A stretch of DNA of 64,000 bases from an uncultured Thermoanaerobaculia bacterium. Lineage in GTDB: Bacteria; Acidobacteriota; Thermoanaerobaculia; Multivoradales; JAGPDF01. The position numbers and the translations under genes were made by a program. The notes below the pieces were generated by a model. The model made no database searches. It had not been told where the DNA came from and saw only the letters and a list, made by a program, of their open reading frames with translations. The DNA is taken from positions 704 through 64,703 of the forward strand of contig CAYZBH010000004.1 of the NCBI GenBank assembly GCA_964476605.1. Direction: 5' to 3'. Shown here piece by piece: positions 1 to 64,000 of this stretch (the first letter of the stretch is position 1; each line of letters starts with the position of its first letter).

Positions 1-352
1 CCTCTTCGTTCGTCACGCACGGGGGGGACGTGGGACGAGCGGAGGGAGGTCCGCGAAGCGTCGGGATGGCATCGTGCCCGGGACGGAACACGGCGACGAG
101 GACGGGCGCCGGCGGCGCGGGCTCGGGCAGCGGCGGCGCGAGACCGGCGACCGCCGGGAGGCAGGCGGCGAACGCGCCGGCCCCGGCCGCACCCGCCGCG
201 GCGAGCAGCACGATCGCGACGAGCAGCAGGGCGACGGTTCGACGCATGCGCGGGGCGCAGTCTACAGGGTCCGGCGCGCGGGGCGCGCTATCGTCGAGCC
301 GGGACGGACGCCGGATCGACGGCGCGCGTGGCTCCCGACGGAGGTTCGTGGC

Positions 353-763
353 ATGGACAAGAGCGCCTGGTACTCCCGTTTCGCCAAGGCCGCGTCGCAC
401 TTCTGTGGAAGACCGCGGGTCTTCGTCCTCGCGGTCCTGGTCATCCTGGCGTGGATCGTCACCGGCCCGATCTTCCACTTCAGCGACACCTGGCAGCTGG
501 TCATCAACACCGGCACCACGATCGTGACCTTCCTGATGGTCTTCCTCATCCAGAACACCCAGAACCGCGACACCGAGGCGATCCAGATCAAGCTCGACGA
601 GCTGATCCGCGCGACCCAGGGGGCGCACAACGCGCTGCTGGATCTCGAGGAGCTCGAGGAGGGGGCGCTCGACGGCTTCCGCGCGCGCTACGAATCGCTC
701 GCGGCCGCGGCGCGGGTGGAGCTCCAACGCGGCGTCGACGACACCGGGACCCCCGAGGCCTGA
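353..763 (+). CDS. Small membrane protein, low-affinity iron permease-like family (Pfam Iron_permease/PF04120-like)
   Basis: ORF 74..763 trimmed to ATG at 353 (MDKSAWYSRFAKAAS...). One hydrophobic helix followed by the conserved stretch SDTWQLVINTGTTIVTFLMVFLIQNTQNRD, characteristic of this family. The upstream part of the track ORF is low-complexity Arg/Gly overprint. Confidence 0.55.
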   Translation: MDKSAWYSRFAKAASHFCGRPRVFVLAVLVILAWIVTGPIFHFSDTWQLVINTGTTIVTFLMVFLIQNTQNRDTEAIQIKLDELIRATQGAHNALLDLEELEEGALDGFRARYESLAAAARVELQRGVDDTGTPEA

Positions 764-789
764 CGAGCGAGAGCCTCCCGGCCCTCGTT

Positions 790-1284
790 TCAGGGATTCT
801 GCCGGGCGATCTTCTGGTGCAGGGCGTTGACTTCGACGAGCGCCGCCGACCCGTAGTACTGGTGGTACTCGGCGGCGAGCTCGCCCCGCTGGACGGCGGG
901 GTCGGTCGCGACCAGCTGCTTCGCTTCGTCGACGCCGGCGACCGCGAAGACGAAGAGGCCGCGCCAGCCGTCGACGCCGTCGAGCGGGCCGGCCAGCACG
1001 AGCTTCCCCTCCGCGGCGAGCCGCCGGATGTTGTCGAGGTGGGCGTGGAACATCGCGTCGCGCTCCGGGCCCTTCGGAACCGGCGTCGGCCCGCTCTTCA
1101 GGATCACCAGGACGTAGCTCCGCATGCCGTACTCGTCGGCGCCGAGCTGGCGCGCCAGGGCTTCGTCGTAGGTCGGCGCCGGCGGCGAGCCGCTCTCGGC
1201 CCGACCGGGTGCCGCCGCCACGAGGAGCGCGACGAGCGCGAGCGCCCGAGCGGCCCAACCGCTCCTTCCATCTTTCTTCGTCAT
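790..1284 (-). CDS. YciI-like domain protein with N-terminal signal peptide
   Basis: ORF 790..1302 on the minus strand. Likely start is MTKKDG... at 1284, followed by a hydrophobic signal (ALALVALLVAAAPGRA). The MFHAHLDNIRRLAAEGKLVLAGPL segment matches the YciI-like fold. Confidence 0.5.
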   Translation of the reverse strand: MTKKDGRSGWAARALALVALLVAAAPGRAESGSPPAPTYDEALARQLGADEYGMRSYVLVILKSGPTPVPKGPERDAMFHAHLDNIRRLAAEGKLVLAGPLDGVDGWRGLFVFAVAGVDEAKQLVATDPAVQRGELAAEYHQYYGSAALVEVNALHQKIARQNP

Positions 1285-1423
1285 CTCGTCTCCTCGCCCC
1301 ATCCGAGAACTCTAGAATACTGGCCACGGCTTTCAAGGCCCCGGAGGTCCACCATGTCGAACCGGTCGCTGCCGATCTCCCGCGTGGCATCCGCCACCCG
1401 GCGGGCCCTCGTCTAGCGTGCGG

Positions 1424-2683
1424 ATGGCTGCGCGTCCGCGGGTGGTGATCGTCGGCGGTGGGTTCGGCGGGCTCGCCGCCGCGCAGGCGCTCCGCCGCGC
1501 GCCGGTCGACGTCGTGCTCGTCGATCGCACCAACCACCACCTCTTCCAGCCGCTGCTCTATCAAGTGGCGACGGCGGGGCTGGCACCCGGCGACATCGCG
1601 GCGCCGATCCGCCAGATCCTGCGCCGGCAGAAGAACGCGACGGTTCTGATGGGCGAAGCCGTGGGGCTCGACGCCGCGGCGAGGACGTTGCGGGTGAGGA
1701 TCAGCGAGCGGGTCGAGCACGCGCTCGGTTACGACGCGCTGATCCTCGCGACGGGGGTCACCAAGAGCTGGTTCGGGCGCGACGACTTCGCCCGCCACGC
1801 GCCGGGACTGAAGACGCTCGAGGACGCGACCGCGGTGCGCGGACGAGTGCTGGGCGCCTTCGAGTGCGCCGAGGCGGAGGAACGGGAGGAGGCGCGGCGG
1901 GATCTGCTCACCCTCGTCCTGGTGGGCGCCGGGCCGACCGGCGTCGAGATGGCCGGGGCGATCGCCGAGCTCGCGCGCGCGACGCTGGTCGAGGACTTTC
2001 GCCGCATCGATCCGAAGCGGGCCCGCATCGTGCTCGTCGAAGCGGGGCCGCGGATCCTGCCGACCTTCCACCCCGAGCTCGCCCGCCGCACCCATCTCCG
2101 GCTCGAGCGGATGGGAGTCGAGATCCGGCTCGGTCATCCGGTCGAGTCGATCGACGGGCGGGGCGTGGAGGTCGGAGGCGAGCGGATCGGCGCCGGCGTC
2201 GTCCTCTGGACCGCCGGCGTCACCCCCTCGCCCGCGGCGGCCTGGCTGGGCGCCGAGACCGACCGCGCCGGACGGGTGCGGGTCGAGCCCGACCTCTCGG
2301 TGCCGGGTCGGCCGGAGATCTTCGTCGTCGGCGACCTCGCGGCCCGGCTCCAGGACGGCGTTCCGCTGCCGGGCGTGGCGCAGGTGGCGCTGCAGGGGGG
2401 GCGCTACGTCGGCAAGCTCCTGGCGCGCCGGGTGGCGGGTCGCCCGGCGCCGCTCCCCTTCCGCTACCGCGACAAGGGGAACCTCGCGGTGGTCGGACGC
2501 AACTACGCGGTGCTCGAGCGGGGGCGACTCCGGCTCTCGGGCTGGCTCGCCTGGAGTCTCTGGGCCACGCTGCACATCGCCTACCTCGCCCTCTTCAACA
2601 ACCGTTTGCTCGTCTTCACGCAGTGGGTCTGGTCCTACTTCACCTGGCAGCGTGGCTCCCGCCTGATCCTCGGCCGGCACTGA
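1424..2683 (+). CDS. ndh: Type II NADH:quinone oxidoreductase (NDH-2), FAD-dependent pyridine nucleotide-disulfide oxidoreductase
   Basis: N-terminal Rossmann GxGxxG (VVIVGGGFGGLAAAQAL). A second dinucleotide motif (LVGAGPTGVEMAGAIAEL). FVVGDLA near the C-terminus. The length and architecture are typical of NDH-2. The track ORF begins at GTG 1418; ATG at 1424 is preferred. Confidence 0.85.
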   Translation: MAARPRVVIVGGGFGGLAAAQALRRAPVDVVLVDRTNHHLFQPLLYQVATAGLAPGDIAAPIRQILRRQKNATVLMGEAVGLDAAARTLRVRISERVEHALGYDALILATGVTKSWFGRDDFARHAPGLKTLEDATAVRGRVLGAFECAEAEEREEARRDLLTLVLVGAGPTGVEMAGAIAELARATLVEDFRRIDPKRARIVLVEAGPRILPTFHPELARRTHLRLERMGVEIRLGHPVESIDGRGVEVGGERIGAGVVLWTAGVTPSPAAAWLGAETDRAGRVRVEPDLSVPGRPEIFVVGDLAARLQDGVPLPGVAQVALQGGRYVGKLLARRVAGRPAPLPFRYRDKGNLAVVGRNYAVLERGRLRLSGWLAWSLWATLHIAYLALFNNRLLVFTQWVWSYFTWQRGSRLILGRH

Positions 2684-2713
2684 TGGAGCCGGTCTCGCGC
2701 CGGCGATCGCTCC

Positions 2714-5700
2714 TCACCCCGGGCGCTCGGACAGCAGAATCGCCACCTGGCGCGCCAGCTCGGCCGAGGTGAAGGGCTTCTGCAGGAGCCGGACCCCCGC
2801 TTCCACGACCCCGCGCTCGCCGAGCGCGACGTCGGTGTAGCCGGACATGTAGAGCACGCGGAGCTCCGGGATCCGCTGCCGGAGCTCGCTCGCGAGGTCA
2901 GCGCCGCTCCGTCCCGGCATCACGACGTCGGTGAGCAGGAGATCCGGCACGAGCCCTTCGCGCTCGATCGCCGCCAGCGCCTCGTCGGCGTCCGCCGCCT
3001 GCGTCACTCGATAGCCCTGGCTCCCGAGCATGGCGGCGAGAAGCGCCCGGAGCGCGGGCTCGTCCTCGACCACGAGCAGGTGCTCTCCGGAGCCCCGCAC
3101 CGACTCCGCAGGGGGCTGCTCCGCTGCGAGAGGAACGGTGGCCTCGCCGGCGGCTCGCGGGAGGTAGATCTTGAACGTCGCCCCCAGTCCAGGCTCGCTG
3201 TAGACCCAGATCCCTCCGCGCAACTGCTGGACGATCCCCCAGACCGTCGCGAGTCCGAGGCCGGTGCCGGTGCCCGCCGGCTTGGTGGTGAAGAACGGCT
3301 CGAAGATGTGAGCGCGGGTCGCCGCGTCCATGCCGGTGCCGGTGTCACTCACGGCGAGCTGGACGTAGCTGCCGGGAGAGAGGTCGAGGTGGCGGCGGGC
3401 GAGCTCGTCGTCGAGCTCGACCGGCTCGACGGCGATCGTGAGCTTCCCACCGCGCGGCATCGCCTCGCGGGCGTTGACGACGAGGTTCATGAGCACCTGC
3501 TCGAGCCGCGTGCGGTCGCCCAGGACGAGGGCCCCTTCGGCCCCGAGGTGCGTCTCGAGCGCGATGTCCTCCCCGAGCAGGCGGTGGAGCAGGCTCTCGA
3601 GCCCCCTGACGACCTGGTCGAGATCGAGGAGCTCGGAGCGGAATGCCTGCGAGCGGCTGAAGGCGAGCAGCTGCTGCGTGAGCTCCGCGGCGCGCCCGCC
3701 GGCGGTCGCGATCTCTTCCACGTGACGCCGGCGTGGATCTTCCGCCGCGAGCGCCTCGAGCAAGGTGGAGCAGTAGCCGAGGATCACCATCAGCAGGTTG
3801 TTGAAGTCGTGCGCCACGCCGCCAGCGAGCCGGCCGATCGCCTCGAGCTTCTGCGCTTGGCGCAGCTGCCTCTCGCGGTTCTCGAGCTCCTTCTCGGCCT
3901 CGATCGAGCGCAGGGCGAACGCCACGTCCTGGACCACCTCACGCAACAGGTCGAGCTCCTCCGGGTCGTCGCACAGGCCGGCGGCGAGGGAGGCGGCAAG
4001 GTAGCCGTAGCGCCGCCCCTCCTGCTCGATCGGCAAGGCGATGCGGTCCTCGCCGGGTGATTCGTCGGCGGCGTCGTCGGCGGGCCCCGCGAGGCCGCTC
4101 GAGCTCCGTTCCGTCGCGCGGCGGATCGCGGGTCCGCGCCGCTCGAGCGCCTCGCGCGCGATCTCCGGGAGCCCGCCGGTCGCGGGATCGGGGAGGAGCG
4201 GCGCCCGGCGCTCTCCGGCCTCACCCAGGGCGGTCAGCCGGTCCGCCGACTCGTCGGTCAGGGCGATGGCGACCGCGCCGAAGCCGCGCGCCTCGACCAG
4301 GAGCTCGCAGGCGGATTGCACCAGCCGGGCGGCGTCCCGTTCCCGAGTGATGAGCTGGTTGACGTTGCGGACCGCTCGCAGCACCGAGTTCAGGTGGGCG
4401 ATCCGGGTCTCGGAGTGCCGCCGTGCCGAGACGTCGCGGAAGACCGCGACCACGTGCGGGCGCCCCTCCAGGAAGAGGGGAGTGGCGCTGATCGCCGCCG
4501 CGAAGAGCGTGCCGTCGGCGCGGCGGACCCAGAGGTCGGGCGCCGTGACGAGCTCACCGCGGAGCTGGCGGTCGATCGCGTCGAGGACGCGCGGGCGCTC
4601 GTTCTCGGGGTGGAGATCCTCGATGACCATCGTCTCGAGGATTTCCGGGGGGTGGCCGAGAAGGCGGAGGAAAGCGGCGTTGGCGCGCACGATCCGGTGG
4701 CTCGCCGCGTCGGCGATCACGAGTCCGTCGCCGACGCTCTCGAAAATCGTCCGGAGCGTCGACTCCGAGCGGGCGAGGGCCTCCTGGGCTCCGGAGAGGG
4801 CGCGGAAGTGCGCCTTGGCGTCGCGCTGCCAGACGGCGACGGCCGCGCCCGCCGCCGCGAGCAGGAGGGTCGCCAGGAGGGCGAGAATCTGCCAGAGCCG
4901 CTCTCGCGCCGGCGCCAGCGCCTCCTCGGCATCGATGCGGGCGACCAGATGCCAGGGCGATCCCGGGACGGCGCGCAGGGCGGCGAGCACCGGGTGCCCC
5001 TGGTAGTCGATCCCCTCGACCTCGCCGCTGATCCCTCGCGCCGCCATGGCGGCGGGGAGGCGTGGCGAGGAGAGCGGGAACCGGAGGCGGAGCGCCGCGC
5101 CGTCGCGGAACTTGAGATCGTTGAGGAAGAGCACTTCGTCCCCCTCGCGGCGGACGAGCAGGGTCTCCGCGGTTCGGCTCGGGGTCGGCCAGCGCCGCAG
5201 CATGGGGTAGAGATAGGTCTCCGGGTCGACCGTCAGGACGAGCGCACCGAGAGAGCGGCGTCCCTCCGGCGCGGGTGCGGAGAGCGGCACCCGGAGCGCG
5301 AGTCGGGGCGGGCTCTCGGGCGACTCCCGCGTCAGAATCCCGAATTCGATCGCGTCGCCACCGGTGCCGGTCGAGGAGCGTGGCGCGATGCGGGCGCCCT
5401 CCGGATCGCGGATCGTCGCGCCCGCCTCCCCAAGGGCGAGACGTTCCCGATCGGCGGCGTCGAGAAGCGCGATGCGCGAGTAGCCGTAGCTGGTCCGCAG
5501 CCCGTCGAGCCAGGAACGGAGCGCCGCGCGGGCGGCGCCGTCCTCCGGCGCGTCGAACTGACGGCGGACGAGCTCGAGGAGCGCCTCATTGTCGCGCAGC
5601 AGCGTGGCGTCGCCCATCCGCTCGCGCCGCCAGAGGTCGAGCGCTTCGACCTTGAGATCGGCGATCGCGCCGAGGGACTCCAGGACGCTCGTCCGGTATC

Positions 5701-6490
5701 CCCGCTCGTAGCGGACGAAGTAAGCCTGGGCGCCGGCGATGGCGCCGATGCCGCCGAGCGCGAGGATCCAGAAGAAGAGGATCGCCGCCCGCCGCGCCGC
5801 GGGATCCGCGGGCCGATCGAGGTGCCGCGCACGTTCGATCGCGAGCAGGAGGATCGAGCTGCCGAGCGCGACGAACGCGAGCGAGGTCGAGAGCGCCGGC
5901 GGGATGAAGGCGCCGCCGTAGAGCAGCGGTCGGCCGAGGAGGTAGGCGAGAGAGAGGACGACTCCGCCCAGGAGGACCCCGCCGGCGGCGAGCCCCGAGG
6001 CGAGCCCCCGGCCTCCTCCTCCGGGTCGCACTCTCAGCAGGAGGAGAAACGCCGTGCCGGTGAGGAGGAAGAGCGCCGCCGTGAGCGGGGACATGTGGCC
6101 GAGCGGGATTCCACCGGGGAGAGTCGCGGTCGCGATTCCCGGGTGCTCGAAGGAGAGATCCAGACCGAGCGACGAACCGAGGAGCACCGCGAGCGCGACC
6201 AAGCTCGCGGCGCCGCCGAGTGCCGTGAGCGCGGCCCGAAGTCGAGCAGAGTCCGGCAGGCGGTGGGCCAGGAGCGTCGCGGCTCCGAGGAGGATGAAGA
6301 GGATCGCCGTGCTCGGCGCCATCGGGATCCGCTCCGGGGCGAGGGCGGCGAGCCCGAGGTGGCCGGTCACCCAACCGGCGATCGCGAGCGCCCCCAGGAG
6401 CAGCGCGACGAGCGCGCACGCCGGCGCCGTCCGCCCGGCGGTGCGCGAGCCCGGGCGCTCGGCCCTCTCGACCCGCCTCCGAAGATGCAT
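2714..6490 (-). CDS. Hybrid sensor histidine kinase / response regulator with multi-TM N-terminal sensor, PAS/GAF-like region, HisKA, HATPase_c and C-terminal receiver
   Basis: ORF 2714..6775 on the minus strand. Likely start is MHLRRR at 6490. About 10 predicted TM helices are followed by a cytoplasmic region. H-box: GGVAHDFNNLLMVILGY. ATP-lid: DTGTGMD...GTGLGLATV. Receiver: LLVVEDEPALR...LLLTDVVMPGRSG...LYMSGY. Confidence 0.85.
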   Translation of the reverse strand: MHLRRRVERAERPGSRTAGRTAPACALVALLLGALAIAGWVTGHLGLAALAPERIPMAPSTAILFILLGAATLLAHRLPDSARLRAALTALGGAASLVALAVLLGSSLGLDLSFEHPGIATATLPGGIPLGHMSPLTAALFLLTGTAFLLLLRVRPGGGGRGLASGLAAGGVLLGGVVLSLAYLLGRPLLYGGAFIPPALSTSLAFVALGSSILLLAIERARHLDRPADPAARRAAILFFWILALGGIGAIAGAQAYFVRYERGYRTSVLESLGAIADLKVEALDLWRRERMGDATLLRDNEALLELVRRQFDAPEDGAARAALRSWLDGLRTSYGYSRIALLDAADRERLALGEAGATIRDPEGARIAPRSSTGTGGDAIEFGILTRESPESPPRLALRVPLSAPAPEGRRSLGALVLTVDPETYLYPMLRRWPTPSRTAETLLVRREGDEVLFLNDLKFRDGAALRLRFPLSSPRLPAAMAARGISGEVEGIDYQGHPVLAALRAVPGSPWHLVARIDAEEALAPARERLWQILALLATLLLAAAGAAVAVWQRDAKAHFRALSGAQEALARSESTLRTIFESVGDGLVIADAASHRIVRANAAFLRLLGHPPEILETMVIEDLHPENERPRVLDAIDRQLRGELVTAPDLWVRRADGTLFAAAISATPLFLEGRPHVVAVFRDVSARRHSETRIAHLNSVLRAVRNVNQLITRERDAARLVQSACELLVEARGFGAVAIALTDESADRLTALGEAGERRAPLLPDPATGGLPEIAREALERRGPAIRRATERSSSGLAGPADDAADESPGEDRIALPIEQEGRRYGYLAASLAAGLCDDPEELDLLREVVQDVAFALRSIEAEKELENRERQLRQAQKLEAIGRLAGGVAHDFNNLLMVILGYCSTLLEALAAEDPRRRHVEEIATAGGRAAELTQQLLAFSRSQAFRSELLDLDQVVRGLESLLHRLLGEDIALETHLGAEGALVLGDRTRLEQVLMNLVVNAREAMPRGGKLTIAVEPVELDDELARRHLDLSPGSYVQLAVSDTGTGMDAATRAHIFEPFFTTKPAGTGTGLGLATVWGIVQQLRGGIWVYSEPGLGATFKIYLPRAAGEATVPLAAEQPPAESVRGSGEHLLVVEDEPALRALLAAMLGSQGYRVTQAADADEALAAIEREGLVPDLLLTDVVMPGRSGADLASELRQRIPELRVLYMSGYTDVALGERGVVEAGVRLLQKPFTSAELARQVAILLSERPG

Positions 6491-6698
6491 GGCACCTCCC
6501 GGCTCGCGACCCTCGCCCGGTTTGCGACGATTCGGTTCCTTCGCCGACTGAAATGATACTCGAAACGTTCCCCGGGAGCAGCTCGCCGCGGCCGCCGCAG
6601 CTCCTCTCACGCGGGGAAGCGAAGGGCCGATCCCTTTCGGGTTTCGCGCGTCTGCCGCTGGGCTGTAACCACGACCGGCTCGGGAGGTAGTTGTCTTT

Positions 6699-8087
6699 GT
6701 GCCTCGGTCGTCCGTCGTCGGCTGGACCCTGGCCGCTCTCCTGACGGCGGCGCCGCCGGTGTCCGCGCGGAGCACCGCGATCCCGGTCGGCGAAGACCCT
6801 CGAACCGCCGCCGCACCGGTCGCTCCGGCGAACGACGGGGCGGCGCGATGGGAGAAAGAGAAGCCGATCGACGCTCTCGTCGCGCCCTTCGCGGAAAAGG
6901 GCTACTTCTCCGGCGTCGTCCTGGTCGCGGAGAAGGGCAGGGTCGTCTACGAGAAGGCCTTCGGCCTCGCGAGCGTGGAGCTCGGCATGCCGCTCGCGCC
7001 CGACAGCCGCATCGGCATCGCTTCGATCACGAAGCCGATGACGGCGGTGGTCCTGGCCCGGCTCGTCGAGGAGCGGAAGATCGCTCTCGCGGACAAGTTG
7101 AGCCGCTACCTCCCGGAGTTCCCGAACGGGAACGCGATCACGATCGAGATGCTCGCGACTCATCGCGCGGGGATCCCGCACCGCGTCCTCGCGCCGGAGC
7201 TCGAGGCGGTGCCGCACACCTTGGCCGAAATGGTCGAGAGGATCGCCGAGACGAAGCCGCTCTTCGCGCCGGGGGCCGACCGGACCTACAGCTCGGCGGG
7301 TTACACGCTGCTCGCGCGGCTGCTCGAGATCGCCTCGGGGCGGACCTACCCAGAGCTCCTGCGGCGGTACGTCTTCGACCCCGCCGGCATGAGGGACTCG
7401 CTCGAGTTCGACAGCGAGCGGCCGATCGCCCGACGGGCGCAGGAGTACCTCCTACGGCCGGAGGGGTGGGTCGACGCGCCCCTCAAGGACTATTCCTTCT
7501 TGGTCGGCGCCGGCTCGGTCTTCGCGACCGCGCGCGACGTCTACCGCTTCGGCCGGGCGGCGCTGGACGGGGTCTACGGCGAGAGCGTCCGGTCGGCATT
7601 GGCGAGCGACGGTGCCTTCCGCGGCAGCGGCAGGACGAACGGGCACCGGGCGTACGTCCAGATCGACGATCCGAAGGGGTACGGCTTCGTTCTCCTCTCG
7701 AACCTCTCCTCCGGCGCCTTCGACATCTTGACGACGAACCTCTCCGACCTGCTCGAGGGGCGCGAGCCGTCCATCCGGAGCTTCGAGGTCCCGAGGCTCG
7801 TGGACGTCGACCCGAAGAAGCTCGCCGAGCTCGTCGGAACCTACGGCCGCGCCGACGGCGGCCGCTTCGAGATCGAGCTCGACGACCGCGGCCTGCACTC
7901 CGGGGAGATCCGGATCTACCCGGTCGGCGGCGACTGCTTCTTCGACTACTCCTTCTTCGGCGACATTTGCTTTCACCGCGACGAGGCCGGCGGCGCGACC
8001 TCGATCGTCTGGAAGGGCGCCGGCTACGAGCTGAAAGGGACGCGGCGGCCGAAGCCGGACGCGGAGCGCCCGCCGGATCGTCCGTAG
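6699..8087 (+). CDS. Secreted serine hydrolase of the beta-lactamase / penicillin-binding (class C-like) family
   Basis: GTG start with signal peptide (MPRSSVVGWTLAALLTAAPPVSA). SxxK active-site motif (ASITKPMTAVVLARLVEE). YSSAGY (YxN/YSx-like) downstream. Size and order of motifs fit PF00144. Confidence 0.75.
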   Translation: MPRSSVVGWTLAALLTAAPPVSARSTAIPVGEDPRTAAAPVAPANDGAARWEKEKPIDALVAPFAEKGYFSGVVLVAEKGRVVYEKAFGLASVELGMPLAPDSRIGIASITKPMTAVVLARLVEERKIALADKLSRYLPEFPNGNAITIEMLATHRAGIPHRVLAPELEAVPHTLAEMVERIAETKPLFAPGADRTYSSAGYTLLARLLEIASGRTYPELLRRYVFDPAGMRDSLEFDSERPIARRAQEYLLRPEGWVDAPLKDYSFLVGAGSVFATARDVYRFGRAALDGVYGESVRSALASDGAFRGSGRTNGHRAYVQIDDPKGYGFVLLSNLSSGAFDILTTNLSDLLEGREPSIRSFEVPRLVDVDPKKLAELVGTYGRADGGRFEIELDDRGLHSGEIRIYPVGGDCFFDYSFFGDICFHRDEAGGATSIVWKGAGYELKGTRRPKPDAERPPDRP

Positions 8088-8110
8088 GGCAGGTGGGGAC
8101 GGGTGGGACG

Positions 8111-8126
8111 GGTGCCAGCCGATTTT
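8111..8126. repeat. REP-like element copy (GGTGCCAGCCGATTTT), between the convergent gene ends at 8087 and 8156
   Basis: Exact core shared with at least 24 other intergenic copies in this window. Followed by a short direct repeat GATTTCCGTCG x2. Confidence 0.6.
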
Positions 8127-8155
8127 CCGTCGATTTCCGTCGGCGGAGCGGGGCC

Positions 8156-8566
8156 TCAGCGCGTCGCGTGGACCTCGCGGAGCTCGACGCCCTGGGCGTC
8201 GGTGATGCCGCCCCTCAAGCTCTCGCCGTCGAGGCGGTACCACCAGGTGCAGCCGGGGCAGCGCGGCGCGTCGAAGCGGTAGGTCCAGCGGCCGTCCTGG
8301 TCCGACCAGGTGAGGTCGAACTCGCCCATCGACTCGAAGGCACCGGCGACGAGCTTCTGCGCGTCCATGTGGTAGCGCGCCGGCCCGCGGGGGTTCGCGG
8401 TGACGACGTAGCGGATCGTCTCGTCCTTGCAGGGGCTCCCGGGCTCCTGATGGATGCAGACGGAGGTGCCGTGCCACTCGCCCAAGAGGGCGTCCCCCGG
8501 GGAGGCGGCCCACGCGAAGGCGGACGCGACGCCGAGGCAAGTAGTGAGACAGAACTCACGGAGCAT
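8156..8566 (-). CDS. Hypothetical secreted Cys-containing protein
   Basis: ORF 8156..8710 trimmed to MLREFCLTTCLGVASAFAWA (signal peptide) at 8566. 6 Cys in the mature part. I recognise no family. Confidence 0.4.
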   Translation of the reverse strand: MLREFCLTTCLGVASAFAWAASPGDALLGEWHGTSVCIHQEPGSPCKDETIRYVVTANPRGPARYHMDAQKLVAGAFESMGEFDLTWSDQDGRWTYRFDAPRCPGCTWWYRLDGESLRGGITDAQGVELREVHATR

Positions 8567-8797
8567 GGGACCCCCCGGCCATCCGGCCTTTGTCCTGGTC
8601 GCAGAGACTAGCGAATTCGAGACCCCGAATAGATACGGGCTCCCAGCCATGAAGTGCGCCCTCAGGCGATGGGGGTCTGATCCAAGCAAGGCTCCGGACA
8701 GGCGCCGCACGAGATGTCAAGGGCTTGCACCCAAGCCTTCGTTGGGGCCGGCGCGGGCTGTCAGGAATCGGGCCTACAATCAAGGCCGGAGGCCACC

Positions 8798-11700
8798 ATG
8801 CGCCACCGGTCCCGATTCGAGGAGCGCTTCCTCGCCGCGAATCGCCGCGGCATCCCTTTTCTCGCCCTTGCCTTCGTCGCCGCGGCATCCGCTTCCGAGG
8901 TGCTGGCGCTGGAGCCGCCGCGCCTGGTCGCGGATCTCTCGACCTATGTGTACGCCCGCGGCTCGAATCCCCACGAGATGCACCGCATCGGCGAGCGCAT
9001 CGTCTTCGCGGCCTCGGATCCGTTGTACGGGAACGAGCTCCGAGGCATCGGCGCGGACCTGCAGGGTCTCGAGCTCCTCGTCGACGCGACGCCGGGAACT
9101 CTCGATTCGAGTGTCAGGTTCGTGGGCGAGATCGGCGGGGCTCTTGCGTACCTGGTCGGTGAGGGCAGCTATCCTCGGCTCTTCGTGACCGACGGGACGA
9201 CCGCGGGCACGCGTCTCGTTCGCACCGGCGACGGAGCAGCCGTTCTCACCCAGGACGTGGGCTGGTACACGGATGTCGTGGTCTCGGGGGAGAGGCTCTA
9301 TTGGGCGGGGAAGTCCTCCACGAGCTTCGCGCGTGGGCTCTGGGTCGTCGCCGCCGACGGGGTCGCGACACTCCTCCATTCACTGGAGCTCCCGGCTCGT
9401 TATTTCGACGAGCATCGCATCGAGGGGTTGAGAGCCGTTGGCGCGAGGGTCTTCTTCCAGGACGTGGACTCCTTCGATCGCGGGCAGATCTGGGTGATGG
9501 ACGGGACGCCGGGGGGGACTCGCCGCGTCACGGATCAGGTCGAGGCCTACGACTGGTTTGCCGCGGCCACCGAGGATCTGTACTTCTTCGAGGGCTGGAA
9601 CGGGGACCGCTACGCAATCTGGTCGACCGACGGAACGGAGCAGGGCACGCGGCTCTTGCGCGAGTGGCAGGTAGAGGGCTTCAGCGGTGGCTTGTCTCCC
9701 TTCGTGGACGGGAGCCGGAGGATCTACTTCTTTGCCGGTTCCGACTCGGACCACCCAGTCTGGATGTCCGACGGTACCGTGTCGGGAACCGTGCCGGTCG
9801 AGCTCGACGTGGGGGATCCCTGGTACGGTGGGACGTATCACGTCTGGCTAGGGGAAGATCTCGTCTTCAGCTCGCCGAACGGGAGTCTGTGGGCGCACGA
9901 CGGACAGGCGACGGCGGCGAGGCCGCTCACGCTCGCGCTTCCCGACGGGAGGCCCTGGCACGGGCCGATGACGCTCCTCGGCGATCTCCTGCTCTTCTCC
10001 GTCGACGACGCGGGCGGAGAGGGCTACCAGATTTGGCGTACCGACGGTACTGCTACCGGGACTTTTCAGGTGAGCAACTTCGAGCCCGGCGAGGTCCGGA
10101 GTGGCTCGGGCCAGGGCCACGATGCCGGCGGCGTCGCGGTCTTCAACTTGGACGAGTATTGCAACAGCCTTCCTCCGCTTTGCAGTTGGATCCCTTTCGT
10201 CACCGACGGCACGCCTGGAGGTTCGAGGATCCTGGGGGGGGAGCTCGAAGTGGCCTTCGGCTACGACGGAAATGCGGCGGTCTGTCGCGAAGGACTTCTC
10301 GTTCAAGGCTACAGCCGAGCTTCCCTGACGGGAGTAGAGCCCTGGCTCGTCAGGCTCCCAGAAGGATCCGCCCGGCCAGTGGCGAACCTCGAACCGGAAA
10401 TCGGGAGCACGACTTTCGGCGCTCTCCATGCGCGCGGAGAGGGTCTGCTCTTCGAGGTGTGGGACTGGGATGGAGAGGCCTCGCTCCTGGCGATGGCCGA
10501 CGGACAATCCCAGCCTCATGCGCTCCCGGAATTCGGATTGACTTGGCCAGACCTGCTGGCGGTCGTGAGCGGCGGAGCCTTGGCGGCGGGGTACGACCTC
10601 GCGGGCTATGAGCGACTTCTCACGTTGGCCGACGATGACTCGGGCTGGCGACCCTTGCCGGCGACGCTCGACTACAGTTCGGAGAGCGTCGTCGTTACCG
10701 ACGGTTCGCAGGCCTACGTTCGCCAGAGCGTCGCGAGCCCGACGATCTGGCGATCCGATGGTACGGACGAAGGAACGTGGGCGCTTCTTGTCCCCGGACT
10801 TCCTGCCTACGTCCAACCCGTGGCTGCGACGCAGACGCACCTGCTGATGCGCGAGGGCTATCTGCCGACGATTTGGTACGGGGTGAGCACCCAAGACGGA
10901 GCTCTGGAGCAGCTTCTCGAGGAGTCGGGCCCAACGCGCTGGGGCTTGGGCGGAGAAGTCGCTGCGACGGACGACCTCTCATACTTCACGACGCCGGAGC
11001 TCGGCTCGGTCGAGGTCCTTCGTTACTCGGATGGGACGGCGGCCGGGACCGGTGTCTCTTGGACCTCGCGGCGCGACGAGCGGGTCCTCGACCTCTATCC
11101 GGTGGGGGAGGATCTCTACTTCCTCGCCGCCTCAGATCGCCTGGGTCTCTGGCGGACACGGGCTGGGGAGCCGGCGACCCTGGTCGCCGACCTCGGGTCG
11201 CTCGCCCGGTATGCCGACGATGAGGAGGCTTGCGAAGGTACGGTCGTCGAAGGCCGGCTCTGGTTCGTCGCGGAGACGGCCGCGACGGGACGCGAGCTCT
11301 GGTCGAGCGACGGAACCGCGGAGGGAACGGCGGTCGTGGACCTCGTCCCCGGACCTGTCGGCAGTGACCCGCGCTGGCTAGCATCGATCGGGAACCGGCT
11401 CTTCTTCAGTGCCGACGACACCTACTTCGGCCGGGAAGTCTGGAGCGTCGCCGAGGGATGGCCGGAGCCCATTCGTGTCTCGGACATCGCCGCGGGACCG
11501 GCGAGCGCGGCGCCTGAGAAGCTCACCGCGGCCGGGTCCACGCTCTACTTCGCGGCGGACGACGGCGTCCACGGGCGCGAGCTCTGGGCGATCGACAGTG
11601 GAGGAGATGCGATTCCCTGCCAGGCTGACGGCTCGCACCTCTGCCTGCTCGAAGGGCGGTACGAGGTCGAGGCGTTCTGGCGCGACTTCGAGGGGCGCAG

Positions 11701-12391
11701 CGGTGCCGCGTGGGCCATGCCACTCACCGACGCTTCGGGTTTCTTCTGGTTCTTCGACGAGGAGGGAATCGATCTGGCGGTGAAGATGGTGGACGCGTGC
11801 GGCTTCGACGGGTTCGACGACCATTGGTTCTATGCCACGGGCCTGACGAACGTCGAAGTGACGCTCGCGGTGCTCGACACCTTCACCCTCGAGCGCCACG
11901 TCCTGCACAATCCTCTGGGCACGGCGTTTCCTCCCACGGCGGAGACTTCTTGGTTCCGGAGTTGCGGACCGCTCGGAGAGCGCGCGTCGCGATCCTCGGC
12001 AGGCCGACTCACCTCTCTTGCCTCGCTGAGTCCTGGAACCTGCGAGCCCGGGATCGAAACGCTTTGCCTGCGCGACGGGCGGTTCGAGGTGACCCTCGGC
12101 GGGACGGTGCCGGGGCAGGGGAATCGAGCTGGAAGGGCGGTGCCACTCTCCGAGGGAAGCGGCTACTTCACTTTCTTCGGGCCGGAGAACGTCGAAGCCG
12201 TCGTGCGTGTCATCGACGGCTGCGGCGAGAATGGGCGCTATTGGCTCTTCGCCGGCGGCCTCACGGACCTGTCGACGCGGCTCACCGTGCGCGACACGCT
12301 GCATCCGGAGGCCGAGATCGTGCGGTCGACTCCGGGCGGCGAGCCCTTCGCTCCGCTCCTCGCGATCGACGCCTTCTCGACCTGTCCCTAG
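8798..12391 (+). CDS. Large secreted ELWxxDGT-repeat protein with two C-terminal Cys-bounded ~120-aa tandem domains
   Basis: ATG at 8798 preceded by GGAGG. Signal-like N-terminus. At least 9 recurrences of the (E/R)(L/I)W.xDGT.xGT motif (e.g. RELWSSDGTAEGTAVV, IWRTDGTATGT, VMDGTPGGTRRV). The C-terminus carries a duplicated module (C..LCL.(D/E)GR(Y/F)EV...SG(F/Y)F(W/T)FF..EN.E..V(K/R)..D.CG..G..W.FA.GLT.....L.V.DT). Confidence 0.7.
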   Translation: MRHRSRFEERFLAANRRGIPFLALAFVAAASASEVLALEPPRLVADLSTYVYARGSNPHEMHRIGERIVFAASDPLYGNELRGIGADLQGLELLVDATPGTLDSSVRFVGEIGGALAYLVGEGSYPRLFVTDGTTAGTRLVRTGDGAAVLTQDVGWYTDVVVSGERLYWAGKSSTSFARGLWVVAADGVATLLHSLELPARYFDEHRIEGLRAVGARVFFQDVDSFDRGQIWVMDGTPGGTRRVTDQVEAYDWFAAATEDLYFFEGWNGDRYAIWSTDGTEQGTRLLREWQVEGFSGGLSPFVDGSRRIYFFAGSDSDHPVWMSDGTVSGTVPVELDVGDPWYGGTYHVWLGEDLVFSSPNGSLWAHDGQATAARPLTLALPDGRPWHGPMTLLGDLLLFSVDDAGGEGYQIWRTDGTATGTFQVSNFEPGEVRSGSGQGHDAGGVAVFNLDEYCNSLPPLCSWIPFVTDGTPGGSRILGGELEVAFGYDGNAAVCREGLLVQGYSRASLTGVEPWLVRLPEGSARPVANLEPEIGSTTFGALHARGEGLLFEVWDWDGEASLLAMADGQSQPHALPEFGLTWPDLLAVVSGGALAAGYDLAGYERLLTLADDDSGWRPLPATLDYSSESVVVTDGSQAYVRQSVASPTIWRSDGTDEGTWALLVPGLPAYVQPVAATQTHLLMREGYLPTIWYGVSTQDGALEQLLEESGPTRWGLGGEVAATDDLSYFTTPELGSVEVLRYSDGTAAGTGVSWTSRRDERVLDLYPVGEDLYFLAASDRLGLWRTRAGEPATLVADLGSLARYADDEEACEGTVVEGRLWFVAETAATGRELWSSDGTAEGTAVVDLVPGPVGSDPRWLASIGNRLFFSADDTYFGREVWSVAEGWPEPIRVSDIAAGPASAAPEKLTAAGSTLYFAADDGVHGRELWAIDSGGDAIPCQADGSHLCLLEGRYEVEAFWRDFEGRSGAAWAMPLTDASGFFWFFDEEGIDLAVKMVDACGFDGFDDHWFYATGLTNVEVTLAVLDTFTLERHVLHNPLGTAFPPTAETSWFRSCGPLGERASRSSAGRLTSLASLSPGTCEPGIETLCLRDGRFEVTLGGTVPGQGNRAGRAVPLSEGSGYFTFFGPENVEAVVRVIDGCGENGRYWLFAGGLTDLSTRLTVRDTLHPEAEIVRSTPGGEPFAPLLAIDAFSTCP

Positions 12392-12481
12392 CAGCAACGC
12401 TCTGCCGAAGTCGGAAAGAGGCTGCCCCCTCCAGCGGCGGAGGCGTGGAGGGTAGCCGCTCGGATAGGCTTCCACCGTCGC

Positions 12482-13843
12482 ATGAGCGCCGACCCGAATC
12501 TCTTCGGACACCTCGCGGTCCACTACAAGCTGGTCACGGCCGACCAGCTCGCGGAAGCGACGCGGCGGCAGGCGAAGGACGAGAGCCCGCGGCCGCTCGG
12601 GGACTACCTGATCGACATGGGGCTGATGACCCAGGCTCACGTCGACAAGCTGCTCGCCGTGCAGCGCGAAGTCGTCGCCAGGCAGGCGGCGGCGCGCGCG
12701 GCCGGGCCTGCTGCCCCCGCGGCCGTCGCGGCCCCACTCACTGGCGCTCTGGCCGTCGCCGCGGAGCCGCCCGTGCCGCCGGTCGCGCCGCCGGCGCGCA
12801 GAGTCGATCGCCTGCTCGAGTACGCCTGGCGCCATGGCGCGAGCGACCTCCATCTGCGGAGCGACGAGCGCGTCCTGCTGCGCAAGGGGGGCGAGCTCGT
12901 GGTGACCGGCGACGCGCCCCTGGCGGGCGAGCAGGTGCGGCGGCTGCTCGACGAGCTGCTCGCGCCCGCCGACCGCGAGCGGCTCGAGCGTCAGGGTCAG
13001 GTCGACTTCTCCGCGACCCTCGCCGGTCTCGCGCGCTTTCGCGGCAACGCCTACCGGAGCCAGAGCGGCACGGCCGTCGTGCTGCGCGCGATCCCGGCCG
13101 AGGTGCCGAGCCTGGACGCGCTCGGACTCCCCTCGACCCTCGCCAAGCTCACCAACTTCCACCAGGGGCTCGTGCTCCTGACCGGCCCCGCCGGCTGCGG
13201 CAAGAGCTCGACCCTCGCGGCGCTGCTCCGGCTCGTCAACCAGGACCGCCGCGACCACATCATCACCATCGAGGACCCGATCGAGTACCTGCATCCGCCG
13301 GTGCGCTGCGTCGTCAACCAGCGCCAGGTCGGGCGCGACACCGCGAGCTTCGCGCGCGCCCTGCGCGCGGCGCTCCGCGAGGATCCGGACGTCATCGCGA
13401 TCGGCGAGCTCCGCGACCTCGAGACCATCTCGCTCGCGCTCACGGCCGCGGAGACCGGGCACCTCGTTCTCGCCACGCTCCACACCGGCAACGCGATCCG
13501 CACCGTCGACCGGATCGTCGGCGCCTTTCCCCCCACGCAGCAGCCGCAGGTGCGGGCGATGCTCTCGGAGTCGCTCCGCGCCGTGGTCTCGCAGCGGCTG
13601 GTCAACCGCGCCGACGGCAAGGGGCGGCTGCCGGCGCTCGAGATCCTGCTCGGAACGCGCGCGGTGGCCAATCTGATCCGCGACTCGAAGACCTTCCAGC
13701 TGCGCTCGCTGCTGCAGACCGGGGGCTCCCTCGGCATGGTCTTGCTCGACGCCTCGCTCGCGAAGCTCGTGCGCGAGGGGCTGGTGACGCGGGAGGAGGC
13801 GCTGCGCCACGCCGAGGACCCGAAGGCGATTCCGGCCGCCTAG
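12482..13843 (+). CDS. PilT/PilU-family type IV pilus retraction ATPase with N-terminal MshEN/T2SSE_N-like (putative c-di-GMP-binding) extension
   Basis: Walker A: LLTGPAGCGKSST. Asp box / Walker B: DPDVIAIGELRD. His box: LVLATLHT; all typical of PilT. The ~130-aa N-terminal extension contains RPLGDYLIDMGLMTQAHVDKLLAVQ. This fits the MshEN 24-residue c-di-GMP motif RLGxxLLxxGLLxxxxLxxxLxxQ with one inserted residue. Confidence 0.8.
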   Translation: MSADPNLFGHLAVHYKLVTADQLAEATRRQAKDESPRPLGDYLIDMGLMTQAHVDKLLAVQREVVARQAAARAAGPAAPAAVAAPLTGALAVAAEPPVPPVAPPARRVDRLLEYAWRHGASDLHLRSDERVLLRKGGELVVTGDAPLAGEQVRRLLDELLAPADRERLERQGQVDFSATLAGLARFRGNAYRSQSGTAVVLRAIPAEVPSLDALGLPSTLAKLTNFHQGLVLLTGPAGCGKSSTLAALLRLVNQDRRDHIITIEDPIEYLHPPVRCVVNQRQVGRDTASFARALRAALREDPDVIAIGELRDLETISLALTAAETGHLVLATLHTGNAIRTVDRIVGAFPPTQQPQVRAMLSESLRAVVSQRLVNRADGKGRLPALEILLGTRAVANLIRDSKTFQLRSLLQTGGSLGMVLLDASLAKLVREGLVTREEALRHAEDPKAIPAA

Positions 13844-13855
13844 GAGAGCGACGAG

Positions 13856-14932
13856 ATGGCCCGCCTGCACGAGCTGCTCCGCTACACCAAGGCCCATTCG
13901 GGCTCGGATCTCCATCTCGCGACCGGCATGGAGCCGCGCATCCGGCGCTTCGGGGCGCTCGAGCCGGTGCCGGGGTGGCAGCCACTCTTGGCCGCCGAGC
14001 TCGCCGAGCTCCTCCGCGAGCTGGTGACCGAGACGCAGTGGGAGGAGTACGCCGCGAGCGGCGATCTCGATCTGGCGCTCGGCTTGCCCGGTGTCGCCCG
14101 CTTCCGCGTCAACTACCTGCGCCAGGAGAACGGCCCCTCGGCGGTCTTTCGCGCGATCCCGGAGCAGATCCTGTCGGTCGAGGAGCTGGGGCTGCCGCCG
14201 TCGGTGGCGCGCCTCGCGGAGCTCCGGAGCGGTCTCGTCCTCGTCACCGGGCCGACCGGCTCGGGGAAGTCGACCACCCTCGCCGCCATCGTCGACCGCA
14301 TCAACCGCGCCACGGCACGCCACATCGTGACCATCGAGGAGCCGGTCGAGTTCCTGCACGCGCCGATCCGCTCGGTCTTCTCGCAGCGCGAAGTCGGCCG
14401 CCACACGGACTCCTTCGCTTCGGCGCTCCGCGCCGCGATCCGCGAGGACGCCGACGTGGTGATGGTCGGCGAGCTCCGGGACGTCGAGACGATCGGCCTG
14501 GCGCTGCGCGCCGCGGAGATGGGGATGCTGGTCTTCGGCACCCTGCACACCAACAGCGCCGCGAAGACGATCGACCGGCTGATCGACGTCTTCCCCGTGG
14601 AGGAGCAGGCGCAGGTGCGGCTCTCGCTCTCGGAGTCGCTCGCGGCGATCGTCGCGCAGCTCCTCCTGCCGCGCGCCGACGGCACGGGGCGCGTCGCGGC
14701 GATCGAGCTGATGCTGCGGACGTCTGGCCTCCCGGGCATCATCCGCGAGGGGAACCTGCCGATGTTGGAGACCCTCATCCAGAGCGGCAAGGCGCTCGGC
14801 ATGCAGCTCCTCGACGACGCCCTCATGGCGCTCGTCGAAGCCGGGACCGTCACCCCCCGCGAGGCCTACCTGAAGGCGCTCGACAAGGCCCGCTTCGCCC
14901 CGCTGATCGAGGACGAAGGCGCCGCCGACTGA
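13856..14932 (+). CDS. pilT: Twitching motility ATPase PilT
   Basis: Canonical PilT length (358 aa). LVTGPTGSGKSTT. IVTIEEPVEF. DADVVMVGELRD. LVFGTLHTNSAAKTIDRLIDVFP. 13 bp downstream of the preceding PilT-family gene. Confidence 0.85.
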   Translation: MARLHELLRYTKAHSGSDLHLATGMEPRIRRFGALEPVPGWQPLLAAELAELLRELVTETQWEEYAASGDLDLALGLPGVARFRVNYLRQENGPSAVFRAIPEQILSVEELGLPPSVARLAELRSGLVLVTGPTGSGKSTTLAAIVDRINRATARHIVTIEEPVEFLHAPIRSVFSQREVGRHTDSFASALRAAIREDADVVMVGELRDVETIGLALRAAEMGMLVFGTLHTNSAAKTIDRLIDVFPVEEQAQVRLSLSESLAAIVAQLLLPRADGTGRVAAIELMLRTSGLPGIIREGNLPMLETLIQSGKALGMQLLDDALMALVEAGTVTPREAYLKALDKARFAPLIEDEGAAD

Positions 14933-14956
14933 CCCGGCCGATCCGGCCGTTGTTCC
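14933..14956 (+). terminator. Possible intrinsic terminator hairpin after pilT
   Basis: CGGCCG-ATC-CGGCCG perfect 6-bp stem followed by TTGTT. Weak U-tract, so tentative. Confidence 0.3.
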
Positions 14957-15000
14957 AGGGAGCTTCAGTCTCGTGGGGGAAAAGCGGCTGGGGATCGGAG

Positions 15001-15037
15001 AATCGGCTGGCACCTCACTGGCCCCGGCTGGCACTCA
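15001..15037. repeat. REP-like element (AATCGGCTGGCACC plus degenerate second half-site CCGGCTGGCACT)
   Basis: Intergenic, between pilT and the convergent gene ending at 15068. Confidence 0.55.
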
Positions 15038-15067
15038 GGCAGCGCCTAGCCAGACGGGCCGGACCGA

Positions 15068-15592
15068 CTACTGGGCGGCGGTGTAGGTGAGGTCGACGAT
15101 CTCCAGCCACTCCGTCCCGCCGCCGACCTCCACTTTCATCGTGCGTGCTTTGGCGCCCGCGGGCGCGAACATGTACCGCGCGCGCGAGCCGTCCGGGAAG
15201 GCGTCCGTCAGCCAGAGCCAACGGTCGCCGTCGAGCTTGCCGACCGCGTGCAGGTTGTTCCCGGGCTTCTCGGTGCCGAACACGTGGTACTCGTTGGTCG
15301 CCGCGTCGTAGCTGAGGATGTAGACGCCCTCCCAGCCGCCTCCTGGGCCCTCCGTCTTCTCCTCACAGACGACGGCGTACCCGCCGGCCGCCCACGAACA
15401 GGTCTCGGCGCCGGTGATCGGCCGCATCGGCGTGTCGGCATCCGCGCGCATCGTCCCCGATGCGGTCCAGTGTCCGACGTAGAAGCCGAGCCGCTCGAGC
15501 TCGGCCGACCTCTGGGCCGGATCGGCAGCGGCGACGCCGGAAGCCAGGAAGACGAGGGCGATGCAGAAGCTGGAAGCAGTCATCCGGCGCAT
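15068..15592 (-). CDS. Hypothetical secreted protein (DUF1579-like / lipocalin-like), signal peptide
   Basis: ORF 15068..15745 trimmed to MRRMTASSFCIALVFLASGVAAA at 15592. Trp/Gly-rich beta-type composition. The family call is from memory only. Confidence 0.45.
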   Translation of the reverse strand: MRRMTASSFCIALVFLASGVAAADPAQRSAELERLGFYVGHWTASGTMRADADTPMRPITGAETCSWAAGGYAVVCEEKTEGPGGGWEGVYILSYDAATNEYHVFGTEKPGNNLHAVGKLDGDRWLWLTDAFPDGSRARYMFAPAGAKARTMKVEVGGGTEWLEIVDLTYTAAQ

Positions 15593-15799
15593 GGTCGTTC
15601 TCCTCCTGCCTGATCTCCATTCAACCGACGACGCTCCACGGCCCGCCCGGGCCCGCTGCCCGCGCCGGCGAACAGCGCGGCGCGGCCGCTCCGATCCGAC
15701 ATCGGTTTCCCCACTCCGCGGGAAGTGGCCGGAGGGTAGCGCCACGCACGGTGGCAGGTCAAGTGCGTCGCCGCCTGCGCGTGGACGGCTGTCCTTCCA

Positions 15800-15920
15800 G
15801 GTGCCAGCCGATTTTCAGGTTCTCAGCCTCGCAGGGACCGACATCCGAAAAGCGGCCGGCACCCAACCAGCAGGCCCCTCGGGCTAGGAGGTCCCGTCGT
15901 CTGAGAAACGGCTGGCACCT
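15800..15920. repeat. Two REP-like copies in inverted orientation (GGTGCCAGCCGATTTT at 15800-15815; AAACGGCTGGCACCT at 15906-15920)
   Basis: Inverted pair separated by ~90 bp in the spacer upstream of the giant adhesin gene. Confidence 0.55.
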
Positions 15921-16335
15921 AGCGACCCCCATGGAGGGGAGGGTGGATCGTGGGTCGCCTCTGGATGCGGGGCTCGATGGGCGCTCGAGCTGAGCCGCCG
16001 GGAGATGACAGCGGCTGGAGCGCGGGACTGAGCGATTGAAAACCGCCCCGCGGGGTGGTGACCCGTGGACAGTTTGCCGAAGAGAATCGCGTCTATTCAG
16101 GTGACAAGAGGCGGCGGTCAGTCACGCCGCGAGGTGTTCGGGCCGGGAGTTTTCCGCGGCTTCACCGGGACAGGGCGCGTCCTATAGGATATGTAATCAA
16201 ATTCGTAAGATTTGGCGCTCTCCTTCCGTCCCTGATCGAAAGCGCGCCTGGATCCGGTGGTCCACCGGTTTCGAGAGGACGGCGGAAGGGCTGGCTCGAG
16301 GAAATGCGGTTCTTGTCGGAGGAGAGGGGTCGGTC

Positions 16336-19300
16336 ATGAAGCAGAGTCACGCGTCCCTCGCTGGGGTAGTGGTCTCCTTGGGTCTGTGGGCCTTTGGGGG
16401 AATGGCCGCTGCGGAGGCCCCGCCGCTCCCGTCCTCTCGCTACGGGGCGGTCTCGCTGGCCGGAGCGCCGGCTCCCGACGGGACGGTGGTGTCGGCCCGC
16501 TTTGCGGGCTTGGAGGTCGCCGCCACCGTCGTTGACGCGTCGAGCGGAACCGCACGCTACCGCCTGGACGTGCCGGGGGACCGCGCCGAGACTCCGGAGA
16601 TCGAAGGTCCGGCGGAAGGGGAGCCCTTCGAGCTCCGGGTGGGGGGTGCGCTCGCCGCCACCGAGACCTGGCAGAGCGGTCTCTACACCGCCGCCGATCT
16701 CGCGACCGGCGGCGGCGCGGACCTCGCCGTCGCGATCGACGATGGAGTGACGTCGATCGCGGCCGGCGGATCGCTCGGCGCGGCGGTTTCGGTCGCGAAC
16801 CAGTCGTCGATGGCCGCCACTGGAGTCGATCTCGTGGTCGACCTTCCGACGGGAGCGGCATTGGTTTCGGCGAGTGACGGCGGTGCACTCGACGCGCAGG
16901 GACGCCTGCGGTGGCCCCAGTTCGCGATCTCCGGGGGCGATGGGGCGACGCGTTCGTTCGTCGCCCAGCTTCCGTCGGCCTACCCGGCCGGCATCGAGAT
17001 CGTCGAGACCCGGGTTGCCGTCCGCCATGACGGTGCCGAAGGCGGTGACCCCGACCCGTCGGACGACAGCGCGGGCGACGTCGACGCGCTCGAGGCTGCA
17101 CCCGATCTCGTGACGTCCGTGAGCGATGGCGCGTCGAGCGTCGCGCCTGGCAGCACGCTCTTCTACCGGACGACGGTCGCCAATTCCGGGACCCAGGGGG
17201 CGACCGGTGTCGAGTTGGAAGTGGCCCTTCCTTCAGGCGCCGAGCTCTTCTCGACGAGCCACGGGGGCCACGAGAGCGGCGGTGTCGTCCGTTGGCCGGC
17301 GGTCTCCTTGCCGGCGAGCGCCACCTTCGAACGAGTGATGACGCTACGCCTGCCGGAGGACCTGGATCCGGGTGTCGGGTCGCTCACCGTGCTCGCTCAC
17401 GCGGCCGATGACGGGACGAACGGCGACGACCTCGAGCCGGCCGACAACGACGCCATCGACGTGGACGGCGTCACGCACGCGCCCGATCTCGTGGCGAGGG
17501 AAGTATCCCGCTTCGGAACGACGACCGATCCCACGACGCTCGAGATCTCGGGAGAAGTTCTCGTGACGATGACGAATTCCGGGACCCTGGCCTCGGGGCC
17601 CTTCACCACCGTCGTGTTTCTCGATGTGAACGGCGACGGATCGTACGATCCGCTCGTCGATTCGGCTCTCGGTACCGCAGGCCACCTCTCACTGGTTCCG
17701 CAAGAAAGCAACTCCGTGCTCGTGCCGGTCGCGGGAACGGTGCCCTTCCTCGGCGATCGCCTCTTCGCCTTTCTCGACTCCGATCACGAGGTGAGCGAGC
17801 TGTCGGAGACGAACAACGTCGCGAACAGCTCGACGTCCTGCGGCGCGGTCCCGCCGCCCGAGAGCTTCGCGCCGCGGGTCGAGCTGAGTTGGCCACCTGC
17901 CGGGGGGCCCACCAACTTCCCGCGCGCGATCGATTCCCTCTCGACGCCCCTCGTCGTGCAGCTCACCGACGACAACGGCGATGGCCTCTGGAACGAGCTC
18001 GACATTCCAGACCTGGTCTTCGTCACGGCCGATCTGACCTATCTGCTCGAGCCGCAGGTCGCTCTGCGCGCCATCCGGGGAGGAAGCGGCACGCCGATCT
18101 TCGACGTCAACGGCTTCTTTCCGCACCCCACCAATCCCCAGCTCCTCTCCTTCTCGGGCCTCGCCGCCGGCGACATCGACAACGACGGCAAACCGGAGAT
18201 CCTCTCGACGACCTTCGGTCCGGCACCGTTCAACCAGATTCGGGCGTACGAGCACAACGGGGTACCGAAGTGGGTGAGCGCCGCCTATCGCACCCATCCG
18301 AGCCCCACCGGGCTCTCGAATCGCGACAACCCCACGATCGCCGATCTCGACGGTGACGGCTTCGCCGAAATCGTCGTCGGCGCCAACGTTTTCGACCGTT
18401 TCGGCCACCTCCTCTGGCGTGGCACCGGGGGGCAGGCCTTCCAGTCGTCCGGCAACTCGGGGGACCGGGGGGGAGCCATCTCGGTCGCCGCCGACGTCGA
18501 TCTCGACGGCCGGATGGAGGTCGTGACCGGCAACACGCTCTACCGGTGGAACGGCGAGATCGTCTGGCAGGTGCCCTGGCCCGACGGCTTCCCGGCGGTC
18601 GCCAACTTCGACGACGACCCACAGGCGGAGATCGTGGTGGTCTCGCAGGGGACGGTCCGTCTGCACGACACCGACGGGACCCTGATCTGGGGGCCCGTGA
18701 CGCTGCCCGGCTCGGATCCGGAGGCCGGGGGACCTCCGACCATCGGGGACTTCGATGGCGACGGGGCGCCGGAGATCGGGGTCGCGGGATCGGACGTCTA
18801 CGTCGCCCTCGACACCGACGGCTCGATCCTCTGGCAGGCGCAAACGCAGGACTACAGCTCCAACCTCACCGGCTCGACCACCTTCGACTTCGACGGCGAC
18901 GGTTGGCTCGAGATCATCTACCGGGACGAGCGGCGCCTGCGGATCTATCGGGGATACGACGGGGAGGTCCTGTTCGAGTCGGTGCTCTCGTCGAACACCC
19001 AAACCGAGGAGCCGGTCGTCGCCGACGTCGACCGCGACGGCAACGCCGAGATCGTGGTCACCTCGGATCGCGCACCCGACGTGCCGGTGGCTCCGGGGGA
19101 ACGCACCTACGGTCTGCGCGTCTTCGGGGATGCCGGTGACGGGTGGGTGGCGGCGCGGCCGATCTGGAATCAGCACGCCTACACTCCGGAGCTCGTGGAC
19201 ACGGACGCGGGGACGCCGGCTGTGCCCGCTTGGAGCTGGCTCGAGCACAACAGCTTCCGAGCCAACGTACCGCCGGGAGGAGACCCGACCGCGGCTCCGG

Positions 19301-22300
19301 ACCTGACGGCAAGCCGCCTCCTCGTGGATCTCTCCGCGCTGCCCCAGGTGTCGGCCTCGGTGCGCATCGGGAACGGCGGGCGCACTCCCGTCGGCCCTGG
19401 CCTGCCCGTGGCCTTCTTCGACGGCGATCCGCAGTCGGGCGGAGCCCTGATCACGACGAGGGAGGTTCCGCAGCCCTTGCTTCCGGGCGGCTACGCCGAC
19501 GTCTCCGTGAGCTTCCCTCTCGTGGCAGTTTCCTCCGGCCTCCTGGTGGTGGTTGCCGACCACGACGGGGTCTCGGGGCGGGAGCTCGAGTGCGACGAGG
19601 CGAACAACGTCGCGTCGGCCAGCCTCGATCTCACCTCGCTCGGGCTCTGGATCACGCTCGACGATGCCACCACGGCCGTCGGCGCGGGAGACGAGGTCGA
19701 AGTGATTCTCGCGGTCCACAACGCCTTCGCCGGAGCAGCTTCCGGCATCGCGGTCGAGGACACGCTTCCCCAACACACGCAGTTCGTTTCGGCGAGCGAC
19801 GGTGGTGCCGTGTCTGCGGGTGTCGTCTCGTGGCCCGCCTTCGGACTCGGGTCGGGCGAGACGAAGATCCTGCGCCTGACGTACGAGGTCGACCCCGCGA
19901 TTCCGATCGGCGTCACCAGTCTCACGAATCAAGCGACCGTCACCGACGACGGCTCGCAGGGACCCGATCCCTCCCCCGGGAACAACGTGGCGACCGACGT
20001 GAACACGGTGACCACGGTGACGGCGGACGCAGGCGGACCCTACCTGGCGGCGGAAGGGACGACGGTGCTCCTCGACGGCACGGCCTCATTCGATCGCGAC
20101 GGCACCATCGTCTCCTACCTCTGGGATCTCGACGGAGACGGGGAATACGACGACGCCAGCGGCCCGACCGTGCTTTGGTACGCGGCCGACGAGGGGGCAT
20201 TCACCGTCCGGCTCCAGGTGACGGACGACGCGGGCGAGATCGACGTCGACGCGGCTTCGGTGGTGATCTCGAACGTCGCGCCATCGATCGAAGCGCCGGC
20301 GGCGATCCCCGGAGAGGAGGGCGCTGCCCTGACCCTCGCGAGCGTCGTGGTGGGAGATCCGGGACTCGAGGACGGGCTCGTCGCCACGGTGGCGTGGGGG
20401 GATGGCGCCGAAGAGTCTTTCCCGGTTGCGCGCGGCAGCCTCGCTCGAGACCACACCTACCTCGAGGACGGTACCTACGCGATCGAGCTTTGCGTCGCCG
20501 ACGGAGACGGCGGGGAGACGTGCGCGGCGATCGCGGCGCAGGTGGCGAACGTCGCCCCGCGGATTCCGGTCGCCGTGGGCTACGACGTGCTGGGCTGGTC
20601 TCACGAAGAGTTGGGGGCCGGAGGGACGACCTCCTGGAACGTGGCTGGGGACGGCCTTTACGCGACGGAGCTCAGGAATGGGGAGCCGACGGTGCTGGTC
20701 GGGGATCTTCCGAGCCTCGGGGAGATCGCGTTCGACGTCCGGACGACCGACGGCGACGACGACTACTTCGGAGTCGCTGTCGGCTTCCATCCGGGCGATC
20801 TGGCCAACCACTCGGCCGACTACCTCCTGGTGGACTGGAAGGGAGGGGACCAGAGCGGCGCGCATCGCGGCCTCGCGCTCTCCCGCGTGCGCGGCGTGCC
20901 GATCCCCTCGGAGCTCTGGGCGCACTTCGACGCGGCCTCCAACGGCTCGGAGAACAGCGTCACGGAGCTCGCGAGAGGACTCACCCGCGGACATCAGGGC
21001 TGGCTCCGGAACACCGCCTATCGCTTCCGGCTGGAGGTCGGTTCCTCCCGCTTGCGCGTCTGGGTCGACGACGTGCTGGAGCTCGACTGGGCAGGATCGA
21101 TACCCGCCGGCGGGCTCGCGTTCTACGACTACTCGCAGGCGGCGACCACTTTCGCGACGGCCTCCTCGGCGCTCGCCCTCGGCGGCTCGGAGGGCGACTC
21201 GCTCGCGCTTCGCGCGCGCTTCTTCGACCAGGGAATCGAGGACACGCACACCGCGCGGGTCGCTTGGGGGGACGGCTCGGAGGAGTCGGTCCCTGTGGCC
21301 GAGGAACCGGGGGTCGGCGAGGTCCAGGCGACCCACGTCTACCCGGACGAGGGGGATCTGACGGCAGAAATCTGCGTCGCTGACGACGAGGGGGACGAAG
21401 GGTGCGCGGAGGTCCCGGTGCGCCTGGAGAACGTCGCGCCCACGCTGACCTGGATATTGACGACGACCGGATTCCGGGAGGATCCCGTGTCGCTCGCCGG
21501 GACGACCTTCACCGATCCGGGCATCCTCGATCTCCACAGCGCGACCGTCGACTGGGGTGACGGCACGGTCGAACCGGCGACGGTCATCGAGTCGAACGGC
21601 AGCGGCTCCGTCGAAGGGGCGCACGCCTACTCCTCGGCGGGGACCTACGCGCTCTCGCTCTGTCTCGACGACGGGGACGGAGGAGTGACCTGCGGGAACC
21701 GCACGCTCGAGCTGGTCGATCGCTTCCTGGATCTCGCGGTGACGAAGACGGTCTCGCCCGGGGAGGCACGGCCGGGCCAGCGAGTGACCTACGCGCTGAC
21801 GGTCACGAACCCAGGAACCCTGGCGGCCACGGGAGTGACTCTCACCGACCTCCTCCCGCAGCATCTCGGCTTCGTCAGCGCGAGTGGCGGCGGGACCCAC
21901 GCGAGCGGCGTGACGACGTGGGCGATCGGCACCCTCGCGCCGGGAGGCTCCGCGGTCGTGACGCTTCAGGCCGATGTCGCGGCGAGCGCGCCTTTCGGAG
22001 CCACGGTCTGGAACCACGCTTCCGTCGCGGACGACGGTGCCTCCGGCGCCGATGGAAATCCAGGAGACAACGAGGCTGCGGTACCTCTCCGCTTGAGCGA
22101 CTCCGTGACCCCGATCGTCACGATCGCCTCGCCGCTCGCCGGTACCGAGGGGCTGGCCCTCGCGCTCACGGGGGTCACCTTCGCGGATACCGCTCCCAGC
22201 CAGCGCCATACGGCGACCATTGACTGGGGCGACGGCACGACCGGCGCGGGAACCGTCACTCCCGCTTCCGGCCTGACCGGCACGATCGGCGGCTCTCACG

Positions 22301-25300
22301 TTTACGCCGACGACGGGATCTACCCGCTCGAGGTCTGTGTCACCGATCTGGGGTCCCATACGGGGTGCACGTCGGCAGCGATCACGATCGAGAACAGCAC
22401 TCCGGTGCTCCTCGACCCGGGTCCGGTCGACCTCCATCACTGGCGGGCGGAGGAGTACGCATCGACCGAAGCCCACGCGGACTGGCAGGTCGCGGCGGAC
22501 GGGCTCTCCGTTCATCAGGTCATCAACAGCACGCCGTCCGTCTTCGTCTCGCCGATCCCGGCGTTCGGAGTTCCCCTCGAAGGGATCATGAAGGTCGGTT
22601 GGGACGGGAACTGGGACAACGACTACATCGGCTTCGCGCTCGGGATCCACCGCGGAGACACCCTGAATCCGGACGCGGAGTGGTTGCTCGTCGATTGGAA
22701 GCAGGGGGACCAGACGGGCGCCCTTGCCGGCTTGGCGGTATCCCGCGTCTGGGGCATCCCGATGACCGGAGAGTTCTGGGTCCACACGGACAGCCCGGAC
22801 AACGGGCCGGAGAGTGGCGTCCAGGAGCTCGCCCGCGCCGCCACGCTGTCGCGCATCGGATGGACCGAGAACCGGGACTACCGCTTTCGCTTCGACTACG
22901 GGCCGACGCACCTGCGCATCTGGGTGAACGACGTGCTCCAGTTCGATCTCGTCGGAGCTTTCCCGGAGGGGGGCTTCGCCTTCTACAACTACTCGCAGCA
23001 GGACGTGCTCTACCGAGGCTTCACGGTCGGCGCCGAAGACCGCTTCGAGGGGGAGACCTTCGAGCTCATCGCGCCCTTCACTGATCTCGGCCCGATCGAC
23101 ACCTTCACAGGCGACGTCGTCTGGGACGACGGGGCGACGACCAGCGTCGTTCCCGAGGCGACCGGCGGATTCGGGGCGATTCGCGAGACCCATGTCTATC
23201 CGGACGACGGGGACTACGCGATCGGCGTCTGCGTCTCGGACGACGACAGCGCTACCGACTGCGGCTCCTTCCCGCTCCTGGTCTACAACCTGCCGCCGGT
23301 CGTGGAAGCCTCGGCGGAACTGATCGCGAGCGCGGGAATCGACCAAGCCTTCCCGCTCGCGACCTTCACCGACCCCGGCCGGCTCGACATCCACACCGCA
23401 ACGGTCTCCTGGGGTGACGGCGAGACCGGACCGGGGGACGTTTCGGAGGACGACGGGTCGGGAAGCGTCGCCGCGGTGCACGCGTATGCCGAGACCGGCG
23501 TCTATGGGGTGGAGATCTGCGTCGCGGACGACGATGGCGGCGTGGGCTGCGACACGACGGCGGTCACCGTGGGTGCGGAGCTGCCGGCGCTCGTCGCGAC
23601 GAAAGTCGTGACGCCGATCGACCTGGACGGCGACGGTCAGGTCACCCCGGGCGATCAGCTCGTCTATCGCGTCGAGATCGCGAACGTGGGAATCACTCCC
23701 GCGACCGGTATTCGTCTCACCGATCCCGTGCCGGCGCACACCGGGATCGTCGCGGGATCCGTGACGCCGGAGCTCTACGCCGTCGGAGAGGATCCCGTGA
23801 CGGTCGAAATCCCGACGCTCGCGCCCGGCGATTCGATGGTGGTGCAGTTCGTCGTGAGCATCGACACGCCACTCCCGACCGGCGTTCGCGAGATCGTCAA
23901 CAGCGGCACGGTGGAGGCGAACGAGGTCTCGCCGCTCCTCACGGACGACCCGTCGCTGCCCGGGCCGGCCGACCCTACGCGGATCCCGGTCGTGGTCTCG
24001 TCGGTGCTCGGGCTCGTGAAGACGGCGGAGCTCGTCGACCTCGACGGGGACGGCGTCGCGACGCCCGGAGACGAGATCCTCTGGCACGTCGAAGCGGCGA
24101 CCGGGGGCGACGTGGCGGCGACCGGCGTCCTCCTGCGCGATTCCATCCCCGAGAATTCGACGCTGGTGCCGGGTTCGGTCGTTGTCTCGCAGGGAACAGT
24201 CGTCGCCTTGGACCCGCTGACGGTCGCGATCGGCGATCTCGCGGTCGGTTCGCTGGTCACGCTCGAGATGCGGACCACGATCGATCCTGCGCTTCCGCCG
24301 GAGGTCACGGAGATCGCGAACCAGGCGTCGGTCGGCTCGACCGAGATCGACCTCCTGCTCTCGGACGATCCCGCGACACCGATCCCCGCTGATCCGACCG
24401 TGGTCCCGGTCTATCGCTATCCGGTGCTCTCGGTCGCTCCGGCGACGGTGGTCGAGGGGGATGCCGGTGTGACGCCTCTCCTCTTCACGGTGTCACTCGA
24501 CCGCGCGGTCACGGAGAGCGTGAGCGTTACTTGGAGCCTTGCCGACGGGACTGCGACGGCGGGAGAGGACTACGCGCCGGCCTCGGGCGTCGTCTCGATC
24601 CCCGCCGGAGCCACCGAAGCCACGGTGAGCGTCGACGTGCTCGGTGACCAGGTCGTCGAGGCGGACGAGACTTTCTCGGTGACGCTCGCGGAACCCGTTC
24701 TGGCGACGCTCGGCGTGGCGACGGCGACCGGCACGATCGTGAACGATGACGCGACCGAGCTCTTCGCCGCCGACGTGGCGGTCGAGGAGGGGGAGCCGGC
24801 GATCGTGAGCGTCGTGCTCACCTTCCCGAGCGCGCTGCCGGTGTCGGTCGCCTGGACGACGGCCGACGGCACGGCGGTGGCGGGGGAGGACTACGTGCCC
24901 GCGTCGGGTATCGTCGAATTCGCGCCCTTGCAGACCTCGCTCACGCTCGTCGTCGAGACGATCGAGGAGGAGGTTCAGGAGGAGGACGAGACGCTCAGCG
25001 TTCTCTTCTCGGCGCCGCTCGGTGCGGGTCTGCCCGATCCGGAAGCGATCGTGACGATCCTCGACGACGACACGCCCGACTGCGCTCTCACCTGTCCCGA
25101 GCGGCTCGTCGTTGCGAACGATCCCGCCCTCTGCGGGGCGTCCGTCGTATTACCCGATCCCTCGAGCGTGGGGGAGTGCGGCGAGGTGTTCTGCGCTCCA
25201 GCGTCGGGCGAGTTCTTCCCGGTGGGGGTGACGACGGTCGTTTGCACCGCCGGCGCGGTCGCGGTGAGTTGCACGTACGAGGTCGAAGTGCAGGATCTCG

Positions 25301-25905
25301 AGCCGCCGGAGGTGGAAGCGCCGGAGCTCGCTGTGGGGAACGATGCCGGGCTCTGCTCCGCGGTCGTGTCGTTCGAGGCCACGGCTAGCGACAACTGCCC
25401 GGGTCTCAGCGCTCTCACCTGCGCTCCATCCTCCGGGACCTCCTTCCCGGTTGGCACGACGCCGGTGAGCTGTTCGGTCGCCGATGCGGCCGGGAACAGC
25501 GCGTTCGATAGCGGTCGCGTCGAGGTTTCGGACCTCGAGGCGCCGATCCTCGACAGCTGTCCGGACGACGTGACCCTGGAGCTCCCTCCTGGCACCGAGA
25601 GCTGGCGGGTCGAATTCGCCCTTCCGCCCGGGTCGGACAACTGCCCGGGCCTGTTGATCGACTGCGTCCCGGCCTCTGGGAGCGACTTCCCGATCGGAAG
25701 CACGGAGGTCCTCTGTACCGCGATCGACGGTGCGGGTCTCCAAGCGAGCTGTGACTTCGTGGTCGATCTCTCGGCGCTCTCGGTGCTCGAGATTCCGACC
25801 CTTTCGGGACGGAGCCTGGCGCTTTTCGCGCTGATGCTCGGAGCAGGAGGAGGACTTCTCATTCGTCGGCGGAGGGGGTCGGCTAGCATGCGAGGAAACC
25901 GATGA
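16336..25905 (+). CDS. Giant (3,189 aa) secreted multidomain adhesin: DUF11 conserved repeats, FG-GAP/integrin-alpha-like beta-propeller, PKD-like repeats, two LamG/ConA-like modules, two Calx-beta domains, four HYR-like Cys-bounded modules, C-terminal IPTL-CTERM-like sorting tail
   Basis: - Signal peptide: MKQSHASLAGVVVSLGLWAFGGMAAAEA.
- DUF11-like: VTNTG/LTVTNPGTLAATGVTLTDLLPQHLGFVSASGGG.
- FG-GAP: DIDNDGKPEIL, DLDGDGFAEIVVG, DFDGDGAPEIGVA, DFDGDGWLEIIY, DVDRDGNAEIVV.
- PKD-like: xWGDG....HxYxxxGxYxxxxCVxDDDGG..C, about 6 copies.
- Calx-beta: TVVEGDAGVTPLLFTVSLDRAV...ETFSV.
- HYR-like: C...CGASVV...C.P.SGS.FPVG.T.V.C.A, 4 copies.
- C-terminal tail: EIPTLSGRSLALFALMLGAGGGLLIRRRRGS (motif + TM + basic). 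Confidence 0.85.
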   Translation: MKQSHASLAGVVVSLGLWAFGGMAAAEAPPLPSSRYGAVSLAGAPAPDGTVVSARFAGLEVAATVVDASSGTARYRLDVPGDRAETPEIEGPAEGEPFELRVGGALAATETWQSGLYTAADLATGGGADLAVAIDDGVTSIAAGGSLGAAVSVANQSSMAATGVDLVVDLPTGAALVSASDGGALDAQGRLRWPQFAISGGDGATRSFVAQLPSAYPAGIEIVETRVAVRHDGAEGGDPDPSDDSAGDVDALEAAPDLVTSVSDGASSVAPGSTLFYRTTVANSGTQGATGVELEVALPSGAELFSTSHGGHESGGVVRWPAVSLPASATFERVMTLRLPEDLDPGVGSLTVLAHAADDGTNGDDLEPADNDAIDVDGVTHAPDLVAREVSRFGTTTDPTTLEISGEVLVTMTNSGTLASGPFTTVVFLDVNGDGSYDPLVDSALGTAGHLSLVPQESNSVLVPVAGTVPFLGDRLFAFLDSDHEVSELSETNNVANSSTSCGAVPPPESFAPRVELSWPPAGGPTNFPRAIDSLSTPLVVQLTDDNGDGLWNELDIPDLVFVTADLTYLLEPQVALRAIRGGSGTPIFDVNGFFPHPTNPQLLSFSGLAAGDIDNDGKPEILSTTFGPAPFNQIRAYEHNGVPKWVSAAYRTHPSPTGLSNRDNPTIADLDGDGFAEIVVGANVFDRFGHLLWRGTGGQAFQSSGNSGDRGGAISVAADVDLDGRMEVVTGNTLYRWNGEIVWQVPWPDGFPAVANFDDDPQAEIVVVSQGTVRLHDTDGTLIWGPVTLPGSDPEAGGPPTIGDFDGDGAPEIGVAGSDVYVALDTDGSILWQAQTQDYSSNLTGSTTFDFDGDGWLEIIYRDERRLRIYRGYDGEVLFESVLSSNTQTEEPVVADVDRDGNAEIVVTSDRAPDVPVAPGERTYGLRVFGDAGDGWVAARPIWNQHAYTPELVDTDAGTPAVPAWSWLEHNSFRANVPPGGDPTAAPDLTASRLLVDLSALPQVSASVRIGNGGRTPVGPGLPVAFFDGDPQSGGALITTREVPQPLLPGGYADVSVSFPLVAVSSGLLVVVADHDGVSGRELECDEANNVASASLDLTSLGLWITLDDATTAVGAGDEVEVILAVHNAFAGAASGIAVEDTLPQHTQFVSASDGGAVSAGVVSWPAFGLGSGETKILRLTYEVDPAIPIGVTSLTNQATVTDDGSQGPDPSPGNNVATDVNTVTTVTADAGGPYLAAEGTTVLLDGTASFDRDGTIVSYLWDLDGDGEYDDASGPTVLWYAADEGAFTVRLQVTDDAGEIDVDAASVVISNVAPSIEAPAAIPGEEGAALTLASVVVGDPGLEDGLVATVAWGDGAEESFPVARGSLARDHTYLEDGTYAIELCVADGDGGETCAAIAAQVANVAPRIPVAVGYDVLGWSHEELGAGGTTSWNVAGDGLYATELRNGEPTVLVGDLPSLGEIAFDVRTTDGDDDYFGVAVGFHPGDLANHSADYLLVDWKGGDQSGAHRGLALSRVRGVPIPSELWAHFDAASNGSENSVTELARGLTRGHQGWLRNTAYRFRLEVGSSRLRVWVDDVLELDWAGSIPAGGLAFYDYSQAATTFATASSALALGGSEGDSLALRARFFDQGIEDTHTARVAWGDGSEESVPVAEEPGVGEVQATHVYPDEGDLTAEICVADDEGDEGCAEVPVRLENVAPTLTWILTTTGFREDPVSLAGTTFTDPGILDLHSATVDWGDGTVEPATVIESNGSGSVEGAHAYSSAGTYALSLCLDDGDGGVTCGNRTLELVDRFLDLAVTKTVSPGEARPGQRVTYALTVTNPGTLAATGVTLTDLLPQHLGFVSASGGGTHASGVTTWAIGTLAPGGSAVVTLQADVAASAPFGATVWNHASVADDGASGADGNPGDNEAAVPLRLSDSVTPIVTIASPLAGTEGLALALTGVTFADTAPSQRHTATIDWGDGTTGAGTVTPASGLTGTIGGSHVYADDGIYPLEVCVTDLGSHTGCTSAAITIENSTPVLLDPGPVDLHHWRAEEYASTEAHADWQVAADGLSVHQVINSTPSVFVSPIPAFGVPLEGIMKVGWDGNWDNDYIGFALGIHRGDTLNPDAEWLLVDWKQGDQTGALAGLAVSRVWGIPMTGEFWVHTDSPDNGPESGVQELARAATLSRIGWTENRDYRFRFDYGPTHLRIWVNDVLQFDLVGAFPEGGFAFYNYSQQDVLYRGFTVGAEDRFEGETFELIAPFTDLGPIDTFTGDVVWDDGATTSVVPEATGGFGAIRETHVYPDDGDYAIGVCVSDDDSATDCGSFPLLVYNLPPVVEASAELIASAGIDQAFPLATFTDPGRLDIHTATVSWGDGETGPGDVSEDDGSGSVAAVHAYAETGVYGVEICVADDDGGVGCDTTAVTVGAELPALVATKVVTPIDLDGDGQVTPGDQLVYRVEIANVGITPATGIRLTDPVPAHTGIVAGSVTPELYAVGEDPVTVEIPTLAPGDSMVVQFVVSIDTPLPTGVREIVNSGTVEANEVSPLLTDDPSLPGPADPTRIPVVVSSVLGLVKTAELVDLDGDGVATPGDEILWHVEAATGGDVAATGVLLRDSIPENSTLVPGSVVVSQGTVVALDPLTVAIGDLAVGSLVTLEMRTTIDPALPPEVTEIANQASVGSTEIDLLLSDDPATPIPADPTVVPVYRYPVLSVAPATVVEGDAGVTPLLFTVSLDRAVTESVSVTWSLADGTATAGEDYAPASGVVSIPAGATEATVSVDVLGDQVVEADETFSVTLAEPVLATLGVATATGTIVNDDATELFAADVAVEEGEPAIVSVVLTFPSALPVSVAWTTADGTAVAGEDYVPASGIVEFAPLQTSLTLVVETIEEEVQEEDETLSVLFSAPLGAGLPDPEAIVTILDDDTPDCALTCPERLVVANDPALCGASVVLPDPSSVGECGEVFCAPASGEFFPVGVTTVVCTAGAVAVSCTYEVEVQDLEPPEVEAPELAVGNDAGLCSAVVSFEATASDNCPGLSALTCAPSSGTSFPVGTTPVSCSVADAAGNSAFDSGRVEVSDLEAPILDSCPDDVTLELPPGTESWRVEFALPPGSDNCPGLLIDCVPASGSDFPIGSTEVLCTAIDGAGLQASCDFVVDLSALSVLEIPTLSGRSLALFALMLGAGGGLLIRRRRGSASMRGNR

Positions 25906-28900
25906 TGTGCGCCAAGCGATCGATGTTCGGCGACGGCCAGAGGCTGGTTGCGAGGTTGCTGATCGCCGCCTCGCTCCTGCCGACCGGGCCGGTGATGGGC
26001 CTGGGTCTCCTCGCGCCCGAGGAGCTCGGAATCGCCGTCGTGGAGCGCGTCCCCCTCGACGGGCGAGAGCTCACCGTCCGGGTGCGCACCACCACCTTCG
26101 ACGTCGTTCGCGATCGGGCCGCGCGAGTCTGGAGCAGCTGGCCGCCGCGCTTCGCGCGCTTCAGCGTTTTCGAGCTGCCGACGTGGATTTCGGCTAGGGG
26201 GGGCTCGGGCGGGTCGCTCCCGTTCACCGGTGGCGGCCCTAGGAACGCGCTGCTGCGCTGGCTGCAAGCGGACGGCGCGACGACCTCGGGCTCCTCGGTC
26301 CCTGCGCCGCAGGCGCAACCCGCTGCCGGCGATCCCTCGGACCCCTGGGGGATTCGCGAGGGATGGCGGCGGCCGGTCCTTCCGGCGCCACCGACGCCTC
26401 CGGATTTCGCTCTGCCTTCGCCCGGCGGGGCGGCGAACGCCGTCGCGCGACCGGGGACGCTTCGGCCGGCGGCGCCGGTGCCGCTCGCGCCGGCGTGGAA
26501 TCTGGTTTCGATCTCGTGGACGCCGGGCGATCCGTCGCCTGCGGCGGTGCTCGCCCCGGTCGCGTCGTCGATCGTCCGCGCGTTCGCCTTCGACGCTTGC
26601 GATCCCTCGGATCCTTGGAAGCTTTACGACCCGAGCGACCCGGGTGAGAGCGACCTCGCCGCGATCACGCCGGCGAAGGGGTTCTGGCTCGAGACGACGG
26701 GCGCCTCGACGATTCCGGAGGCGGGGCCGGAGCCGGCCGAGACGTCGATTCCGCTCTGCGTCGGCTGGAATCTCGTCGGCTTCCCCCGCTCTTCGTCGCA
26801 GGCGGTCGCCACGGCGCTCGCGACGATCGCCGGCCGCTATCTCCGTGTCTTCGGGTTCGATCCGAGCGATGCCGCCGACCCCTGGGAGGTCTACGACGTC
26901 GGCGTGCCGGCGTGGGCGAACGACCTCCAGGAGATGCGTCCCGGACGCGGCTACTGGATCTACGCCACCGAGGCGACGACCCTGGTGGTCTCGAACTCGA
27001 CCGATGCTCCGACGGTTTCGTTCGTCGCGCCGGCCGATCTCGCCGAGGTCACGGAGCGGGCGCCGGTCGTCGGGACGGTGCGCTCGACGTCGCTCGCCGG
27101 GTGGGAGCTCTCCTTCCGCGAGGCTGGCGTGGGAGGTTGGACCTCGCTCGCCACCGGCATTGCGCCCGTGGAAGCGAGTCCGCTCGCGACTTTCGATCCG
27201 ACCCTCCTCGAGAACGGGCTCTACGAGCTGCGGCTGCACGCGGTCGACACGCTGGGCCAGGTGGACGAGGCGACGATCGCGCTCTCGGTCGAGGGGCAGC
27301 AGAAGATCGGGCACTTCTCGCTCACCTTCGTCGATCTCGAGGTGCCGCTCGCCGGGCTGCCGATCCAGGTGCTGCGCGGCTACGACTCGAGGCGACGCGG
27401 CTCCTCCGGCGACTTCGGGTACGGGTGGAAGCTCGAGCTCAAGAGCGGCACGCTCCGCCACAACCGGATCCCGGGCGAAGGGTGGCAGCTCGCGGGGGGC
27501 TTCCTGCCGTGCGAAGCCTCGTACGAGCTCGACTCGCACCAGTCGACGGTACGTCTCTCGGATCGGGAGGTCTACCGCTTCCGGCCGGTGCTCTCGAGCC
27601 TCACACCGACGGCGGGGGGATGCTTCGCGACCTTCGGCTATGCGTTCGTGGACGGGCCGATTCCCGGTGCCACTCTGGAGGTCGTCGGAAACCGCCAGGT
27701 CTTCTACACCAACGGCGGCACCCAGCTCGTCGACACCGAGAGCTTCACCCTCTACGAGCCGGCGAAGGTCCGCCTGAGAACTCGCGACGGCCGCCAGTTC
27801 GAGCTCGACCGGCCGAACGGCGTCACCCGAATCGTCGACGCCAACGGCAATCGCATCGACTTCACGCCGACCGGCATCAGCCACTCGAACGGCGTGTCGA
27901 TCGTCCTCGAGCGGGACGGGCAGGGGCGGATCACCCGCGTCGTCGACCCGGCGGGAGCGGAGCTCCTCTACGGCTACGGTGGATCCGGGGACCTCGCGAC
28001 GTTTACCGATCGCGCGGCGAGCGTCACCAGCTTCGCGTACGGCGCCGGGCACTATCTGACGGAGATTCACGATCCGCTGGGGCGGACGCCGATCCGCAAC
28101 GAGTACGGTCCCGACGGGCGGCTCACGCGGCACGTCGATGCCTTCGGGCACGAGATCCTCTACGACCACCAGCTCGACGGCCGTCGTGAGGTGGTGACCA
28201 ACCGGCTCGGCGCCTCGCGCCTGCTCGACTACGACGCTCGCGGCAACGTCGTGCACGAGGTGGACGAGACGGGCCTCTCGACCGTTCGCACCTTCGACGC
28301 CGACGACCAGCTCCTTTCGGAGTCGATCGGCGGCCTGCCGGCCACGACCTACGCGTACGACGCCAACCGGAACCTGACGCGCACGACCGATCCGCTCGGG
28401 CACGCGACCCTCTTCACCTACGACGCCAAGGGAAACGTTCTCACGACGACCGACCCGCGCGGCGCGGTGACGACGAACGCCTACGACGCACGGGGCAACC
28501 TCGTTTCGACGATCGATCCGGCGGGCGGCTCCACGGCCTACACGTACGACGCGAAGGGAAATCTCCTCTCCGAGACCGACGCGCTCGGCCACGCGAGCGC
28601 CTTCGTCTACGACGCGCGCGGAAACCTCACGCGCGAGACCGACGCGCTCGGGAGCGTCGCGACCTACAGCTACGACACGCTCGGCAACCGGCGCTCCGAG
28701 ACCCGCACGCGCACGCTCCCCGACGGGACTCTCGAGCCGCAGGTCACGGGCTACATCTACGACGCGATGGGGCGCCTGCTCGCGACCACCGCGCCCGACG
28801 GCTCGGTGACCCGCTCGGAGTACGACGCGTTGGGCAACGTCGCGGCGACGGTCGACGCGCTCGACCGGCGCACCGAGCACACCTACGACGCGCTCGGCCG

Positions 28901-31736
28901 GATGACGCGAACCGACTACGCGGACGGTACGCACGACGCAGCCGGCTACGACGCAGAGAACCGGCGGACGACTTTCATCGATCGCGGGGGCCGGACGACG
29001 ACTTACGAGTACGACGCCGCCGGGAGGCTGCGCCGGACCTACTACCCGGACGGCGCCGTCGTCGAGCAGGTCTACGACGTCGCGGGGCGGTTGAGCTCGA
29101 CGATCGATCCGCGCGCGCACGCGACGGCCTACGGGTACGACGCCGCGGGCCGCCGAACGTCGGTCACCGACGCCCTGGGGCATATGACCTCGTGGAGCTA
29201 CGACGCGGCGGGGAACGCGACGTCGGTGACCGACGCGCGCGGCTTCACGACGGCGTCGCTCTACGACGCGCTGGGGCGGCTCACTCGGACGGTCTTTCCG
29301 GACGGGACGGAGCGGCGGACGGAGTACGACGCGTTGGGCCGCCGGACGGCCGAGATCGACGAAGCCGGGGCGCGAACCGAGTTCGGGTACGACGCTGTCG
29401 GCCGCCTGGTCTCGGTGACCGACGCGCTCGGCCAGGTGACCTCTTACGGCTACGACGAGGTCGGGAACCGGATCGCGCAGACCGACGCCAACGGCCACGT
29501 CACGCGCTTCGAGCTCGACAGTCTCGGCCGTCAGACGAAGCGGATCCTCCCCGGCGGAGCGGAGGAGCGCTTCACTTACGACGCCGCCGGGCAGCGCCGG
29601 ACCCGGACCGCCTTCGACGGGGTGGTCACCCACTACGCCTACGACCTCGCGGGGCGGCTTGCGACGCGCACCTATCCGGGCGGACGCGTCGAGAGCTTCA
29701 CCTACACGCCGAGCGGGCGGCGCGCGACGGCGACCGACGCGCGCGGCACGACGAGCTACGGTTACGACGCCCGGGATCGCGTCACGTCGATCCTCTCGCC
29801 GGACGGCCGGAGCCTCGCCTTCGCCTACGACCTCGCGGGCAACCGCTTGTCGACCACGGCCGATGTCGCTGGGCAGTCCCTTCCGACGCAGTACACCTAC
29901 GACGCCCTCAACCGCCTGGAGACGGTGACCGACCCGGACGGGAAGGTCACGGTGCACGGCTACGACGCCAACGGCAACCGGGAGAGCCTCGCCTTTCCGA
30001 ACGGCGTCGCGACGGTCTACGACTACGACGCACGGAACCGGCTGACGCACCTCGTGGCGGTCTCGCCGGTCTCGGGGGTGGTTTCGAGCTACGCCTACAC
30101 GCTTTCGCCGACCGGCAACCGGGCGCGGATCGAAGAGCAGGACGGGACGACGCGGAGCTACGGCTACGACGCGCTCTACCGGCTGACCGACGAGCAGGTG
30201 ACGTCGAGCCCGGCGCCCGGGAGCCCGACCCTCTGGCGGAACGTCTTCGGCTACGACCCAGTGGGGAACCGCCTGACCCAGCAGCGCACCGAAACGACGG
30301 GCGGCACGCACTCGGTGGCCTACGGCTACGACGCGAGAGACCGCCTGCTCACGGAAGACAGCACGACCTACGGCTGGGACGAGAACGGCAACCTGACCAG
30401 CAAGAGCGGCCCCGAGGGCGCGACCTACGTCTGGGACGACGAGAACCGCCTGACCGCGGTGAACCTCGCGAACGGCACGGTCGTCGAGCACACCTACGAC
30501 GTCGACGGCACGAGGATCAGGACGCGGACGACCCCGGCGACGGGACCCCCCACGACGACCGACTACCTCGTCGACCCCTGGCACCAGACGAGCGCGGCCG
30601 GCCGAGGCCTCGTCCTCAGCCAAGTCATAGCCGAAACCGACGAAGCCGGGAACCTCACCGCCTACCACGTCCGAGGCGACGACCTTCTCGCGACCCTGCG
30701 GCCCAACCCGACGCCACCGCCTGGCGAATCCCCCTGGATCGCGCGCTACCTCCACGCCGAAGGGATCGGGACCGTCCGGGCGCTCACGGACGAGCAAGGC
30801 AACGTCACCGATCGGTACACCCTCGAGGCGTTTGGAACGCTGCTGGATCACCTCGGGGACGATCCGAACGCGTACCTCTTCGCGGGGGAGCCGCTCGATC
30901 CGAATTCGGGCTTCTATTACAACAGGGCGAGGTGGGTGGATTCGAGGGCGGGGAGATTCGAAAGTGCTGATCCCCGCGTTGGATCCAGCTTCGAGCCTCT
31001 GACGCTTCACAGGTACCTTTACGCGGGCGCGAGTGCCACGAACCTTGTCGACCCGTCCGGGGAGGACTTCCAGGCCGTAGCTCTAGCCGCGGTGAACGCA
31101 GCGATCGGAATCCTGCAAACTGCACTTGTCTTCTCCGTTCTTGGTGCAATTGGTGGCGCTGCTGATGCTTACTTCGCCGAAGCTGATGTGGCAGCTGGTT
31201 TTGTCAGCGGGATGAAGGTCGGGTTCGCAACGGGCCTCCTCTGGCGACTCAAGTTCCTGCGGCCAACACTGACGGCACTTGGCCTGACGCTTGGCGCGAC
31301 GGCAACGTTTCAGGCGTTCATGGACGGCGACACAGGGCTCGCACTGTTCAGGGGCATCGTGTTCGTCGCTGGCGTTGCCGGAGTAGTCACGGCTGGTGGA
31401 ACGCATCCCGGCGGAGAGATGATCGTGTATCGCTCGGTCAACTCGGCGACCGGTGAGATCCAATATGTGGGCATCACAAGGAACCTTGCAGCCCGCGCTG
31501 CTGCGCACCTGCGCCAGAAGGGAATCGAAATTGAGCCGATTGGTGGGATTGAGGACTTGAGTATGACCGATGCCCGGAATGTCGAGGAAGCTCTCATCGT
31601 CTACTACGGGCTCGGCAAGAACGGAGGTACGCTGCTAAATAGAATCCACAGCATCTCACCACGAAGCCCAATATACGCTGAGCGGCTCTCTCGGGGCGTG
31701 CAGTTGCTTCGCGGAGCAGGTTACCCAGACATCTAG
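25902..31736 (+). CDS. RHS/YD-repeat polymorphic toxin (Tc-toxin BC-fusion-like): signal/Pro-rich N-terminus, SpvB-like domain, >40 YD repeats, RHS-associated core, C-terminal hydrophobic linker + GIY-YIG-type nuclease toxin domain
   Basis: - Start ATGA overlaps the stop of the upstream adhesin (translational coupling).
- SpvB-like: VPLAGLPIQVLRGYDSRRRGSSGDFGYGWKLEL.
- Dozens of YDxxGNL / YxYDxxGRL repeats.
- RHS core: VDPWHQTS...YYNRARWVDSRAGRFESADP...HRYLYAGASATNLVDPSGE.
- C-terminal ~245 aa is lower-GC and contains GEMIVYRSVNSATGEIQYVGITRN...R...H...E..LI...N (GIY-x11-YVG, R, E, N motifs). Confidence 0.85.
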   Translation: MMCAKRSMFGDGQRLVARLLIAASLLPTGPVMGLGLLAPEELGIAVVERVPLDGRELTVRVRTTTFDVVRDRAARVWSSWPPRFARFSVFELPTWISARGGSGGSLPFTGGGPRNALLRWLQADGATTSGSSVPAPQAQPAAGDPSDPWGIREGWRRPVLPAPPTPPDFALPSPGGAANAVARPGTLRPAAPVPLAPAWNLVSISWTPGDPSPAAVLAPVASSIVRAFAFDACDPSDPWKLYDPSDPGESDLAAITPAKGFWLETTGASTIPEAGPEPAETSIPLCVGWNLVGFPRSSSQAVATALATIAGRYLRVFGFDPSDAADPWEVYDVGVPAWANDLQEMRPGRGYWIYATEATTLVVSNSTDAPTVSFVAPADLAEVTERAPVVGTVRSTSLAGWELSFREAGVGGWTSLATGIAPVEASPLATFDPTLLENGLYELRLHAVDTLGQVDEATIALSVEGQQKIGHFSLTFVDLEVPLAGLPIQVLRGYDSRRRGSSGDFGYGWKLELKSGTLRHNRIPGEGWQLAGGFLPCEASYELDSHQSTVRLSDREVYRFRPVLSSLTPTAGGCFATFGYAFVDGPIPGATLEVVGNRQVFYTNGGTQLVDTESFTLYEPAKVRLRTRDGRQFELDRPNGVTRIVDANGNRIDFTPTGISHSNGVSIVLERDGQGRITRVVDPAGAELLYGYGGSGDLATFTDRAASVTSFAYGAGHYLTEIHDPLGRTPIRNEYGPDGRLTRHVDAFGHEILYDHQLDGRREVVTNRLGASRLLDYDARGNVVHEVDETGLSTVRTFDADDQLLSESIGGLPATTYAYDANRNLTRTTDPLGHATLFTYDAKGNVLTTTDPRGAVTTNAYDARGNLVSTIDPAGGSTAYTYDAKGNLLSETDALGHASAFVYDARGNLTRETDALGSVATYSYDTLGNRRSETRTRTLPDGTLEPQVTGYIYDAMGRLLATTAPDGSVTRSEYDALGNVAATVDALDRRTEHTYDALGRMTRTDYADGTHDAAGYDAENRRTTFIDRGGRTTTYEYDAAGRLRRTYYPDGAVVEQVYDVAGRLSSTIDPRAHATAYGYDAAGRRTSVTDALGHMTSWSYDAAGNATSVTDARGFTTASLYDALGRLTRTVFPDGTERRTEYDALGRRTAEIDEAGARTEFGYDAVGRLVSVTDALGQVTSYGYDEVGNRIAQTDANGHVTRFELDSLGRQTKRILPGGAEERFTYDAAGQRRTRTAFDGVVTHYAYDLAGRLATRTYPGGRVESFTYTPSGRRATATDARGTTSYGYDARDRVTSILSPDGRSLAFAYDLAGNRLSTTADVAGQSLPTQYTYDALNRLETVTDPDGKVTVHGYDANGNRESLAFPNGVATVYDYDARNRLTHLVAVSPVSGVVSSYAYTLSPTGNRARIEEQDGTTRSYGYDALYRLTDEQVTSSPAPGSPTLWRNVFGYDPVGNRLTQQRTETTGGTHSVAYGYDARDRLLTEDSTTYGWDENGNLTSKSGPEGATYVWDDENRLTAVNLANGTVVEHTYDVDGTRIRTRTTPATGPPTTTDYLVDPWHQTSAAGRGLVLSQVIAETDEAGNLTAYHVRGDDLLATLRPNPTPPPGESPWIARYLHAEGIGTVRALTDEQGNVTDRYTLEAFGTLLDHLGDDPNAYLFAGEPLDPNSGFYYNRARWVDSRAGRFESADPRVGSSFEPLTLHRYLYAGASATNLVDPSGEDFQAVALAAVNAAIGILQTALVFSVLGAIGGAADAYFAEADVAAGFVSGMKVGFATGLLWRLKFLRPTLTALGLTLGATATFQAFMDGDTGLALFRGIVFVAGVAGVVTAGGTHPGGEMIVYRSVNSATGEIQYVGITRNLAARAAAHLRQKGIEIEPIGGIEDLSMTDARNVEEALIVYYGLGKNGGTLLNRIHSISPRSPIYAERLSRGVQLLRGAGYPDI

Positions 31737-31744
31737 CGGGAGAG

Positions 31745-32221
31745 TTGCAATTGACAAAGATAGGCGACGTCTTCGGAATCCAGACCAAGATTGGGCTAGC
31801 CCTCTTTCAGGTTACTCACCGCCATTCGCAGCTGGGTCACCTGATCCGAGTTCTTGAAGGTCACTTCTCTGTTTGCCCGGAAGACCTGGAGGTACTAGTG
31901 ACTCGGCCTCATCGATTCCTCACTTTCTTTCCAGTTACTGCCGCCGAGAAGCGAGGCATCATCAGGAAGGTGGGGAGCCTCGGAGTTCCGGAGTCTTGCA
32001 AGGCGTTTCCAGTGTTTCGCGCGGCCGGTGCAACTGATCGAAAGGGAAGGGTGCTGACCTGGTGGCTCTGGGATGGTTCGCGAAGTTGGCCAGCTGGAGA
32101 TTTGAGCGACGAACAGCGAAAGCTCCCCATACGAGCGGTCTGGAACGACACTCTGCTGATTGAGCGGATTGACGCTGGATGGACGCCGGAGTCTGACGCT
32201 AGAGGGGAGAAGATGGGCTGA
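31745..32221 (+). CDS. Putative cognate immunity protein for the RHS C-terminal nuclease
   Basis: 158-aa ORF starting 9 bp after the RHS stop, same strand. Lies in the same low-GC tract as the toxin tip. No signal peptide and no recognisable family. Position and composition are the only evidence. Confidence 0.45.
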   Translation: MQLTKIGDVFGIQTKIGLALFQVTHRHSQLGHLIRVLEGHFSVCPEDLEVLVTRPHRFLTFFPVTAAEKRGIIRKVGSLGVPESCKAFPVFRAAGATDRKGRVLTWWLWDGSRSWPAGDLSDEQRKLPIRAVWNDTLLIERIDAGWTPESDARGEKMG

Positions 32222-32261
32222 AGACGGCGCTCAGAAGACGGCGCTCAAGGAAGAGAGGTCC

Positions 32262-32600
32262 GAAAAGGTGCCAGCCGTTTCTCCGAAGCTTCTAGAGGCA
32301 TCTTGAATTCGAGAGCGGATCTCTTGGGCAGCAATCTCCCGCGACGAGGTTCTGTGGCGAGATGAAGGGCTCGTGGCCTCGGCAGTAGCGCGCGGAGATT
32401 CGCCCCAAAATGATGCCAACATGGTGCCAGCCGTTTTTCTGGACTGCTGAAGCGAAAAGGGGAAAAGGTGCCAGCCGTTTTCCTAGTTTTCCTAGGCTTC
32501 TTCAGGCATCTTGAATTCGAGAGCGGTTCTCTTGGGCAGCAAACTCTCGCGGCGAGGTTCTGTGGCGAGAAGAAGGGCTCGTGAACAGCGGCGGTAGCGC
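32262..32600. repeat. Direct repeat array, period ~199 bp (2 full copies + partial), each copy beginning with a REP-like GGTGCCAGCCGTTT core
   Basis: 32262-32395 and 32461-32600 align at ~85% (GAAAAGGTGCCAGCCGTTT...CATCTTGAATTCGAGAGCGG.TCTCTTGGGCAGCAA.CTC.CGCG.CGAGGTTCTGTGGCGAGA.GAAGGGCTCGTG). A partial third REP sits at 32423-32438. Non-coding. Lies between the immunity gene and the 3' end of the RAYT gene. Confidence 0.6.
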
Positions 32601-32758
32601 GTGGAGCCTTGCTCTGAGCGTCACCTGACGCAAGTGCGCATCGTATACGGGCGAGGTCCCCGTGAGGCGTCACCGAGCGGTGGTCACATCTCGCGGCCCT
32701 ACATCGGCCCAGCGACTCACCTAGGCCCTTTGTTCAGGATTCGATCGAGTCGCGGCTC

Positions 32759-33688
32759 CTACCCGGAGGCGAAGCGGCGCGGTAGCGCAGGCGGGAAGGA
32801 GCCCTCGGGGAAGAGGACGTCGAGTGTTCCCGTGCGCAGCCGATCGGCGGCGCGGCGATACGCGTTGAGGAATCCCCGATAGGCCTCGCGGAGGGCCGTT
32901 CGAGCTGTCCGTGAGGCGGCATGGACGAGCGGGGCGGGGCCCTTCTTGAGCCGGTTCGGTTCGTGGTGGGGATCTTGCCGCAACACGCCCTCCCAGCCGA
33001 GCGGTGGCGCTCCCGTCTGGCGTTCCTGGTTGCGCCCTTCCTGCTCGATTCCGTCGACCAGGTCCCAAATGTGGCTCCTCCGCCGTGATTCGGTAAGCCC
33101 TCTCCAGCAAGGGAGTTGCACGAGCTCAAGCGATTCGACCGTGACGAACGCCTCGGGATCGAGGGGAAGGCGCCGGCGGGCTGCGGTGTGCTCGAGCGTG
33201 CGGTCGATCCAGCGGCCGGAAACGGGCTGATTCTCGAGCAGAGCCTTGGCGCAATGGGCGCCGGGCCAGTCGAAGGGAGAAGACACGAGGCCCTCTTTGA
33301 CGCCATGAGCGAGGACGTAGCGGAGGCGAGCGATTTGGGCCTCCTCCTCGCTGGAGACCAGGATCGCTTGGTATCTCCGGCCCCAGAATTTCTCACGCCA
33401 GCGGATGAGCCGCCCGGCTTCGCGGGCGAGATTGGAGTTGAGGTAGTTCATGAAGCTGGCCAGCCGCTGTGCGCTCTCGACGGTCACCAGCAGGTGGAAA
33501 TGATTGGAGAGAAAGGCGAAGGCGTGGAGCTCGACCGGGTAGAGGCGCGCGGCCCGAGCGAGGACGCCGAGCGTCAGGTCGCGGAGGATCGGCGTGGGGC
33601 TGAGAAGGAGCCGGCCCTGCACGGTCCGACAGGTGACTTCGACGAGCGATCCAGGCGGAATGAAGCGCAACCGGCGACACATACTCAC
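32759..33688 (-). CDS. IS200/IS605-family Y1 (HUH) transposase, REP-associated tyrosine transposase (RAYT)-like
   Basis: HUH motif NHFHLLVTV. Downstream conserved W..RRYQAIL segment carrying the candidate catalytic Tyr (REKFWGRRYQAILVSSEEE). ~300 aa. Flanked on both sides by REP-like repeats. Confidence 0.7.
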   Translation of the reverse strand: MSMCRRLRFIPPGSLVEVTCRTVQGRLLLSPTPILRDLTLGVLARAARLYPVELHAFAFLSNHFHLLVTVESAQRLASFMNYLNSNLAREAGRLIRWREKFWGRRYQAILVSSEEEAQIARLRYVLAHGVKEGLVSSPFDWPGAHCAKALLENQPVSGRWIDRTLEHTAARRRLPLDPEAFVTVESLELVQLPCWRGLTESRRRSHIWDLVDGIEQEGRNQERQTGAPPLGWEGVLRQDPHHEPNRLKKGPAPLVHAASRTARTALREAYRGFLNAYRRAADRLRTGTLDVLFPEGSFPPALPRRFASG

Positions 33689-33707
33689 CTAGGACGAAAG
33701 GGGAGGG

Positions 33708-33777
33708 TCACTTCTTTCGGAAATCGGCTGGCACCTGGCCGGCCAGAGCTACTTCTTTCGGAAATCGGCTGGCACCT
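33708..33777. repeat. Tandemly duplicated 27-bp REP-containing unit (ACTTCTTTCGGAAATCGGCTGGCACCT x2) immediately upstream of the RAYT start
   Basis: Copies at 33708-33736 and 33749-33777. Confidence 0.6.
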
Positions 33778-33889
33778 CACCTAGCCAGGTACGGGGCAGG
33801 CGAAACGTCCGCCGGGAGACCGCATCGAAGGGGAGGGGCAATCCGCGGAGACGACGCGCTCCGTAGAAGAGGGGGGAGGACCTCGAGCG

Positions 33890-34843
33890 ATGAGCGAGAC
33901 GACCAACCGGCCGTTGACTCCGGCCGACGTGACGCCGAAGGCGGTCTACGATCGCCGCAAGGTCCTGGTGGGAATGATCGCGGCAGGGGGGGCTTTCGCC
34001 GGGCTCGATGCTCTGGTCGCGAACGACTCGAGTCCCGTCGGTGGCGGGGCGCCGCTTTCCGGCTTCCAGAAGTGGGCGGCGAGCACCGGCGAGACGGTGA
34101 CGCCGATCGGCGACGTCACCACCTACAACAATTTCTACGAGTTCGGGACCGACAAATCGGACCCGGCGGAGAATGCCCACACGCTCGTGACCTCCCCCTG
34201 GACGGTCGAGATCTCGGGCGAGGTGGGAAAGCCCCGGTCCTTCTCGCTCGAGGAGCTGCGGGCGCTCGCGCCGCTCGAGGAGCGGATCTACCGCCACCGT
34301 TGCGTCGAAGCCTGGTCGATCGTGGTCCCCTGGATCGGTTATCCCCTGGCCGAGCTCCTCCGCCGCGTCGAGCCCACCGCGAAGGCGAAGTACGTGGCGT
34401 TCCAGAGTCTCTACGACCCGAAGCAGATGCCGCTCGGCAAGCGCGCTGGCATTCCGCTGCCCTACGTCGAGGGTCTCCGCCTCGACGAAGCGATGCACCC
34501 GCTCGCGCTCCTCACCTTCGGCATGTACGGTCAGACGCTCCCCAAGCAGGACGGCGCGCCCGTCCGGCTCGTCGTCCCCTGGAAGTACGGGTTCAAGAGC
34601 ATCAAGTCGATCGTCGCGATCCGCCTCGTCGAGAAGGAGCCACCCACGACCTGGAACCTCACGAGCCCGGACGAATACGGCTTCTACTCGAACGTGAATC
34701 CGGAGGTCGACCACCCACGCTGGAGCCAAAAGACGGAGCGCCGGCTGGGAGAGTTCTTCCGGCGTCCGACCCAGATGTTCAACGGTTACGCGGACCAGGT
34801 CGCTTCGCTCTACGCCGGCTTGGACCTCCGCAAGAACTTCTGA
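33890..34843 (+). CDS. msrP: Protein-methionine-sulfoxide reductase catalytic subunit MsrP (YedY), molybdopterin oxidoreductase
   Basis: Twin-Arg-like N-terminus. Conserved YNNFYEFG and HRCVEAWS segments. Length 317 aa. Followed by the MsrQ partner. Confidence 0.85.
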
Positions 34844-34845
34844 CC

Positions 34846-35487
34846 GTGCTCGGTCGCCTCGACGCCGCCCTCGCCAGCCGTTGGGCGAAGGGGGTGCTCT
34901 TCCTCGCCGCCCTGGCGCCGCTCGCGGTGCTCGTGGCACGCGTCGCCGGGCACCGAGCCTCGGCCAACCCGATCGAGTTCGTGGAGCATTGGCTCGGCGA
35001 CTGGACGCTCCGGCTGCTCCTGACGACGCTCGCGGTGACGCCGCTCCGCAAGGCGCTTCACCTGCCGCGCCTGGTGCGTTTTCGCCGCATGCTGGGTTTG
35101 TTCGCTTTCTTCTACGGTGCCCTGCACCTGGCGGCCTGGGTGGTGCTCGACCACTTCTTCGACCTCGCGGCGATGGGGGCCGACCTCCTCAAGCGACGCT
35201 ACATCACGGTCGGGGCGCTGGCGCTCCTCCTCCTGGTGCCACTCGCGGTGACCTCGACCAACGGCTGGATGCGCCGCCTGGGGGGGAAGCGCTGGCAGCG
35301 CCTGCACCGGCTGGTCTATCTCGCGGCCGCGCTCGGCGTCGTGCACTACCTCTGGCTGGTCAAGTCCGACCGCACGAAGCCGCTCGAGTACGCCTTCGTC
35401 CTCGGCGTCCTGCTCGCGGCGCGCCTCGTCCCCCGCCTCACCGGGACCTTCCGGCGCCACTCCGACAAGGTGCCAGCCGATTCGTAG
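34846..35487 (+). CDS. msrQ: Heme-binding membrane subunit MsrQ (YedZ)
   Basis: GTG start 3 bp after the msrP stop. In frame with the back half of track ORF 34072..35487. 6 TM helices with conserved His. Its msrQ identity is inferred from synteny with msrP. Confidence 0.7.
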   Translation: MLGRLDAALASRWAKGVLFLAALAPLAVLVARVAGHRASANPIEFVEHWLGDWTLRLLLTTLAVTPLRKALHLPRLVRFRRMLGLFAFFYGALHLAAWVVLDHFFDLAAMGADLLKRRYITVGALALLLLVPLAVTSTNGWMRRLGGKRWQRLHRLVYLAAALGVVHYLWLVKSDRTKPLEYAFVLGVLLAARLVPRLTGTFRRHSDKVPADS

Positions 35488-35590
35488 CCCTTTGGACCAG
35501 GGTGACAGTGCGAGAATCAGAGCCGGCCGCTCGATCGTGGCCCCTCCTGGGGTCCAGATTCGCGGGATATCGGAAAATCGGCTGGCACCT
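35469..35590. repeat. Inverted pair of REP-like copies (GGTGCCAGCCGATTCG at 35469-35484; GGAAAATCGGCTGGCACCT at 35573-35590)
   Basis: Located at the 3' end of msrQ / intergenic. The first copy overlaps the last codons of msrQ. Confidence 0.55.
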
Positions 35591-35614
35591 GGCGAGGAGC
35601 AGCTGGCGAGGAGG

Positions 35615-36373
35615 CTAGACGATCGGCGGATCGGACGCCCGCGACGCCGCCCGGCGCACCACCACCGTGTCCGCGGCGCGGTCGTGGCCGAGGCGGCGGT
35701 TCGGGTCGCGCCAGAGATCGAAGAGACCCAGGCCGAGCGTCCCGAGGATGCCGAAGTAGGCACCGAAACGTTCCACGCTCTCGAGGAGCGAGAGCTTGCG
35801 TCCGTCGAGCCTGAGGACGCGCAAGCCGAGCCACCGCTTCCCGAGAGTGGTTCCCCAGAGCGAGGTCGCGACCGCGAAATAGACCGCGGGGACGAAGAAG
35901 AGTGCCGCGGTGCGGATCGACGCCGGAATCAGCCGCTCCACCGGAAGCCGAACCGTGTCGGCGGGCAGCTTCGCCTGGCCTCCGAGCTGGAGCGTCACCA
36001 GGAGCCGGAGCGTAGCGAGCTGATCGGCGGCGAGGTCGAGCGTCCCCTCTTCGATGGCCGCACGCGTCGCCGCCGGGAGACCCTCGGCATCGACCCGCGC
36101 CAGGACCGGCACGAGATCGCGGAGCAGAGCGTGCTGCGCTTCCGGGTCTTCTGGATAGGCGACGAGCGCGGTGCGGACGGCCCGGAAGCCGGCTGGATCG
36201 GTCGCGTAGAGAGCGAGCGCCGCGAAAGCGAGGGCGGTCGCGAGCGTCGGCAAAAGGAGCAGGAGCGAGTCGGCCGCGAAAGCCGCCACCCGCCGGCGAG
36301 GCGAGGGCAGAGCGCAGCCGGCGAGACCGGGGTTCACGGTGAGCGGGGAAGGATCGAATCGACGGTCGGTCAT
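35615..36373 (-). CDS. RDD-family membrane protein
   Basis: ORF 35615..37042 trimmed to MTDRRFDPS... at 36373. TM helices. C-terminal RDD-type segment: TTLGKRWLGLRVLRLDG...DLWRDPNRRLGHDRAADTVVV. Confidence 0.55.
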   Translation of the reverse strand: MTDRRFDPSPLTVNPGLAGCALPSPRRRVAAFAADSLLLLLPTLATALAFAALALYATDPAGFRAVRTALVAYPEDPEAQHALLRDLVPVLARVDAEGLPAATRAAIEEGTLDLAADQLATLRLLVTLQLGGQAKLPADTVRLPVERLIPASIRTAALFFVPAVYFAVATSLWGTTLGKRWLGLRVLRLDGRKLSLLESVERFGAYFGILGTLGLGLFDLWRDPNRRLGHDRAADTVVVRRAASRASDPPIV

Positions 36374-36401
36374 GGCGGGCTCCGGCGGAACCAGCCCATT
36401 C

Positions 36402-36461
36402 GGGGGATTGGCGAATCGGCTGGCACCTGGACGGGGGATTGGCGAATCGGCTGGCACCTGG
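36402..36461. repeat. Tandem duplication of a 31-bp REP-containing unit (ACGGGGGATTGGCGAATCGGCTGGCACCTGG x2)
   Basis: Copies at about 36400-36430 and 36431-36461. Between the RDD gene start and the DUF1801 gene end. Confidence 0.6.
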
Positions 36462-36476
36462 CTGGGCTGGCGGGGA

Positions 36477-36866
36477 TCACTTGAGGCGAACCAGCTCTCC
36501 CTTGCGGCGCACGATGTTCTTGTAGTCCCACTGGATGTCGCGCGCCTTGGCGAGCCAGCGCGGCAGGTCCTCGAGATCCACCTGGCCGGCTTCGGTGTAG
36601 CGCGCCTCGGCCGCGCGGAAGCTCCCTTCCGGAGCGAGCGCCTCTTCGTCGAACGACTGGCCGCTCCAGAAGAGGAGGCGGATGCACCCCTTGAGCTTGC
36701 CGTATCCGACCACCGGATTGCCGTCGAGGAACCAGACCGGATGGGCGTGCCAGACCTTGTTCTCGGCCTCCGGAAGTCCGCGCTCGATCTCCCGCGCCAG
36801 GAGCTCGCAGATCTCGCGCTCCGCCGGCGCCTGCGCCTGGTTGTAGCGAATCGTGTCGAGATCCAT
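36477..36866 (-). CDS. DUF1801 (YdhG-like) small protein
   Basis: 129 aa. The AHPVWFLDGNPVVGYGKLKGCIRLLFWSG segment is typical of DUF1801. Confidence 0.55.
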   Translation of the reverse strand: MDLDTIRYNQAQAPAEREICELLAREIERGLPEAENKVWHAHPVWFLDGNPVVGYGKLKGCIRLLFWSGQSFDEEALAPEGSFRAAEARYTEAGQVDLEDLPRWLAKARDIQWDYKNIVRRKGELVRLK

Positions 36867-36990
36867 GGATTGCCTCCCCGGAGGTTGCGCGATCGAGATC
36901 GGACACTCTCACGGACCACTCCGTAGCGCCAGCCGCCGGACGCGGGTAGCCGGGGCTTACGTTCCACAACGCGCCTTCGGCTTCGCGGAC

Positions 36991-37069
36991 GATGCCAGCC
37001 GATTCGCGCGACCTGCGCGACCTGTCGAGAATCGGCTGGCACCTTGGCTCCGCGATTCGGCTGGTACCT
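36991..37069. repeat. REP cluster: inverted pair (GATGCCAGCCGATTCG / GAGAATCGGCTGGCACCT) plus a degenerate third copy (GCGATTCGGCTGGTACCT)
   Basis: The inverted pair is separated by a 25-nt spacer containing GCGCGACCTG x2. Potential hairpin. Confidence 0.55.
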
Positions 37070-37246
37070 TGCGCCCCTCTCCGTGACGACCCGCGCTTCG
37101 TCGAGCTCCTCGAGAGAGTCGAGCGCGGGAGGCTCGACACCTCCCGCTGAACCTCGCCTTCCAACCCTCGAAGGTCGAGCCCCCTGCCGGAGCGCTGCGA
37201 TCTCCGATCTGGATCGTCTGCCAGCCTCGCCCTTCGCGCTTCGCGG

Positions 37247-37308
37247 GCGGCCGGGACGAGGCGGCCGGGACGAGGCGGCCGGGACGAGGCGGCCGGGACG
37301 AGGCGGCC
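37247..37308. repeat. 14-bp perfect tandem repeat (GCGGCCGGGACGAG) x4.4
   Basis: Read directly from the sequence. Lies immediately 3' of the stop codon of the minus-strand TonB-dependent receptor gene. Confidence 0.9.
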
Positions 37309-37310
37309 CG

Positions 37311-39779
<2,469 letters not shown>

Positions 39780-40093
39780 GACGGATCTCCCCCCCTCGAT
39801 GGGGACCGGACGGAATTTGCGCGGACTCTACACCCGGACGGCGCCCGGCGCCCGGGCCGTCCGCGGTGGGCACGCAGAGGGACTTCCGGCGCCCTTCGGA
39901 GACGGCATGGAGAAAGCTGGAGAGTGCCGGCCGCGGCTGCGTCGGAGAGTGCTCGGAGAGTGCCAGCCGAGTGTCAAGCCGATCGCGGTCAGCAGGTTGA
40001 AGTGGTGCGGCGCCGGAGTCGGTGGCTGCGCACCCGGCGCGAGGATGCCGTCGGCGGGTCTCGCGGGACGCGATCCGGCGGATAATCGAGGCC

Positions 40094-42622
40094 ATGATCG
40101 ACCTGGGCCAGCGCTCGAAGCGCCTCCGCGCCGCCTCGCTCTCCGCTCTCGCGGCGGCGAGCCTCCTCGCCATTTCTTCGGCCGCCGCGCTCCCGGCGGA
40201 CGAGCCCTCGACGCCGCGCGCGCCGGGCTACGACCTGCCGCCGAGCGACGTGCTCGACGTGCTGCACGCGCCCCAGCCGCCGAGGCCCTACCTGAGCCCG
40301 ACGCGCACCCACGTGCTGCTCGTCTCCTGGGTGCAATACCCGCCGATGGCGCAGGTTGCCGAGCCCTTCCTCAAGCTGGCCGGCGTCCGCGTCGAGCCGC
40401 GAACCCGGCGCAAGCACGACACCCCCGGCGGCTACGGCGTCGCGCCCTGCGCACAGACGCTCTCGATCGTGGAGGTCGCGAGCAGCGCCGCGAGGACGAT
40501 CGCGCTGCCGCCCGGCGGGTGCGCGGACGGCTTCACCTGGTCGGCGGACGGCCGGCGCTTCGCGTTTCGCAACACGTCGGACGAAGCGGTGGAGCTCTGG
40601 CTCGGCGCGGTCGACGGCGCGACCCGCCGGGTGGGCGACGTGCGGCTCAATCCGATGCTCGGGAGCTCGGTGCAGTGGGCGCCGGACGGCAAGCAGCTGC
40701 TGGTGAAGAGGATCCCGGACTCCGCCGGCGCACCCCCCGCGATCGCGACCGGCGGCGAGGGACCGGGCATCCAGGAGACCGGCGGCGGAGCCGGCGAGTT
40801 CAGCACCTACGAGGCGCGCGACACGCTGCGCAACGCGGCGGACGAAGCGCTCTTCGAGTACTACGGGACCAGTCAGCTCGCGTTCGTCGATGCCGACAGC
40901 GGGACGGTCACGGACGTGGGCGGCCCCGCGGTCCTCGCGGAGGTCGATCTGGCACCCGATGGCGAGCACGTTCTGCTCTCCTCGATCCGCAAGCCCTATT
41001 CCCACGCGGTCACCTACGCGCGCTTCGCGCACGACGTCGAGGTCTGGGATCGCGCCGGGGGCGCGGTGAAGCTCGCGGAGCTCGGGGTCGCGGACCACGT
41101 GCCGATCAACGGCGTTCCGACCGGGCCGCGCGAGCACGCCTGGCGTCCGACGGAGCCCGCCACGTTGATCTGGGCCGAGGCGCTCGACGGCGGCGACTGG
41201 AAGGCGACCGTGCCGGCGCGCGACAAGGTGATGATGCAGAGCGCGCCCTTCACCACGCCGCCGACCGAGCTCGCGCGCACCGTGCAGCGCTACGTCGGCG
41301 TCGACTGGAGCGAGCGGGCCGGCATCGGCCTGCTCCAGGAGTACGACGACAACCTCCACTGGCGGCGGACCTCGCTGATCGACGCCGCGCATCCGGGCGC
41401 GCCGGGGAGCGTGATCTGGGACCTGTCGAGCGACGAGCTGTACGAGGATCCTGGGCAGCCCGTCTATCGAAGGATCGCCAATGGCCAGTGGGCCGTGATG
41501 CAGCAGGGGGAGTCGATCTTCCTGAGCGGCGAGGGCTCGTCGCCCGAGGGGGATCGCCCCTTCCTCGATCGTTTCGACCTCGCGACGCGCAAGTCGACGC
41601 GGATCTTCCGGAGCGCTCGCGATGCCTACGAGTCCTTCCTCGGCTTCCCGGGTGTCAAGTCCGACGCGCTGCTGACTTGGCGCCAGACGCCGGTCGATCC
41701 GCCGAACCTGATGCTGCGCACCCTCGGAGCTCGCGTGAAGAACGCCGCGGCGGGCGAAGCGGCGGTCGCCTCGAGCCCCCGCGCCGTCACCCACATTCCG
41801 GATCCGACGCCCGAGGTCCGCGGAATCCATAAGCGCCTGGTGACCTACCAGCGCAAGGACGGCGTCGACCTCTCGTTCACTCTCTATACCCCTCCGGGCT
41901 ACCAGGAGGGGACGCGCTTGCCGGCGATTCTCTATGCCTATCCGCTCGACTACGCGAGCAGCAAGACGGCCGGGCAGGTCAGCGGCTCGGAGCAGGTCTT
42001 CACGATGCTCCGCAACTATCGCCTCCTGCTGCTCTCCGGCTATGCGTTGATCGACAACGCCGCCTTTCCGATCGTCGGCGATCCTCAGAAGGCCTACGAC
42101 ACCTATCTCGAGCAGCTCGTCGACAATGCGCGAGCGGCGGTCGACAAGGCGGTGGAGCTCGGGGTGGTGGATCGCGACCGGATCGGGGTCACCGGGCACA
42201 GCCACGGCGCGATGATGACCGCCAACCTAGTGGCCCACACCGACCTCTTCCGCGCCGGCGTGGCGACGAGCGGCGCCTACAACAAGACGCTCACCCCCTT
42301 CGGCTTCCAGAACGAGCGCCGCCCGGTCTGGAAGGCGCTCGACGTCTACCTCCACGTGTCGCCCTATTTCTACGCCGACCAGATGCACGCGCCGCTGCTG
42401 CTGATCCACGGCGCCGACGACGCCAACCCGGGGACGACCCCGCTCCAGTCGGAGCAGCTCTACGAGGCGATCCGCGGCAATGGCGGCGTCGCGCGCCTGG
42501 TGATGCTGCCGCACGAGCCGCACTGGTACTCGGCCATGGAATCGAACGAGCAGCTCGCCTTCGAGGAGCTCCGCTGGTTCGACAAATACGTCAAGAACGC
42601 CGCGCCGAGAAACCCGAACTGA
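40094..42622 (+). CDS. S9-family serine peptidase (prolyl oligopeptidase / dipeptidyl-peptidase-like) with N-terminal beta-propeller
   Basis: ORF 40022..42622 trimmed to MIDLGQRSKRL at 40094, which has a signal peptide. Catalytic Ser in GVTGHSHGAMM. Asp/His region: HGADDANPG...PHEPH. The propeller-type N-terminal half is Trp/Asp-rich. Confidence 0.8.
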   Translation: MIDLGQRSKRLRAASLSALAAASLLAISSAAALPADEPSTPRAPGYDLPPSDVLDVLHAPQPPRPYLSPTRTHVLLVSWVQYPPMAQVAEPFLKLAGVRVEPRTRRKHDTPGGYGVAPCAQTLSIVEVASSAARTIALPPGGCADGFTWSADGRRFAFRNTSDEAVELWLGAVDGATRRVGDVRLNPMLGSSVQWAPDGKQLLVKRIPDSAGAPPAIATGGEGPGIQETGGGAGEFSTYEARDTLRNAADEALFEYYGTSQLAFVDADSGTVTDVGGPAVLAEVDLAPDGEHVLLSSIRKPYSHAVTYARFAHDVEVWDRAGGAVKLAELGVADHVPINGVPTGPREHAWRPTEPATLIWAEALDGGDWKATVPARDKVMMQSAPFTTPPTELARTVQRYVGVDWSERAGIGLLQEYDDNLHWRRTSLIDAAHPGAPGSVIWDLSSDELYEDPGQPVYRRIANGQWAVMQQGESIFLSGEGSSPEGDRPFLDRFDLATRKSTRIFRSARDAYESFLGFPGVKSDALLTWRQTPVDPPNLMLRTLGARVKNAAAGEAAVASSPRAVTHIPDPTPEVRGIHKRLVTYQRKDGVDLSFTLYTPPGYQEGTRLPAILYAYPLDYASSKTAGQVSGSEQVFTMLRNYRLLLLSGYALIDNAAFPIVGDPQKAYDTYLEQLVDNARAAVDKAVELGVVDRDRIGVTGHSHGAMMTANLVAHTDLFRAGVATSGAYNKTLTPFGFQNERRPVWKALDVYLHVSPYFYADQMHAPLLLIHGADDANPGTTPLQSEQLYEAIRGNGGVARLVMLPHEPHWYSAMESNEQLAFEELRWFDKYVKNAAPRNPN

Positions 42623-42712
42623 GGCGCGGCGCCGAGGCGCCCGCTTCGGATCAGAGCAGGAGAGGTGCCCGGCGATTCGCCGGATGGCGATCTCTTTGCG
42701 CCTGGCAGCCGC

Positions 42713-43126
42713 CTAGCGCCTCTCCTGCTCCCTCTCAGCCCGTCGAAGCTCGGCCTCCTCGAGGAGCGCCCTCGCGGCTTCGAGGTCGCTCGCCTCGACG
42801 ACGACGCGCCGGAAACGGCCGACTCCGCCGTATTGGATGCCCCCGCAGTCGTCGCTCAGCGCCATGGCGCGGATGCCGTGACCGACGAGAAAGGAGGTGG
42901 CGAGATCGGCGTCTTGTTGCAGCAGGTACTCCGCCGCGACGACCACTGGGCCCGGCAGGGGAGGGAGCCGTGGCGCGTCATCCTCCTCGACCTCGTCGTC
43001 CTCGCGGTCGGGGTCCTTCGCCGCCAGCGTCGCTCCGCACCTCGGACAAACGGTGAGGTCGTCGCGATACTCGCCGTGGATTCCCAGAAAGACGGCGTCC
43101 GGGCACTGAGGGTTGAGACAGAACAT
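42713..43126 (-). CDS. DUF2007-like small protein with N-terminal Cys4 zinc-ribbon
   Basis: Trimmed to MFCLNPQCPDAV...CPRCGATL (C-x4-C...C-x2-C). The C-terminal part resembles DUF2007 (putative signal-transducing domain). Confidence 0.45.
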   Translation of the reverse strand: MFCLNPQCPDAVFLGIHGEYRDDLTVCPRCGATLAAKDPDREDDEVEEDDAPRLPPLPGPVVVAAEYLLQQDADLATSFLVGHGIRAMALSDDCGGIQYGGVGRFRRVVVEASDLEAARALLEEAELRRAEREQERR

Positions 43127-43232
43127 CGGCAAGCTCCAGGGTGCCGCTCCTCGAGATGCTCTCGGGAGAACGATACGACCCCGAGCCGAGAGCTGGCAAT
43201 TCCTGACCTGACCCCTTGGCCCGATCGAGAGA

Positions 43233-43344
43233 GGTGCCAGCCGCCTGGAAAACCGCTCGACGCAGAGGCGTGAAGAGGTGCCAGCCGCTCGACAGATCGG
43301 CAAATCACCCCGAATGAGCGACTTGCGAATCGGCTGGCACCTGG
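43233..43344. repeat. REP cluster: three copies, two reverse (43233-43245, 43277-43290) and one forward (43325-43344) forming an inverted pair
   Basis: AGGTGCCAGCCG...45 nt...CGGCTGGCACCT is a perfect 12-bp inverted repeat. Confidence 0.6.
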
Positions 43345-43417
43345 CGGGATGGAGCCCCCAGCAGGGTCGGAATATCGGCGGCCGGCGGGATTCTCGACCG
43401 CCCAGCCGGCGTGATGC

Positions 43418-44425
43418 TCAGGGCGCGACCGGCTCCCCGGCGAGCACGGTTCGAAAGAAGGCGATCGTCTCGCGGTTGATCGGTCCGTCGGTGAAGTGAC
43501 CGGCGTGAGCATAGGTGCGGAAGGAGACGTTTGCGCCCGCTTCCCGGTAGAGCGCCTGACAGCGCTCCCAGCGATCGGGCTGCATGCGGGCGCCGAGCGT
43601 GAAGTCGACGATCGCCTTCTCGGCCGCGGTGTAGGCGTCGTCGTACTGCACCGCGTCGTTCTCGTCCTGCGCCCCCATGTAGTAGCGCTGCGGCACGCGC
43701 TTCCAGGTTTCTAGGTCGAACGCGGCGCCCACGCGCTCGGCGAGGTCGGCGATCCCGATCGGGTAGGGGAGCGCGAGACCGGCAAGCTCGGCGCGCGGCA
43801 CGATCAGGATGCCGTTGAGCCCTCCTCCCGCGACGCCCAAGACCCGCTCGGGGTGGAGCGCGGTGAAGCGGTTGACGAAGCTCCCCGAGGCCGAGAAGCC
43901 GGTGAGGAGGATCTTCTCCGGCAGGGCGATGCCGCGTGCCCCGAGACGCGCCTTCGCGACGGCGACCATGGCGAGGAGCTGGAGGTCGAGCCGCCGCATC
44001 GGTCCGGCGTCGATCCTGAGCGTGTCGGAGTCGAGGGCGTGCGTGTACCGCTCCCAATCCGTCGCCGGGCGTGGAAAGACCGGCACCAGGAGCGGCAAGC
44101 CAAGCTCGCGCGAGACGTCCGCGCCGATCGCGCGGCTCGCGAGCTCGCGCGCCGCGGCGAGATGGGCACCGAGGTCGTCGTCCCCCCGCCCCGTGTTGTT
44201 GGGCTCGACGAGGAGCGCCCGCGCGGACTCCGGCGCGAGGCGGGCGGGGAGCGCCAGGAGGAACGGGTACTCGAACCCGCGCCCGGGGTCGGCGTCGATG
44301 AGCTCGAGCGGTGGAGCCTCGACAGGATTCTCCGCCGGCGCGACCGCGTGGGCGGGGGAGCCGAGGGCGATCCCGAAGAGCGCGAGGGGGCCCAGGGCCC
44401 GGCGGAGGCGGAACGGATCTCTCAT
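43418..44425 (-). CDS. Secreted alpha/beta-hydrolase (esterase/depolymerase-like)
   Basis: Trimmed to MRDPFRLRRALGPLALFGIALGSPAHA (signal). Nucleophile-elbow-like GFSASGS. 335 aa. Confidence 0.55.
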   Translation of the reverse strand: MRDPFRLRRALGPLALFGIALGSPAHAVAPAENPVEAPPLELIDADPGRGFEYPFLLALPARLAPESARALLVEPNNTGRGDDDLGAHLAAARELASRAIGADVSRELGLPLLVPVFPRPATDWERYTHALDSDTLRIDAGPMRRLDLQLLAMVAVAKARLGARGIALPEKILLTGFSASGSFVNRFTALHPERVLGVAGGGLNGILIVPRAELAGLALPYPIGIADLAERVGAAFDLETWKRVPQRYYMGAQDENDAVQYDDAYTAAEKAIVDFTLGARMQPDRWERCQALYREAGANVSFRTYAHAGHFTDGPINRETIAFFRTVLAGEPVAP

Positions 44426-44497
44426 CGACGATCTCCCAAGTGGGCGCCGATTCTGTCTCATCGCGCGCGAGCGCGGGCCCGAGAAAGGTGCGGAGAA

Positions 44498-44587
44498 GGG
44501 TGCCAGCCGATTGGCAAACCGTTCCGCATCAGCAACTCGCGAATCGGCTGGCACCCGCGAGGCAATCTGCGAATCGGCTGGCACCTG
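44498..44587. repeat. REP cluster: one reverse and two forward copies (GGGTGCCAGCCGATTGG; GCGAATCGGCTGGCACC x2)
   Basis: Lies in the divergent spacer between the hydrolase and the rhodanese genes. Confidence 0.6.
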
Positions 44588-44704
44588 CTACTGCCCTCGG
44601 GGGTGGTAACAAACGGCCGTCGGGCTCGTAGGACCCAATGAGGGACCCGTCGGCGACGCGCTCCGCGGGCGACGGGTCGTGCCGCGTTCGGAGGAGATAC
44701 GACC

Positions 44705-45685
44705 ATGCGCAATCTGAAGGGGATGCGGGCGTTCGGACTCGTCGTCGCGTTTGGACTTCTCGCGGCGTGCACCTCTGCTGGGCCCCGGCCGGCGGCCGTT
44801 CGCGCCGCCCCGGCGATCGACTCGCTGGTGACGACGGAGTGGCTGAGCCAGCATCTGAACGATTCCGACCTGGTGATCCTCGACTGCACCGTCCGCGTTC
44901 AGCGCGGCGAAGAGGGCGGATTCAAGGCTCTGAGCGGCCGGGAGGAGTTCGAGAAGGGGCACATCCCGAAGGCGGGATTCGCCGACCTGATCCACGATCT
45001 CGCCGACGATACGAGCTCGCTCGGCTTCGCCGTGCCGTCGCCCGAGAAGTTCGCGGCCGCGATGGCGGCGCTCGGCGTCCGCGACGACGCGCGGGTGGTG
45101 CTCTACTCGGCGACGGAGCCGAGCTGGCCCGCCCGCGTCTGGTGGATGCTGCGCTGGATCGGGTTCGACCGCGCCGCGCTCCTCGACGGCGGGCTGAAGG
45201 CGTGGACGGCCGAAGGGCGTCCGCTCTCGACGGAGGCCCCGAACCGGCCCGCGGGCCGGCTGACGGTGGCGCTCCGCCCCGGCCTGATCGCGGATCGGGA
45301 CGAGGTGCGTGCCGCGGTCGACGACGGGAAGGTCACGATCGTCGACTCGCTCCCGCCGGCGAGCTACGAAGGGAAGTTCTCCCTCTACAAGCGTCCCGGT
45401 CACATCACCGGCGCCGTCAACATGCCGGTGACCGCGCTCCTCGACGAGGCGGGTCGCTTCCTCCCGGCCGAGCAACTCGCGGCGATGCTCTCCGTCGAAC
45501 GCAAGAGCCGGGTGATCACTTACTGCGGCGGCGACATCGCCGCCTCCGAGGACGCCTTCGTCCTGACCCGCCTGGGCTACGCGAACGTGGCGGTCTACGC
45601 GGCGTCGCTGCAGGAGTGGGCCGCCGATCCCACCAACCCGATGACGGTCGGCCCGAACCCAAGGGAGGCGCCGACCCAGGAATAG
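44705..45685 (+). CDS. sseA: Thiosulfate / 3-mercaptopyruvate sulfurtransferase (tandem rhodanese domains), lipoprotein-type signal
   Basis: Two rhodanese domains. Active-site loop: CGGDIAAS. Conserved GHIPKAG and GHITGAVN. Lipobox-like LLAAC. Confidence 0.8.
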   Translation: MRNLKGMRAFGLVVAFGLLAACTSAGPRPAAVRAAPAIDSLVTTEWLSQHLNDSDLVILDCTVRVQRGEEGGFKALSGREEFEKGHIPKAGFADLIHDLADDTSSLGFAVPSPEKFAAAMAALGVRDDARVVLYSATEPSWPARVWWMLRWIGFDRAALLDGGLKAWTAEGRPLSTEAPNRPAGRLTVALRPGLIADRDEVRAAVDDGKVTIVDSLPPASYEGKFSLYKRPGHITGAVNMPVTALLDEAGRFLPAEQLAAMLSVERKSRVITYCGGDIAASEDAFVLTRLGYANVAVYAASLQEWAADPTNPMTVGPNPREAPTQE

Positions 45686-45758
45686 GCGAAGAAGACGGTC
45701 GGGAGCGTTGCGCCGAGGGTTGCCATCAGCGGCGCAAGCGATGTCCTATCAGCAAGTT

Positions 45759-45801
45759 GCGAATCGGCTGGCACCTGCGAGACGTGCACCTGCGAGACGT
45801 G
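45759..45801. repeat. REP copy followed by 15-bp tandem duplication (CACCTGCGAGACGTG x2)
   Basis: In the convergent spacer between the rhodanese and SRPBCC genes. Confidence 0.55.
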
Positions 45802-45817
45802 CGACGCGTGCGAGAAC

Positions 45818-46300
45818 CTAGACCTTTGCGGCTTCCGCCAGGCGCTTGACGCCGAGGAGGGTGAGCCTCGCCCGGCGCGCCATGAGGCGGCGGAGGAAGA
45901 GGGCGTTCAGGAGGCGCATCTTCCACCCGTTCGGCTCGTAGGTGGCCTCGATGACGACGTCGGTCTCGGAGTCCCCGCGCGGCACGAGGCGGCTCTCGAC
46001 GACGAAGTCCCGCAGCATCGTGCTGATCCCCCAGCTGTCCTCGGGAAAGGCGGTCGCGAACCGTTCCCCCGGCACGTAGTCGACCACCTCCTCGACGCAG
46101 TTTCCCTTCCTCCCCTCGAGGATCGTGCACCGGTACTTGACGCCCAGAGCCCGTGTGCTCCGCCCCGAGAGCAGCTCCACCCGTCCCACCTCCGGGTGGT
46201 ACTCGGGAATTCGCGTGACGTCGTCGACGATCCGCCAGACCCGCTCGCGCGGCGCCCGGATCGTCGCCGAGGTCCTCCACTGCAGCCGCGCGCGCGTCAT
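45818..46300 (-). CDS. SRPBCC-superfamily protein (polyketide cyclase/START-like)
   Basis: 160 aa. The IRAPRERVWRIVDDVTRIPEYHP N-terminus is typical of SRPBCC/Polyketide_cyc2. Confidence 0.55.
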   Translation of the reverse strand: MTRARLQWRTSATIRAPRERVWRIVDDVTRIPEYHPEVGRVELLSGRSTRALGVKYRCTILEGRKGNCVEEVVDYVPGERFATAFPEDSWGISTMLRDFVVESRLVPRGDSETDVVIEATYEPNGWKMRLLNALFLRRLMARRARLTLLGVKRLAEAAKV

Positions 46301-46365
46301 CGAGTCTCTCGTGGGGCGAGCTTACCCTCGCGGCAGGGCTGGCGCGCTCTGGTCCGTGACCCTCG

Positions 46366-46776
46366 TCAACTCGTTCGGAGCCGCTCCCAGAACGCACGCG
46401 GCGCGAGGCGGGGGAAGGGCAGGTCGATCTCGGCTTGCAGGAGCTCGCGGTCACCTGTGACGAAGACCTCGGCGGCCGCGGCCGCCGCCTCGGCGAGGAT
46501 CCACGCGTCGTCGGCGTCGACCGGCAGGTCGGCGGCGTGTTCGACACGGGCGACGCGCGCGATGGCGACGGCCTGGTCGCGTAGCAGCGTCTCGATCTCG
46601 TCGAGGGTCGCGCGGGGCAGGCCGAGCTTGCGTTCGAGCACGCCGCCGAGCTCAGCGAGCAGGCGTTCGCCCGCCAGGAGCTCGTGCTCGGCGAGCGTCA
46701 GGGCCAGGAGATCCGAGCAGAGTCCGCGCGTCGCGAAGGCGGCGACGAGGACGTTGGTGTCGAGGAAGACCCTCAA
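46366..46776 (-). CDS. vapC: PIN-domain toxin VapC
   Basis: LDTNVLV N-terminus with Asp4. Acidic residues in TGDRELL. 136 aa. Overlaps the upstream antitoxin gene by 4 bp. Confidence 0.8.
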   Translation of the reverse strand: MRVFLDTNVLVAAFATRGLCSDLLALTLAEHELLAGERLLAELGGVLERKLGLPRATLDEIETLLRDQAVAIARVARVEHAADLPVDADDAWILAEAAAAAAEVFVTGDRELLQAEIDLPFPRLAPRAFWERLRTS

Positions 46777-47003
46777 GAGACGTCGCGGAAGACGTCCTCG
46801 TCGGTGAGATAGCCGCGCGCCTCCGCGATCGGCGCGACCCGCCGGCGCAGCCGCTCGAGCTCCGCGAGCGCGAGCTGCCGCCGAAGCGCCTCTCGCGCGA
46901 GCTCGCTCTTGCTCCGACCCGTCGTCGCGGCTAATTGGGACAACTTGCGATCGAGCTCCCGATCAAGCCGAATCGTCAGCACCGAATCTCGCATGTAGGA
47001 CAT
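46773..47003 (-). CDS. vapB: RHH/CopG-type antitoxin (VapB-like)
   Basis: 76 aa. LTIRLDRELDRKLSQLAATTGRSKSELAREALRRQL is a ribbon-helix-helix. Adjacent to and coupled with vapC. Confidence 0.7.
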   Translation of the reverse strand: MSYMRDSVLTIRLDRELDRKLSQLAATTGRSKSELAREALRRQLALAELERLRRRVAPIAEARGYLTDEDVFRDVS

Positions 47004-47347
47004 TGTAATACGACGGTGGACGACCGGCCAACGGAGTTTTTTCGAGACGCAACTCTTTCCGTTTCAGTAACTTGAGAAACAGCTGGCACCTTTGAGATCC
47101 GGCTCCCGCGACCGCAAGGCTCGACAGCCACTCCTAGCGGCGAGTCTCGAGGCGCGGCAAAGCAGAGAACTACCCCCTGACCCGAGAGTCTTCAATGAGT
47201 GGCACTTGCGACGTCGTGAAGCCGGAACCAAGGTGCCCTCCCAGGATCGCTGTCTTGAAATCAAACAAGGCGCCGCCTGCGCGCTTGAATGGGCGCAAGC
47301 AAAAATGTAAGGTACCGCCTCACGTCTCACATCCCCTAGGAGGTCGC

Positions 47348-48211
47348 ATGGCAGTGGACCTTGAAATGGTGGGCTCAGGCTCCAAGTCCTGGAATCGGCG
47401 CGGTTCCTACCGCGTTGTCCGCACAGACGCAAGCATCAAGACGCTGTACGTGCAGGGCGCGGGCGGCGGAGGTGGCGGGGGCGGTGCGGGTGGAAGCGGA
47501 TACAACGGGTCACAAACGGACAACGCTGGTGGTGCTGGAGGCGGGGCCGGCGCTTACTACCAGGGCTCCCTGGAGATCAAGATAGGGCAAGTGCCAGTGG
47601 GAGTCGAGTTTGTCGTGGTAGTTGGCGGAGGTGGGCAGGGCGGGTCAGGCGGATCTGCAGGTCTCAACGGCAAGGATGGCGACACAGGTGGCGTCACCTC
47701 CTTCGGCAACGCAGATCCTACGATCGGCCGACTCGTCACGCTATTCGGCGGCCAGGGTGGTCGTGGAGGCGGCGGAAGCCAAGCTCACTGGCCAGGAGCT
47801 GGCGGTTCTGGAAGCGCTAGTGTCAGTCTCGGAGGTAAGGCGGGCACGGATGGAGGGATGGGTGGCGGACCAAGTCAGCACGGGAGTCAAGGTCAAAGCT
47901 CAGGCACCGCAGCTGGTGGCGCAGGTGGCACAACCGTAACCGGTGGGACCTATGATCCCCACGCATCGATTCTCGACACCCGCAATGGCGGTGGGGGTGG
48001 CGGCGGGGGTGCTTCGTACGGAAAAGGAGGCAAAGGTGGAAACGGCGGAGACATCTCCGCCGCAACCACTGCGCCTGGACCGGGCTTGGCTGACGGACCA
48101 GAGGTTGGTGGCGGAGGCGGGGGTGGTGGCGGCCTAGGACAAGACTACCAATACGGCGGACGCGGCTCCGATGGGGCCGACGGCTTTTTCACCCTTACGT
48201 GGTCAACATGA
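47348..48211 (+). CDS. Glycine-rich protein (about 45% Gly; poly-Gly runs) in a low-GC island
   Basis: ORF 47195..48211 trimmed to ATG 47348, preceded by AGGAGGTCGC. Repeated GGxGG / G8-9 runs. No obvious signal peptide. The coding region is low-GC despite the Gly codons. Confidence 0.5.
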   Translation: MAVDLEMVGSGSKSWNRRGSYRVVRTDASIKTLYVQGAGGGGGGGGAGGSGYNGSQTDNAGGAGGGAGAYYQGSLEIKIGQVPVGVEFVVVVGGGGQGGSGGSAGLNGKDGDTGGVTSFGNADPTIGRLVTLFGGQGGRGGGGSQAHWPGAGGSGSASVSLGGKAGTDGGMGGGPSQHGSQGQSSGTAAGGAGGTTVTGGTYDPHASILDTRNGGGGGGGGASYGKGGKGGNGGDISAATTAPGPGLADGPEVGGGGGGGGGLGQDYQYGGRGSDGADGFFTLTWST

Positions 48212-48383
48212 GAAGTTGCTCTTGATTGGCTGAGCACTGCTTGTCAATTCGCCGATAACTGCCGTCGCTCAGCGCGATGCCGCACGGAAAGTGGTGGTGG
48301 CCGATTCGTAAGCCGTTCCCCATCAGCGACTTGCGAATCGTGAGCTGCGAACACTTACGGTAACAAACGACTGTCCGGGACTG

Positions 48384-48400
48384 CGAATCGGCTGGCACCT
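48384..48400. repeat. REP copy at the junction between low-GC DNA and a high-GC gene remnant
   Basis: GCGAATCGGCTGGCACCT. Confidence 0.55.
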
Positions 48401-48403
48401 GCG

Positions 48404-48550
48404 AGCACCCCGGACCGCGGCGCCATCGAAGTCGGCAAGCTCGCCGACCTCGTCGCCGTCGCCGGCGACCCGCGCGCCGACGTCAGCACCCTCGAGCACC
48501 GGCTCTGGGTGGCCAAAGGCGGCGACGTGCTGGAGGGGAAGGGCCGCTAA
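48404..48550 (+). pseudogene. 3'-terminal remnant of an amidohydrolase-superfamily gene
   Basis: High-GC 147-bp tract translating in frame to ...GAIEVGKLADLVAVAGDPRADVSTLEHRLWVAKGGDVLEGKGR*. This GxIEVGKxADLV...V..G..V ending is typical of metal-dependent amidohydrolases. No upstream body or start is present. Confidence 0.45.
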
Positions 48551-48676
48551 CGCGGCATGCGAGCCTCGGCCCCGGAATTGAGTAAGCGTGGAGGACCGAA
48601 GGCGCCATGGAGCGGGCGAATCCATCAACCTGGCCCCTTAGCCCCCTACTCTCCTAGCCGGCAGCCTTCGCAGAGG

Positions 48677-49234
48677 TTATTCGTCGTCCGGCATGTCGAC
48701 GGCTAAGTCGTACTCCCGCGACTCTCGAGCGTCCATGGTCACGAGGCGCCCACCGGCCCTGGAGAATTCTCGGGCTCCTGGCGAGACCCAGTAGGCACCC
48801 ACGCGCTCGAATCCGCGAGTGAGGGCTGCGAGAAAACCCTCGTAGAAACGGCCTGATCGACCGCTGCCGTGAAGCGTGGCGACACGTCCCGCGACGAGCG
48901 TGCGATCGCCGTGCAATCCACCGAAGCTGCAGATCAGGGCTAGCGGGTTCTCGCCCTGGTCGACGGCGAAGGTCAGTCGCCCGCCCCGCGGGACGAACCA
49001 CTGTCGCCGCAGCGGGCAAAAGCGAGGCAAGATGAGATAGTCGGGATCTTGGATATGAATCCCGGTGAGACTGTGCCCGAGGCCCGGGACTTCGTGAATC
49101 GCCCTCAACACGGGAACCCTCCAAGAGGAGTAGTGCCCGCACCGCACGAGCTTGATCCGTCTCGCGATCGCAGGGGCATCCAGCCGCTCCTTGATCTCGA
49201 CCCCCGTAGCGAAAAAGTTGAGTTGGCGCGTCAC
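48677..49234 (-). CDS. Hypothetical protein (cassette gene C), low-GC island
   Basis: 185 aa. Starts 13 bp after the stop of gene B. No family recognised. Contains an H-x-x-D (HIQD) motif. Confidence 0.45.
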   Translation of the reverse strand: MTRQLNFFATGVEIKERLDAPAIARRIKLVRCGHYSSWRVPVLRAIHEVPGLGHSLTGIHIQDPDYLILPRFCPLRRQWFVPRGGRLTFAVDQGENPLALICSFGGLHGDRTLVAGRVATLHGSGRSGRFYEGFLAALTRGFERVGAYWVSPGAREFSRAGGRLVTMDARESREYDLAVDMPDDE

Positions 49235-49247
49235 GAATCGAACCAGT

Positions 49248-49742
49248 CTAGGGCAACCACTCGAACTGCACCTGTTCTCCGTCCGGCACGTCGCGAAGTT
49301 GCTCGTGAATGTGGCCGGTGAAGCCGAGGTGCTTCCGCCAGTCGTTGGGAAAGAAGTTGTCGGTCTCGAGCCTCCCGCCGAGGACGGGGAGGAGCTTGGG
49401 GGAGTAGCACTGCCCTTCGGTGAGCGCGATTCCGTTCTCGCGGAGTTCCGCGACCAGGTCGGGAAGAAGCCAAGCGTTGGACACCTCGGCGCGCCGGAGT
49501 TGCTCGCGGAGCTCCTCTAGGCTCCTCGCCGCGCGCTCGAAGGTGCCGCCCATCGCGTCGAGGAAGAACACTTGCTCCCTTCGGAGGAGCCACGTCGGCC
49601 GGACCACGAAGAGGTCCCCCATCGCCGTCAGGAAGAGTGGCCTCGCGCGTCGCCCCACGAGCCACCGCCAGTTCGCGAGCGGATCGTCGGGCCCCGCGTC
49701 GGTGACGGATACGAAGAGATCGCGAAAGGCGAGCGGGATCAT
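49248..49742 (-). CDS. Hypothetical protein (cassette gene B), possibly DUF1851/Tdi1_C-like immunity-type domain
   Basis: 164 aa. GDLFVV...VFFLDAMGGT...LLPDLVAELRENGIALTEGQCYSPKLLPVLGG. The GQCY..K.P..LGG pattern matches my recollection of the DUF1851 family. Unverified. Confidence 0.45.
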   Translation of the reverse strand: MIPLAFRDLFVSVTDAGPDDPLANWRWLVGRRARPLFLTAMGDLFVVRPTWLLRREQVFFLDAMGGTFERAARSLEELREQLRRAEVSNAWLLPDLVAELRENGIALTEGQCYSPKLLPVLGGRLETDNFFPNDWRKHLGFTGHIHEQLRDVPDGEQVQFEWLP

Positions 49743-50242
49743 CCGGGGGCGAGAACGTCTGCGAGCTCGCGGCGGTAGGCCGCGACGAGCTGAAGAGAAC
49801 GGAGGATTGGGCGATGCTCGGGAACTGCGTTGCGCGCCGGGTGAGTGTCGCGTAGGGAAGCGAGGATCTCCCTGAGGAGTTCAGGAACGAGGAGCAACCG
49901 ACCGCCACCGATCTGCTTGACGTTGACCGTACTGGCGTACATGAGCACGGCGATTTGCTCGAGGTTCTTCGGCACCTTAAAGCCACTGAATAGGTCAGGT
50001 ACGTACTTTCGCCCCGCCGCGAACTTCCTCCGGAATCGAGCCTCACGCTTCTCCCAGCTCAGCGCATCGAGCGAGGGCTCGAGCTGAACGAGATGCCTTG
50101 TGTGCGGGTGGAATGCGACGACGTCGAGCTCGCACTCGTAGCCCCCCTTGGCCCGCTTGCCCACTAGGACGTTCCGCCGAACGAAGTAGCCCCGATGTTC
50201 GTACCACTCCGCGATCAGCTGTTCGAGGAAGTTCTGTGCCAT
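49739..50242 (-). CDS. Hypothetical protein (cassette gene A)
   Basis: Trimmed to MAQNFLEQ at 50242 (168 aa). Stop overlaps the start of gene B by 4 bp. Has a GGYECELDVVAF segment that is weakly nuclease-like. No confident family. Confidence 0.4.
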   Translation of the reverse strand: MAQNFLEQLIAEWYEHRGYFVRRNVLVGKRAKGGYECELDVVAFHPHTRHLVQLEPSLDALSWEKREARFRRKFAAGRKYVPDLFSGFKVPKNLEQIAVLMYASTVNVKQIGGGRLLLVPELLREILASLRDTHPARNAVPEHRPILRSLQLVAAYRRELADVLAPG

Positions 50243-50292
50243 TGGGGGCCTTTGGAAGGCGTGGCCGAGGCGGCCGCGACGTGATCGAGCCG

Positions 50293-51201
50293 CTACCCCT
50301 CTCCTTCGAAGTAATCGGAGTCGACACGTTTGAGTTGGTAGACGGCGCGCGGCGAAACGCCGAGATCGAAGTCGATCATGTACTCCGCGAGCTGGCGGCC
50401 GTCGATCAACACGACTCGAGGTTCGATTCGAGAGACGTAATCTTCTGCCTCGGCTGAGAAGACTCCAGTGGTGAGGAACACGCCCTTGCGAGCGCGCTTG
50501 CCATGAAGGGCGCCGACGAACTTCTGGATCTCGGGGCGCCCCACGGTGCCTTCCCATCTCTTTGCTTGGATGTAAATAGCCTCGAGGCCGAGACGATCCT
50601 CGCTGATTACTCCATCGATTCCCTCGTCGCCGGCCCCGCCAATGGCTCGGCCGGCTTCAGCGCGATCGCGCCCGTAGCCCATCTTGAGGAGAAGCTCGAC
50701 GACAAGCTGTTCGAAGAAGCTCGGAGTAGACGCCTTGACCCGATCGAGGAGCTCCGCGGCCAGCTTTGCCCGAATGGTCTGAAACGCGTGCTCGATGCGC
50801 TCCTCGGGCGTTTCTTCAGGCTCGGCGTCATTCCCTGCAACCGGCTTCTCGCGAGGCGCCTGATTCCTCCATGCTTGGAACTCCGGAAACTGAAGCAGAA
50901 AGCGCAGGTCGACACGATTGAGGCCACGCCCGACCACTTCGCGGCCACGCTCCGTGATCCGGAACTGGCCCTCCTTCGGCGACTCGAGCAGCAGCGCCCG
51001 CCCGAGGTGGACCTTGGCCCAGGCAACGCGATTGTCGAACCGCCTCGCGCGGGCACTCGGGAGCAGCTCGGCTCGGTCCTCCGGCGTGAGCGAGAACTCG
51101 GCGGCCAGATGTTCGCGCGCCTCTGCCATGGTGTGCACCAGCCCGTCGTCCGCGAAGCGCAGAAGAGGCAGCATGAGACTCTGAAAGTCAGGAATCGGCA
51201 T
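50293..51201 (-). CDS. mrr: Mrr-family type IV (modification-dependent) restriction endonuclease
   Basis: Mrr_N winged-helix N-terminus (MPIPDFQSLMLPLLRFADDG). Mrr_cat core: GDEGIDGV...EAIYIQAKRW (D...QxK variant). 302 aa. Confidence 0.85.
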   Translation of the reverse strand: MPIPDFQSLMLPLLRFADDGLVHTMAEAREHLAAEFSLTPEDRAELLPSARARRFDNRVAWAKVHLGRALLLESPKEGQFRITERGREVVGRGLNRVDLRFLLQFPEFQAWRNQAPREKPVAGNDAEPEETPEERIEHAFQTIRAKLAAELLDRVKASTPSFFEQLVVELLLKMGYGRDRAEAGRAIGGAGDEGIDGVISEDRLGLEAIYIQAKRWEGTVGRPEIQKFVGALHGKRARKGVFLTTGVFSAEAEDYVSRIEPRVVLIDGRQLAEYMIDFDLGVSPRAVYQLKRVDSDYFEGEG

Positions 51202-51430
51202 GCGGATACTTTATGTCTAACCCCCAAAGCGGCTGATGCGGTCGCCAGCCCAGGTGTAGTTCTTGGCCGCTAGGTTTCCTTAATGTTTGGACCTCGGCTT
51301 CCGGCCTTCGGCTTCGGAGGTGCGGAACCGCCTTTGACAACGATATTGGGGGGCGGCGTGGGCGGCTTGGTCGGTCTCGGCTTGGCGACTTCGCCTTTTG
51401 GCGGCTTCGTTGTAGTCATCTGGGTCTCCC

Positions 51431-51955
51431 TTAGGAAGGGGGGTGAACGCAGTCAAGAACACAGCGAATGCCTGCAATCAGAGCCAGAGCAAGGGCGAGA
51501 GCGACCCATCGACTTGCCGAATACAGACGCTCAGAGCGCAGGTTGTTGCTGTAAGCGTTCGCTGTAGCGGCTTCCACGAGACGGAGACGAAGATGTTCGG
51601 CGAATGCTGCATCTGCGTCGTAGTCCTTGGCGGTGTCCTGCTGGGCTTTGTAGTCCTGCAGCGCCTCGTAGTGCGCCAAGAGATCCTGCGCGGAGGCGAG
51701 GTGCTGCCAGCTAAAGCCGAGGTAGATGCGCACGATTTGCAGGATAGCTAGGACAAGCGAAAAGGCAGCGAGGGTGGCGATCCAGACCTGCATCCTGGGA
51801 GCTGTTTGCCCGCTTGCGGCGTAGACACGGTAGTACTGGGTGAACAGGCCTGCGACGAGCCCGATGCCTACAACCCGCAGGCCTGGTGCAGCGTCCAGTT
51901 GATTTCGCCGGTCCAGCTCTCGGAAGTGAAGTTCTTTTGCGAATTGTAGGTCCAT
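51431..51955 (-). CDS. Hypothetical 3-TM membrane protein with a central ~80-aa charged helical segment
   Basis: 174 aa. TM1: LRVVGIGLVAGLF. TM2: VWIATLAAFSLVLAILQIV. Charged segment: SWQHLASAQDLLAHYEALQDYKAQQDTAKDYDADAAFAEHLRLRL. TM3: VALALALALIAGI. First gene of the minus-strand string that includes mrr. Confidence 0.45.
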   Translation of the reverse strand: MDLQFAKELHFRELDRRNQLDAAPGLRVVGIGLVAGLFTQYYRVYAASGQTAPRMQVWIATLAAFSLVLAILQIVRIYLGFSWQHLASAQDLLAHYEALQDYKAQQDTAKDYDADAAFAEHLRLRLVEAATANAYSNNLRSERLYSASRWVALALALALIAGIRCVLDCVHPPS

Positions 51956-52303
51956 AGCCCCGCCAGAGTTTCGGATCGTGCCGACAACTAGCCGGTGAAG
52001 AGGTGTCGGGCATAGAGCCCTTCTTGCCGCCCAACGCCAGTTGCAGTCGCCAGCGTTTCTGCTGACCCTCCACTAGAGAGCATCGGGGTCTCAGGCGAGC
52101 TCGCCCGAGGCACCACAGGTTCGGGCGCCCGTGCCATTCGGGAAGGAATAAGAGTCGGGCCCGTGAAGCCAGCACTCTTCTTCTTCACGCTCATACCCTA
52201 TTAACGAACACCCCCCCCAAAACGGTCGCGACCCCTCGAAATTTCTTCGGAAGGGGCCGCGGGAGGTGTTTCGGGCCGATACGCCGACCGGGCTGGGGGG
52301 CGT

Positions 52304-54613
52304 CTACCCCCGGTACCGCACGCTCAGGGTGAAGCTCCTTCCGGGCTCGGGGACTTGGACGCCGGTGCGGAAGGGGTCGCGTTGGTAGGAGAGGTGCTCG
52401 CGGTAGGTGCGGTCGAAGAGGTTTTCGAGCGAGCCCAGGAGCCAGAACTTGCCGAGCTCGAGGCCGGCGCGGAGGTTGGCGATCTGCCAGGCGGGGGTGG
52501 GAGTCTCCTGGAGACCCGAGTCCACGCGCGTCTGCTTCGCGGCGGCGACCCCCTCGAGCTCCGCGTACCAGCGGCCGGGTTCGTAGCGGAGGGCGAGGCG
52601 GCCCGAGAGCGGCGAGATCTCCGGGAGATCCCGGTCCACGATGCCGAGCTCCGGGGCGACGTCCCGCGTGGCGCGGAGCCAGGCGATGCTCCCTGACAGG
52701 GCGAGGCGCTCGGCGAGCGGGAACGAGAACGACCCCTCCGCCCCCCAGAGGCGGGAGTCGTGGTTCACGAACGTGCGGGCGCGCGTGTTCATGACACCCG
52801 GGACCATCTCCAGGCGCGGACCGTTCACCACAGTCACCGCGTCGTTCAGTAGGGCGGCGAACGCCGAGAGCTCCACGTTCCAGCGCTCGCCGCCGAAACG
52901 GGTGCCGAGATCGAGCTCCGTCTGCCGCGGCGGCGCGAGCTCCGGATTCCCGACCCAGTCCGTCCCCATCCGGCGGAGCGCGAAATAGCGCTCCTGCGGA
53001 TCCGGCGCGCGCTCCGCGCTCCCGAGACGTGCCGAGAGCTCCAGATGGTCCGTCGGCGCGTAGACCAGGCCGAGGTGCGCCGAGGTCAGCGTGTCCGCGG
53101 CGGCCGTCGCGCGCGTGCGGTGGTAGGCGTAGTAGAGGTCAGCGTCCGCGAGGGCCGAGTCCGCCGTGCCGCGGGCGCGCTCTACCCGGAGACCGGCCTC
53201 CAGATGGAAGCGGCGGGGGAGCGGGCGCGCGAGCTCCGCGAAGAGCGCCGTGCCGTCGAGCCGCGTGCCCGGGAGGCTCGCCTGCGCGCGATAGCCCATC
53301 ATCGCGAGGCTCGTAGCCGCGTCCCACTCCCGCCGGAGCGATTCCAGACCGAGCCTGGGGCCGCTCGCGAACGTCGCCTCGCCGCGCGCGCTCCAGTCCT
53401 CCGAGCGTGCGTCCGTCGCCATCGAATAGGGGCGAGGAGCGGTGGCAGAGGAGACCCGCAGGCGGTCGTCCATCCGATGGTCCACGCGCGACCAGCCGAG
53501 GCTCGCGACCCAGGCGCGCACCGGGCCGGCCGAGCGCTCGGCTCGATAGGTCGCGCGGGCGCGCGTCGCGTCGTCCGTGCGCGCGTCCATCTGCAGATAG
53601 GGGTAGAGCTGCGAGTCGGCCTCCTGGCGCGTGGCTTTGATCTCCAGGCGGTGCCCCGGGCGGGCGATGAAGCCGGCGCCGAACCAGGCCGTGCCGACGT
53701 CAAAGGCGCGCGTGGCGCGCGCGGCCGCCCGGTAGGCGGCGGCGGCCGTGAGCGGGAGGAGCTCCGTGATCGCGCGCCCGTCGCCGTCCTCGTACGGATC
53801 GCCACGCCGGAGGGCGACGCCCGCGTCGAGGCTCAGGCGGTCGTCCGCCCAAGCGACATCCGCCGAGGGAGCGACGTAGCCGAAGGCGCCGGCGGCGACG
53901 CCCGCGTCGACGCGAAGCCCGGGCTCGGGCTTCCGCGAGAGGATCTCGATCGACCCCGCGAGGCCGCCGGTCGCGGCGTCGTTCGGGCCGCGGCGCACCT
54001 CGATCGCCTCGATCTCCGCGAAGTCGACGTGGAAGGCGGGGGGGTCCATCCGATTGGGGCAGGCGCCGTGCAGCGCGTGGCCGTCGATGCGGAGGGCGAG
54101 ATCGTCCCCCTTCCGGCCGCGGAGCACCACGTCGTTGGCGAGCCCCCCCTTGCGGACCATGGCGAGGCCGGGGAGCGCGGCGAGCGCTTCGCCGGCGTCG
54201 CGCGCCGCGCTCTCGCGGATCGTGCGGGCGGCGAGCGCGTCGCGGGAGTAGTTGGTGCGAACTTCAATCCCCTCCGCGAAGCGATCGAGCGGAAGGGTGA
54301 GCGTCACCGCCCCAGGCGCCCCGGCGGCGAGGTCGAGCGCGCTCTCGGGGAGGCCGCCGCCCGGGGGGTGCGCCACCAGGCGGCAGTCGGCCCCCGCGGG
54401 GAGCGGGGCGAGGAGACGCCCGAGCGCGTCGGCCGTGAGCCTCACCGGCGGGGCGTCCGGTGGACAGGCGACCTCGACGACCGCGCGGGATACCGGATCC
54501 CCGGCGCGGTCGACGACGCGGCCGGCGAGGCTGCGTGACTCCACGGCGGGCAGGGCGGCCGCGAGCGCGGGCGCGAGCAGGAGGACGGTGGCGGCAATGC
54601 GAGGGGCGAGCAT
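52304..54613 (-). CDS. TonB-dependent receptor with N-terminal carboxypeptidase-regulatory-like domain
   Basis: Signal peptide. LAGRVVDRAGDPVSRAVVEV (CarbopepD_reg-like). Plug: LPGLAMVRKGGLANDVVLRGRKGDDLALRIDGHALHGAC...IEVRRGP. Barrel. Confidence 0.75.
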   Translation of the reverse strand: MLAPRIAATVLLLAPALAAALPAVESRSLAGRVVDRAGDPVSRAVVEVACPPDAPPVRLTADALGRLLAPLPAGADCRLVAHPPGGGLPESALDLAAGAPGAVTLTLPLDRFAEGIEVRTNYSRDALAARTIRESAARDAGEALAALPGLAMVRKGGLANDVVLRGRKGDDLALRIDGHALHGACPNRMDPPAFHVDFAEIEAIEVRRGPNDAATGGLAGSIEILSRKPEPGLRVDAGVAAGAFGYVAPSADVAWADDRLSLDAGVALRRGDPYEDGDGRAITELLPLTAAAAYRAAARATRAFDVGTAWFGAGFIARPGHRLEIKATRQEADSQLYPYLQMDARTDDATRARATYRAERSAGPVRAWVASLGWSRVDHRMDDRLRVSSATAPRPYSMATDARSEDWSARGEATFASGPRLGLESLRREWDAATSLAMMGYRAQASLPGTRLDGTALFAELARPLPRRFHLEAGLRVERARGTADSALADADLYYAYHRTRATAAADTLTSAHLGLVYAPTDHLELSARLGSAERAPDPQERYFALRRMGTDWVGNPELAPPRQTELDLGTRFGGERWNVELSAFAALLNDAVTVVNGPRLEMVPGVMNTRARTFVNHDSRLWGAEGSFSFPLAERLALSGSIAWLRATRDVAPELGIVDRDLPEISPLSGRLALRYEPGRWYAELEGVAAAKQTRVDSGLQETPTPAWQIANLRAGLELGKFWLLGSLENLFDRTYREHLSYQRDPFRTGVQVPEPGRSFTLSVRYRG

Positions 54614-54703
54614 GGCAGTTCCTTTCCGCGAATCGCTCGCGAGGTTACCCGTTGCGCGCCCGAAACGGGGGCCTTAGCGCCCCAGTGCGTCGATATGCCG
54701 CAG

Positions 54704-55864
54704 TCAGCCGGCGTCAGGCTTGGTGCGCTCGACGATGACCAGCGTGAGGTCGTCGGCGAGCGGTTCGTCGCCGACGTGGGCCGCGAGGGTGGCCTGGATG
54801 CGCGCGTGCGTGGCCGCGGCGTCGCCGGCGCCGCCGAAGGCGGTGCGGAGTCGCTCGAAGCCGAAGGCCTGACCCGCTCCATTCATCGCCTCGAAGAGGC
54901 CGTCGGTGAAGAGGAGGAGGAGGTCGCCCGGCGCGAGCACGAGCGAGCCGACCGGCGGGGCGATCGTCTCGCCGACGCCGAGCGGGAACGAGCCCGCGGT
55001 GCCGGCCTCCTCGACCGTGCCGCCGGCGCGGCGGACGAACGGGAAGGGGTGTCCGGCGCAGACGTAGTCGAGGCGGCCGGTCGCGGGGTCGAGCAGTCCG
55101 AAGAAGAGGGTGAGGAAGGTGCGGCGGTTCCGCATGCGCCGTAGCGCGCGGTGCAGCGTTTGCGCGACCGACGGCGGATCCGGGTTCTGCTCGAGGGCGA
55201 TCTGCAGACTGGCGTCGGTGATCGCCATGATGAGCCCCGCCGCCATGCCGTGCCCGCTCGCGTCGGCGACGACGATCGCCAGGCGCCCGTCGGGGAGCGG
55301 CTCGAAGTGGTAGTAGTCGCCGCCGATCTCGTTGGCGGTCCGCCAGGAGTGGGCGAAGCGCCAGCCGGGGAGCTCCGGGCTCGCCTGCGGCAGGAGCTCC
55401 CGCTGCAGCTCGCGCGCCACCGAGAGCTCGTCGCGCACCAGTACCCGGTCGACCAGCTCCATCGCCAGCAGGTAGAGCAGCGCCGAGATGGCGAGCACGA
55501 AGAAGAAGGGGGAGGCGTCGAGCTGCAGATCGCGTCCGGCGTCGCCGTTCCAGACCACTCGGACCTGGAAGAGGCCGAGGAAGGTCGAGATCAGGGCGCC
55601 GGCGAAGAGGAGGCGGCGCCCCGGCGTGAGCTTCTGCGAGATGCTGAGGAAGAGCGCCTTGGCGCGCAGGAAGTAGCGCCGACCGCGCCGCCGCTCCGAC
55701 TCCGGATCGGGCTGATCGCGCATCAGCACCGAGTAGGCGCGGCTGGCGTCGCGGTCGACCAGGCGCCGGATCTCCCCGGCGTTCATCCCCTCCGTGTACT
55801 CCTGAAAGAAGCCGCGCGCCCGGGAGAGGCGCGACCGTCGGGGGGCTCGGGAGCGGGCGCTCAC
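54704..55864 (-). CDS. Membrane-anchored PP2C-type (SpoIIE/RsbU-like) serine phosphatase
   Basis: Two TM helices, then the PPM catalytic region: GGDYYHF...AIVVADASGHGMAAGL...DGLFEA...DDLTLVIV. Confidence 0.75.
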   Translation of the reverse strand: MSARSRAPRRSRLSRARGFFQEYTEGMNAGEIRRLVDRDASRAYSVLMRDQPDPESERRRGRRYFLRAKALFLSISQKLTPGRRLLFAGALISTFLGLFQVRVVWNGDAGRDLQLDASPFFFVLAISALLYLLAMELVDRVLVRDELSVARELQRELLPQASPELPGWRFAHSWRTANEIGGDYYHFEPLPDGRLAIVVADASGHGMAAGLIMAITDASLQIALEQNPDPPSVAQTLHRALRRMRNRRTFLTLFFGLLDPATGRLDYVCAGHPFPFVRRAGGTVEEAGTAGSFPLGVGETIAPPVGSLVLAPGDLLLLFTDGLFEAMNGAGQAFGFERLRTAFGGAGDAAATHARIQATLAAHVGDEPLADDLTLVIVERTKPDAG

Positions 55865-55962
55865 ACTCCCATCTTACGAGGTGGGGAAGGAAGGGTTCTC
55901 GGGCGGTGGGAACGGCACGCCGCCGTTGGATAAGCTCTTCCGCGTTCGCGGGAGGTGGTGGC

Positions 55963-58776
55963 ATGGTCGGTCGGCGGGCTCTCTGGTGTGGCTGGATGGT
56001 GGTCTCGATGCTCGCGCTCGCCGCCCCGGCGGCGGCCGGCGGTCCGACCTCGATCGAGTTTCTCGGCAACGCGACGCTCCCCCCCGAAACCCGGCTCGAC
56101 GGCGTGCCGGTGGGGGGGCTCTCGGGGCTCGCGTGGGACGCCGCGAGCGGCGACTTCCTGGCCCTCTCCGACGACCGCTCCGAGCTCGGACCGGCGCGTT
56201 TCTACCGGCTGCGTTTCGAGCTCGCGAACGGGCGCTTCGGCGACTCGGGTCTCCGGGTGCTCGCCGCGACGCCGATTCTCGGGCCGGACGGCAGGACGCT
56301 GCCGCGCCGGAGCGCCGACCCCGAAGGGATCGCCTACGACGAGGGGAGGCTGTTCGTCTCGTCGGAGGGGGAGGCGAAGGTCCGCATCCCGCCGTTCGTC
56401 GCCGAGCTCTCTCCCGACGGACACTGGCGGCGCGAGTTGCCGCTGCCGGCGCGCTATCTCCCGGACGGGGAGGAGCGGAGCGGAGTGCGCGACAACCTCG
56501 CCTTCGAGGCGCTGACGCTCTCGCCCGACGGGCGGACCCTGATCGCCGGCCTCGAGAACGGCCTCGCGCAGGAGAGCCCGAAGGCGGGGCCGGGGCAGGC
56601 GAGCCGCTCCCGCCTGCTGCTCTGGGACCTCGAGTCGGGGGAGCCGCCGCGCGAGCTCCTCTACGACGTCGAGGGACTGACGATCACGCCCCCGAATCCG
56701 AGCGCGCTCGCGCTCAACGGCCTGGTGGAGCTGACGGCCGTCGACGGCCAGCATCTGCTGGCGCTCGAGCGCCAATTCGTGGGGGGAGTGGGTGTGGTTC
56801 TCCGTCTCTTCGCGGTCGACCTCGCGGGCGCCTCCGACGTCGCCGCGATCGACCGGACGGCGGGGCGTACCGATCTCGTCCCGGCCGCGAAGACGCTGCT
56901 GCTCGACTTCTCGGCGCTCGGCGTGCCGCTCGACAACTTCGAGGGGATGACGTTCGGTCCGGTTCTTCCCGACGGCCGCCGCACCCTCTTCGTGGTGAGC
57001 GACGACAACTTCGACGCCGAGGCGCAGCGCACGATCGTGCTCGCCTTCGCGATCGGCTTCGAGCCGCTCGGGATCGGCGCCGTGCAAGGGGCCGGGCACC
57101 GCTCGCCGTACGCGGGGCGGTGGGTGGAGGGCCTCGAGGGCGTGGTCACCGCGATCGAGGACAGCGAGAAGAGCCGCGGCTTCTGGATGGAGTCGGAGCG
57201 GGGGGACGGTGATCCCGCGACGTCGGAGGGGATCTACGTCGCCTGGGAAGGCGCTTCGACGCTCCACCCCGGCGAGCGCGTGCGGGTGGGCGGGCACGTC
57301 GAGGAGCGGGGGCCCGCGAGCGGGCTACCGGTGACGACGCTCGCGGAGACGGCGCTCGCGCCGCTCGGCGAAGGGGCGCCGCCGCCGCCGCGGCGCCTGT
57401 TCTCCGACCTCCGTCCACCGGCCCAGGTCGACGACGATGGGCTCGCCGATTTCCAACCGGGAAACGACGCCATCGACTTCTGGGAGGCGCTGGAAGGGAT
57501 GCGGGTCGTGGTGCCGGCGGGCGCCGTGGTGGGGCCGACGCGCGACTTCGGCGAGCTGGTGCTCTTTCCCGACGGTGCCCAGCCGCAGCCGCGAACGCTG
57601 GTGGGCGGCCTCCGCGCGACCGCGGCCGGTCCGTCGCTCGAGCGCGTGATCCTCGGGCGCCGGCTCACCGGGCGCATTGCCGAGCTCTCGGTGGGGGACC
57701 GCGTCGGAGAGGACGTGGTCGGCATCGTCGACTACTCCTTCTCGAACTACAAGGTGCAGCCGCTCGCGCCGCTGGTGGCGGTCGCGCGCGGCAGGTCCTG
57801 CCGCGACGCGAGCGCGCTCGGCTCGAGCCGCCGCTTCGTCACCCTCGGAACCTACAACGTCGAGAATCTCTCCGCCGCCGGTCCGGGCGCGCGCTTCGAC
57901 GGGATCGGCGACGTGATCGCCCGCTCGATGCACGCGCCGGCGATCGTGGCGCTCGAGGAGATCCAGGACGACAGCGGAGCGGCCGACGACGGCACGGTGA
58001 CCGCCAAGGCGACGCTCACGCGCGTCGTCGACGCGGTGGTGCGCTCGGGGGGACCGCGTTACCAAGCGCTGGTCATCGATCCCGAGAACGACCGGGACGG
58101 AGGGCAGCCGGGCGCCAACATCCGCGTCGCCCTCCTCTACGACCCGGAGCGGGTCGAGTTCGTGCCGCGCGGCACGGCGGGACCCGACGACGCGGTCGAG
58201 GTGCTGCGGCACGGCCACTCGGTCGGCCTCTCGCTCTCCCCGGGGCGCGTGGCGCCGGCGTCGGCGGCGTTCGACCTGCGGAGCGGCGAAGGGGTCCGGA
58301 AGTCGCTCGCGGCCGAGTTCCGCGCCGGCGGGCGCAGCCTCTTCGTGATCGCCAACCACTGGACCTCGAAGTGGGACGACGACCGACCCTTCGGGTCTCG
58401 CCAGCCGGCGCGGGAGCGGACGAGCGCGCGCCGGCTCGCGCAGGCCGGCGAGATCCGTGCCTTCGTCGACCGCATCCTGGCGGTGGATCCGCTGGCGCGC
58501 GTCGTGGTGCTCGGAGACCTCAACGACGTCGAGACGAGCGAGCCGGTGCGCAAGCTCGCGGCGCCGCCGCTCGTCAACCTGGTGGAGCGGGTGCCGGACG
58601 CCGACCGCTACAGCTTCAACCACGAGGGGACGTCGCAGGCGATCGATCACGTCGTGGTGAGCCCGATCCTGGCGCGCGACGCGCAGGTCGACATCGTGCA
58701 CGTCGACGCCGACTGCACGGCGAGCCTGCGCGCGAGCGATCACGATCCGGTCGTCGTGCGGTTGCGCGTCGAGTGA
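55963..58776 (+). CDS. Secreted two-domain protein: N-terminal phytase-like esterase domain (PF13449-like) + C-terminal endonuclease/exonuclease/phosphatase (EEP) domain
   Basis: Start chosen at MVGRRALWCGWMVVSMLALAAPAAAGG (signal). The track start at 55906 is also possible. EEP motifs: LGTYNVENL, ALEEIQD, IANHWTSK, SDHDPVVVRL. Confidence 0.65.
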   Translation: MVGRRALWCGWMVVSMLALAAPAAAGGPTSIEFLGNATLPPETRLDGVPVGGLSGLAWDAASGDFLALSDDRSELGPARFYRLRFELANGRFGDSGLRVLAATPILGPDGRTLPRRSADPEGIAYDEGRLFVSSEGEAKVRIPPFVAELSPDGHWRRELPLPARYLPDGEERSGVRDNLAFEALTLSPDGRTLIAGLENGLAQESPKAGPGQASRSRLLLWDLESGEPPRELLYDVEGLTITPPNPSALALNGLVELTAVDGQHLLALERQFVGGVGVVLRLFAVDLAGASDVAAIDRTAGRTDLVPAAKTLLLDFSALGVPLDNFEGMTFGPVLPDGRRTLFVVSDDNFDAEAQRTIVLAFAIGFEPLGIGAVQGAGHRSPYAGRWVEGLEGVVTAIEDSEKSRGFWMESERGDGDPATSEGIYVAWEGASTLHPGERVRVGGHVEERGPASGLPVTTLAETALAPLGEGAPPPPRRLFSDLRPPAQVDDDGLADFQPGNDAIDFWEALEGMRVVVPAGAVVGPTRDFGELVLFPDGAQPQPRTLVGGLRATAAGPSLERVILGRRLTGRIAELSVGDRVGEDVVGIVDYSFSNYKVQPLAPLVAVARGRSCRDASALGSSRRFVTLGTYNVENLSAAGPGARFDGIGDVIARSMHAPAIVALEEIQDDSGAADDGTVTAKATLTRVVDAVVRSGGPRYQALVIDPENDRDGGQPGANIRVALLYDPERVEFVPRGTAGPDDAVEVLRHGHSVGLSLSPGRVAPASAAFDLRSGEGVRKSLAAEFRAGGRSLFVIANHWTSKWDDDRPFGSRQPARERTSARRLAQAGEIRAFVDRILAVDPLARVVVLGDLNDVETSEPVRKLAAPPLVNLVERVPDADRYSFNHEGTSQAIDHVVVSPILARDAQVDIVHVDADCTASLRASDHDPVVVRLRVE

Positions 58777-58816
58777 GCGGACGGCGCCGCGGCGATCTCC
58801 GGTATCCTCGGGCGTC

Positions 58817-60142
58817 ATGAGCGCTCGCGAGGAGGGCGGCGGGGTGGACGGGAAGCGGCGCCTGCCGCTGCACGTCCGCATGCTGATCGGCTTCGCGTTC
58901 GGCGTCGTCGCGGGGCTCACCGCGCACGCCTTCTTCGCGGGGGATCCCCGCCTCGCCTGGTTGCTGGCCAACGTCGCGCAACCGATCGGCAAGGTCTTCC
59001 TCCGGCTTCTCTTCATGCTCGTGGTACCGCTCATCTTCTCGGCGCTGGTGTTGGGCGTCACCGGCCTCGGGGATCTCCGCCACCTCGGGCGCATCGGCTT
59101 GAAGACGCTCGCCTACACGGTGGGTGTCTCGGCGATCGCGGTGCTGATCGGCCTCGGACTGGTGAACCTCCTGAAGCCTGGCGAGGGGATGTCCGAGCGC
59201 GAGCGCGCGGCGCTCACGGCCGGCGCCGCCGACCGCACGACGGTGCTCGCCAAGGCGCAGGCGCCCAAGGGGGGGATCGAGCTCCTGACCGACATCGTGC
59301 CGGCGAACCCGGTGCGCGCGGCCTCGGACAACGACCTCCTGGCGGTGATGTTCTTCTCGCTCTTCTTCGGCATCGGCTTGACCCTCACGCGGACCGAGAA
59401 GGCACGCCGTCTCGAGGAGGCGATCGAGGGGCTCTACGACGTCAGCATGCGGCTGATCGGCATCGTCATCGCTTTCGCGCCGGTGGGGGTCGCGGCCCTT
59501 CTCTTCTCGCTCGCGGCCGATCTCGGCGTCGGCATCCTGGTGCAGCTCGCGCGCTACGTCGGCGTGGTGCTGCTCGCTCTCGCCCTCCACCAGTTCGTCG
59601 TCTACTCGCTCGCCGTCTGGTGGTTGGGCGGCATGTCTCCGCGCGTTTTCTTCCGGGGCATCGAGGAGGCGATGATCACCGCCTTCTCGACCGCGTCGTC
59701 GAACGCGACGCTGCCGACCGCGCTCCGGGTGGCGGAGGAGAAGCTCAAGCTGCCGCCCCACGTCTCCCGTTTCGTGCTCACCCTCGGCTCGACCGCCAAC
59801 CAGAACGGCACCGCGCTCTTCGAAGGGGTGACCGTGCTCTTCCTCGCCCAGTTCTACGGCGTGGAGCTGGCGCTCGGCCAGCAGCTGATGGTGCTGCTGA
59901 TCTGCATCCTCGGCGGCGTGGGGACGGCGGGGGTCCCGGCGGGCTCGATCCCGGTGGTGGCGATGATCCTCGGGCAGGTCGGCGTGCCGGTCGAGGGGAT
60001 CGGCGTCATCCTCGGCGTCGACCGCTTCCTCGACATGTGCCGCACGACGCTCAACGTCTCGGGCGACCTCGCCGCCGCGGTGGTGGTGGCCCGCGGCGAG
60101 AGCCGCGACGGATCGCTCGGAGAGCCGCTTCCGGGCGCCTGA
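58817..60142 (+). CDS. Dicarboxylate/amino acid:cation symporter (DAACS, GltP/DctA family)
   Basis: 8-10 TM segments plus re-entrant hairpins. Conserved SSNATLP and GVPAGS...MILG motifs. An alternative ATG at 58880 is possible. Confidence 0.8.
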   Translation: MSAREEGGGVDGKRRLPLHVRMLIGFAFGVVAGLTAHAFFAGDPRLAWLLANVAQPIGKVFLRLLFMLVVPLIFSALVLGVTGLGDLRHLGRIGLKTLAYTVGVSAIAVLIGLGLVNLLKPGEGMSERERAALTAGAADRTTVLAKAQAPKGGIELLTDIVPANPVRAASDNDLLAVMFFSLFFGIGLTLTRTEKARRLEEAIEGLYDVSMRLIGIVIAFAPVGVAALLFSLAADLGVGILVQLARYVGVVLLALALHQFVVYSLAVWWLGGMSPRVFFRGIEEAMITAFSTASSNATLPTALRVAEEKLKLPPHVSRFVLTLGSTANQNGTALFEGVTVLFLAQFYGVELALGQQLMVLLICILGGVGTAGVPAGSIPVVAMILGQVGVPVEGIGVILGVDRFLDMCRTTLNVSGDLAAAVVVARGESRDGSLGEPLPGA

Positions 60143-60268
60143 GCCCCGGCGCGGCGCGGCGCCGGCTTCTCCCCGGTTCCCCCGGATTCGCCCGGGTTCC
60201 AAGACCCGGGGCGGAATGTCACCTGCGCTCGACTGACTTCGTCACCGCCCGGCCGCTACCGTCGGGGC

Positions 60269-62053
60269 ATGCCGGGGATCCGCCTCGACCAGCTCACGAA
60301 ACGCTACGAGGGCCGGCCGGTGGTCTCGAACGTGACGCTCGAGGTCAAGGACGGCGAGCTCTGCGTGTTGTTGGGCCCCTCGGGGAGTGGCAAGAGCACC
60401 ATCCTCCGCCTGATCGCCGGGTTGGCGCCGCTCGACGGCGGCCGTATCCTGCTCGGAGATGCCGATCTCGCCGGGGTCCCGGCGCGCCGGCGCGATTGCG
60501 GATTCGTCTTTCAGAGCTACGCCCTCTTCCGCCGGATGACGGTCGCCGAGAACGTGGCCTTCGGCCTCCGGGTGCGGGGCGTGCCGCGCGAGGAGCGGCG
60601 GCGGCGGACCGCCGAGCTGCTCGAGCTGGTCGATCTCACGGGGCTCGGCGGCCGTTTCCCGTCGCAGCTCTCGGGCGGACAGCAGCAGCGCGTGGCGCTC
60701 GCGCGAGCGCTCGCCTTCCGGCCGCGCGTGCTGCTGCTCGACGAGCCCTTCGGCGCTCTCGACGCGCGCATCCGGATCGAGCTCCGGCGGAGCCTGCACG
60801 TCCTGCAGCGCGAGGTCGGCATCACCTCCCTGTTCGTGACCCACGATCAGGAGGAGGCCTTCGAGCTCGGCGACCGCATCGCGGTGCTCGATCACGGCCG
60901 TTTGGTGGAGGACGGGACGCCGCGCGAGCTCTACCTGCGCCCGCAGACCGAGTTCACCGCCACCTTCCTGGGGGGAGCGAATCTCTGGGTGGGCGAGAGC
61001 TCGCCGGCGGGCGTCCGCTTCGGCTCGCTCGAGATGCCGGTCGCCGGCGCGGTGCGCGCGGACGGCGAGCGCCGCCGCGTGCAGGTGCTCGTGCGCCCGG
61101 AGGACGTCGCCCTGCAGCGCGACGCCGGGCGCCCCGACGGCGCGCCGCTCGGCCAAGGGAGAGTCGAGGAGATCGCCTTCTCGGGGGCGGTCGAGCGGCT
61201 GCGCGTGAGCCTGCCGGCGATCCCTGGAGTGCGCGTCATCCGGCCGGTGGCTCGTTTCGGCGGCGAGCGTTGGGAGATCGACGCGGAGCGCGCGCAGCAC
61301 GCCGGCCGACGGGAGCCCCTCGCGCCGGGGGACCCGATCTGGGTGAGCGTGCGGCGTCTGCACGCGCTGCTCCACCCCGGCCTCGCCTTGACGGTGCTCA
61401 CGGCCGGGGCGGGCGGGGAGCGCGCGCTCGCCTACGGCCAGGAGCTCGCCCGGCTCGCGCAGGCCCGTCTCGACCTGGCCGGCGACGCGGGCGCGCTCGC
61501 GGCGCGGCTCGAGCGCGATCCCGTCGATCTGGTGATCGCGGCGTCGCCGCCGTCGCGCCTCGCGGCGGCGAGCGAGGAGCTGCTCGCCCGCAGCGGCAAC
61601 GCGCACCTCCTGCTGGTCCGCGGGGAGCGTCCGCTGCCGCCCCGTCGCGTCCTGCTCGCGGTGGCGGTGGGGGAGCCGGGAAAGGAGGACGTCGCCTTCG
61701 CCGGGCGCTTCGCGCGTCACCTGGGCTCGCGGGCGACGGTGGTGACGGTGCTGCCGGAGGGCAGCGGCGAGCTCGCGCGCGGCGCCGCCGAGCGCTTCCT
61801 CGCCGCCTGCGTCCGCACGCTGGCTCCGCTCGGCGTCCCGGCGGTGGGGGAGATCGCCACCGGCGGGCTCGCGGCGGCGCTCGGCGCTCGGCTCGCCGGC
61901 GAGCACGACCTGCTGGTCATCGGATCGCCCCTGCCTGGCGTCGGGGGGCGCCTCGCCTGGGGTCCGGCGACGCGCGCGCTGCTCGACGGGCCGGGCGAGA
62001 CGCCGTTGCTCGTCGTCCGGTCGGCCCAGCCCGGGACGAGCCTTGGGAGGTGA
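60269..62053 (+). CDS. cysA: Sulfate/thiosulfate-type ABC transporter ATP-binding protein (CysA-like) fused to a C-terminal ~250-aa extension (TOBE-like + tandem UspA-like regions)
   Basis: Walker A: LLGPSGSGKST. Signature: LSGGQQQRVALARAL. Walker B: LLLDEPFGALD. H-loop: VTHDQEEA. Strong similarity in motif order to E. coli CysA. The extension past residue ~330 is Ala/Leu/Gly-rich with LLVVRS / LLVIGSP segments reminiscent of USP folds. Tentative. Confidence 0.8.
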   Translation: MPGIRLDQLTKRYEGRPVVSNVTLEVKDGELCVLLGPSGSGKSTILRLIAGLAPLDGGRILLGDADLAGVPARRRDCGFVFQSYALFRRMTVAENVAFGLRVRGVPREERRRRTAELLELVDLTGLGGRFPSQLSGGQQQRVALARALAFRPRVLLLDEPFGALDARIRIELRRSLHVLQREVGITSLFVTHDQEEAFELGDRIAVLDHGRLVEDGTPRELYLRPQTEFTATFLGGANLWVGESSPAGVRFGSLEMPVAGAVRADGERRRVQVLVRPEDVALQRDAGRPDGAPLGQGRVEEIAFSGAVERLRVSLPAIPGVRVIRPVARFGGERWEIDAERAQHAGRREPLAPGDPIWVSVRRLHALLHPGLALTVLTAGAGGERALAYGQELARLAQARLDLAGDAGALAARLERDPVDLVIAASPPSRLAAASEELLARSGNAHLLLVRGERPLPPRRVLLAVAVGEPGKEDVAFAGRFARHLGSRATVVTVLPEGSGELARGAAERFLAACVRTLAPLGVPAVGEIATGGLAAALGARLAGEHDLLVIGSPLPGVGGRLAWGPATRALLDGPGETPLLVVRSAQPGTSLGR

Positions 62054-62054
62054 C

Positions 62055-63353
62055 ATGAAGAGATTCGTACAGGAAGTGGCGATGACGGCGCGCGCGCTGC
62101 TCGCGCTCGCCGCCCTCGGGGTGCCGGGCGCCGGGCCGGCGGTCGCCGAGGAGTCGCCGCCCGCGCCGGCGGCCGCCGCCGCGGTGACCGCTGGCGGGAA
62201 CGGCTTCGGCCTCCGCTCCGCGGACGGAGAGTTCGAGCTTCGGCTGCGCGGGCTCCTGCAGACCGACGGGCGCTTCTCTTTCGGCGACGACGAGCGGCCC
62301 GCCGCCGACACCTTCCTGATCCGCCGCGCGCGACCGATCCTCGAAGGGACGGTCTGGAAGATCGTCGACTTCCGCCTGATGCCCGACTACGGCGGCGGCA
62401 ACGCGACGCTCCTCGACGCCTTCGTGGACCTCCGTTTCGCGCGCGCCCTCAAGCTGCGCGCCGGCAAAGCGAAGGTGCCGGTGGGGCTCGAAGCGCTCGC
62501 CGAGGACGCGACGCTGCCGTTCGTCGAGCGCGGGCTGCCGTCGCTCCTGGTGCCGAGCCGGGACGTGGGGGTGCAGGCGAGCGGCGAGCTGGCGGGAGGC
62601 GCCTTCCTCTACGCCGCGGGGCTCTTCAACGGCGCCGCGGACGGCGCGAGCGCCGATTCCGACGGCGGGGACGGCAAGGAGCTCGCGGCGCGGCTCGTCT
62701 TTCGCCCCTGGCGCGCTGGCGCGCGTGCGGGCGCGTTGGACGTCGGTCTCGGTCTCGCGGCTTCCAGCGGCTCGGCGCGCGGCACGCCGGCGACCGCGAA
62801 CGTCGCGACTTACAAGACGCCCGGGCAGCAGACCTTCCTCGCCTACCGCGCCGACGGCACCGCGTCCGGAACCGTCGTCGCCGACGGCCGGCGCGCGCGC
62901 CTGGCCCCGCAGGCGTGGCTGCGCACGGGAGCCTTCCTGGCCTACGCCGAGTGGACGGAGAGCCGGCAGGAGGTGCGGATCGGGGAGGCCTCGACCGAGC
63001 TCGGCCATCGTGCCTGGCAGGTCACCGGATCGTGGGCGCTCACCGGCGAGGCGCTCACCGAGCGTGGCCTCGAGCCCGCGCACCCGGCGGGCGCAGGCGG
63101 GGGGCGTGGCGCCTTCCTGCTCTCGCTCCGCGCCGGCGCCTTCACGGCCGACGCCGGGGCCTTTCCACGCTTCGCCGACCCGGAGCGCTCGGCGCGCCGG
63201 GCGGAGAACGCGGGCGCGAGCTTCGCCTGGATCCCCTGGCGGGCGCTCAAGCTCGTCGTCGACGGCGAGTGGACCCGCTTCGCAGGGGGCGCGCGGGGCG
63301 GAGATCGGGAGAGCGAACGGGTGGCGACGGTGCGGTTGCAGCTGGCGTTCTGA
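62055..63353 (+). CDS. Anion-selective outer-membrane porin of the phosphate-selective porin O/P family
   Basis: ATG 1 bp after the cysA stop, preceded by GGGAGG. Signal peptide. [12 protein letters not shown]...[13 protein letters not shown]...FRLMPDYG resembles Porin_O_P. C-terminal aromatic F. Confidence 0.65.
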
Positions 63354-63374
63354 GCGACGGAGAACGGAGGTCTC

Positions 63375-64000
63375 GATGGCACGACGGATCCATTGCGCGA
63401 CGCTGCTCGCTCTCGTGTTGCCGGCGGGGCTCGCGGCGGCCGGGAAGCCGGTGACGCTGCTCAACGTCTCCTACGACCCGACGCGCGAGCTCTACCAGGA
63501 GGTCAACGCGGCGTTCGCGGCCGACTGGAAGGCGAAGACGGGTCAGGAGGTTTCGATCCAGCAGTCGCATGGCGGCTCGGGCAAGCAGGCGCGCTCGGTG
63601 ATCGACGGGCTCGAGGCCGACGTGGTGACGCTCGCGCTCGCCTCCGACATCGACGCCATCGCGCGGGTGGGCCTCCTGCCGGCCACCTGGCAGGGGCGGC
63701 TGCCGGCGAACAGCGCCCCCTACACCTCGACCATCGTCTTCCTGGTGCGGAAGGGGAATCCGAAGGGCGTTCGCGACTGGGGCGACCTCGCACGCCCGGG
63801 AATCTCGGTGATCACCCCCAACCCGAAGACCTCCGGGGGCGCGCGCTGGAACTACCTCGCCGCCTGGGGATCGGTGCTGCAGGGGGGGGGGGACGAAGCG
63901 GCGGCGCGGCGGCTCGTCGCCGCGATCTTCGCCAACGTCCCGGTGCTCGACACCGGGGCCCGCGGCGCGACCGTCACCTTCGCCGAGCGCGGCATCGGCG
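63375..64000 (+). CDS. sbp: Sulfate/thiosulfate ABC transporter periplasmic binding protein Sbp/CysP (5' part; continues beyond window)
   Basis: [13 protein letters not shown]...[30 protein letters not shown]...[18 protein letters not shown]...[20 protein letters not shown] matches E. coli Sbp almost motif-for-motif. GGAGG RBS. No stop before position 64000. Confidence 0.85.

Follow-up and report, generated by a model that had tools for sequence, protein, structure and literature searches.

A dispersed intergenic repeat of a Thermoanaerobaculia bacterium as the probable TIR of a small IS-like element with a Y1 HUH transposase gene

Closest described systems

TIRYT-type relatives of the RAYTs and the TIRtrons that encode them have been described by Di Nocera et al. 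(2013; PMC3733652). The TIRYTs largely correspond to subclass 2.1 of Quentin et al. (2018; PMC6006769) and to 'Group 1' of Bertels et al. (2017; PMC5581495), and abundant flanking 16-mers were found for Groups 2 and 3 only (Bertels et al. 2017; PMC5581495). The TIR families reported are 'moderately abundant', only some TIRtrons having a TIR that belongs to a dispersed family, and a GGGGWSAS motif is present in the majority of the described TIRs, though not in all of them (Di Nocera et al. 2013; PMC3733652). In the REP/RAYT systems of E. coli (4ER8) and the REPINs of Pseudomonas (PMC3116915) a Y1 HUH enzyme is combined with inverted flanking copies of an abundant extragenic repeat, the REP being an imperfect palindrome of 20-40 nt.

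We analysed a stretch of 64,000 nucleotides (the window) from an uncultured Thermoanaerobaculia bacterium, and the system found there fits the TIRYT/TIRtron description (PMC3733652) better than that of REP/RAYT. It shares with TIRtrons a RAYT-like Y1 HUH gene between TIRs that are not GTAG palindromes, the dispersal of the TIR as singles, dimers and clusters, and several divergent gene copies per genome with IS-like behaviour; TIRtrons are already known from Acidobacteria (Koribacter). We consider it probable that a small IS-like element has this repeat as its TIR, that the element is a TIRtron encoding a RAYT relative of the TIRYT type, and that the scattered copies are derivatives of such elements. 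New here are a C-terminal domain of ~160 aa, a repeat abundance like that of REPs, and microduplications with an inner breakpoint at CTG/GCACC (the slash marks the break).

The repeat family and its intergenic copies

The core AATCGGCTGGCACC has 16 exact matches in the window (0.00 expected from 100 dinucleotide shuffles) and 28 with up to two mismatches (0.42 expected, 3 in the largest shuffle), together spanning positions 8111 to 48399. Each of the 25 positions listed in the initial annotation corresponds to such a match within at most 4 nt; additional two-mismatch copies start at 15850, 39959 and 42664, and degenerate copies with three mismatches at 36387 and 48293. On a gene map made by GC3 frame analysis and Pfam, non-coding DNA accounts for ~3.95 kb (~10%) of the region from 8.0 to 48.5 kb, and 27 of the 28 copies lie entirely within it. 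The sole copy overlapping a coding sequence is, as had been stated, the one at 35469-35482, which makes up the last six codons of an MsrQ-like gene, followed by the stop (KVPADS-stop). Convergent, divergent and unidirectional spacers of the window host copies alike. With 0.4-0.7 copies per kb, this 14-base repeat populates the intergenic gaps of a soil-type Acidobacteria genome and is far more abundant than the reported TIR families. The peptides RIGWHL and NRLAP are reading-frame artefacts of the repeat, just as first described.

The strict motif TCGGNTGGCACC occurs 187 times in 1.46 Mb of related loci, compared to 2 times in reversed-sequence controls. Crude CDS calls cover 72% of the bases in these loci and contain 20% of the strict copies, a share that is partly, although not provably, due to ORF over-calling. 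Since a loose search with an 11-mer and one mismatch yielded 523 real and 137 control matches, a background of ~26%, stricter patterns were used for the coding/non-coding statistics. Conservation around the dispersed copies is restricted to a block of ~15-18 nt, G-c-g-AATCGGCTGGCACC-T, with unrelated flanks. The block has no self-complementarity, the core is not a palindrome, and neither a GTAG nor a CGTC tetranucleotide stands at the repeat foot of this consensus.

The core contains CTGGCAC, which corresponds to a -24 box, and the exact TGGCAC in every core copy would be expected if the family consisted of sigma-54 promoters. The microduplications with an 11-nt period also sometimes put GC at the -12 position (36 of 187 copies). 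For the family as a whole, however, this reading is refuted and deserves next to no credence: TTGC at the -12 position (TGGCAC-N5-TTGC) is found in 0 of the 187 strict copies, copies are found between convergent genes, on either strand and in tandem, and the conserved AATCGG has no role in a sigma-54 promoter.

Solo TIRs in the window include the minus-strand copy at 8111-8124, which together with an outward microduplication (CACCCGTCC twice, 8097-8114) covers 8097-8124, and the plus-strand copy at 15001-15014 between convergent genes. Another one, the minus-strand variant ACTCGGCTGGCACT at 39959-39972, adjoins a perfect microduplication (GCACTCTCCGA twice, 39942-39963; whole feature 39942-39972). 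The membership of the weak minus-strand copy AATCGCCGGGCACC at 42664-42677 is uncertain, as ~0.4 chance matches are expected at two mismatches and one such match, for example this one, could be of chance origin. A cluster in a divergent spacer (15800-15919) comprises 15800-15813 (minus), 15850-15863 (plus, two mismatches) and 15906-15919 (plus, one mismatch), with an inverted pair that folds at z -3.7. The copy at the msrQ end is the left arm (minus) of an inverted dimer with 35576-35589 (plus; z -3.7); the whole feature extends over 35469-35612 and includes the microduplication GCACCTGGCGAGGA / GCAGCTGGCGAGGA at 35585-35612. Further clusters are found at 36387-36458, with a degenerate copy (36387-36400, minus) and a tandem pair (36414-36427 and 36445-36458, plus), and at 36991-37068, with 36991-37004 (minus, one mismatch), 37030-37043 (plus) and 37055-37068 (plus, two mismatches; z -5.3).

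Between 43 and 48.4 kb, composite repeats of the D7 type are spaced regularly one gene apart, at 1.21-1.32 kb. The cluster at 43233-43341 consists of 43233-43246 and 43277-43290 (both minus) and 43328-43341 (plus), its inner pair being a D7-type dimer with a spacer of ~37 nt (z -4.2). A perfect D7 dimer with a 29-nt spacer is formed by 44499-44512 (minus) and 44542-44555 (plus; z -5.0), with a third, direct copy at 44572-44585 (whole feature 44499-44585); a rhodanese gene was identified at 44705-45685 (Pfam). In the plus-strand unit at 45729-45800 the left arm is decayed, the right TIR (45762-45775) is intact and a perfect microduplication (GCACCTGCGAGACGT twice) occupies 45771-45800. The unit at 47044-47090 (plus) is decayed, with the right TIR AAACAGCTGGCACC at 47077-47090. 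The last dimer (48293-48399) has its right arm broken after AATCG by 44 nt between direct TGCGAATCG repeats and an intact TIR at 48386-48399. D7 dimers and the element of the window have nothing in common beyond the core, and therefore a D7 parent, if there is any, lies outside the window; other loci likewise contain no counterpart of these dimers beyond the core.

The even spacing of the D7 repeats is reminiscent of an integron-like cassette array (43-48.4 kb), while a short, non-palindromic and abundant repeat that often forms inverted pairs after genes resembles a DNA-uptake sequence such as the Neisseria DUS, and type IV-pilus-type ATPases are encoded in the window. Both readings are rejected as very improbable. 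The repeat ends are GGTGCC...GGCACC and not the attC ends RYYYAAC...GTTRRRY, the genes between the repeats run in both directions, and no integrase was found among the genes scanned, which included part of the small ORFs. The same repeat also flanks very large genes elsewhere, and neither reading explains why, in 79 loci, it has a fixed position at either end of the Y1 gene.

As single-stranded DNA, the inverted pairs of the window fold beyond shuffles (z -3.7 to -5.3), in agreement with the hairpins suggested for them initially; the arrangement with the 44-nt insertion (48288-48404) folds more weakly (z -2.2), and lone copies do not fold beyond shuffled sequence (z -1.0, and +2.1 for the copy at 15001). 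The potential hairpin stems of the inverted dimers measure 11-15 bp. Copies less than 200 nt apart show the order minus-plus 19 times and plus-minus 5 times, and all plus-minus gaps are at least 121 nt, so that the dimers mimic the full element. Tandem duplications had been noted as well and were recovered at 33722/33763 (41-nt period) and 36414/36445 (31-nt period). Of 530 copies, 118 lie next to a short-period duplication, versus 14 of 530 random sites. The inner breakpoint of these duplications is at -6, -5 and -4 in 15, 28 and 9 cases, respectively, which corresponds to CTG/GCACC, and the window holds four examples. An Rfam gathering scan of the window gave no match and a tRNA/tmRNA scan found none of these genes.

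The Y1 gene, its protein and the ends of the element

The Y1 HUH tyrosine-transposase gene extends from 32759 to 33682 on the minus strand (ATG at 33682) and encodes a protein of 307 aa, in which an N-terminal Y1 domain (~aa 1-145; Pfam Y1_Tnp 32 bits, cut-off 23) is followed by a conserved C-terminal domain (~aa 146-300). The NHFHLLV HUH motif reported for this protein is present. H61, H63 and Y122 are invariant in 60 homologues and align with the HUH motif and Y115 of E. coli TnpA-REP (4ER8). The same structure is the best Foldseek match of the AF2 model (pLDDT 81.5; 4er8_A, E 2e-6, TM 0.69), followed by the TnpA structures of ISDra2 and IS608. Ahead of the start codon, by ~14 nt, lies a conserved TTCGTCCT ('CGTC') box (33691-33698, minus strand); CGTC is found at -32 to -8 of the start codon in 68 of 78 loci versus 13 of 76 in a control window, and at -13 to -15 in 58. 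At least 680 clusters of relatives exist at 50% identity, and full-length matches consist of the Y1 domain and then the C-terminal domain. Neither relatives in viral contigs nor a second Y1 fragment within the window were found.

The comparison with RAYTs upheld the catalytic residues and the TnpA-REP fold, but not membership: the NCBIfam RAYT model REP_Tyr_transpos (NF047646) gives 52.5 bits, below its cut-off of 80, and TIRYTs score higher than RAYTs. In phmmer comparisons the published TIRYTs gbm_2474, sml_4509, aba_1552, aba_3477 and pfs_148A reached 30-36 bits and the remaining tested TIRYTs 15-27, the RAYTs eco_b228 and pfs_3939 18-19. The similarity to TIRYTs is nevertheless weak and confined to the core domain, with alignments over the N-terminal ~150 aa only at 24-29% identity. 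The Y-motif is Y-x-L-[AS]-[HQ]-G, lacking the 'NP' of the RAYT Y-motif, whereas TIRYTs have Y-x-x-x-N-P. In contrast to most described TIRs, that of the window (GGTGCCAG) agrees with GGGGWSAS at 6 of 8 positions. The C-terminal domain also differs from the HTH or Bac_DnaA_C-like tail of subclass 2.1 (Bac_DnaA_C, HTH_23, HTH_28): it has no Pfam match at E < 0.1 beyond Y1_Tnp, its model has no fold match among PDB structures in Foldseek (best E 2.4), and no DNA-binding fold is recognisable in it by Pfam or PDB comparison.

With IS200/IS605 elements and their MITE-like derivatives the system has in common the Y1 fold, a small multi-copy element, and derivatives that are truncated or internally deleted. 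IS200/IS605 elements lack TIRs and carry different subterminal hairpins at each end. The ends of the element in the window are inverted repeats, there is no tnpB, and the NCBIfam IS200 model scores 17.9 bits, below its cut-off of 55.

Comparison of 79 homologous loci from Thermoanaerobaculia MAGs, with otherwise non-syntenic gene contexts, revealed an antisense core within 400 nt upstream of the Y1 gene in 68 of 75 loci (sense core in 0 of 75) and a sense core within 600 nt downstream in 62 of 77 (antisense core in 6 of 77). Inverted copies are present on both flanks in 54 of 73 homologous loci and in the window. The modal distances from the gene are 50-59 nt upstream and 240-279 nt downstream, the latter range past the stop applying to 44 loci. 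In the window, the left-end TIR comprises two tandem plus-strand copies (33722-33735 and 33763-33776), of which the innermost begins 53 nt ahead of the ATG, a spacing that is also the mode among the homologous loci. The right-end copies are of the variant AAACGGCTGGCACC and lie on the minus strand at 32467-32480, 279 nt past the Y1 stop, and at 32423-32436 and 32267-32280 (32267-32480 as a whole). A partial duplicate of the 3' end of the element, a solo right-end fragment of ~135-145 bp (32262-32397, minus), is 83% identical to 32462-32606 (repeat family D16; blastn self-matches). The ~260 nt that separate the stop codon from the right TIR have a conserved length but no conserved sequence across 60 loci, and nothing in them points to a conserved RNA or ORF.

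Each MAG contains 2-6 Y1 paralogues; those of one genome are 85-96% identical in DNA sequence over 1.15-1.3 kb. For the clearest pairs (L027/L039 and L021/L043) this identity begins and ends at the TIRs. Since the gene is multi-copy and the homology of its paralogues stops at the repeats, it resides in an IS-like element and is not a single-copy domesticated gene. Internally deleted and 3'-end-only copies of the element also occur, with 3'-end fragments in L021, L043 and L078. Furthermore, the TIR variant beside the gene equals the dispersed copies of the same locus in 64 of 260 observed cases, compared to 8.1 on average and 29 at most over 5000 permutations.

The initial annotation had assigned the locus to REP/RAYT. 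In a classical system of this kind, a RAYT that is single-copy and inherited vertically binds each REP hairpin with its GTAG foot and mobilises the palindromic REPs. What holds of this assignment is that the family is real and intergenic, and that it is tied to a Y1 gene whose two sides carry it in inverted orientation, both in the window and in most of the 79 loci. The top NCBIfam and PDB matches are RAYTs, many homologues carry the JGI label 'REP element-mobilizing transposase RayT', and the inverted doublets, like REPINs, could form long hairpins. Nevertheless, the assignment is contradicted on its defining features, namely palindrome, tag, model score, Y-motif and copy number. Single units are non-palindromic and have no GTAG or CGTC tag. 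The gene of Groups 2 and 3 is single-copy and does not copy itself, whereas here it is part of a repeat-bounded mobile unit with several paralogues per genome. Direct tandem pairs (120) far exceed inverted doublets (24), and the protein has an additional C-terminal domain. We therefore regard a classical REP/RAYT system as unlikely.

Also improbable in our judgement is that the 18-nt block is a host protein-binding or structural site under selection, serving nucleoid organisation, termination or regulation, with the Y1 family as domesticated partner or mere inserter. It would agree with a conserved block so short between unrelated flanks, with its persistence across Y1 proteins diverged to 52% identity, and with the occupation of nearly all sizeable spacers at 8-48 kb. 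At the msrQ 3' end, the closest relative (87% identity) also carries the TIR at the same place; more distant relatives do not have it, but are non-syntenic. However, the fixed place and orientation at both gene ends, with paralogue homology stopping there, give the look of element termini, TIR variants vary together with the gene copy beside them, and copies in the window favour neither an orientation nor a position with respect to the starts or ends of genes. In the low-GC island at 48.6-52.3 kb, spacers exist but contain zero core copies, which fits gradual colonisation and not a required site. About 18 conserved nucleotides are very small for a mobile unit, a point that counts against a TIRtron, and this conservation could alternatively reflect selection for a host function.

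The system had further been called active or recently active. The intact ORF, the 16 identical cores, the perfect state of some microduplications and an identity of up to 94-97% between paralogues elsewhere make this plausible. Polymorphism of filled and empty sites did not emerge: six metagenome contigs of this strain, which encode the identical protein, match the window at 100% identity.

Proposed mechanism and significance

The element, in our reading a TIRtron, measures ~1.27 kb and consists of the left TIR, ~50 nt, the gene of the 307-aa Y1 HUH enzyme, ~260-280 nt and the right TIR. The other ~23 copies in the window are probably non-autonomous derivatives of such elements that accumulated in intergenic spacers as inverted dimers keeping the left-right order of the element, direct tandem arrays and solo ends. 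The enzyme would recognise the non-palindromic TIR either as duplex DNA, by means of its unique C-terminal domain, or as linear ssDNA. To our knowledge, the Y1 enzymes studied so far recognise hairpins, which speaks against the TIRtron reading, the candidate site being non-palindromic. From the position of the breakpoints we infer a nick in the strand AATCGGCTG/GCACC, ~5 nt inside the outer edge of the TIR. Nick-primed synthesis and resealing could then produce the outward 'stutter' duplications of TIR suffix and flank; alternatively, these might arise by site-specific deletion between tandem units.

The repeat also has practical consequences. It disrupts metagenome assemblies, most contigs with the Y1 gene being 1-7 kb long, and it yields spurious ORFs and can provide the C-termini of genes, as for msrQ, which is relevant to the annotation of Acidobacteriota MAGs. 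Dozens of MAGs, each with several paralogues, and end copies in their hundreds constitute a natural data set. A recognition candidate of 14 nt together with a sharply localised breakpoint gives a predicted cut site, and with these two features, few oligonucleotides suffice to test directly how a Y1 enzyme recognises a DNA end that is not a hairpin.

TIRYT-type RAYT relatives are sparsely noted in the literature, without biochemical study, and the present system bears on the question of whether they build abundant repeat families as RAYTs do. More tentatively, and as a less likely possibility, the relatives may form a large, uncharacterised Y1 HUH clade whose new C-terminal domain would allow action on a short, non-palindromic and probably duplex end in place of a hairpin, the nick at CTG/GCACC priming outward stutter synthesis. 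If so, the mode of action would be without a described precedent among HUH transposases, and by it intergenic arrays would grow while the 18-nt block stays intact across a whole bacterial class.

Distribution of the intergenic repeat

The exact 14-mer AATCGGCTGGCACC occurs 16 times in the window and was not found in any of 100 dinucleotide shuffles. With up to two mismatches, 28 copies were detected (0.42 expected), and all window copies of this core are confined to 8111-48399. Each of the 25 positions listed in the initial annotation corresponds to a match within 4 nt; copies with two mismatches at 15850, 39959 and 42664 as well as degenerate copies at 36387 and 48293 were added. According to positional information content the conserved block spans only ~18 nt (G-c-g-AATCGGCTGGCACC-T), while the flanks are unrelated. 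Since ORF lists alone are useless at a G+C content of ~70%, the gene map of the window was built from third-position GC and Pfam matches. On this map the non-coding share of 8.0-48.5 kb (~10%) wholly contains 27 of the 28 copies, which agrees with the original claim that all copies except the one at 35469 lie outside coding regions. Nearly all spacers longer than 60 bp in 8.0-48.5 kb carry at least one copy, regardless of whether the adjacent genes are converging, diverging or co-directional.

The sole copy overlapping a coding region (35469-35482) provides the final six codons (KVPADS) for an MsrQ-like gene and is directly followed by the stop codon, so that the repeat, read here as a terminal inverted repeat (TIR), gives the C-terminal end KVPADS* (35467-35487). 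A relative of 87% identity (locus L093, 700-723) ends in KVAADS*, likewise encoded by this repeat but for a single substitution, and more distant MsrQ proteins have other C-terminal ends. Over 1.46 Mb of fetched loci, the strict pattern TCGGNTGGCACC was found 187 times compared to 2 in reversed-sequence controls, a density of ~1 per 8 kb even at this strict setting. Only 20% of these copies fall within crude CDS calls, which cover 72% of the bases. ORF over-calling in GC-rich DNA has probably raised even this share, as the curated map of the window gives 1/28.

Other features of the window were also recorded. The stretch 48600-52300, which has a lower GC content (62-65%) and a weak GC3 signal and includes a gene for a restriction endonuclease of the Mrr type (50293-51201, minus strand), has spacers with zero repeat copies, as would be expected if it had been acquired recently. 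Two adjacent paralogous T2SSE (type II/IV secretion ATPase) genes with 70-73% DNA identity over ~400 nt are located at 12482-14932. Between two repeat-bearing spacers, 46366-46962 holds a PIN-domain toxin gene and a small upstream ORF, probably the antitoxin.

The transposase gene and its flanking repeats

The Y1 HUH transposase gene (32759-33682, minus strand) encodes a protein of 307 aa, which matches Pfam Y1_Tnp with 32 bits (cut-off 23). Among the NCBIfam models RAYT scored best, but at 52.5 bits it remains under the cut-off of 80; the IS200 model reached 17.9 bits (cut-off 55). E. coli TnpA-REP (4ER8) was the only significant PDB sequence match, and in its alignment H61-F-H63 coincides with the HUH motif and Y122 with the catalytic Y115. 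These three residues (H61, H63 and Y122) are unchanged across 60 homologues. In a fold search with an AlphaFold model (pLDDT 81.5), 4er8_A ranked first (E 2e-6, TM 0.69), ahead of the ISDra2, IS200 and IS608 transposases. Residues ~146-300 constitute a second domain, which is conserved and modelled with confidence. A Pfam scan of this domain gave zero matches, and modelled alone it found no match in a PDB fold search (best E 2.4). Searched against 1.8 billion representative proteins, it matched 1517 clusters, 682 of them at E <= 1e-10. Full-length proteins comprise ~300-320 aa, with one exception of 521 aa, and carry it behind the Y1 domain at ~147-305; about half of the matches listed are shorter proteins, taken to be gene fragments from short contigs.

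Sequence matching placed TIR copies upstream of the gene at 33722 and 33763 (plus strand) and the variant AAACGGCTGGCACC downstream at 32467, 32423 and 32267 (minus strand), so that the gene-oriented layout reads GGTGCCAGCCGATT ... Y1 gene ... AAWCGGCTGGCACC. For comparison we used 79 loci with Y1 homologues of 52-77% identity (77 of them intact) from species-representative genomes, all of them MAGs and nearly all labelled Thermoanaerobaculia or Acidobacteriota. Going by the labels of close homologues, the window itself comes from an uncultured member of the Thermoanaerobaculia (Acidobacteriota). Within 400 nt upstream of the homologue an antisense repeat copy is present in 68/75 loci and a sense copy in 0/75; within 600 nt downstream 62/77 loci have a sense copy and 6/77 an antisense copy. 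Most often the copies lie 50-59 nt before the gene and 240-279 nt behind it. Regardless of the TIR distance, a conserved (T)TCCGTCYT box precedes the Y1 ATG by a fixed ~14 nt (window 33691-33698; L012-L090). CGTC is found at -13 to -15 before the start codon in 58/78 loci, and at -32 to -8 in 68/78 compared to 13/76 in a control window. The box could be a promoter signal, a translation signal or an enzyme site.

Genomes contain 2-6 Y1 paralogues with protein identities of 54-97%, and the gene neighbourhoods vary by locus. DNA homology between paralogues amounts to 85-96% over 1.15-1.3 kb, and in the clearest pairs it starts and stops at repeats, namely from GAGGTGCCACCCGA to GGCACCTCTTC in L027/L039 and from AGAAAGGTGCCACCCGA to GGCACCCTTTC in L021/L043. 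In other pairs the alignment ends short of one or both repeats (e.g. -77 to +164 in L077/L078). The Y1 gene thus sits inside an IS-like unit with the repeats as borders. Internally deleted copies and fragments of only the 3' end also exist among the loci; the window has one such 3' fragment at 32262-32397. The repeat variant next to a given gene copy is found again in dispersed copies of its own locus in 64/260 cases, compared to 8.1 on average and 29 at most in 5000 permutations, a test from which the commonest variant and the window itself were left out.

Among the individual loci, the Y1 gene is partially duplicated at its 5' end in L023 (10001-11128) and is a frameshifted pseudogene in L043 (10001-10908). 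The bin containing L051 bears the label Solirubrobacterales (Actinomycetota), and one Y1 homologue is labelled Binatia, which points to horizontal transfer or mis-binning. Three genes lie directly beside the element of the window (16336-32221): one for a surface protein of 3189 aa (FG-GAP, PKD, DUF11, Calx-beta, HYR), one for an RHS/YD-repeat toxin of 1944 aa, and a small low-GC ORF (31745-32221), probably the immunity gene. RHS fragments were also found 1-3 kb or less from the Y1 homologues in L007 and L008, and the element may land preferentially at RHS tips. Most contigs with a Y1 gene are just 1-7 kb long and contigs of the window strain end near repeats; the repeat family thus evidently breaks short-read assemblies.

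Dispersed copies, microduplications and a candidate cleavage site

Inverted repeat pairs fold into stems of 11-15 bp (z -3.7 to -5.3), which bears out the proposal in the initial annotation that such pairs can form hairpins. Single units do not fold (z -1.0 and +2.1), and the interrupted inverted pair at 48288-48404 folds less (z -2.2). One TIR arm (48335-48385) is interrupted after AATCG by 44 nt lying between direct TGCGAATCG repeats, as if the repeat itself had received a small insertion or duplication. Five spacers between 43 and 48.4 kb contain a composite inverted dimer (D7) of ~60-75 nt, consisting of GGTGCCAGCCGATT, ~29 nt (CGCAAGYCG...ATCAGCRACTTGCG) and AATCGGCTGGCACC, often with a third direct copy next to it. 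We rejected integron-like cassettes for this series, as the genes run in both directions and the ends are not attC-like; its spacing of 1.2-1.3 kb simply reflects one gene per spacer. Considering all loci, neighbouring copies at most 200 nt apart are arranged directly in 68 (--) and 52 (++) pairs, and inverted in 19 pairs as in the full element (-+) and in 5 pairs as +-, the latter always with a distance of 121 nt or more. The window also contains two copies of another small repeat, GGTAACAAACGNCNGTC (44605-44621 and 48359-48375; 0.03 expected), both within 30 nt of a TIR copy; this repeat is absent from all 92 fetched loci searched.

Many repeat copies have short tandem duplications directly outside, whose unit comprises the last few repeat bases and 6-13 nt of flank. 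Examples in the window are GCACCTGCGAGACGT x2 (45771-45800), GCACTCTCCGA x2 (39942-39963), GCACCTGGCGAGGA / GCAGCTGGCGAGGA (35585-35612) and CACCCGTCC x2 (8097-8114). In all loci together, duplications with a period of 7-24 nt lie near 118/530 repeat copies compared to 14/530 random positions. Their inner boundary is located 6, 5 or 4 nt inside the outer end of the repeat in 15, 28 and 9 cases, corresponding to CTG|GCACC, and other positions are nearly empty. Upstream of some Y1 genes larger arrays are present, in which a constant locus-specific segment X alternates in a stutter-like manner with repeat suffixes of differing length (CC, ACC, CACC, GCACC, or the whole repeat).

Two models fit these duplications. 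The Y1 enzyme might nick at CTG|GCACC, a polymerase would add a few bases to the 3'-OH, and the covalently held 5' end would be rejoined, resulting in an exact duplication of [GCACC + X]. Alternatively, whole [repeat + X] units could be amplified and later trimmed by deletions ending at CTG|GCACC. Under either model the boundaries suggest that a site-specific event takes place ~5 nt within the outer repeat edge, and we propose CTG|GCACC on the TIR strand GCGAATCGGCTGGCACCT as candidate cleavage site.

Relation to REP/RAYT systems and TIRtrons

Classical REPs are imperfect palindromes of 20-40 nt with a GTAG (or CGTC) foot, and RAYTs of Groups 2 and 3 occur as single-copy genes (PMC3116915, PMC3733652, PMC5581495). 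The window system, compared for these features, has neither a palindromic unit nor a GTAG/CGTC foot nor a single-copy gene. Therefore, of the earlier reading as REP-like repeats with a RAYT-type transposase, the Y1 transposase with a cognate intergenic repeat is retained, while the REP/RAYT label is not. RAYT-like genes between terminal inverted repeats instead of REPs were named 'TIRYT', and the elements 'TIRtron', by Di Nocera et al. 2013 (PMC3733652); in some TIRtrons the TIRs form families of moderate abundance that comprise singles, dimers and clusters, and there is a distinct group from Acidobacteria (PMC3733652). Most TIRYTs belong to subclass 2.1, whose members end in an HTH-like tail and lack REPs (Quentin et al. 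2018; PMC6006769).

Using sequences from the supplementary alignment of Di Nocera et al., the window protein scored 30-36 bits against the TIRYTs gbm_2474, sml_4509, aba_1552, aba_3477 and pfs_148A, 15-27 bits against the remaining TIRYTs tested, and 18-19 bits against the RAYTs E. coli b228 and pfs_3939, in alignments that span only ~150 N-terminal residues at 24-29% identity. The HuH motif of the protein, NH[FY]H, agrees with subclass 2.1. The Y-motif of the window family (Y-[VIL]-L-[AS]-[HQ]-G-x-K-E-G-L-V) lacks the NP present in every class-2 subclass, and the TIR GGTGCCAG agrees with just 6/8 positions of the TIRtron GGGGWSAS. Thus the window system shares both defining features of TIRtrons and works like one, but stands apart as a separate protein family that has a C-terminal domain and a TIR of its own. 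Abundant flanking 16-mers were reported only for Groups 2 and 3 (Bertels et al. 2017; PMC5581495), and an abundance like that of the window repeat has so far been tied only to true REP/RAYT systems. In our view the system is probably best explained as an IS-like TIRtron with ends that have dispersed in the form of dimers, arrays and solo copies.

Follow-up and report, generated by a model that had tools for sequence, protein, structure and literature searches.

A giant adhesin gene paired with an RHS toxin gene in an acidobacterium points to an undescribed, T6SS-independent display of RHS toxins through N-dom and DPWK domains

Described systems and their relation to the locus

How RHS toxins that carry a signal peptide only reach their target cells is, to our knowledge, poorly understood. 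Such toxins are classed as 'T2SS' in PMC3482391. WapA (Bacillus subtilis; Streptococcus suis, PMC12704120) is an RHS cocoon protein with a signal peptide instead of PAAR or LXG, which ends in a polymorphic toxin, is followed by an immunity gene and is displayed on the cell surface for contact-dependent competition; WapA types are Gram-positive and hold their wall-binding region in the same polypeptide. Tc complexes consist of an alpha-helical pentameric injector and a cocoon made of TcB plus TcC, with the cocoon gene adjoining a very large partner gene and orphan cocoon genes elsewhere in the genome. Teneurins and bacterial teneurin-like YD proteins combine a YD/RHS shell with Ig-like, lectin-like and beta-propeller adhesion modules, surface display and a nuclease-type C-terminal domain; in teneurins these form a single chain in which an NHL propeller plugs the shell. 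In the CdiA/CdiB system (T5SS), a giant surface adhesin bears a polymorphic toxin at the filament tip, and an immunity gene and orphan toxin modules accompany it.

The locus described here lies in a 64-kb stretch of DNA (the window) from an uncultured Thermoanaerobaculia bacterium. Much as in WapA, an RHS cocoon begins with a signal-like leader in place of PAAR or LXG and ends in a polymorphic toxin, after which comes a putative immunity gene, and surface display for contact-dependent competition is proposed; unlike in WapA, the adhesion modules reside on a separate 3,189-aa protein (save for two fusions among the relatives, L077 and L083), the host is a diderm acidobacterium and the RHS leader comes with DPWK modules. 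The locus resembles Tc complexes in its very large adjoining partner gene and its orphan cocoon genes, but the partner is an anchored adhesin-like protein with its first 1,100 residues predicted to be all-beta, and a single cocoon protein is encoded in variable gene order. The adhesion modules and nuclease-type C-terminus (the latter predicted) of teneurins are also found, although shell and adhesion array are separate gene products in the window and share one polypeptide in L077 and L083. The giant adhesin, polymorphic toxin, putative immunity gene and orphan toxin modules recall CDI, whereas here a second protein, and not the filament tip, would enclose the toxin in its RHS cocoon. Among the Pfam and NCBIfam matches of the adhesin and its neighbours there was neither a TPS domain nor FHA repeats nor CdiB. 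PAAR and VgrG were likewise absent from the matches of the RHS protein and neighbouring ORFs, and no PAAR or VgrG family recurred in 79 loci of RHS relatives, near which no secretion or assembly genes were conserved.

No description of a giant adhesin with an RHS protein was found in the literature on IPTL-CTERM, Rhs, exosortase or Thermoanaerobaculia. We read the region, with a probability of about 0.5, as a split teneurin/WapA-like display system for a contact-dependent toxin used in competition, composed of the adhesin, RHS toxin and immunity genes, which probably form one operon. The pair points to an undescribed T6SS-independent display of RHS toxins via N-dom and DPWK, and would represent the teneurin architecture in a bacterial, 'split' form.

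The gene pair and its junction

The unit comprises the following features.

16336..25905, + strand: giant adhesin gene, 3189 aa, ATG start (ORF list, translation, Pfam)
25902..31736, + strand: RHS polymorphic toxin gene, 1944 aa, ATG start
25902..25905, + strand: ATGA overlap of the RHS start codon with the adhesin stop codon
31745..32221, + strand: putative immunity gene, which encodes 158 aa, begins with TTG 9 nt past the RHS stop and shares the low GC of the toxin tip
32260..33777, no strand assigned: region that bounds the unit downstream, with a RAYT/IS200-like transposase between REP-like repeats

The overlap of adhesin stop and RHS start reported in the first-pass annotation is present in the sequence cgATGAtg from 25900, where the RHS ATG (25902-25904) overlaps the adhesin TGA (25903-25905). 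Because the RHS reading frame has a stop codon five codons 5' of ATG 25902, translation must begin at this ATG, at ATG 25905 or further downstream in frame, where Met8 is the next candidate. A GAGGA Shine-Dalgarno-like motif lies about 8 nt 5' of the RHS start, and the N-terminal leader that follows the start is kept in homologues. The 4-nt ATGA overlap is the commonest bacterial operon junction, and by itself denotes co-orientation and tight packing, not proof of coupling. Scans of the window junction returned no promoter-like or terminator-like site. In relatives with an upstream adhesin (loci are numbered with L), the junction is a TGATG overlap in L002, L008, L011 and L017, a 1-nt gap in L026 and L086, and a gap of about 14-20 nt in L013 and L044, the last with a Shine-Dalgarno-like motif. 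A programmed -1 frameshift that would fuse adhesin to RHS was rejected on sequence inspection, since the junction has no slippery heptamer and is immediately preceded by the sorting tail.

Domains, fold and anchor of the adhesin

The adhesin runs from a Sec-type signal peptide through N-dom, DUF11/CARDB repeats, an FG-GAP propeller, PKD domains, two LamG/TSP_C-like lectin modules, Calx-beta and HYR to an IPTL-CTERM tail, with three regions of particular relevance.

16417..16725, + strand: N-dom, a beta-sandwich of about 100 aa directly after the signal peptide, with the motif PPLPSS.YG...YRLDVPGD...EG
18133..19170, + strand: integrin-like FG-GAP beta-propeller (FG-GAP_3 in four stretches, FG-GAP also matched; Pfam)
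25792..25875, + strand: IPTL-CTERM sorting signal, with IPTL motif, hydrophobic helix and RRRR cluster

Every module that had been proposed for the protein (FG-GAP, DUF11, PKD, LamG-like, Calx-beta and HYR) was recovered with Pfam, DUF11 in six stretches (232 bits), PKD_4 in six, Calx-beta and HYR in two each, and TSP_C, of LamG/ConA-like lectin fold, at 32.3 bits against a cutoff of 25.6. Residues 1-1100, which also served as the query in the adhesin homologue search, are all-beta in the AF2 prediction, and Pfam assigns the remainder to beta-domain families. The solved structure closest to residues 1-1100 is Bap1 (6mlt; E = 1.5e-18, 21% identity), followed by integrin alpha chains (Foldseek), so that Bap1/RbmC and integrin alpha propellers are the best structural likeness of the FG-GAP region; because the propeller dominates these matches, they do not inform on the fold of N-dom. 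The solved Bap1 chain has about 600 residues, whereas the adhesin adds N-dom, DUF11, PKD, LamG-like, Calx-beta and HYR modules and a sorting tail. We know of no link between Bap1 and an RHS toxin.

The tail reads EIPTL-SGRSLALFALMLGAGGGLLI-RRRR, with nine further residues to the stop codon; the sequence first given for it, EIPTLSGRSLALFALMLGAGGGLLIRRRRGS, is present, but the protein runs seven residues beyond it (ASMRGNR*). Its assignment to the IPTL-CTERM class held, as a scan restricted to the last 101 aa gave TIGR04174 (IPTL_CTERM) 22.6 bits, above the curated cutoff of 20.5, although the model was not listed when the whole 3189-aa adhesin was scanned. The consensus of the class is IPTLxxWG and its cognate enzyme is exosortase H (XrtH). 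The adhesin shares with IPTL-CTERM proteins the IPTL motif, a transmembrane helix and a C-terminal Arg cluster, whereas its motif, IPTLSGRS, has no WG and its score exceeds the cutoff by only 2 bits. No exosortase was found among the scanned ORFs of the 64-kb window. Only three orthologues carry the anchor, namely the window adhesin, L008 (EIPAL...GRRSL) and L089 (EIPTL...RGRRS), and surface anchoring by exosortase is thus a lineage-specific addition. Most other orthologues end in an unrelated Cys-flanked helical domain, and the C-terminus adjoining the RHS start is not conserved among relatives. The earlier description of a surface-anchored giant protein therefore fits the window, with its IPTL tail, but not the unit at large, of which the anchor is not a conserved part.

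The RHS protein and its toxin tip

The RHS protein comprises a signal-like leader, a low-complexity linker, the DPWK tandem module, an Ig-like domain, the RHS shell, the DPSGE end of the core and a C-terminal toxin, located as follows.

26478..26996, + strand: DPWK module, a tandem pair of beta-sandwich domains, each about 90 aa long
30828..31061, + strand: RHS-associated core domain, with DPSGE, a motif of the autoproteolysis type, at its end (aa 1717-1721)
31062..31733, + strand: C-terminal toxin tip, in which two segments of strong hydrophobicity precede a URI/GIY-YIG-like nuclease (about 31422-31526)

The shell is supported by 20 stretches of RHS_repeat (PF05593; E = 2.5e-142; Pfam), 18 stretches of TIGR01643 (NCBIfam) and Rhs_assc_core (TIGR03696; 51.8 bits against a cutoff of 32.5) over aa 1643-1720; TEN_YD-shell, the one other Pfam match of the protein, scored 24.4 bits, far below its cutoff of 50. 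The leader, which is conserved in homologues, has a basic n-region and then the hydrophobic segment LLIAASLLPTGPVMGLGLL (KD15 maximum 1.67), while more distant RHS homologues have textbook AxA leaders; signal peptides of both large proteins were judged by eye and hydropathy. In the predicted structure the RHS N-terminus consists of three Ig-like beta-sandwiches with no propeller, and a Foldseek search with it gave generic Ig-like matches only, with no functional clue.

The toxin tip, 224 aa in length after DPSGE, is a putative URI/GIY-YIG nuclease in a region where GC falls to 0.55-0.61. PF01541 matched with E = 0.002 and 18.7 bits, under its cutoff of 22.6. There was a weak structure match (E = 0.02) to a PDB 2lwf chain, deposited as monothiol glutaredoxin-S16, which we take to be the GIY-YIG domain of that protein. 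The residues of the tip fit the Tox-URI1 pattern of Y, YxG, R, [RK]xxE and N given in PMC3482391. A PADLOC scan of the tip produced no match, and the tblastn alignment of L002 to the window RHS ends at residue 1807, inside the tip.

Linkage of adhesin and RHS genes in relatives

All ORFs were clustered from the window and 79 further loci holding relatives of the window RHS, all of them from MAGs or metagenome contigs. Members of the RHS family were present in 72 loci, those of the adhesin family in 30 and those of every other family in at most four, making the same-family giant adhesin the sole recurrent neighbour of the RHS relatives. Of the 65 loci evaluable on the upstream side, 13 had it directly upstream of RHS; of the 38 evaluable downstream, 14 had it directly downstream (15 when all loci are counted). 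It was on the same strand in every linked case. Among the 33 loci that could be judged on both sides, 17 were adhesin-linked and 16, with the same DPWK leader, had no adjoining adhesin or N-dom gene; unlinked loci that share the leader of the window include L005, L006, L007 and L010. Conversely, searches started from the adhesin found it linked to RHS in four of six independent places, and adhesin orthologues stand without an adjacent RHS in L087 and L089, the latter full length and IPTL-tailed.

When the mid-region of the adhesin is placed in a crude NJ tree, upstream and downstream orders interleave; the order has therefore switched two or more times without loss of adjacency. The overlapping adhesin-then-RHS order is a minority arrangement, the downstream position being the more frequent, and not a defining feature. 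In two Anaerolineae contigs the adhesin is fused to an RHS-type leader: L077 encodes N-dom, F5/8C, PKD, DUF11, DPWK and RHS in one ORF of 4127 aa, and L083 follows this domain order as far as its contig extends. L024 was rejected as an N-dom-RHS fusion, its N-dom lying in a separate 249-aa ORF in another frame. Identity to the window ranges across loci from 37 to 60% for the adhesin and from 47 to 66% for RHS, roughly in parallel. In all eight MAGs with at least three such RHS loci, one locus was adhesin-linked (two in one MAG), which looks like one scaffold for several toxins. The two-gene unit recurs across Acidobacteriota and Chloroflexota, in either order or fused. The earlier proposal that the pair is one unit is strengthened by the adjacency conserved in many relatives and by the absence of a promoter- or terminator-like site at the junction, with the qualification that about half of the RHS paralogues are unlinked.

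Two accompanying domains, N-dom and DPWK

The link between adhesin and RHS comes down to two domains, neither of which matched a Pfam family. An N-dom HMM (from alignment A4) scored 122 bits on the adhesin, its only match in the window, and the domain was modelled with a pLDDT of 83-90 (AF2). There were 244 relatives in a collection of 5.8 billion proteins, the best 120 of which were all small stand-alone secreted proteins of 122-195 aa, and a metagenome scan with a narrower alignment found five loci. N-dom proteins often occur in two to three tandem copies (L067, L084, L090, L094, L095), and the window has no small N-dom gene. The DPWK module, with the motifs WNL.S...DPWK.YDP...GFW and GWNL.GFP...DPWEVYD...PGRGYWI, reached 294 bits on the window RHS with its own HMM and a pLDDT above 85; the Foldseek matches of its fold did not go beyond generic strings of Ig-like domains, SiiE, GbpA and complement MG domains among them. 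One weak match was obtained among 1.84 billion protein representatives, compared with 115 encoded relatives in a genome scan.

In the fetched loci N-dom lies on the RHS strand only, either at the start of a giant adhesin or in a small secreted protein adjoining a DPWK gene. DPWK is also C-terminal in CBM96/fn3, Golvesin_C and M23-peptidase proteins, and in each case an N-dom gene is next. In L094 and L095, which were fetched from the N-dom side, one N-dom gene comes directly after the gene of a large Flg_new/fn3 protein that ends in DPWK; in both loci, the N-dom gene that had been looked up is preceded by a protein with no DPWK match. The two domains thus accompany each other in many genomes, also on non-RHS proteins.

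It is tempting to speculate that N-dom and DPWK are an unrecognised cognate docking pair that loads secreted cargo onto N-dom scaffolds, one instance being an RHS cocoon mounted on an adhesin; we regard this as a possibility. In Acidobacteriota and Chloroflexota, RHS cocoons and M23-peptidase, CBM, fn3 and Flg_new proteins would be among the cargo, with giant adhesins or small free-standing N-dom proteins as scaffolds. The placing of a small cargo module beside a scaffold module recalls cohesin-dockerin as a functional analogy, with no kinship of sequence or fold claimed. If true, the pair would constitute a new architecture for RHS delivery, needing no T6SS, T7SS or Tc parts.

Display and its alternatives

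In the split display system that we favour, both large proteins would be exported by Sec, as their N-terminal leaders suggest. The adhesin would form an all-beta array of lectin-like and Ig-like domains around an integrin/Bap1-like propeller, held on the cell in this lineage by the IPTL-CTERM (exosortase-type) anchor. The RHS cocoon would enclose the toxin, with its hydrophobic segments and URI/GIY-YIG nuclease, and would be tethered to or co-displayed with the adhesin, which may supply binding to target cell or matrix; the adhesin N-dom and the RHS DPWK module are the likely contact points.

A less probable possibility, although one to be taken seriously, is that the two products are co-regulated but physically independent, the adhesin serving in aggregation, biofilm or attachment and the RHS toxin being released separately against non-kin, with shared regulation and co-inheritance accounting for the linkage. 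Many RHS paralogues have no neighbouring adhesin, the adhesins of L087 and L089 have no RHS, and Bap1, the best structural match of the adhesin, is a biofilm matrix protein; moreover, gene order varies, and contact between adhesin and RHS is something we infer. However, the fusions in L077 and L083 join both functions in one polypeptide, genomes with several RHS loci have one that is linked, and an association at the level of two specific domains, even on non-toxin proteins, is hard to explain by shared regulation alone. The docking idea also has a more specific form, in which N-dom proteins would assemble as subunits into an extracellular fibre or scaffold, the small ones being the repeat unit, the giant adhesin for example the tip and the DPWK proteins the cargo. 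The size and secretion of the 120 best-scoring N-dom proteins (small, stand-alone, 122-195 aa), their frequent occurrence in two or three tandem copies and the diversity of DPWK cargo (RHS toxins, M23 peptidase, CBM and fn3 proteins) are consistent with such a fibre, but no assembly machinery is conserved nearby and the window has no small N-dom gene; we consider the fibre improbable.

The first-pass annotation likened the pair to TcA carrying TcB-TcC, in which case the giant protein would be a translocation device that takes up the RHS cocoon and injects its toxin. The adjacent, overlapping genes and the FG-GAP propeller of the adhesin lend this some appeal, as an integrin-like propeller fused to RHS repeats is recorded in TcdB/TcaC-type proteins (PMC3482391). 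The analogy nevertheless failed on domain content: VRP1, TcA_TcB_BD and neuraminidase-like TcA domains are absent from the Pfam matches of the adhesin (E <= 0.01), and the RHS protein has no SpvB or TcdB_toxin_midN/midC domains (Pfam) and no propeller. The adhesin is beta throughout (residues 1-1100 by prediction, the rest by families) and has a membrane anchor in this lineage, and the RHS N-terminus is three Ig-like sandwiches; an injector of the TcA kind is very unlikely. Chance association, with mobile RHS cassettes landing beside large surface-protein genes, is effectively refuted. The flanking RAYT transposase and REP-like repeats, IS elements near some relatives and the deviant GC of the toxin tip would suit it, but homologous families are linked in about 28 independent loci from two phyla, always on the same strand, with roughly parallel identities to the window and with fusions, and N-dom is very rare, with 244 carriers among 5.8 billion proteins.

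A conserved and sometimes fused giant-adhesin partner offers a testable answer to the question of delivery in two large, little-studied soil and sediment phyla, and the co-occurrence of N-dom and DPWK could help to find a wider family of surface-assembly systems.

Flanking genes

The 158-aa ORF after the RHS gene is considered a putative immunity gene by position only, and would protect against the toxin. It matched nothing in Pfam, NCBIfam or PADLOC, and the ORF that follows a related toxin tip in L093 bears no similarity to it; most relatives have small ORFs after the RHS stop. In Chloroflexota, small secreted N-dom ORFs lie after RHS genes and should not be named immunity proteins from position alone. 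Upstream, PilT-like ATPases (12482-14932) were rejected as a dedicated export system, as they do not recur in related loci. Downstream, the RAYT/IS200-like transposase (32759-33688, minus strand) matches Y1_Tnp and REP_Tyr_transpos, and the REP-like repeats around it contain GGTGCCAGCCG and its complement. IS elements lie near the loci of some relatives.

The gene pair and its products

The adhesin and RHS genes lie on the plus strand of a window with a GC content of 69.7%, and the same pair is also present on an independent Logan assembly contig. The features discussed here are:

16336..25905, plus strand: giant adhesin ORF, 3189 aa
16417-16725: adhesin N-terminal domain (N-dom), ~100 aa, with no Pfam family
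25902..31736, plus strand: RHS ORF, 1944 aa
26478-26996: DPWK module of the RHS protein, two tandem domains of ~90 aa each
31745-32221: 158-aa ORF, putative immunity gene, starting 9 nt past the RHS stop

The junction reads ...AAC CGA TGA TG..., and both the ORFs and this sequence bear out the stop/start overlap described in the first-pass annotation, the RHS ATG (25902-25904) overlapping the adhesin TGA (25903-25905). An earlier RHS start is ruled out by an in-frame stop five codons 5' of the ATG, and the leader encoded right after the ATG is kept in homologues. Scans of the junction found neither a promoter-like nor a terminator-like site.

The adhesin begins with a good putative signal peptide, followed by N-dom. 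Every module named at first pass was recovered by Pfam, namely DUF11 (six stretches), PKD_4 (six), Calx-beta (two), HYR (two), FG-GAP_3/FG-GAP and TSP_C, the last a LamG/ConA-like lectin fold. The AF2 model of residues 1-1100 is all-beta; among solved structures it is most similar to Bap1, a biofilm adhesin of Vibrio, with integrin alpha chains next. The tail extends seven residues (ASMRGNR*) past the end originally quoted and, scanned alone, scores 22.6 bits against TIGR04174 IPTL_CTERM (cutoff 20.5); this HMM places the adhesin among IPTL-CTERM proteins, as had been proposed. The C-terminus is not conserved among orthologues, of which only those of the window and of loci L008 and L089 have IPTL-type tails. 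In most others the HYR repeats and IPTL tail are replaced by a Cys-flanked helical domain of ~110 aa (C.RSPGYWKNH ... LNL..GS.PWI ... PPGS.P.G ... LKDQLD.YNN.GC), which has no Pfam match and is carried in L002 (about 9700-10000), L011, L013, L017, L026, L050, L052, L086 and L088.

The second protein is, as judged from its sequence, a canonical RHS protein: it contains 20 RHS repeats and an Rhs_assc_core domain, and a DPSGE motif lies at aa 1717. From the N-terminus it comprises a basic and hydrophobic leader, in which no PAAR, LXG, SpvB or TPS domain was found, a low-complexity linker, the DPWK module, a third Ig-like sandwich and the RHS shell. AF2 modelled residues 190-465 as three beta-sandwiches (pLDDT above 85), for which Foldseek returned generic Ig-like strings only. 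The C-terminal 224 residues contain two strongly hydrophobic segments and a possible URI/GIY-YIG-like domain, for which the evidence is weak: PF01541 matches at E = 0.002, below the family threshold, and PDB chain 2lwf matches weakly (E = 0.02); its deposited name is monothiol glutaredoxin-S16, and we take the chain to hold the GIY-YIG domain of that protein. The residue pattern of the tip fits the Tox-URI1 signature given in PMC3482391.

Exactly over the toxin tip and the 158-aa ORF (window 31000-32500), GC falls from ~0.70 to 0.55-0.61, which fits a recently exchanged toxin/immunity cassette. Family scans assigned the 158-aa ORF to no known family, and it is a putative immunity gene by position only. 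The window RHS has the defining features of the RHS polymorphic-toxin family and is a member of it, the immunity gene being putative.

Conservation of the adhesin-RHS linkage

Relatives of the RHS leader occur in MAGs of Thermoanaerobaculia and other Acidobacteriota, and a genome scan for them gave 78 loci, reaching into Chloroflexota. ORFs were called in all loci with a GC3-guided heuristic and then clustered. Flanks were at most 10 kb, so that many loci were judged on one side only; all comparison sequences come from metagenome contigs or MAGs, and frameshifts occur in several of the long-read assemblies (L002, L004, L086). The RHS family recurs in 72 loci and the giant adhesin in 30, and every other family is found in four loci or fewer. 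Adhesin and RHS share a strand in all linked loci.

The pair occurs in two arrangements. In the window type (U), found in 13 loci plus L086, the adhesin ends at the RHS start; in the other (D), found in 15 loci plus L088, L090-92 and L093, it begins 2-1,500 nt past the RHS stop. Arrangement U accounts for 13/65 loci judgeable upstream and D for 14/38 judgeable downstream, and 17 of the 33 loci judgeable on both sides are adhesin-linked. Besides ATGA, U junctions include TGATG (four loci), a 1-nt gap (two loci) and wider spacings of about 14-20 nt in L013 and L044, the latter with a Shine-Dalgarno-like motif. Arrangement D is a true alternative order, because the L088 adhesin is complete and no RHS gene follows it. 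In a crude, unbootstrapped NJ tree of the adhesin mid-region U and D are interleaved, and the order has therefore switched at least twice with the linkage retained. Each of the eight MAGs with at least three such RHS loci has one adhesin-linked locus, one MAG having two. Searching from the adhesin side, RHS linkage was found in four of six independent places; the other two, L087 and L089, are adhesins without a linked RHS, the former truncated and the latter a full-length orthologue with an IPTL tail. On an Anaerolineae contig (L077) the two are fused in a single 4127-aa ORF with N-dom, F5/8C, PKD, DUF11, DPWK and RHS, an architecture that a second Anaerolineae contig (L083) shares as far as its end. 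Adhesin-RHS adjacency is thus recurrent in Acidobacteriota and Chloroflexota, in either order or fused.

In several Chloroflexota and Acidobacteriota loci the D-type adhesin starts 2-76 nt past the RHS stop (L061, 15211-15213; L079, 15679-15706; L049, 9242-9296; L063, 15127-15203), which leaves no space for an immunity gene between them. Even so, at least the L049 and L079 RHS proteins carry C-terminal tips, 100-265 aa in length.

RHS genes that share the DPWK leader also form tandem arrays (RHS, small ORF, RHS) in L005 and L006 (MAG GCA_039932055.1), L035, L040, L050 and L058. These are sometimes split by IS21 or rve transposases, and assemblies typically break inside them.

Co-occurrence of N-dom and DPWK

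The constant element of the giant proteins is N-dom; the middle modules of the Chloroflexota proteins are different (e.g. F5/8C, cadherin-like, Big_9). An N-dom HMM matched in 35 of the loci examined. Every match in the ~1.3 Mb of flanks lies on the same strand as the RHS gene and heads either a giant protein or a small secreted one whose gene adjoins a DPWK gene. Only 244 members were found in a 5.8-billion-protein collection, and the best-scoring 120 of these all stand alone (122-195 aa). An exhaustive phmmer search with the DPWK module (window 26455-27011) gave a single weak match among 1.84 billion cluster representatives, compared with 115 relatives encoded in GTDB genomes.

The DPWK module also lies at the C-terminal end of a CBM96/fn3 protein (L082), a Golvesin_C protein (L084) and an M23 peptidase (L085), and in each case the next gene encodes N-dom. 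L094 and L095 are the loci of two small N-dom proteins chosen without reference to RHS; in each, one N-dom gene lies directly 3' of a DPWK module ending a large Flg_new/fn3 protein, and the protein encoded ahead of the looked-up N-dom gene itself gave no DPWK match. The recurrence of these neighbours across loci indicates that the conserved relationship is between two unannotated domains, borne in the window at the head of a giant adhesin (N-dom) and of an RHS toxin (DPWK).

Secreted proteins of about 125-250 aa consisting solely of a signal peptide and N-dom directly follow RHS or other DPWK genes in L056, L064 (9360-9863), L066, L067, L024, L084, L090, L094 and L095, often in two or three tandem copies. 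Position alone would mislabel them as immunity proteins.

Possible function of the pair

Set beside the observed anatomy, linkage, fusions and domain co-occurrence, the reading we favour, with a probability of about 0.5, is that of a split display system resembling teneurins and WapA-type Sec-dependent RHS toxins, the systems most alike in working, from which its N-dom and DPWK modules and its division over two proteins set it apart. Both proteins would be exported by Sec, and the adhesin, presumably exosortase-anchored in this lineage, would bind cells or matrix. The RHS cocoon would be mounted on the adhesin or co-displayed with it, plausibly through contact between N-dom and DPWK. On contact with a target, the hydrophobic segments may aid entry of a URI nuclease, and siblings would be protected by the product of the downstream ORF.

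Taken alone, the ATGA overlap is an ordinary operon junction, and the main rival, which we consider distinctly less probable, is that the two proteins are co-regulated and function physically independently. A variant of docking that involves a fibre or scaffold appears improbable. Chance adjacency is effectively excluded: the adhesin is the only recurrent neighbour family, it is linked in about half of the loci judgeable on both sides, and N-dom is adjacent in spite of its rarity. The analogy with TcA carrying TcB-TcC, put forward in the first-pass annotation, is disfavoured and very unlikely, as Tc domains are absent, the first 1,100 adhesin residues are predicted to be all-beta and the cocoon protein has no propeller. 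Since the defining parts of Tc, T6SS-Rhs and CDI systems were tested for and are absent, the pair belongs to none of these. No description of the adhesin-RHS pairing, of N-dom or of the DPWK domain was found in the searchable literature.

Genomic neighbourhood

No exosortase, T6SS, Tc or CDI genes were found within the 64-kb window. Other features are:

32759-33688, minus strand: RAYT/IS200-like tyrosine transposase, REP-like repeats on both sides (region 32260-33777)
46369-46776, minus strand: PIN-domain gene
49251-49742, minus strand: Tdi1_C-like T6SS-immunity-type protein
50296-51201, minus strand: Mrr restriction endonuclease

Upstream of the adhesin are a DUF1579 gene on the opposite strand and, at 8714-14932, a 1225-aa ELWxxDGT-repeat protein followed by two PilT/T2SSE-type ATPases just 5' of the adhesin; the ELWxxDGT/ATPase neighbourhood is not recurrent in related loci. 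The RAYT element lies directly 3' of the RHS-immunity module. Its REP-like repeats comprise, on one side, three copies with GGTGCCAGCCG plus a direct repeat of 97 nt and, on the other, the complementary motif in two perfect copies of 27 nt. Related transposases are also present in L033 and L070. The minus-strand ORF stretch at 46369-51201 has lower GC3, and its PIN, Tdi1_C-like and Mrr genes may represent an orphan immunity or defence islet. At 55906-58776, a 956-aa homologue of ExeM/NucH-family extracellular endonucleases adjoins a SpoIIE/PP2C-like phosphatase and a TonB-dependent receptor.

Follow-up and report, generated by a model that had tools for sequence, protein, structure and literature searches.

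In the TcB–TcC cocoon of Tc toxins, the variable C-terminal toxin lies inside a shell of RHS repeats that has an aspartyl autoprotease core. The WapA proteins of Bacillus subtilis and Streptococcus suis are Sec-exported, wall-associated RHS toxins of monoderm bacteria, held by wall-binding repeats. A GIY-YIG tip has been predicted on the PAAR–RhsA protein of Salmonella SPI-6 (PMC11669294). The Tox-URI1/Imm26 toxin–immunity pair was defined in silico by comparative genomics (Zhang, de Souza, Anantharaman, Iyer & Aravind, 2012; PMC3482391), with the toxin signature ‘Y, YxG, R, [RK]xxE, N’; a literature search found no biochemically characterised Tox-URI1 toxin. In Yersinia pseudotuberculosis, the Imm26-domain protein TipC binds and neutralises the adjacently encoded Mg2+-dependent DNase TepC (PMC10833071).

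Here we describe a locus in a 64-kb stretch of DNA (the window) that is best explained as a polymorphic RHS toxin–immunity module of an uncultured Thermoanaerobaculia bacterium (Acidobacteriota), with proposed export, release and cassette exchange. We assign this reading a probability of about 0.8. The toxin/immunity pairing as such was already catalogued as Tox-URI1/Imm26 in 2012, and the locus agrees with that description in its signature, its carriers (RHS proteins, filamentous-haemagglutinin repeats and HINT), its broad phyletic spread and the overlap of its immunity family with Imm26. It differs in that the immunity branch found here is divergent, ~153 aa long and mostly beta-strand, whereas Imm26 was described as ‘mostly alpha’ (PMC3482391), and in a ~115-aa hydrophobic linker that is confined to a handful of metagenomic proteins. 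As in TepC–TipC, an Imm26-related immunity protein is encoded beside a toxin predicted to be a nuclease, but TepC, unlike the present RHS tip, is a free T6SS substrate without a recognisable domain (PMC10833071).

With the T6SS Rhs effectors (shells 8h8a, 7q97 and 8qja, Tse15, Tse5) the locus shares a YD cocoon, a DPxG core boundary and a variable tip with an immunity gene downstream. Unlike them, it shows no PAAR or VgrG and, among the neighbouring ORFs scanned, no T6SS context, and its toxin combines a signal-peptide-like N-terminus and additional N-terminal domains with a conserved giant adhesin encoded upstream. The resemblance to WapA (PMC12704120) lies in a T6SS-independent, signal-peptide-type RHS toxin with a nuclease-type C-terminal tip and a downstream immunity gene; the present protein, however, probably comes from a diderm acidobacterium and is paired with a separate IPTL-CTERM adhesin, and no wall-binding repeats were detected in it. 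An RHS-repeat shell and an aspartyl-autoprotease-type core are also common to the Tc BC cocoon, but the present locus has an immunity gene and shows no SpvB, no TcB beta-propeller and, among the ORFs scanned, no TcA partner.

The RHS toxin gene

Judged by its sequence and by Pfam and NCBIfam matches, the ORF at 25902..31736 is a true RHS/YD-repeat polymorphic toxin gene of the ordinary kind, encoding 1,944 aa (coordinates are those of the window; all genes and domains described lie on the plus strand). Gene calling on a contig of a Logan metagenome gave an identical protein. Residues ~1–43 (25902..26030) form a basic and then hydrophobic stretch that, from its sequence and hydropathy, looks like a Sec signal peptide. 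Further N-terminal features are two ~90-aa repeats (residues ~190–365) and an Ig-like region.

The start of the RHS shell or plug lies at residues ~470–515 (27309..27446; FSLTFVDLEVPLAGLPIQVLRGYDS...GDFGYGWKLEL). The initial annotation had called this segment SpvB-like, a claim that found no support: neither SpvB nor any other Pfam family matched the first 633 aa at E ≤ 10. The segment, which itself has no Pfam match, aligns to residues 336–380 of the homologue P0117, and these match PF20148 (DUF6531; E = 6.5e-6), so that it is better described as a DUF6531-equivalent plug. The repeat shell follows at residues ~634–1642 (27800..30827, limits approximate), with 27 stretches matching Pfam RHS_repeat (PF05593; E = 2.5e-142) and 18 matching TIGR01643. 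RHS repeat matches are absent from the first 633 aa and were found within 27201–28400. The closest PDB relatives are T6SS Rhs proteins (8h8a, E = 2.6e-54).

At residues 1643–1720 (30828..31061) lies the Rhs-associated core, which passes the TIGR03696 cut-off of 32.5 bits with a score of 51.8. It terminates in ...HRYLYAGASATNLVDPSGE, with the DPSGE boundary at residue 1721, and these matches bear out the RHS shell and canonical core boundary noted initially. Two conserved aspartates within the core, WVD(1680)SRAGRFESAD(1690)P...LVDPSG|E, form a presumed aspartyl autoprotease motif; cleavage at this position is likewise presumed, by analogy with the known behaviour of the Rhs-associated core family.

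A predicted nuclease tip and its immunity gene

Beyond the boundary, the tip consists of a ~115-aa Gly/Ala-rich hydrophobic pre-toxin linker, delimited by hydropathy (residues 1721–1835; 31062..31406), and a C-terminal domain of ~108 aa (residues 1836–1944; 31407..31733), in agreement with the initial description of a hydrophobic linker followed by GIY-YIG motifs. The domain reads IVY-x11-YVG, R, E, N, with the residues in the order Y1843, Y1855-x-G1857, R1865, R1892-x-x-E1895 and N1913. In the family alignment (A1), Y, Y-x-G, T, R, E and N are invariant and R1892 (column 59) is variable. The invariance of all catalytic-type residues of the tip argues for an active enzyme.

Searches with the Pfam GIY-YIG profile (PF01541) recovered the family, 18 of 20 members matching at E ≤ 1 (best 1.1e-6), but for this tip itself the score of 20.6 bits (E = 5.6e-4) stayed under the gathering score of 22.6 and covered only profile positions 3–36 of 78. 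In a profile alignment, the family Y, YvG, R and E line up with Y19, Y29, R39 and E76 of UvrC. The AF2 model of the domain has the beta-beta-alpha-beta-alpha-alpha topology of the GIY-YIG fold (pLDDT 84, with low confidence in loop residues 74–81), and the best 11 Foldseek matches to it are all PD-T4-3 or UvrC (probability 0.82–0.98). The top structural matches are the GIY-YIG domains of I-TevI, UvrC, SLX1, Eco29kI, PD-T4-3 and EndoII, described as endonucleases. All six act on DNA. We found the domain encoded at 141 loci in many phyla. It forms the C-terminus of RHS proteins (19/60), of CdiA-type proteins (3) and of PT-HINT proteins (2); elsewhere it stands in orphan cassettes. The tip is thus predicted to end in a toxin domain of Tox-URI1 type, a GIY-YIG (URI) nuclease.

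The gene downstream encodes a protein of 156 aa (31751..32221), which homologues, synteny and an AF2 model identify as the putative cognate, Imm26-related immunity protein. It was initially listed as a 158-aa ORF (31745..32221). The ORF does encode a conserved protein, for which 89 homologues were found; its likelier start is TTG 31751 (alternative, TTG 31745), 6 nt after GGGAGAG, which leaves a 14-nt gap from the toxin stop. Of 83 toxin loci, drawn from many phyla, 79 also encode a member of this family, nearly always 0–113 bp downstream on the same strand, and some orphan tip cassettes with an immunity partner have fewer than 20 codons upstream of the tip. PF15428 (Imm26) matches 7 of 35 homologues (best 4.8e-6) and gives no match to this 156-aa protein itself at E ≤ 1. 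Its AF2 model (pLDDT 95) shows an SH3/Tudor-like beta-rich fold with no close solved relative, and it has neither a signal peptide nor membrane segments. Homology places the product in a conserved Imm26-related family. Together, the family signature, the Pfam and Foldseek matches and this synteny support the nuclease-type polymorphic toxin with an immunity gene that had been proposed at first sight.

The same module might instead attack RNA, either tRNA or rRNA. Imm26 has been called typical of systems with RNase activity in one paper (PMC11669294), and some of the immunity homologues are fused to a domain of RraB, the regulator of ribonuclease activity B. However, the best structural matches of the tip are the GIY-YIG endonucleases named above, Imm26 was paired with Tox-URI1 by Zhang et al. 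(PMC3482391), and TipC, the one tested Imm26 protein, blocks a DNase (PMC10833071). We consider an RNA substrate unlikely.

The upstream adhesin and the route of export

The gene upstream encodes a surface adhesin-like protein of 3,189 aa (16336..25905), recognised from Pfam and TIGR04174 matches and its end sequences. Its N-terminus resembles a signal peptide, Pfam recognises DUF11/CLIPPER, PKD, FG-GAP, Calx-beta and HYR domains in it, and its last 46 aa hold a C-terminal IPTL-CTERM sorting signal (TIGR04174, 24.2 bits; cut-off 20.5). The adhesin stop codon and the ATG of the RHS gene share the sequence ATGA, which GAGGAA precedes by 5 nt. Homologous adhesin and RHS genes are paired in three related loci, L085, L088 and L089; the stop/start overlap is kept in L085 and L088, and L089 has the tandem array adhesin–RHS–small gene–adhesin. 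The pairing is absent from three other loci that share the same RHS N-terminus. Because of the overlap, the GAGGAA sequence and the recurrent pairing, the translational coupling to a giant adhesin suggested in the initial annotation is plausible.

These observations bear on whether the protein could be a T6SS-delivered Rhs effector, with its VgrG, PAAR or chaperone partners encoded elsewhere in the genome and the adhesin link incidental. Among solved structures, T6SS Rhs effectors come closest to it, and in the related locus L087 a T6SS_Tle1-like gene lies ~9 kb upstream. Against this, the N-terminus of the RHS protein resembles a Sec signal peptide, and both L085 and L088 preserve the adhesin–RHS overlap. 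Pfam found no PAAR, VgrG or other T6SS marker in the RHS protein, and neither the protein nor the ORFs scanned over ~26 kb of upstream and 11 kb of downstream sequence gave a Pfam or NCBIfam match to PAAR, VgrG-binding, EagR/DUF1795 or T6SS genes. Delivery by a T6SS therefore seems quite improbable.

The linker and the BC-fusion reading

The hydropathy of the linker peaks at residues ~1722–1750 and ~1810–1830, and its strongly hydrophobic, Gly/Ala-rich character raises the question of whether the linker is itself the toxic principle, depolarising membranes or forming pores like Tse5-CT, with the GIY-YIG-like domain inactive or accessory. Linker and domain do travel together in the metagenomic proteins P0001–P0006, the only proteins found to contain all or part of the linker. 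Yet a linker HMM matched in 0 of the 83 genomic toxin loci, 79 of which have the immunity gene, and these include the orphan cassettes with so few codons upstream of the tip. The invariant catalytic-type residues and the lack of membrane segments in the immunity protein argue in the same direction, so that a toxic linker is very unlikely.

The initial annotation had also classed the protein as an SpvB-fused BC type without a TcA-like gene. No TcA-type translocator was found among the ORFs scanned in the window, and Pfam gave no match to SpvB, TcdB_toxin_mid (the TcB mid, beta-propeller region) or TcA-type families over the whole protein at E ≤ 1; its PDB relatives at E ≤ 1e-3 include T6SS Rhs and teneurin-like proteins but no Tc subunit. 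A Tc-toxin-like BC fusion cocoon (SpvB/TcB plus TcC) acting on eukaryotic cells without a TcA partner is largely refuted already: TcC proteins also have an RHS shell and Rhs core, and the present protein is large, apparently secreted and without T6SS genes nearby, but the profile and PDB searches, the DUF6531-equivalent nature of the cited segment and the tight linkage of a cytoplasmic immunity gene, a hallmark of inter-bacterial toxins, all stand against it. An anti-eukaryotic role, left open initially, is itself unlikely because 79/83 toxin loci also hold an immunity gene of cytoplasmic type.

The low-GC tract and exchange of the tip

The Rhs-associated core, the tip, the immunity gene and REP-like repeats lie in a tract of low GC content (~0.58 versus ~0.70; 30796..32548, no strand assigned), evident from change-points and GC3. 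Positions 31062–32600 have a GC content of 0.578, the lowest of any 1.5-kb stretch of the window (z = −3.9), and GC3 is 0.90 in the shell versus 0.61–0.65 in the tip and immunity gene. The drop seen initially is thus real, but it does not fall exactly after the boundary (31061/31080): the limits of the tract are maximum-likelihood change-points, and low GC therefore begins ~265 nt (~88 codons) upstream of the boundary, at the start of the Rhs-associated core.

Other MAGs encode related RHS shells with tips unlike this one. The shell of L087 aligns up to residue 1722 and then continues into a different low-GC tip; in L085, the HSP reaches residue 1807, yet the translation after DPQGL is an unrelated tip, again of low GC. 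We conclude that 30796..32548 is probably an exchanged cassette. The exchange proposed in the initial annotation is thereby upheld, but not its description as a recent displacement, since no displaced orphan tip was found downstream of the locus and the tips of L085 and L087 are also low in GC.

Proposed mechanism

In the polymorphic toxin–immunity reading that we favour, the 1,944-aa RHS protein would be exported via its Sec-type signal peptide, and the YD-repeat shell would enclose the C-terminal region. The Rhs-associated core would cut the chain autoproteolytically after ...VDPSG, at about residue 1720/1721, and the released piece of ~224 aa would comprise the hydrophobic linker, which probably aids membrane passage, and the GIY-YIG (Tox-URI1) nuclease. 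Once in the cytoplasm of a neighbouring bacterium, the nuclease would degrade nucleic acid, DNA being the most likely substrate, while the co-transcribed 156-aa Imm26-related protein would bind and block it in the producer and its kin. Recombination in conserved core-coding DNA may have swapped the end of the core together with the tip and the immunity gene as a low-GC cassette.

The sole unusual feature of the locus is the adhesin link, possibly a new lead. Tentatively, and with doubt outweighing confidence, adhesin and RHS toxin may constitute a dedicated two-gene, T6SS-independent device for contact-dependent killing in Thermoanaerobaculia-like Acidobacteriota. In such a device the adhesin would tether or present the cocoon on the cell surface and provide target-cell contact, the N-terminal repeats of the RHS protein (~190–365) would dock on the adhesin, and the linker would carry the nuclease across the target membrane.

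Architecture of the RHS protein

The ORF at 25902..31736 (+) encodes a protein of 1,944 aa in which Pfam recognises 27 RHS_repeat stretches (E 2.5e-142) and NCBIfam recognises YD repeats together with an Rhs-associated core domain at residues 1643-1720 (51.8 bits for the core, cut-off 32.5). The core ends in ...WVD(1680)SRAGRFESAD(1690)P...HRYLYAGASATNLVDPSG-E(1721), the usual RHS boundary, confirming the repeat shell and canonical core boundary described in the initial annotation. The 224 residues after the core form two parts, a Gly/Ala-rich hydrophobic stretch (1721-1835) and a soluble domain of ~108 aa (1836-1944). The hydrophobic linker does not appear to be a widespread pre-toxin module, as a linker HMM matched none of 83 genomic loci.

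The protein had also been described as a Tc-toxin BC fusion with an SpvB-like N-terminal segment. Neither description could be upheld. Pfam and NCBIfam searches with the whole protein, and with its first 633 aa at E <= 10, returned no SpvB, TcB (including TcB-mid) or TcA match, and the segment in question, VPLAGLPIQVLRGYDS...GDFGYGWKLEL (residues ~470-515), aligns with the DUF6531 (PF20148) match of an RHS homologue (P0117); this domain is recurrent among the RHS-repeat homologues. The top solved relatives in a phmmer search of the PDB were bacterial T6SS Rhs effectors (8h8a, 7q97, 8qja, Tse15, Tse5, Tre23) and teneurin-like proteins, with no Tc subunit at E 1e-3. The missing SpvB, TcB-mid and TcA signals, the DUF6531-equivalent segment and the Rhs-effector relatives together indicate an ordinary single-chain bacterial RHS protein rather than a BC fusion.

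For residues 160-470, neither Pfam nor a sequence search of the PDB (E <= 10) returned a match. Two ~90-aa tandem repeats with the motif GWNL[VI]...DPW..YD...L..[IM].P..G[FY]W, followed by an Ig-like region, occupy window positions 26470-26990 (RHS residues ~190-365); repeats and Ig-like region alike lack Pfam and PDB matches and are kept in Thermoanaerobaculia RHS homologues. Named homologues of the RHS N-terminus are mostly from Thermoanaerobaculia (Acidobacteriota); the sequence itself comes from a metagenome (Logan SRR17659558). An antisense ORF of 2,011 aa (24975..31010, -) overlaps the RHS gene; this and further long overlapping ORFs are an expected artefact of ~70% GC and not genes.

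A predicted GIY-YIG nuclease tip of the Tox-URI1 type

The initial annotation had assigned GIY-YIG (URI) motifs to the tip and had proposed profile searches and structure prediction as checks. In the profile searches, the tip alone matched Pfam GIY-YIG below threshold (20.6 bits versus 22.6), and Tox-URI2 (PF15653) was not matched. Homology searching recovered 20 relatives, and 18 of the 20 family members match PF01541 (best E 1.1e-6). Among GTDB species representatives the best tip match is 63% identical. Where a relative has a source name or its Pfam match is on record, the carrier is an RHS protein, apart from one that goes by the name 'filamentous hemagglutinin'. Residues Y10, Y22, G24, T26, R32, E62 and N80 are invariant in the domain alignment, corresponding to Y1843, Y1855, G1857, T1859, R1865, E1895 and N1913 of the RHS protein, in which R1892 lies three residues ahead of E1895. 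Used as a profile against PDB sequences, the family weakly matched the GIY-YIG domains of two proteins (GrxS16-N, UvrC); in the UvrC alignment, its Y, YvG, R and E fall on Y19, Y29, R39 and E76. Structure prediction yielded an AlphaFold2 model (pLDDT 84, pTM 0.79) with beta-beta-alpha-beta-alpha-alpha topology, for which the top 11 Foldseek matches were all PD-T4-3 or UvrC, with probabilities of 0.82-0.98 and E values of only 0.05-0.5. The motif assignment is thus borne out by the family, the invariant residues and the modelled fold.

Tox-URI1 was defined by the signature 'Y, YxG, R, [RK]xxE, N', with RHS and filamentous-haemagglutinin proteins listed as carriers and Imm14, Imm26, Imm44 and Imm51 as immunity families (Zhang et al., 2012; PMC3482391). 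The signature of the tip family equals this definition word for word. From motifs and model, then, we predict that the tip belongs to the Tox-URI1 type of GIY-YIG (URI) nuclease domains. A reading as anti-phage defence was rejected, PADLOC giving no matches for the tip or the immunity protein.

The downstream gene and its association with the toxin domain

The ORF at 31745..32221 (+) opens eight nt past the toxin stop codon and is uncalled as a gene on the source contig. Its likelier start is TTG 31751, 6 nt after GGGAGAG, in agreement with a 156-aa protein, 99% identical, that has been called elsewhere. The product itself is without a Pfam match and has 89 homologues (~153 aa); Imm26 is matched by seven of 35 family members (best 4.8e-6), and four carry a fused RraB domain. 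AlphaFold2 models the protein with very high confidence (pLDDT 95) as a beta-rich fold, whose structural matches are no more than generic SH3/Tudor-like ones. For TipC, an Imm26-domain protein, binding and neutralisation of a DNase toxin have been demonstrated by experiment (PMC10833071). The immunity protein of the window lacks a signal peptide, and the bacterial cytoplasm is therefore where its toxin is expected to act.

In the first three contigs with toxin homologues that we examined, the next gene downstream encoded an immunity homologue (E 1e-24 to 3e-29). A toxin-profile scan of one genome per species returned 141 loci distributed over Pseudomonadota, Myxococcota, Bacteroidota, Planctomycetota, Bacillota, Acidobacteriota, Chloroflexota, candidate phyla and others. 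When 83 toxin loci were searched by HMM, 79 contained an immunity-family member, which in nearly every case lay on the same strand, 0-113 bp downstream. These data agree with the earlier proposal that the low-GC ORF is an immunity gene, and it is most probably the cognate one, as judged from family and gene order. The comparison adds strong support to the view that Tox-URI1-type GIY-YIG domains and the Imm26-related family are almost obligate partners in many phyla. It also assigns a function to two ORFs that fall below threshold in the public libraries searched, the tip because its score is too low for Pfam GIY-YIG and the immunity gene because it matches no Pfam model. The literature searched contained no biochemical study of the family.

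Carriers of the toxin domain were RHS proteins in 19 of 60 loci scanned, CdiA-type proteins (DUF637/PT-VENN/Fil_haemagg) in three and PT-HINT in two. The domain also occurs in genomic loci as orphan cassettes with <60 codons upstream. Two Pseudomonas loci (L005, L008) and one from Pandoraea (L007) hold stand-alone Tox-URI1 cassettes at ~5950-6800. No more than 11-36 codons precede the toxin domain, and a strong immunity homologue (E ~1e-69 to 1e-73) comes next in all three, an arrangement that resembles an orphan toxin-immunity module. At another locus (L002, ERZ25070786 ctg150440c, 3812-8467), two successive orphan cassettes lie 3' of a 3,306-aa RHS/Laminin_G_3 protein, and after each comes an immunity homologue with a fused RraB domain (290 and 484 aa).

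A low-GC cassette and exchange of tips

At 0.578, the GC content of the segment 31062-32600 is below that of any other 1.5-kb stretch in the 64-kb window (mean 0.70, z = -3.9). GC3 falls from 0.90 in the shell to 0.61-0.65 in the tip and 0.60 in the immunity ORF. The initial annotation had placed the drop exactly after the core boundary. The drop itself is clear, but maximum-likelihood change-points delimit a tract of 30796..32548, which starts before the boundary, and GC3 is falling already from ~residue 1568 and is clearly lower from ~residue 1670. The foreign-looking cassette thus includes the Rhs-associated core domain itself, as an exchange of tips through recombination within conserved core-coding DNA would predict.

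Tip exchange is seen directly in related shells: L085 is 57-62% identical to the window RHS protein and L087 aligns with it up to residue 1722, and each then continues into an unrelated tip. In both, the tip also shows a GC drop, from ~0.71 to 0.53-0.58. The proposed displacement of tip and immunity gene is supported to this extent, but not its being recent, as the other two tips are also of low GC and an HMM scan of all six frames of the window found only the one toxin-immunity pair, with no second or orphan copies and hence no direct trace of a displaced former tip. Nothing above shuffled expectation was found for promoters or terminators in 31400-33900. Two further low-GC patches, and no others, occur in the window, at ~46800-47100 and ~49900-51800 (0.59-0.62, 600-nt windows).

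A 15-nt REP-like motif, AGGTGCCAGCCG(A/T)TT, is present in 21 copies on both strands of the window (0.01 expected by chance), for example at 15001, 15799, 15906, 32266, 32422, 32466, 33722, 33763, 35468, 35576, 36414, 36445, 37030, 43328, 44572, 45762 and 48386. Three direct copies lie just past the immunity gene and two inverted copies at 33722-33777. The ORF at 32759..33688 (-), between inverted copies and immediately 3' of the toxin-immunity cassette, resembles a REP-associated tyrosine transposase (Pfam Y1_Tnp E 1.4e-7; NCBIfam REP_Tyr_transpos E 4.7e-14, below cut-off). A 97-nt direct repeat (32279-32375 and 32487-32583, 90% identical), with a REP-like motif ahead of each copy, sits within the low-GC tract 3' of the immunity gene.

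Linkage to an adhesin and possible delivery

Upstream, the ORF at 16336..25905 (+) encodes a 3,189-aa adhesin with a signal-peptide-like N-terminus, DUF11/CLIPPER, PKD, FG-GAP, Calx-beta and HYR domains, and a C-terminus (25764-25902) that ends in EIPTLSGRSLALFALMLGAGGGLLIRRRR, an IPTL-CTERM sorting signal (TIGR04174, 24.2 bits versus a cut-off of 20.5), implying processing by a putative dedicated sorting enzyme. The adhesin TGA overlaps the RHS ATG (ATGA), with GAGGAA 5 nt upstream. The stop/start overlap for which translational coupling had been claimed is therefore present, and the pairing is kept in three related loci. In L085 the adhesin is 60% identical and the junction reads TGATG; in L088, a Thermoanaerobaculia MAG (GCA_039932055.1), the adhesin is 52% and the RHS protein 66% identical; and L089 (ERZ26858540 ctg187431, 1-12547) holds a tandem of an adhesin C-terminus, RHS, a 132-aa gene and the N-terminus of another adhesin, suggesting that a related organism has adhesin-RHS modules in arrays. 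The adhesin is absent at three other loci with the same RHS N-terminus (L086, L087 and L090).

No PAAR, VgrG or T6SS genes were detected in the RHS protein or the larger ORFs scanned, from ~26 kb upstream to 11 kb downstream. The N-terminus of the RHS protein (MMCAKRSMFGDGQRLVARLLIAASLLPTGP...) resembles a Sec signal peptide, and the adhesin may have a part in RHS delivery. Two adjacent genes for T2SSE-family (PilB/PilT-like) secretion ATPases lie at 12482..13843 and 13856..14932 (+), ~1.4 kb upstream of the adhesin gene.

Overall, motifs, family-wide profile matches, fold, near-obligate synteny, the diversity of carriers and the replacement of tips between related shells lend good and independent support to an RHS toxin with a GIY-YIG nuclease tip and a cognate immunity gene, carried on an exchangeable low-GC cassette. 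We infer the enzymatic activity, substrate, autoproteolysis, export and target of the toxin. RHS GIY-YIG toxin/immunity systems of this kind were already catalogued in silico in 2012 (PMC3482391), and GIY-YIG tips have since been predicted on Salmonella (PMC11669294) and Stenotrophomonas Rhs proteins. The only aspect that could open a new direction is the adhesin coupling in a probably T6SS-independent setting. Coupling of an adhesin/IPTL-CTERM protein to RHS bears on how diderm bacteria lacking a T6SS deliver RHS toxins and, if functional, would offer a testable route.
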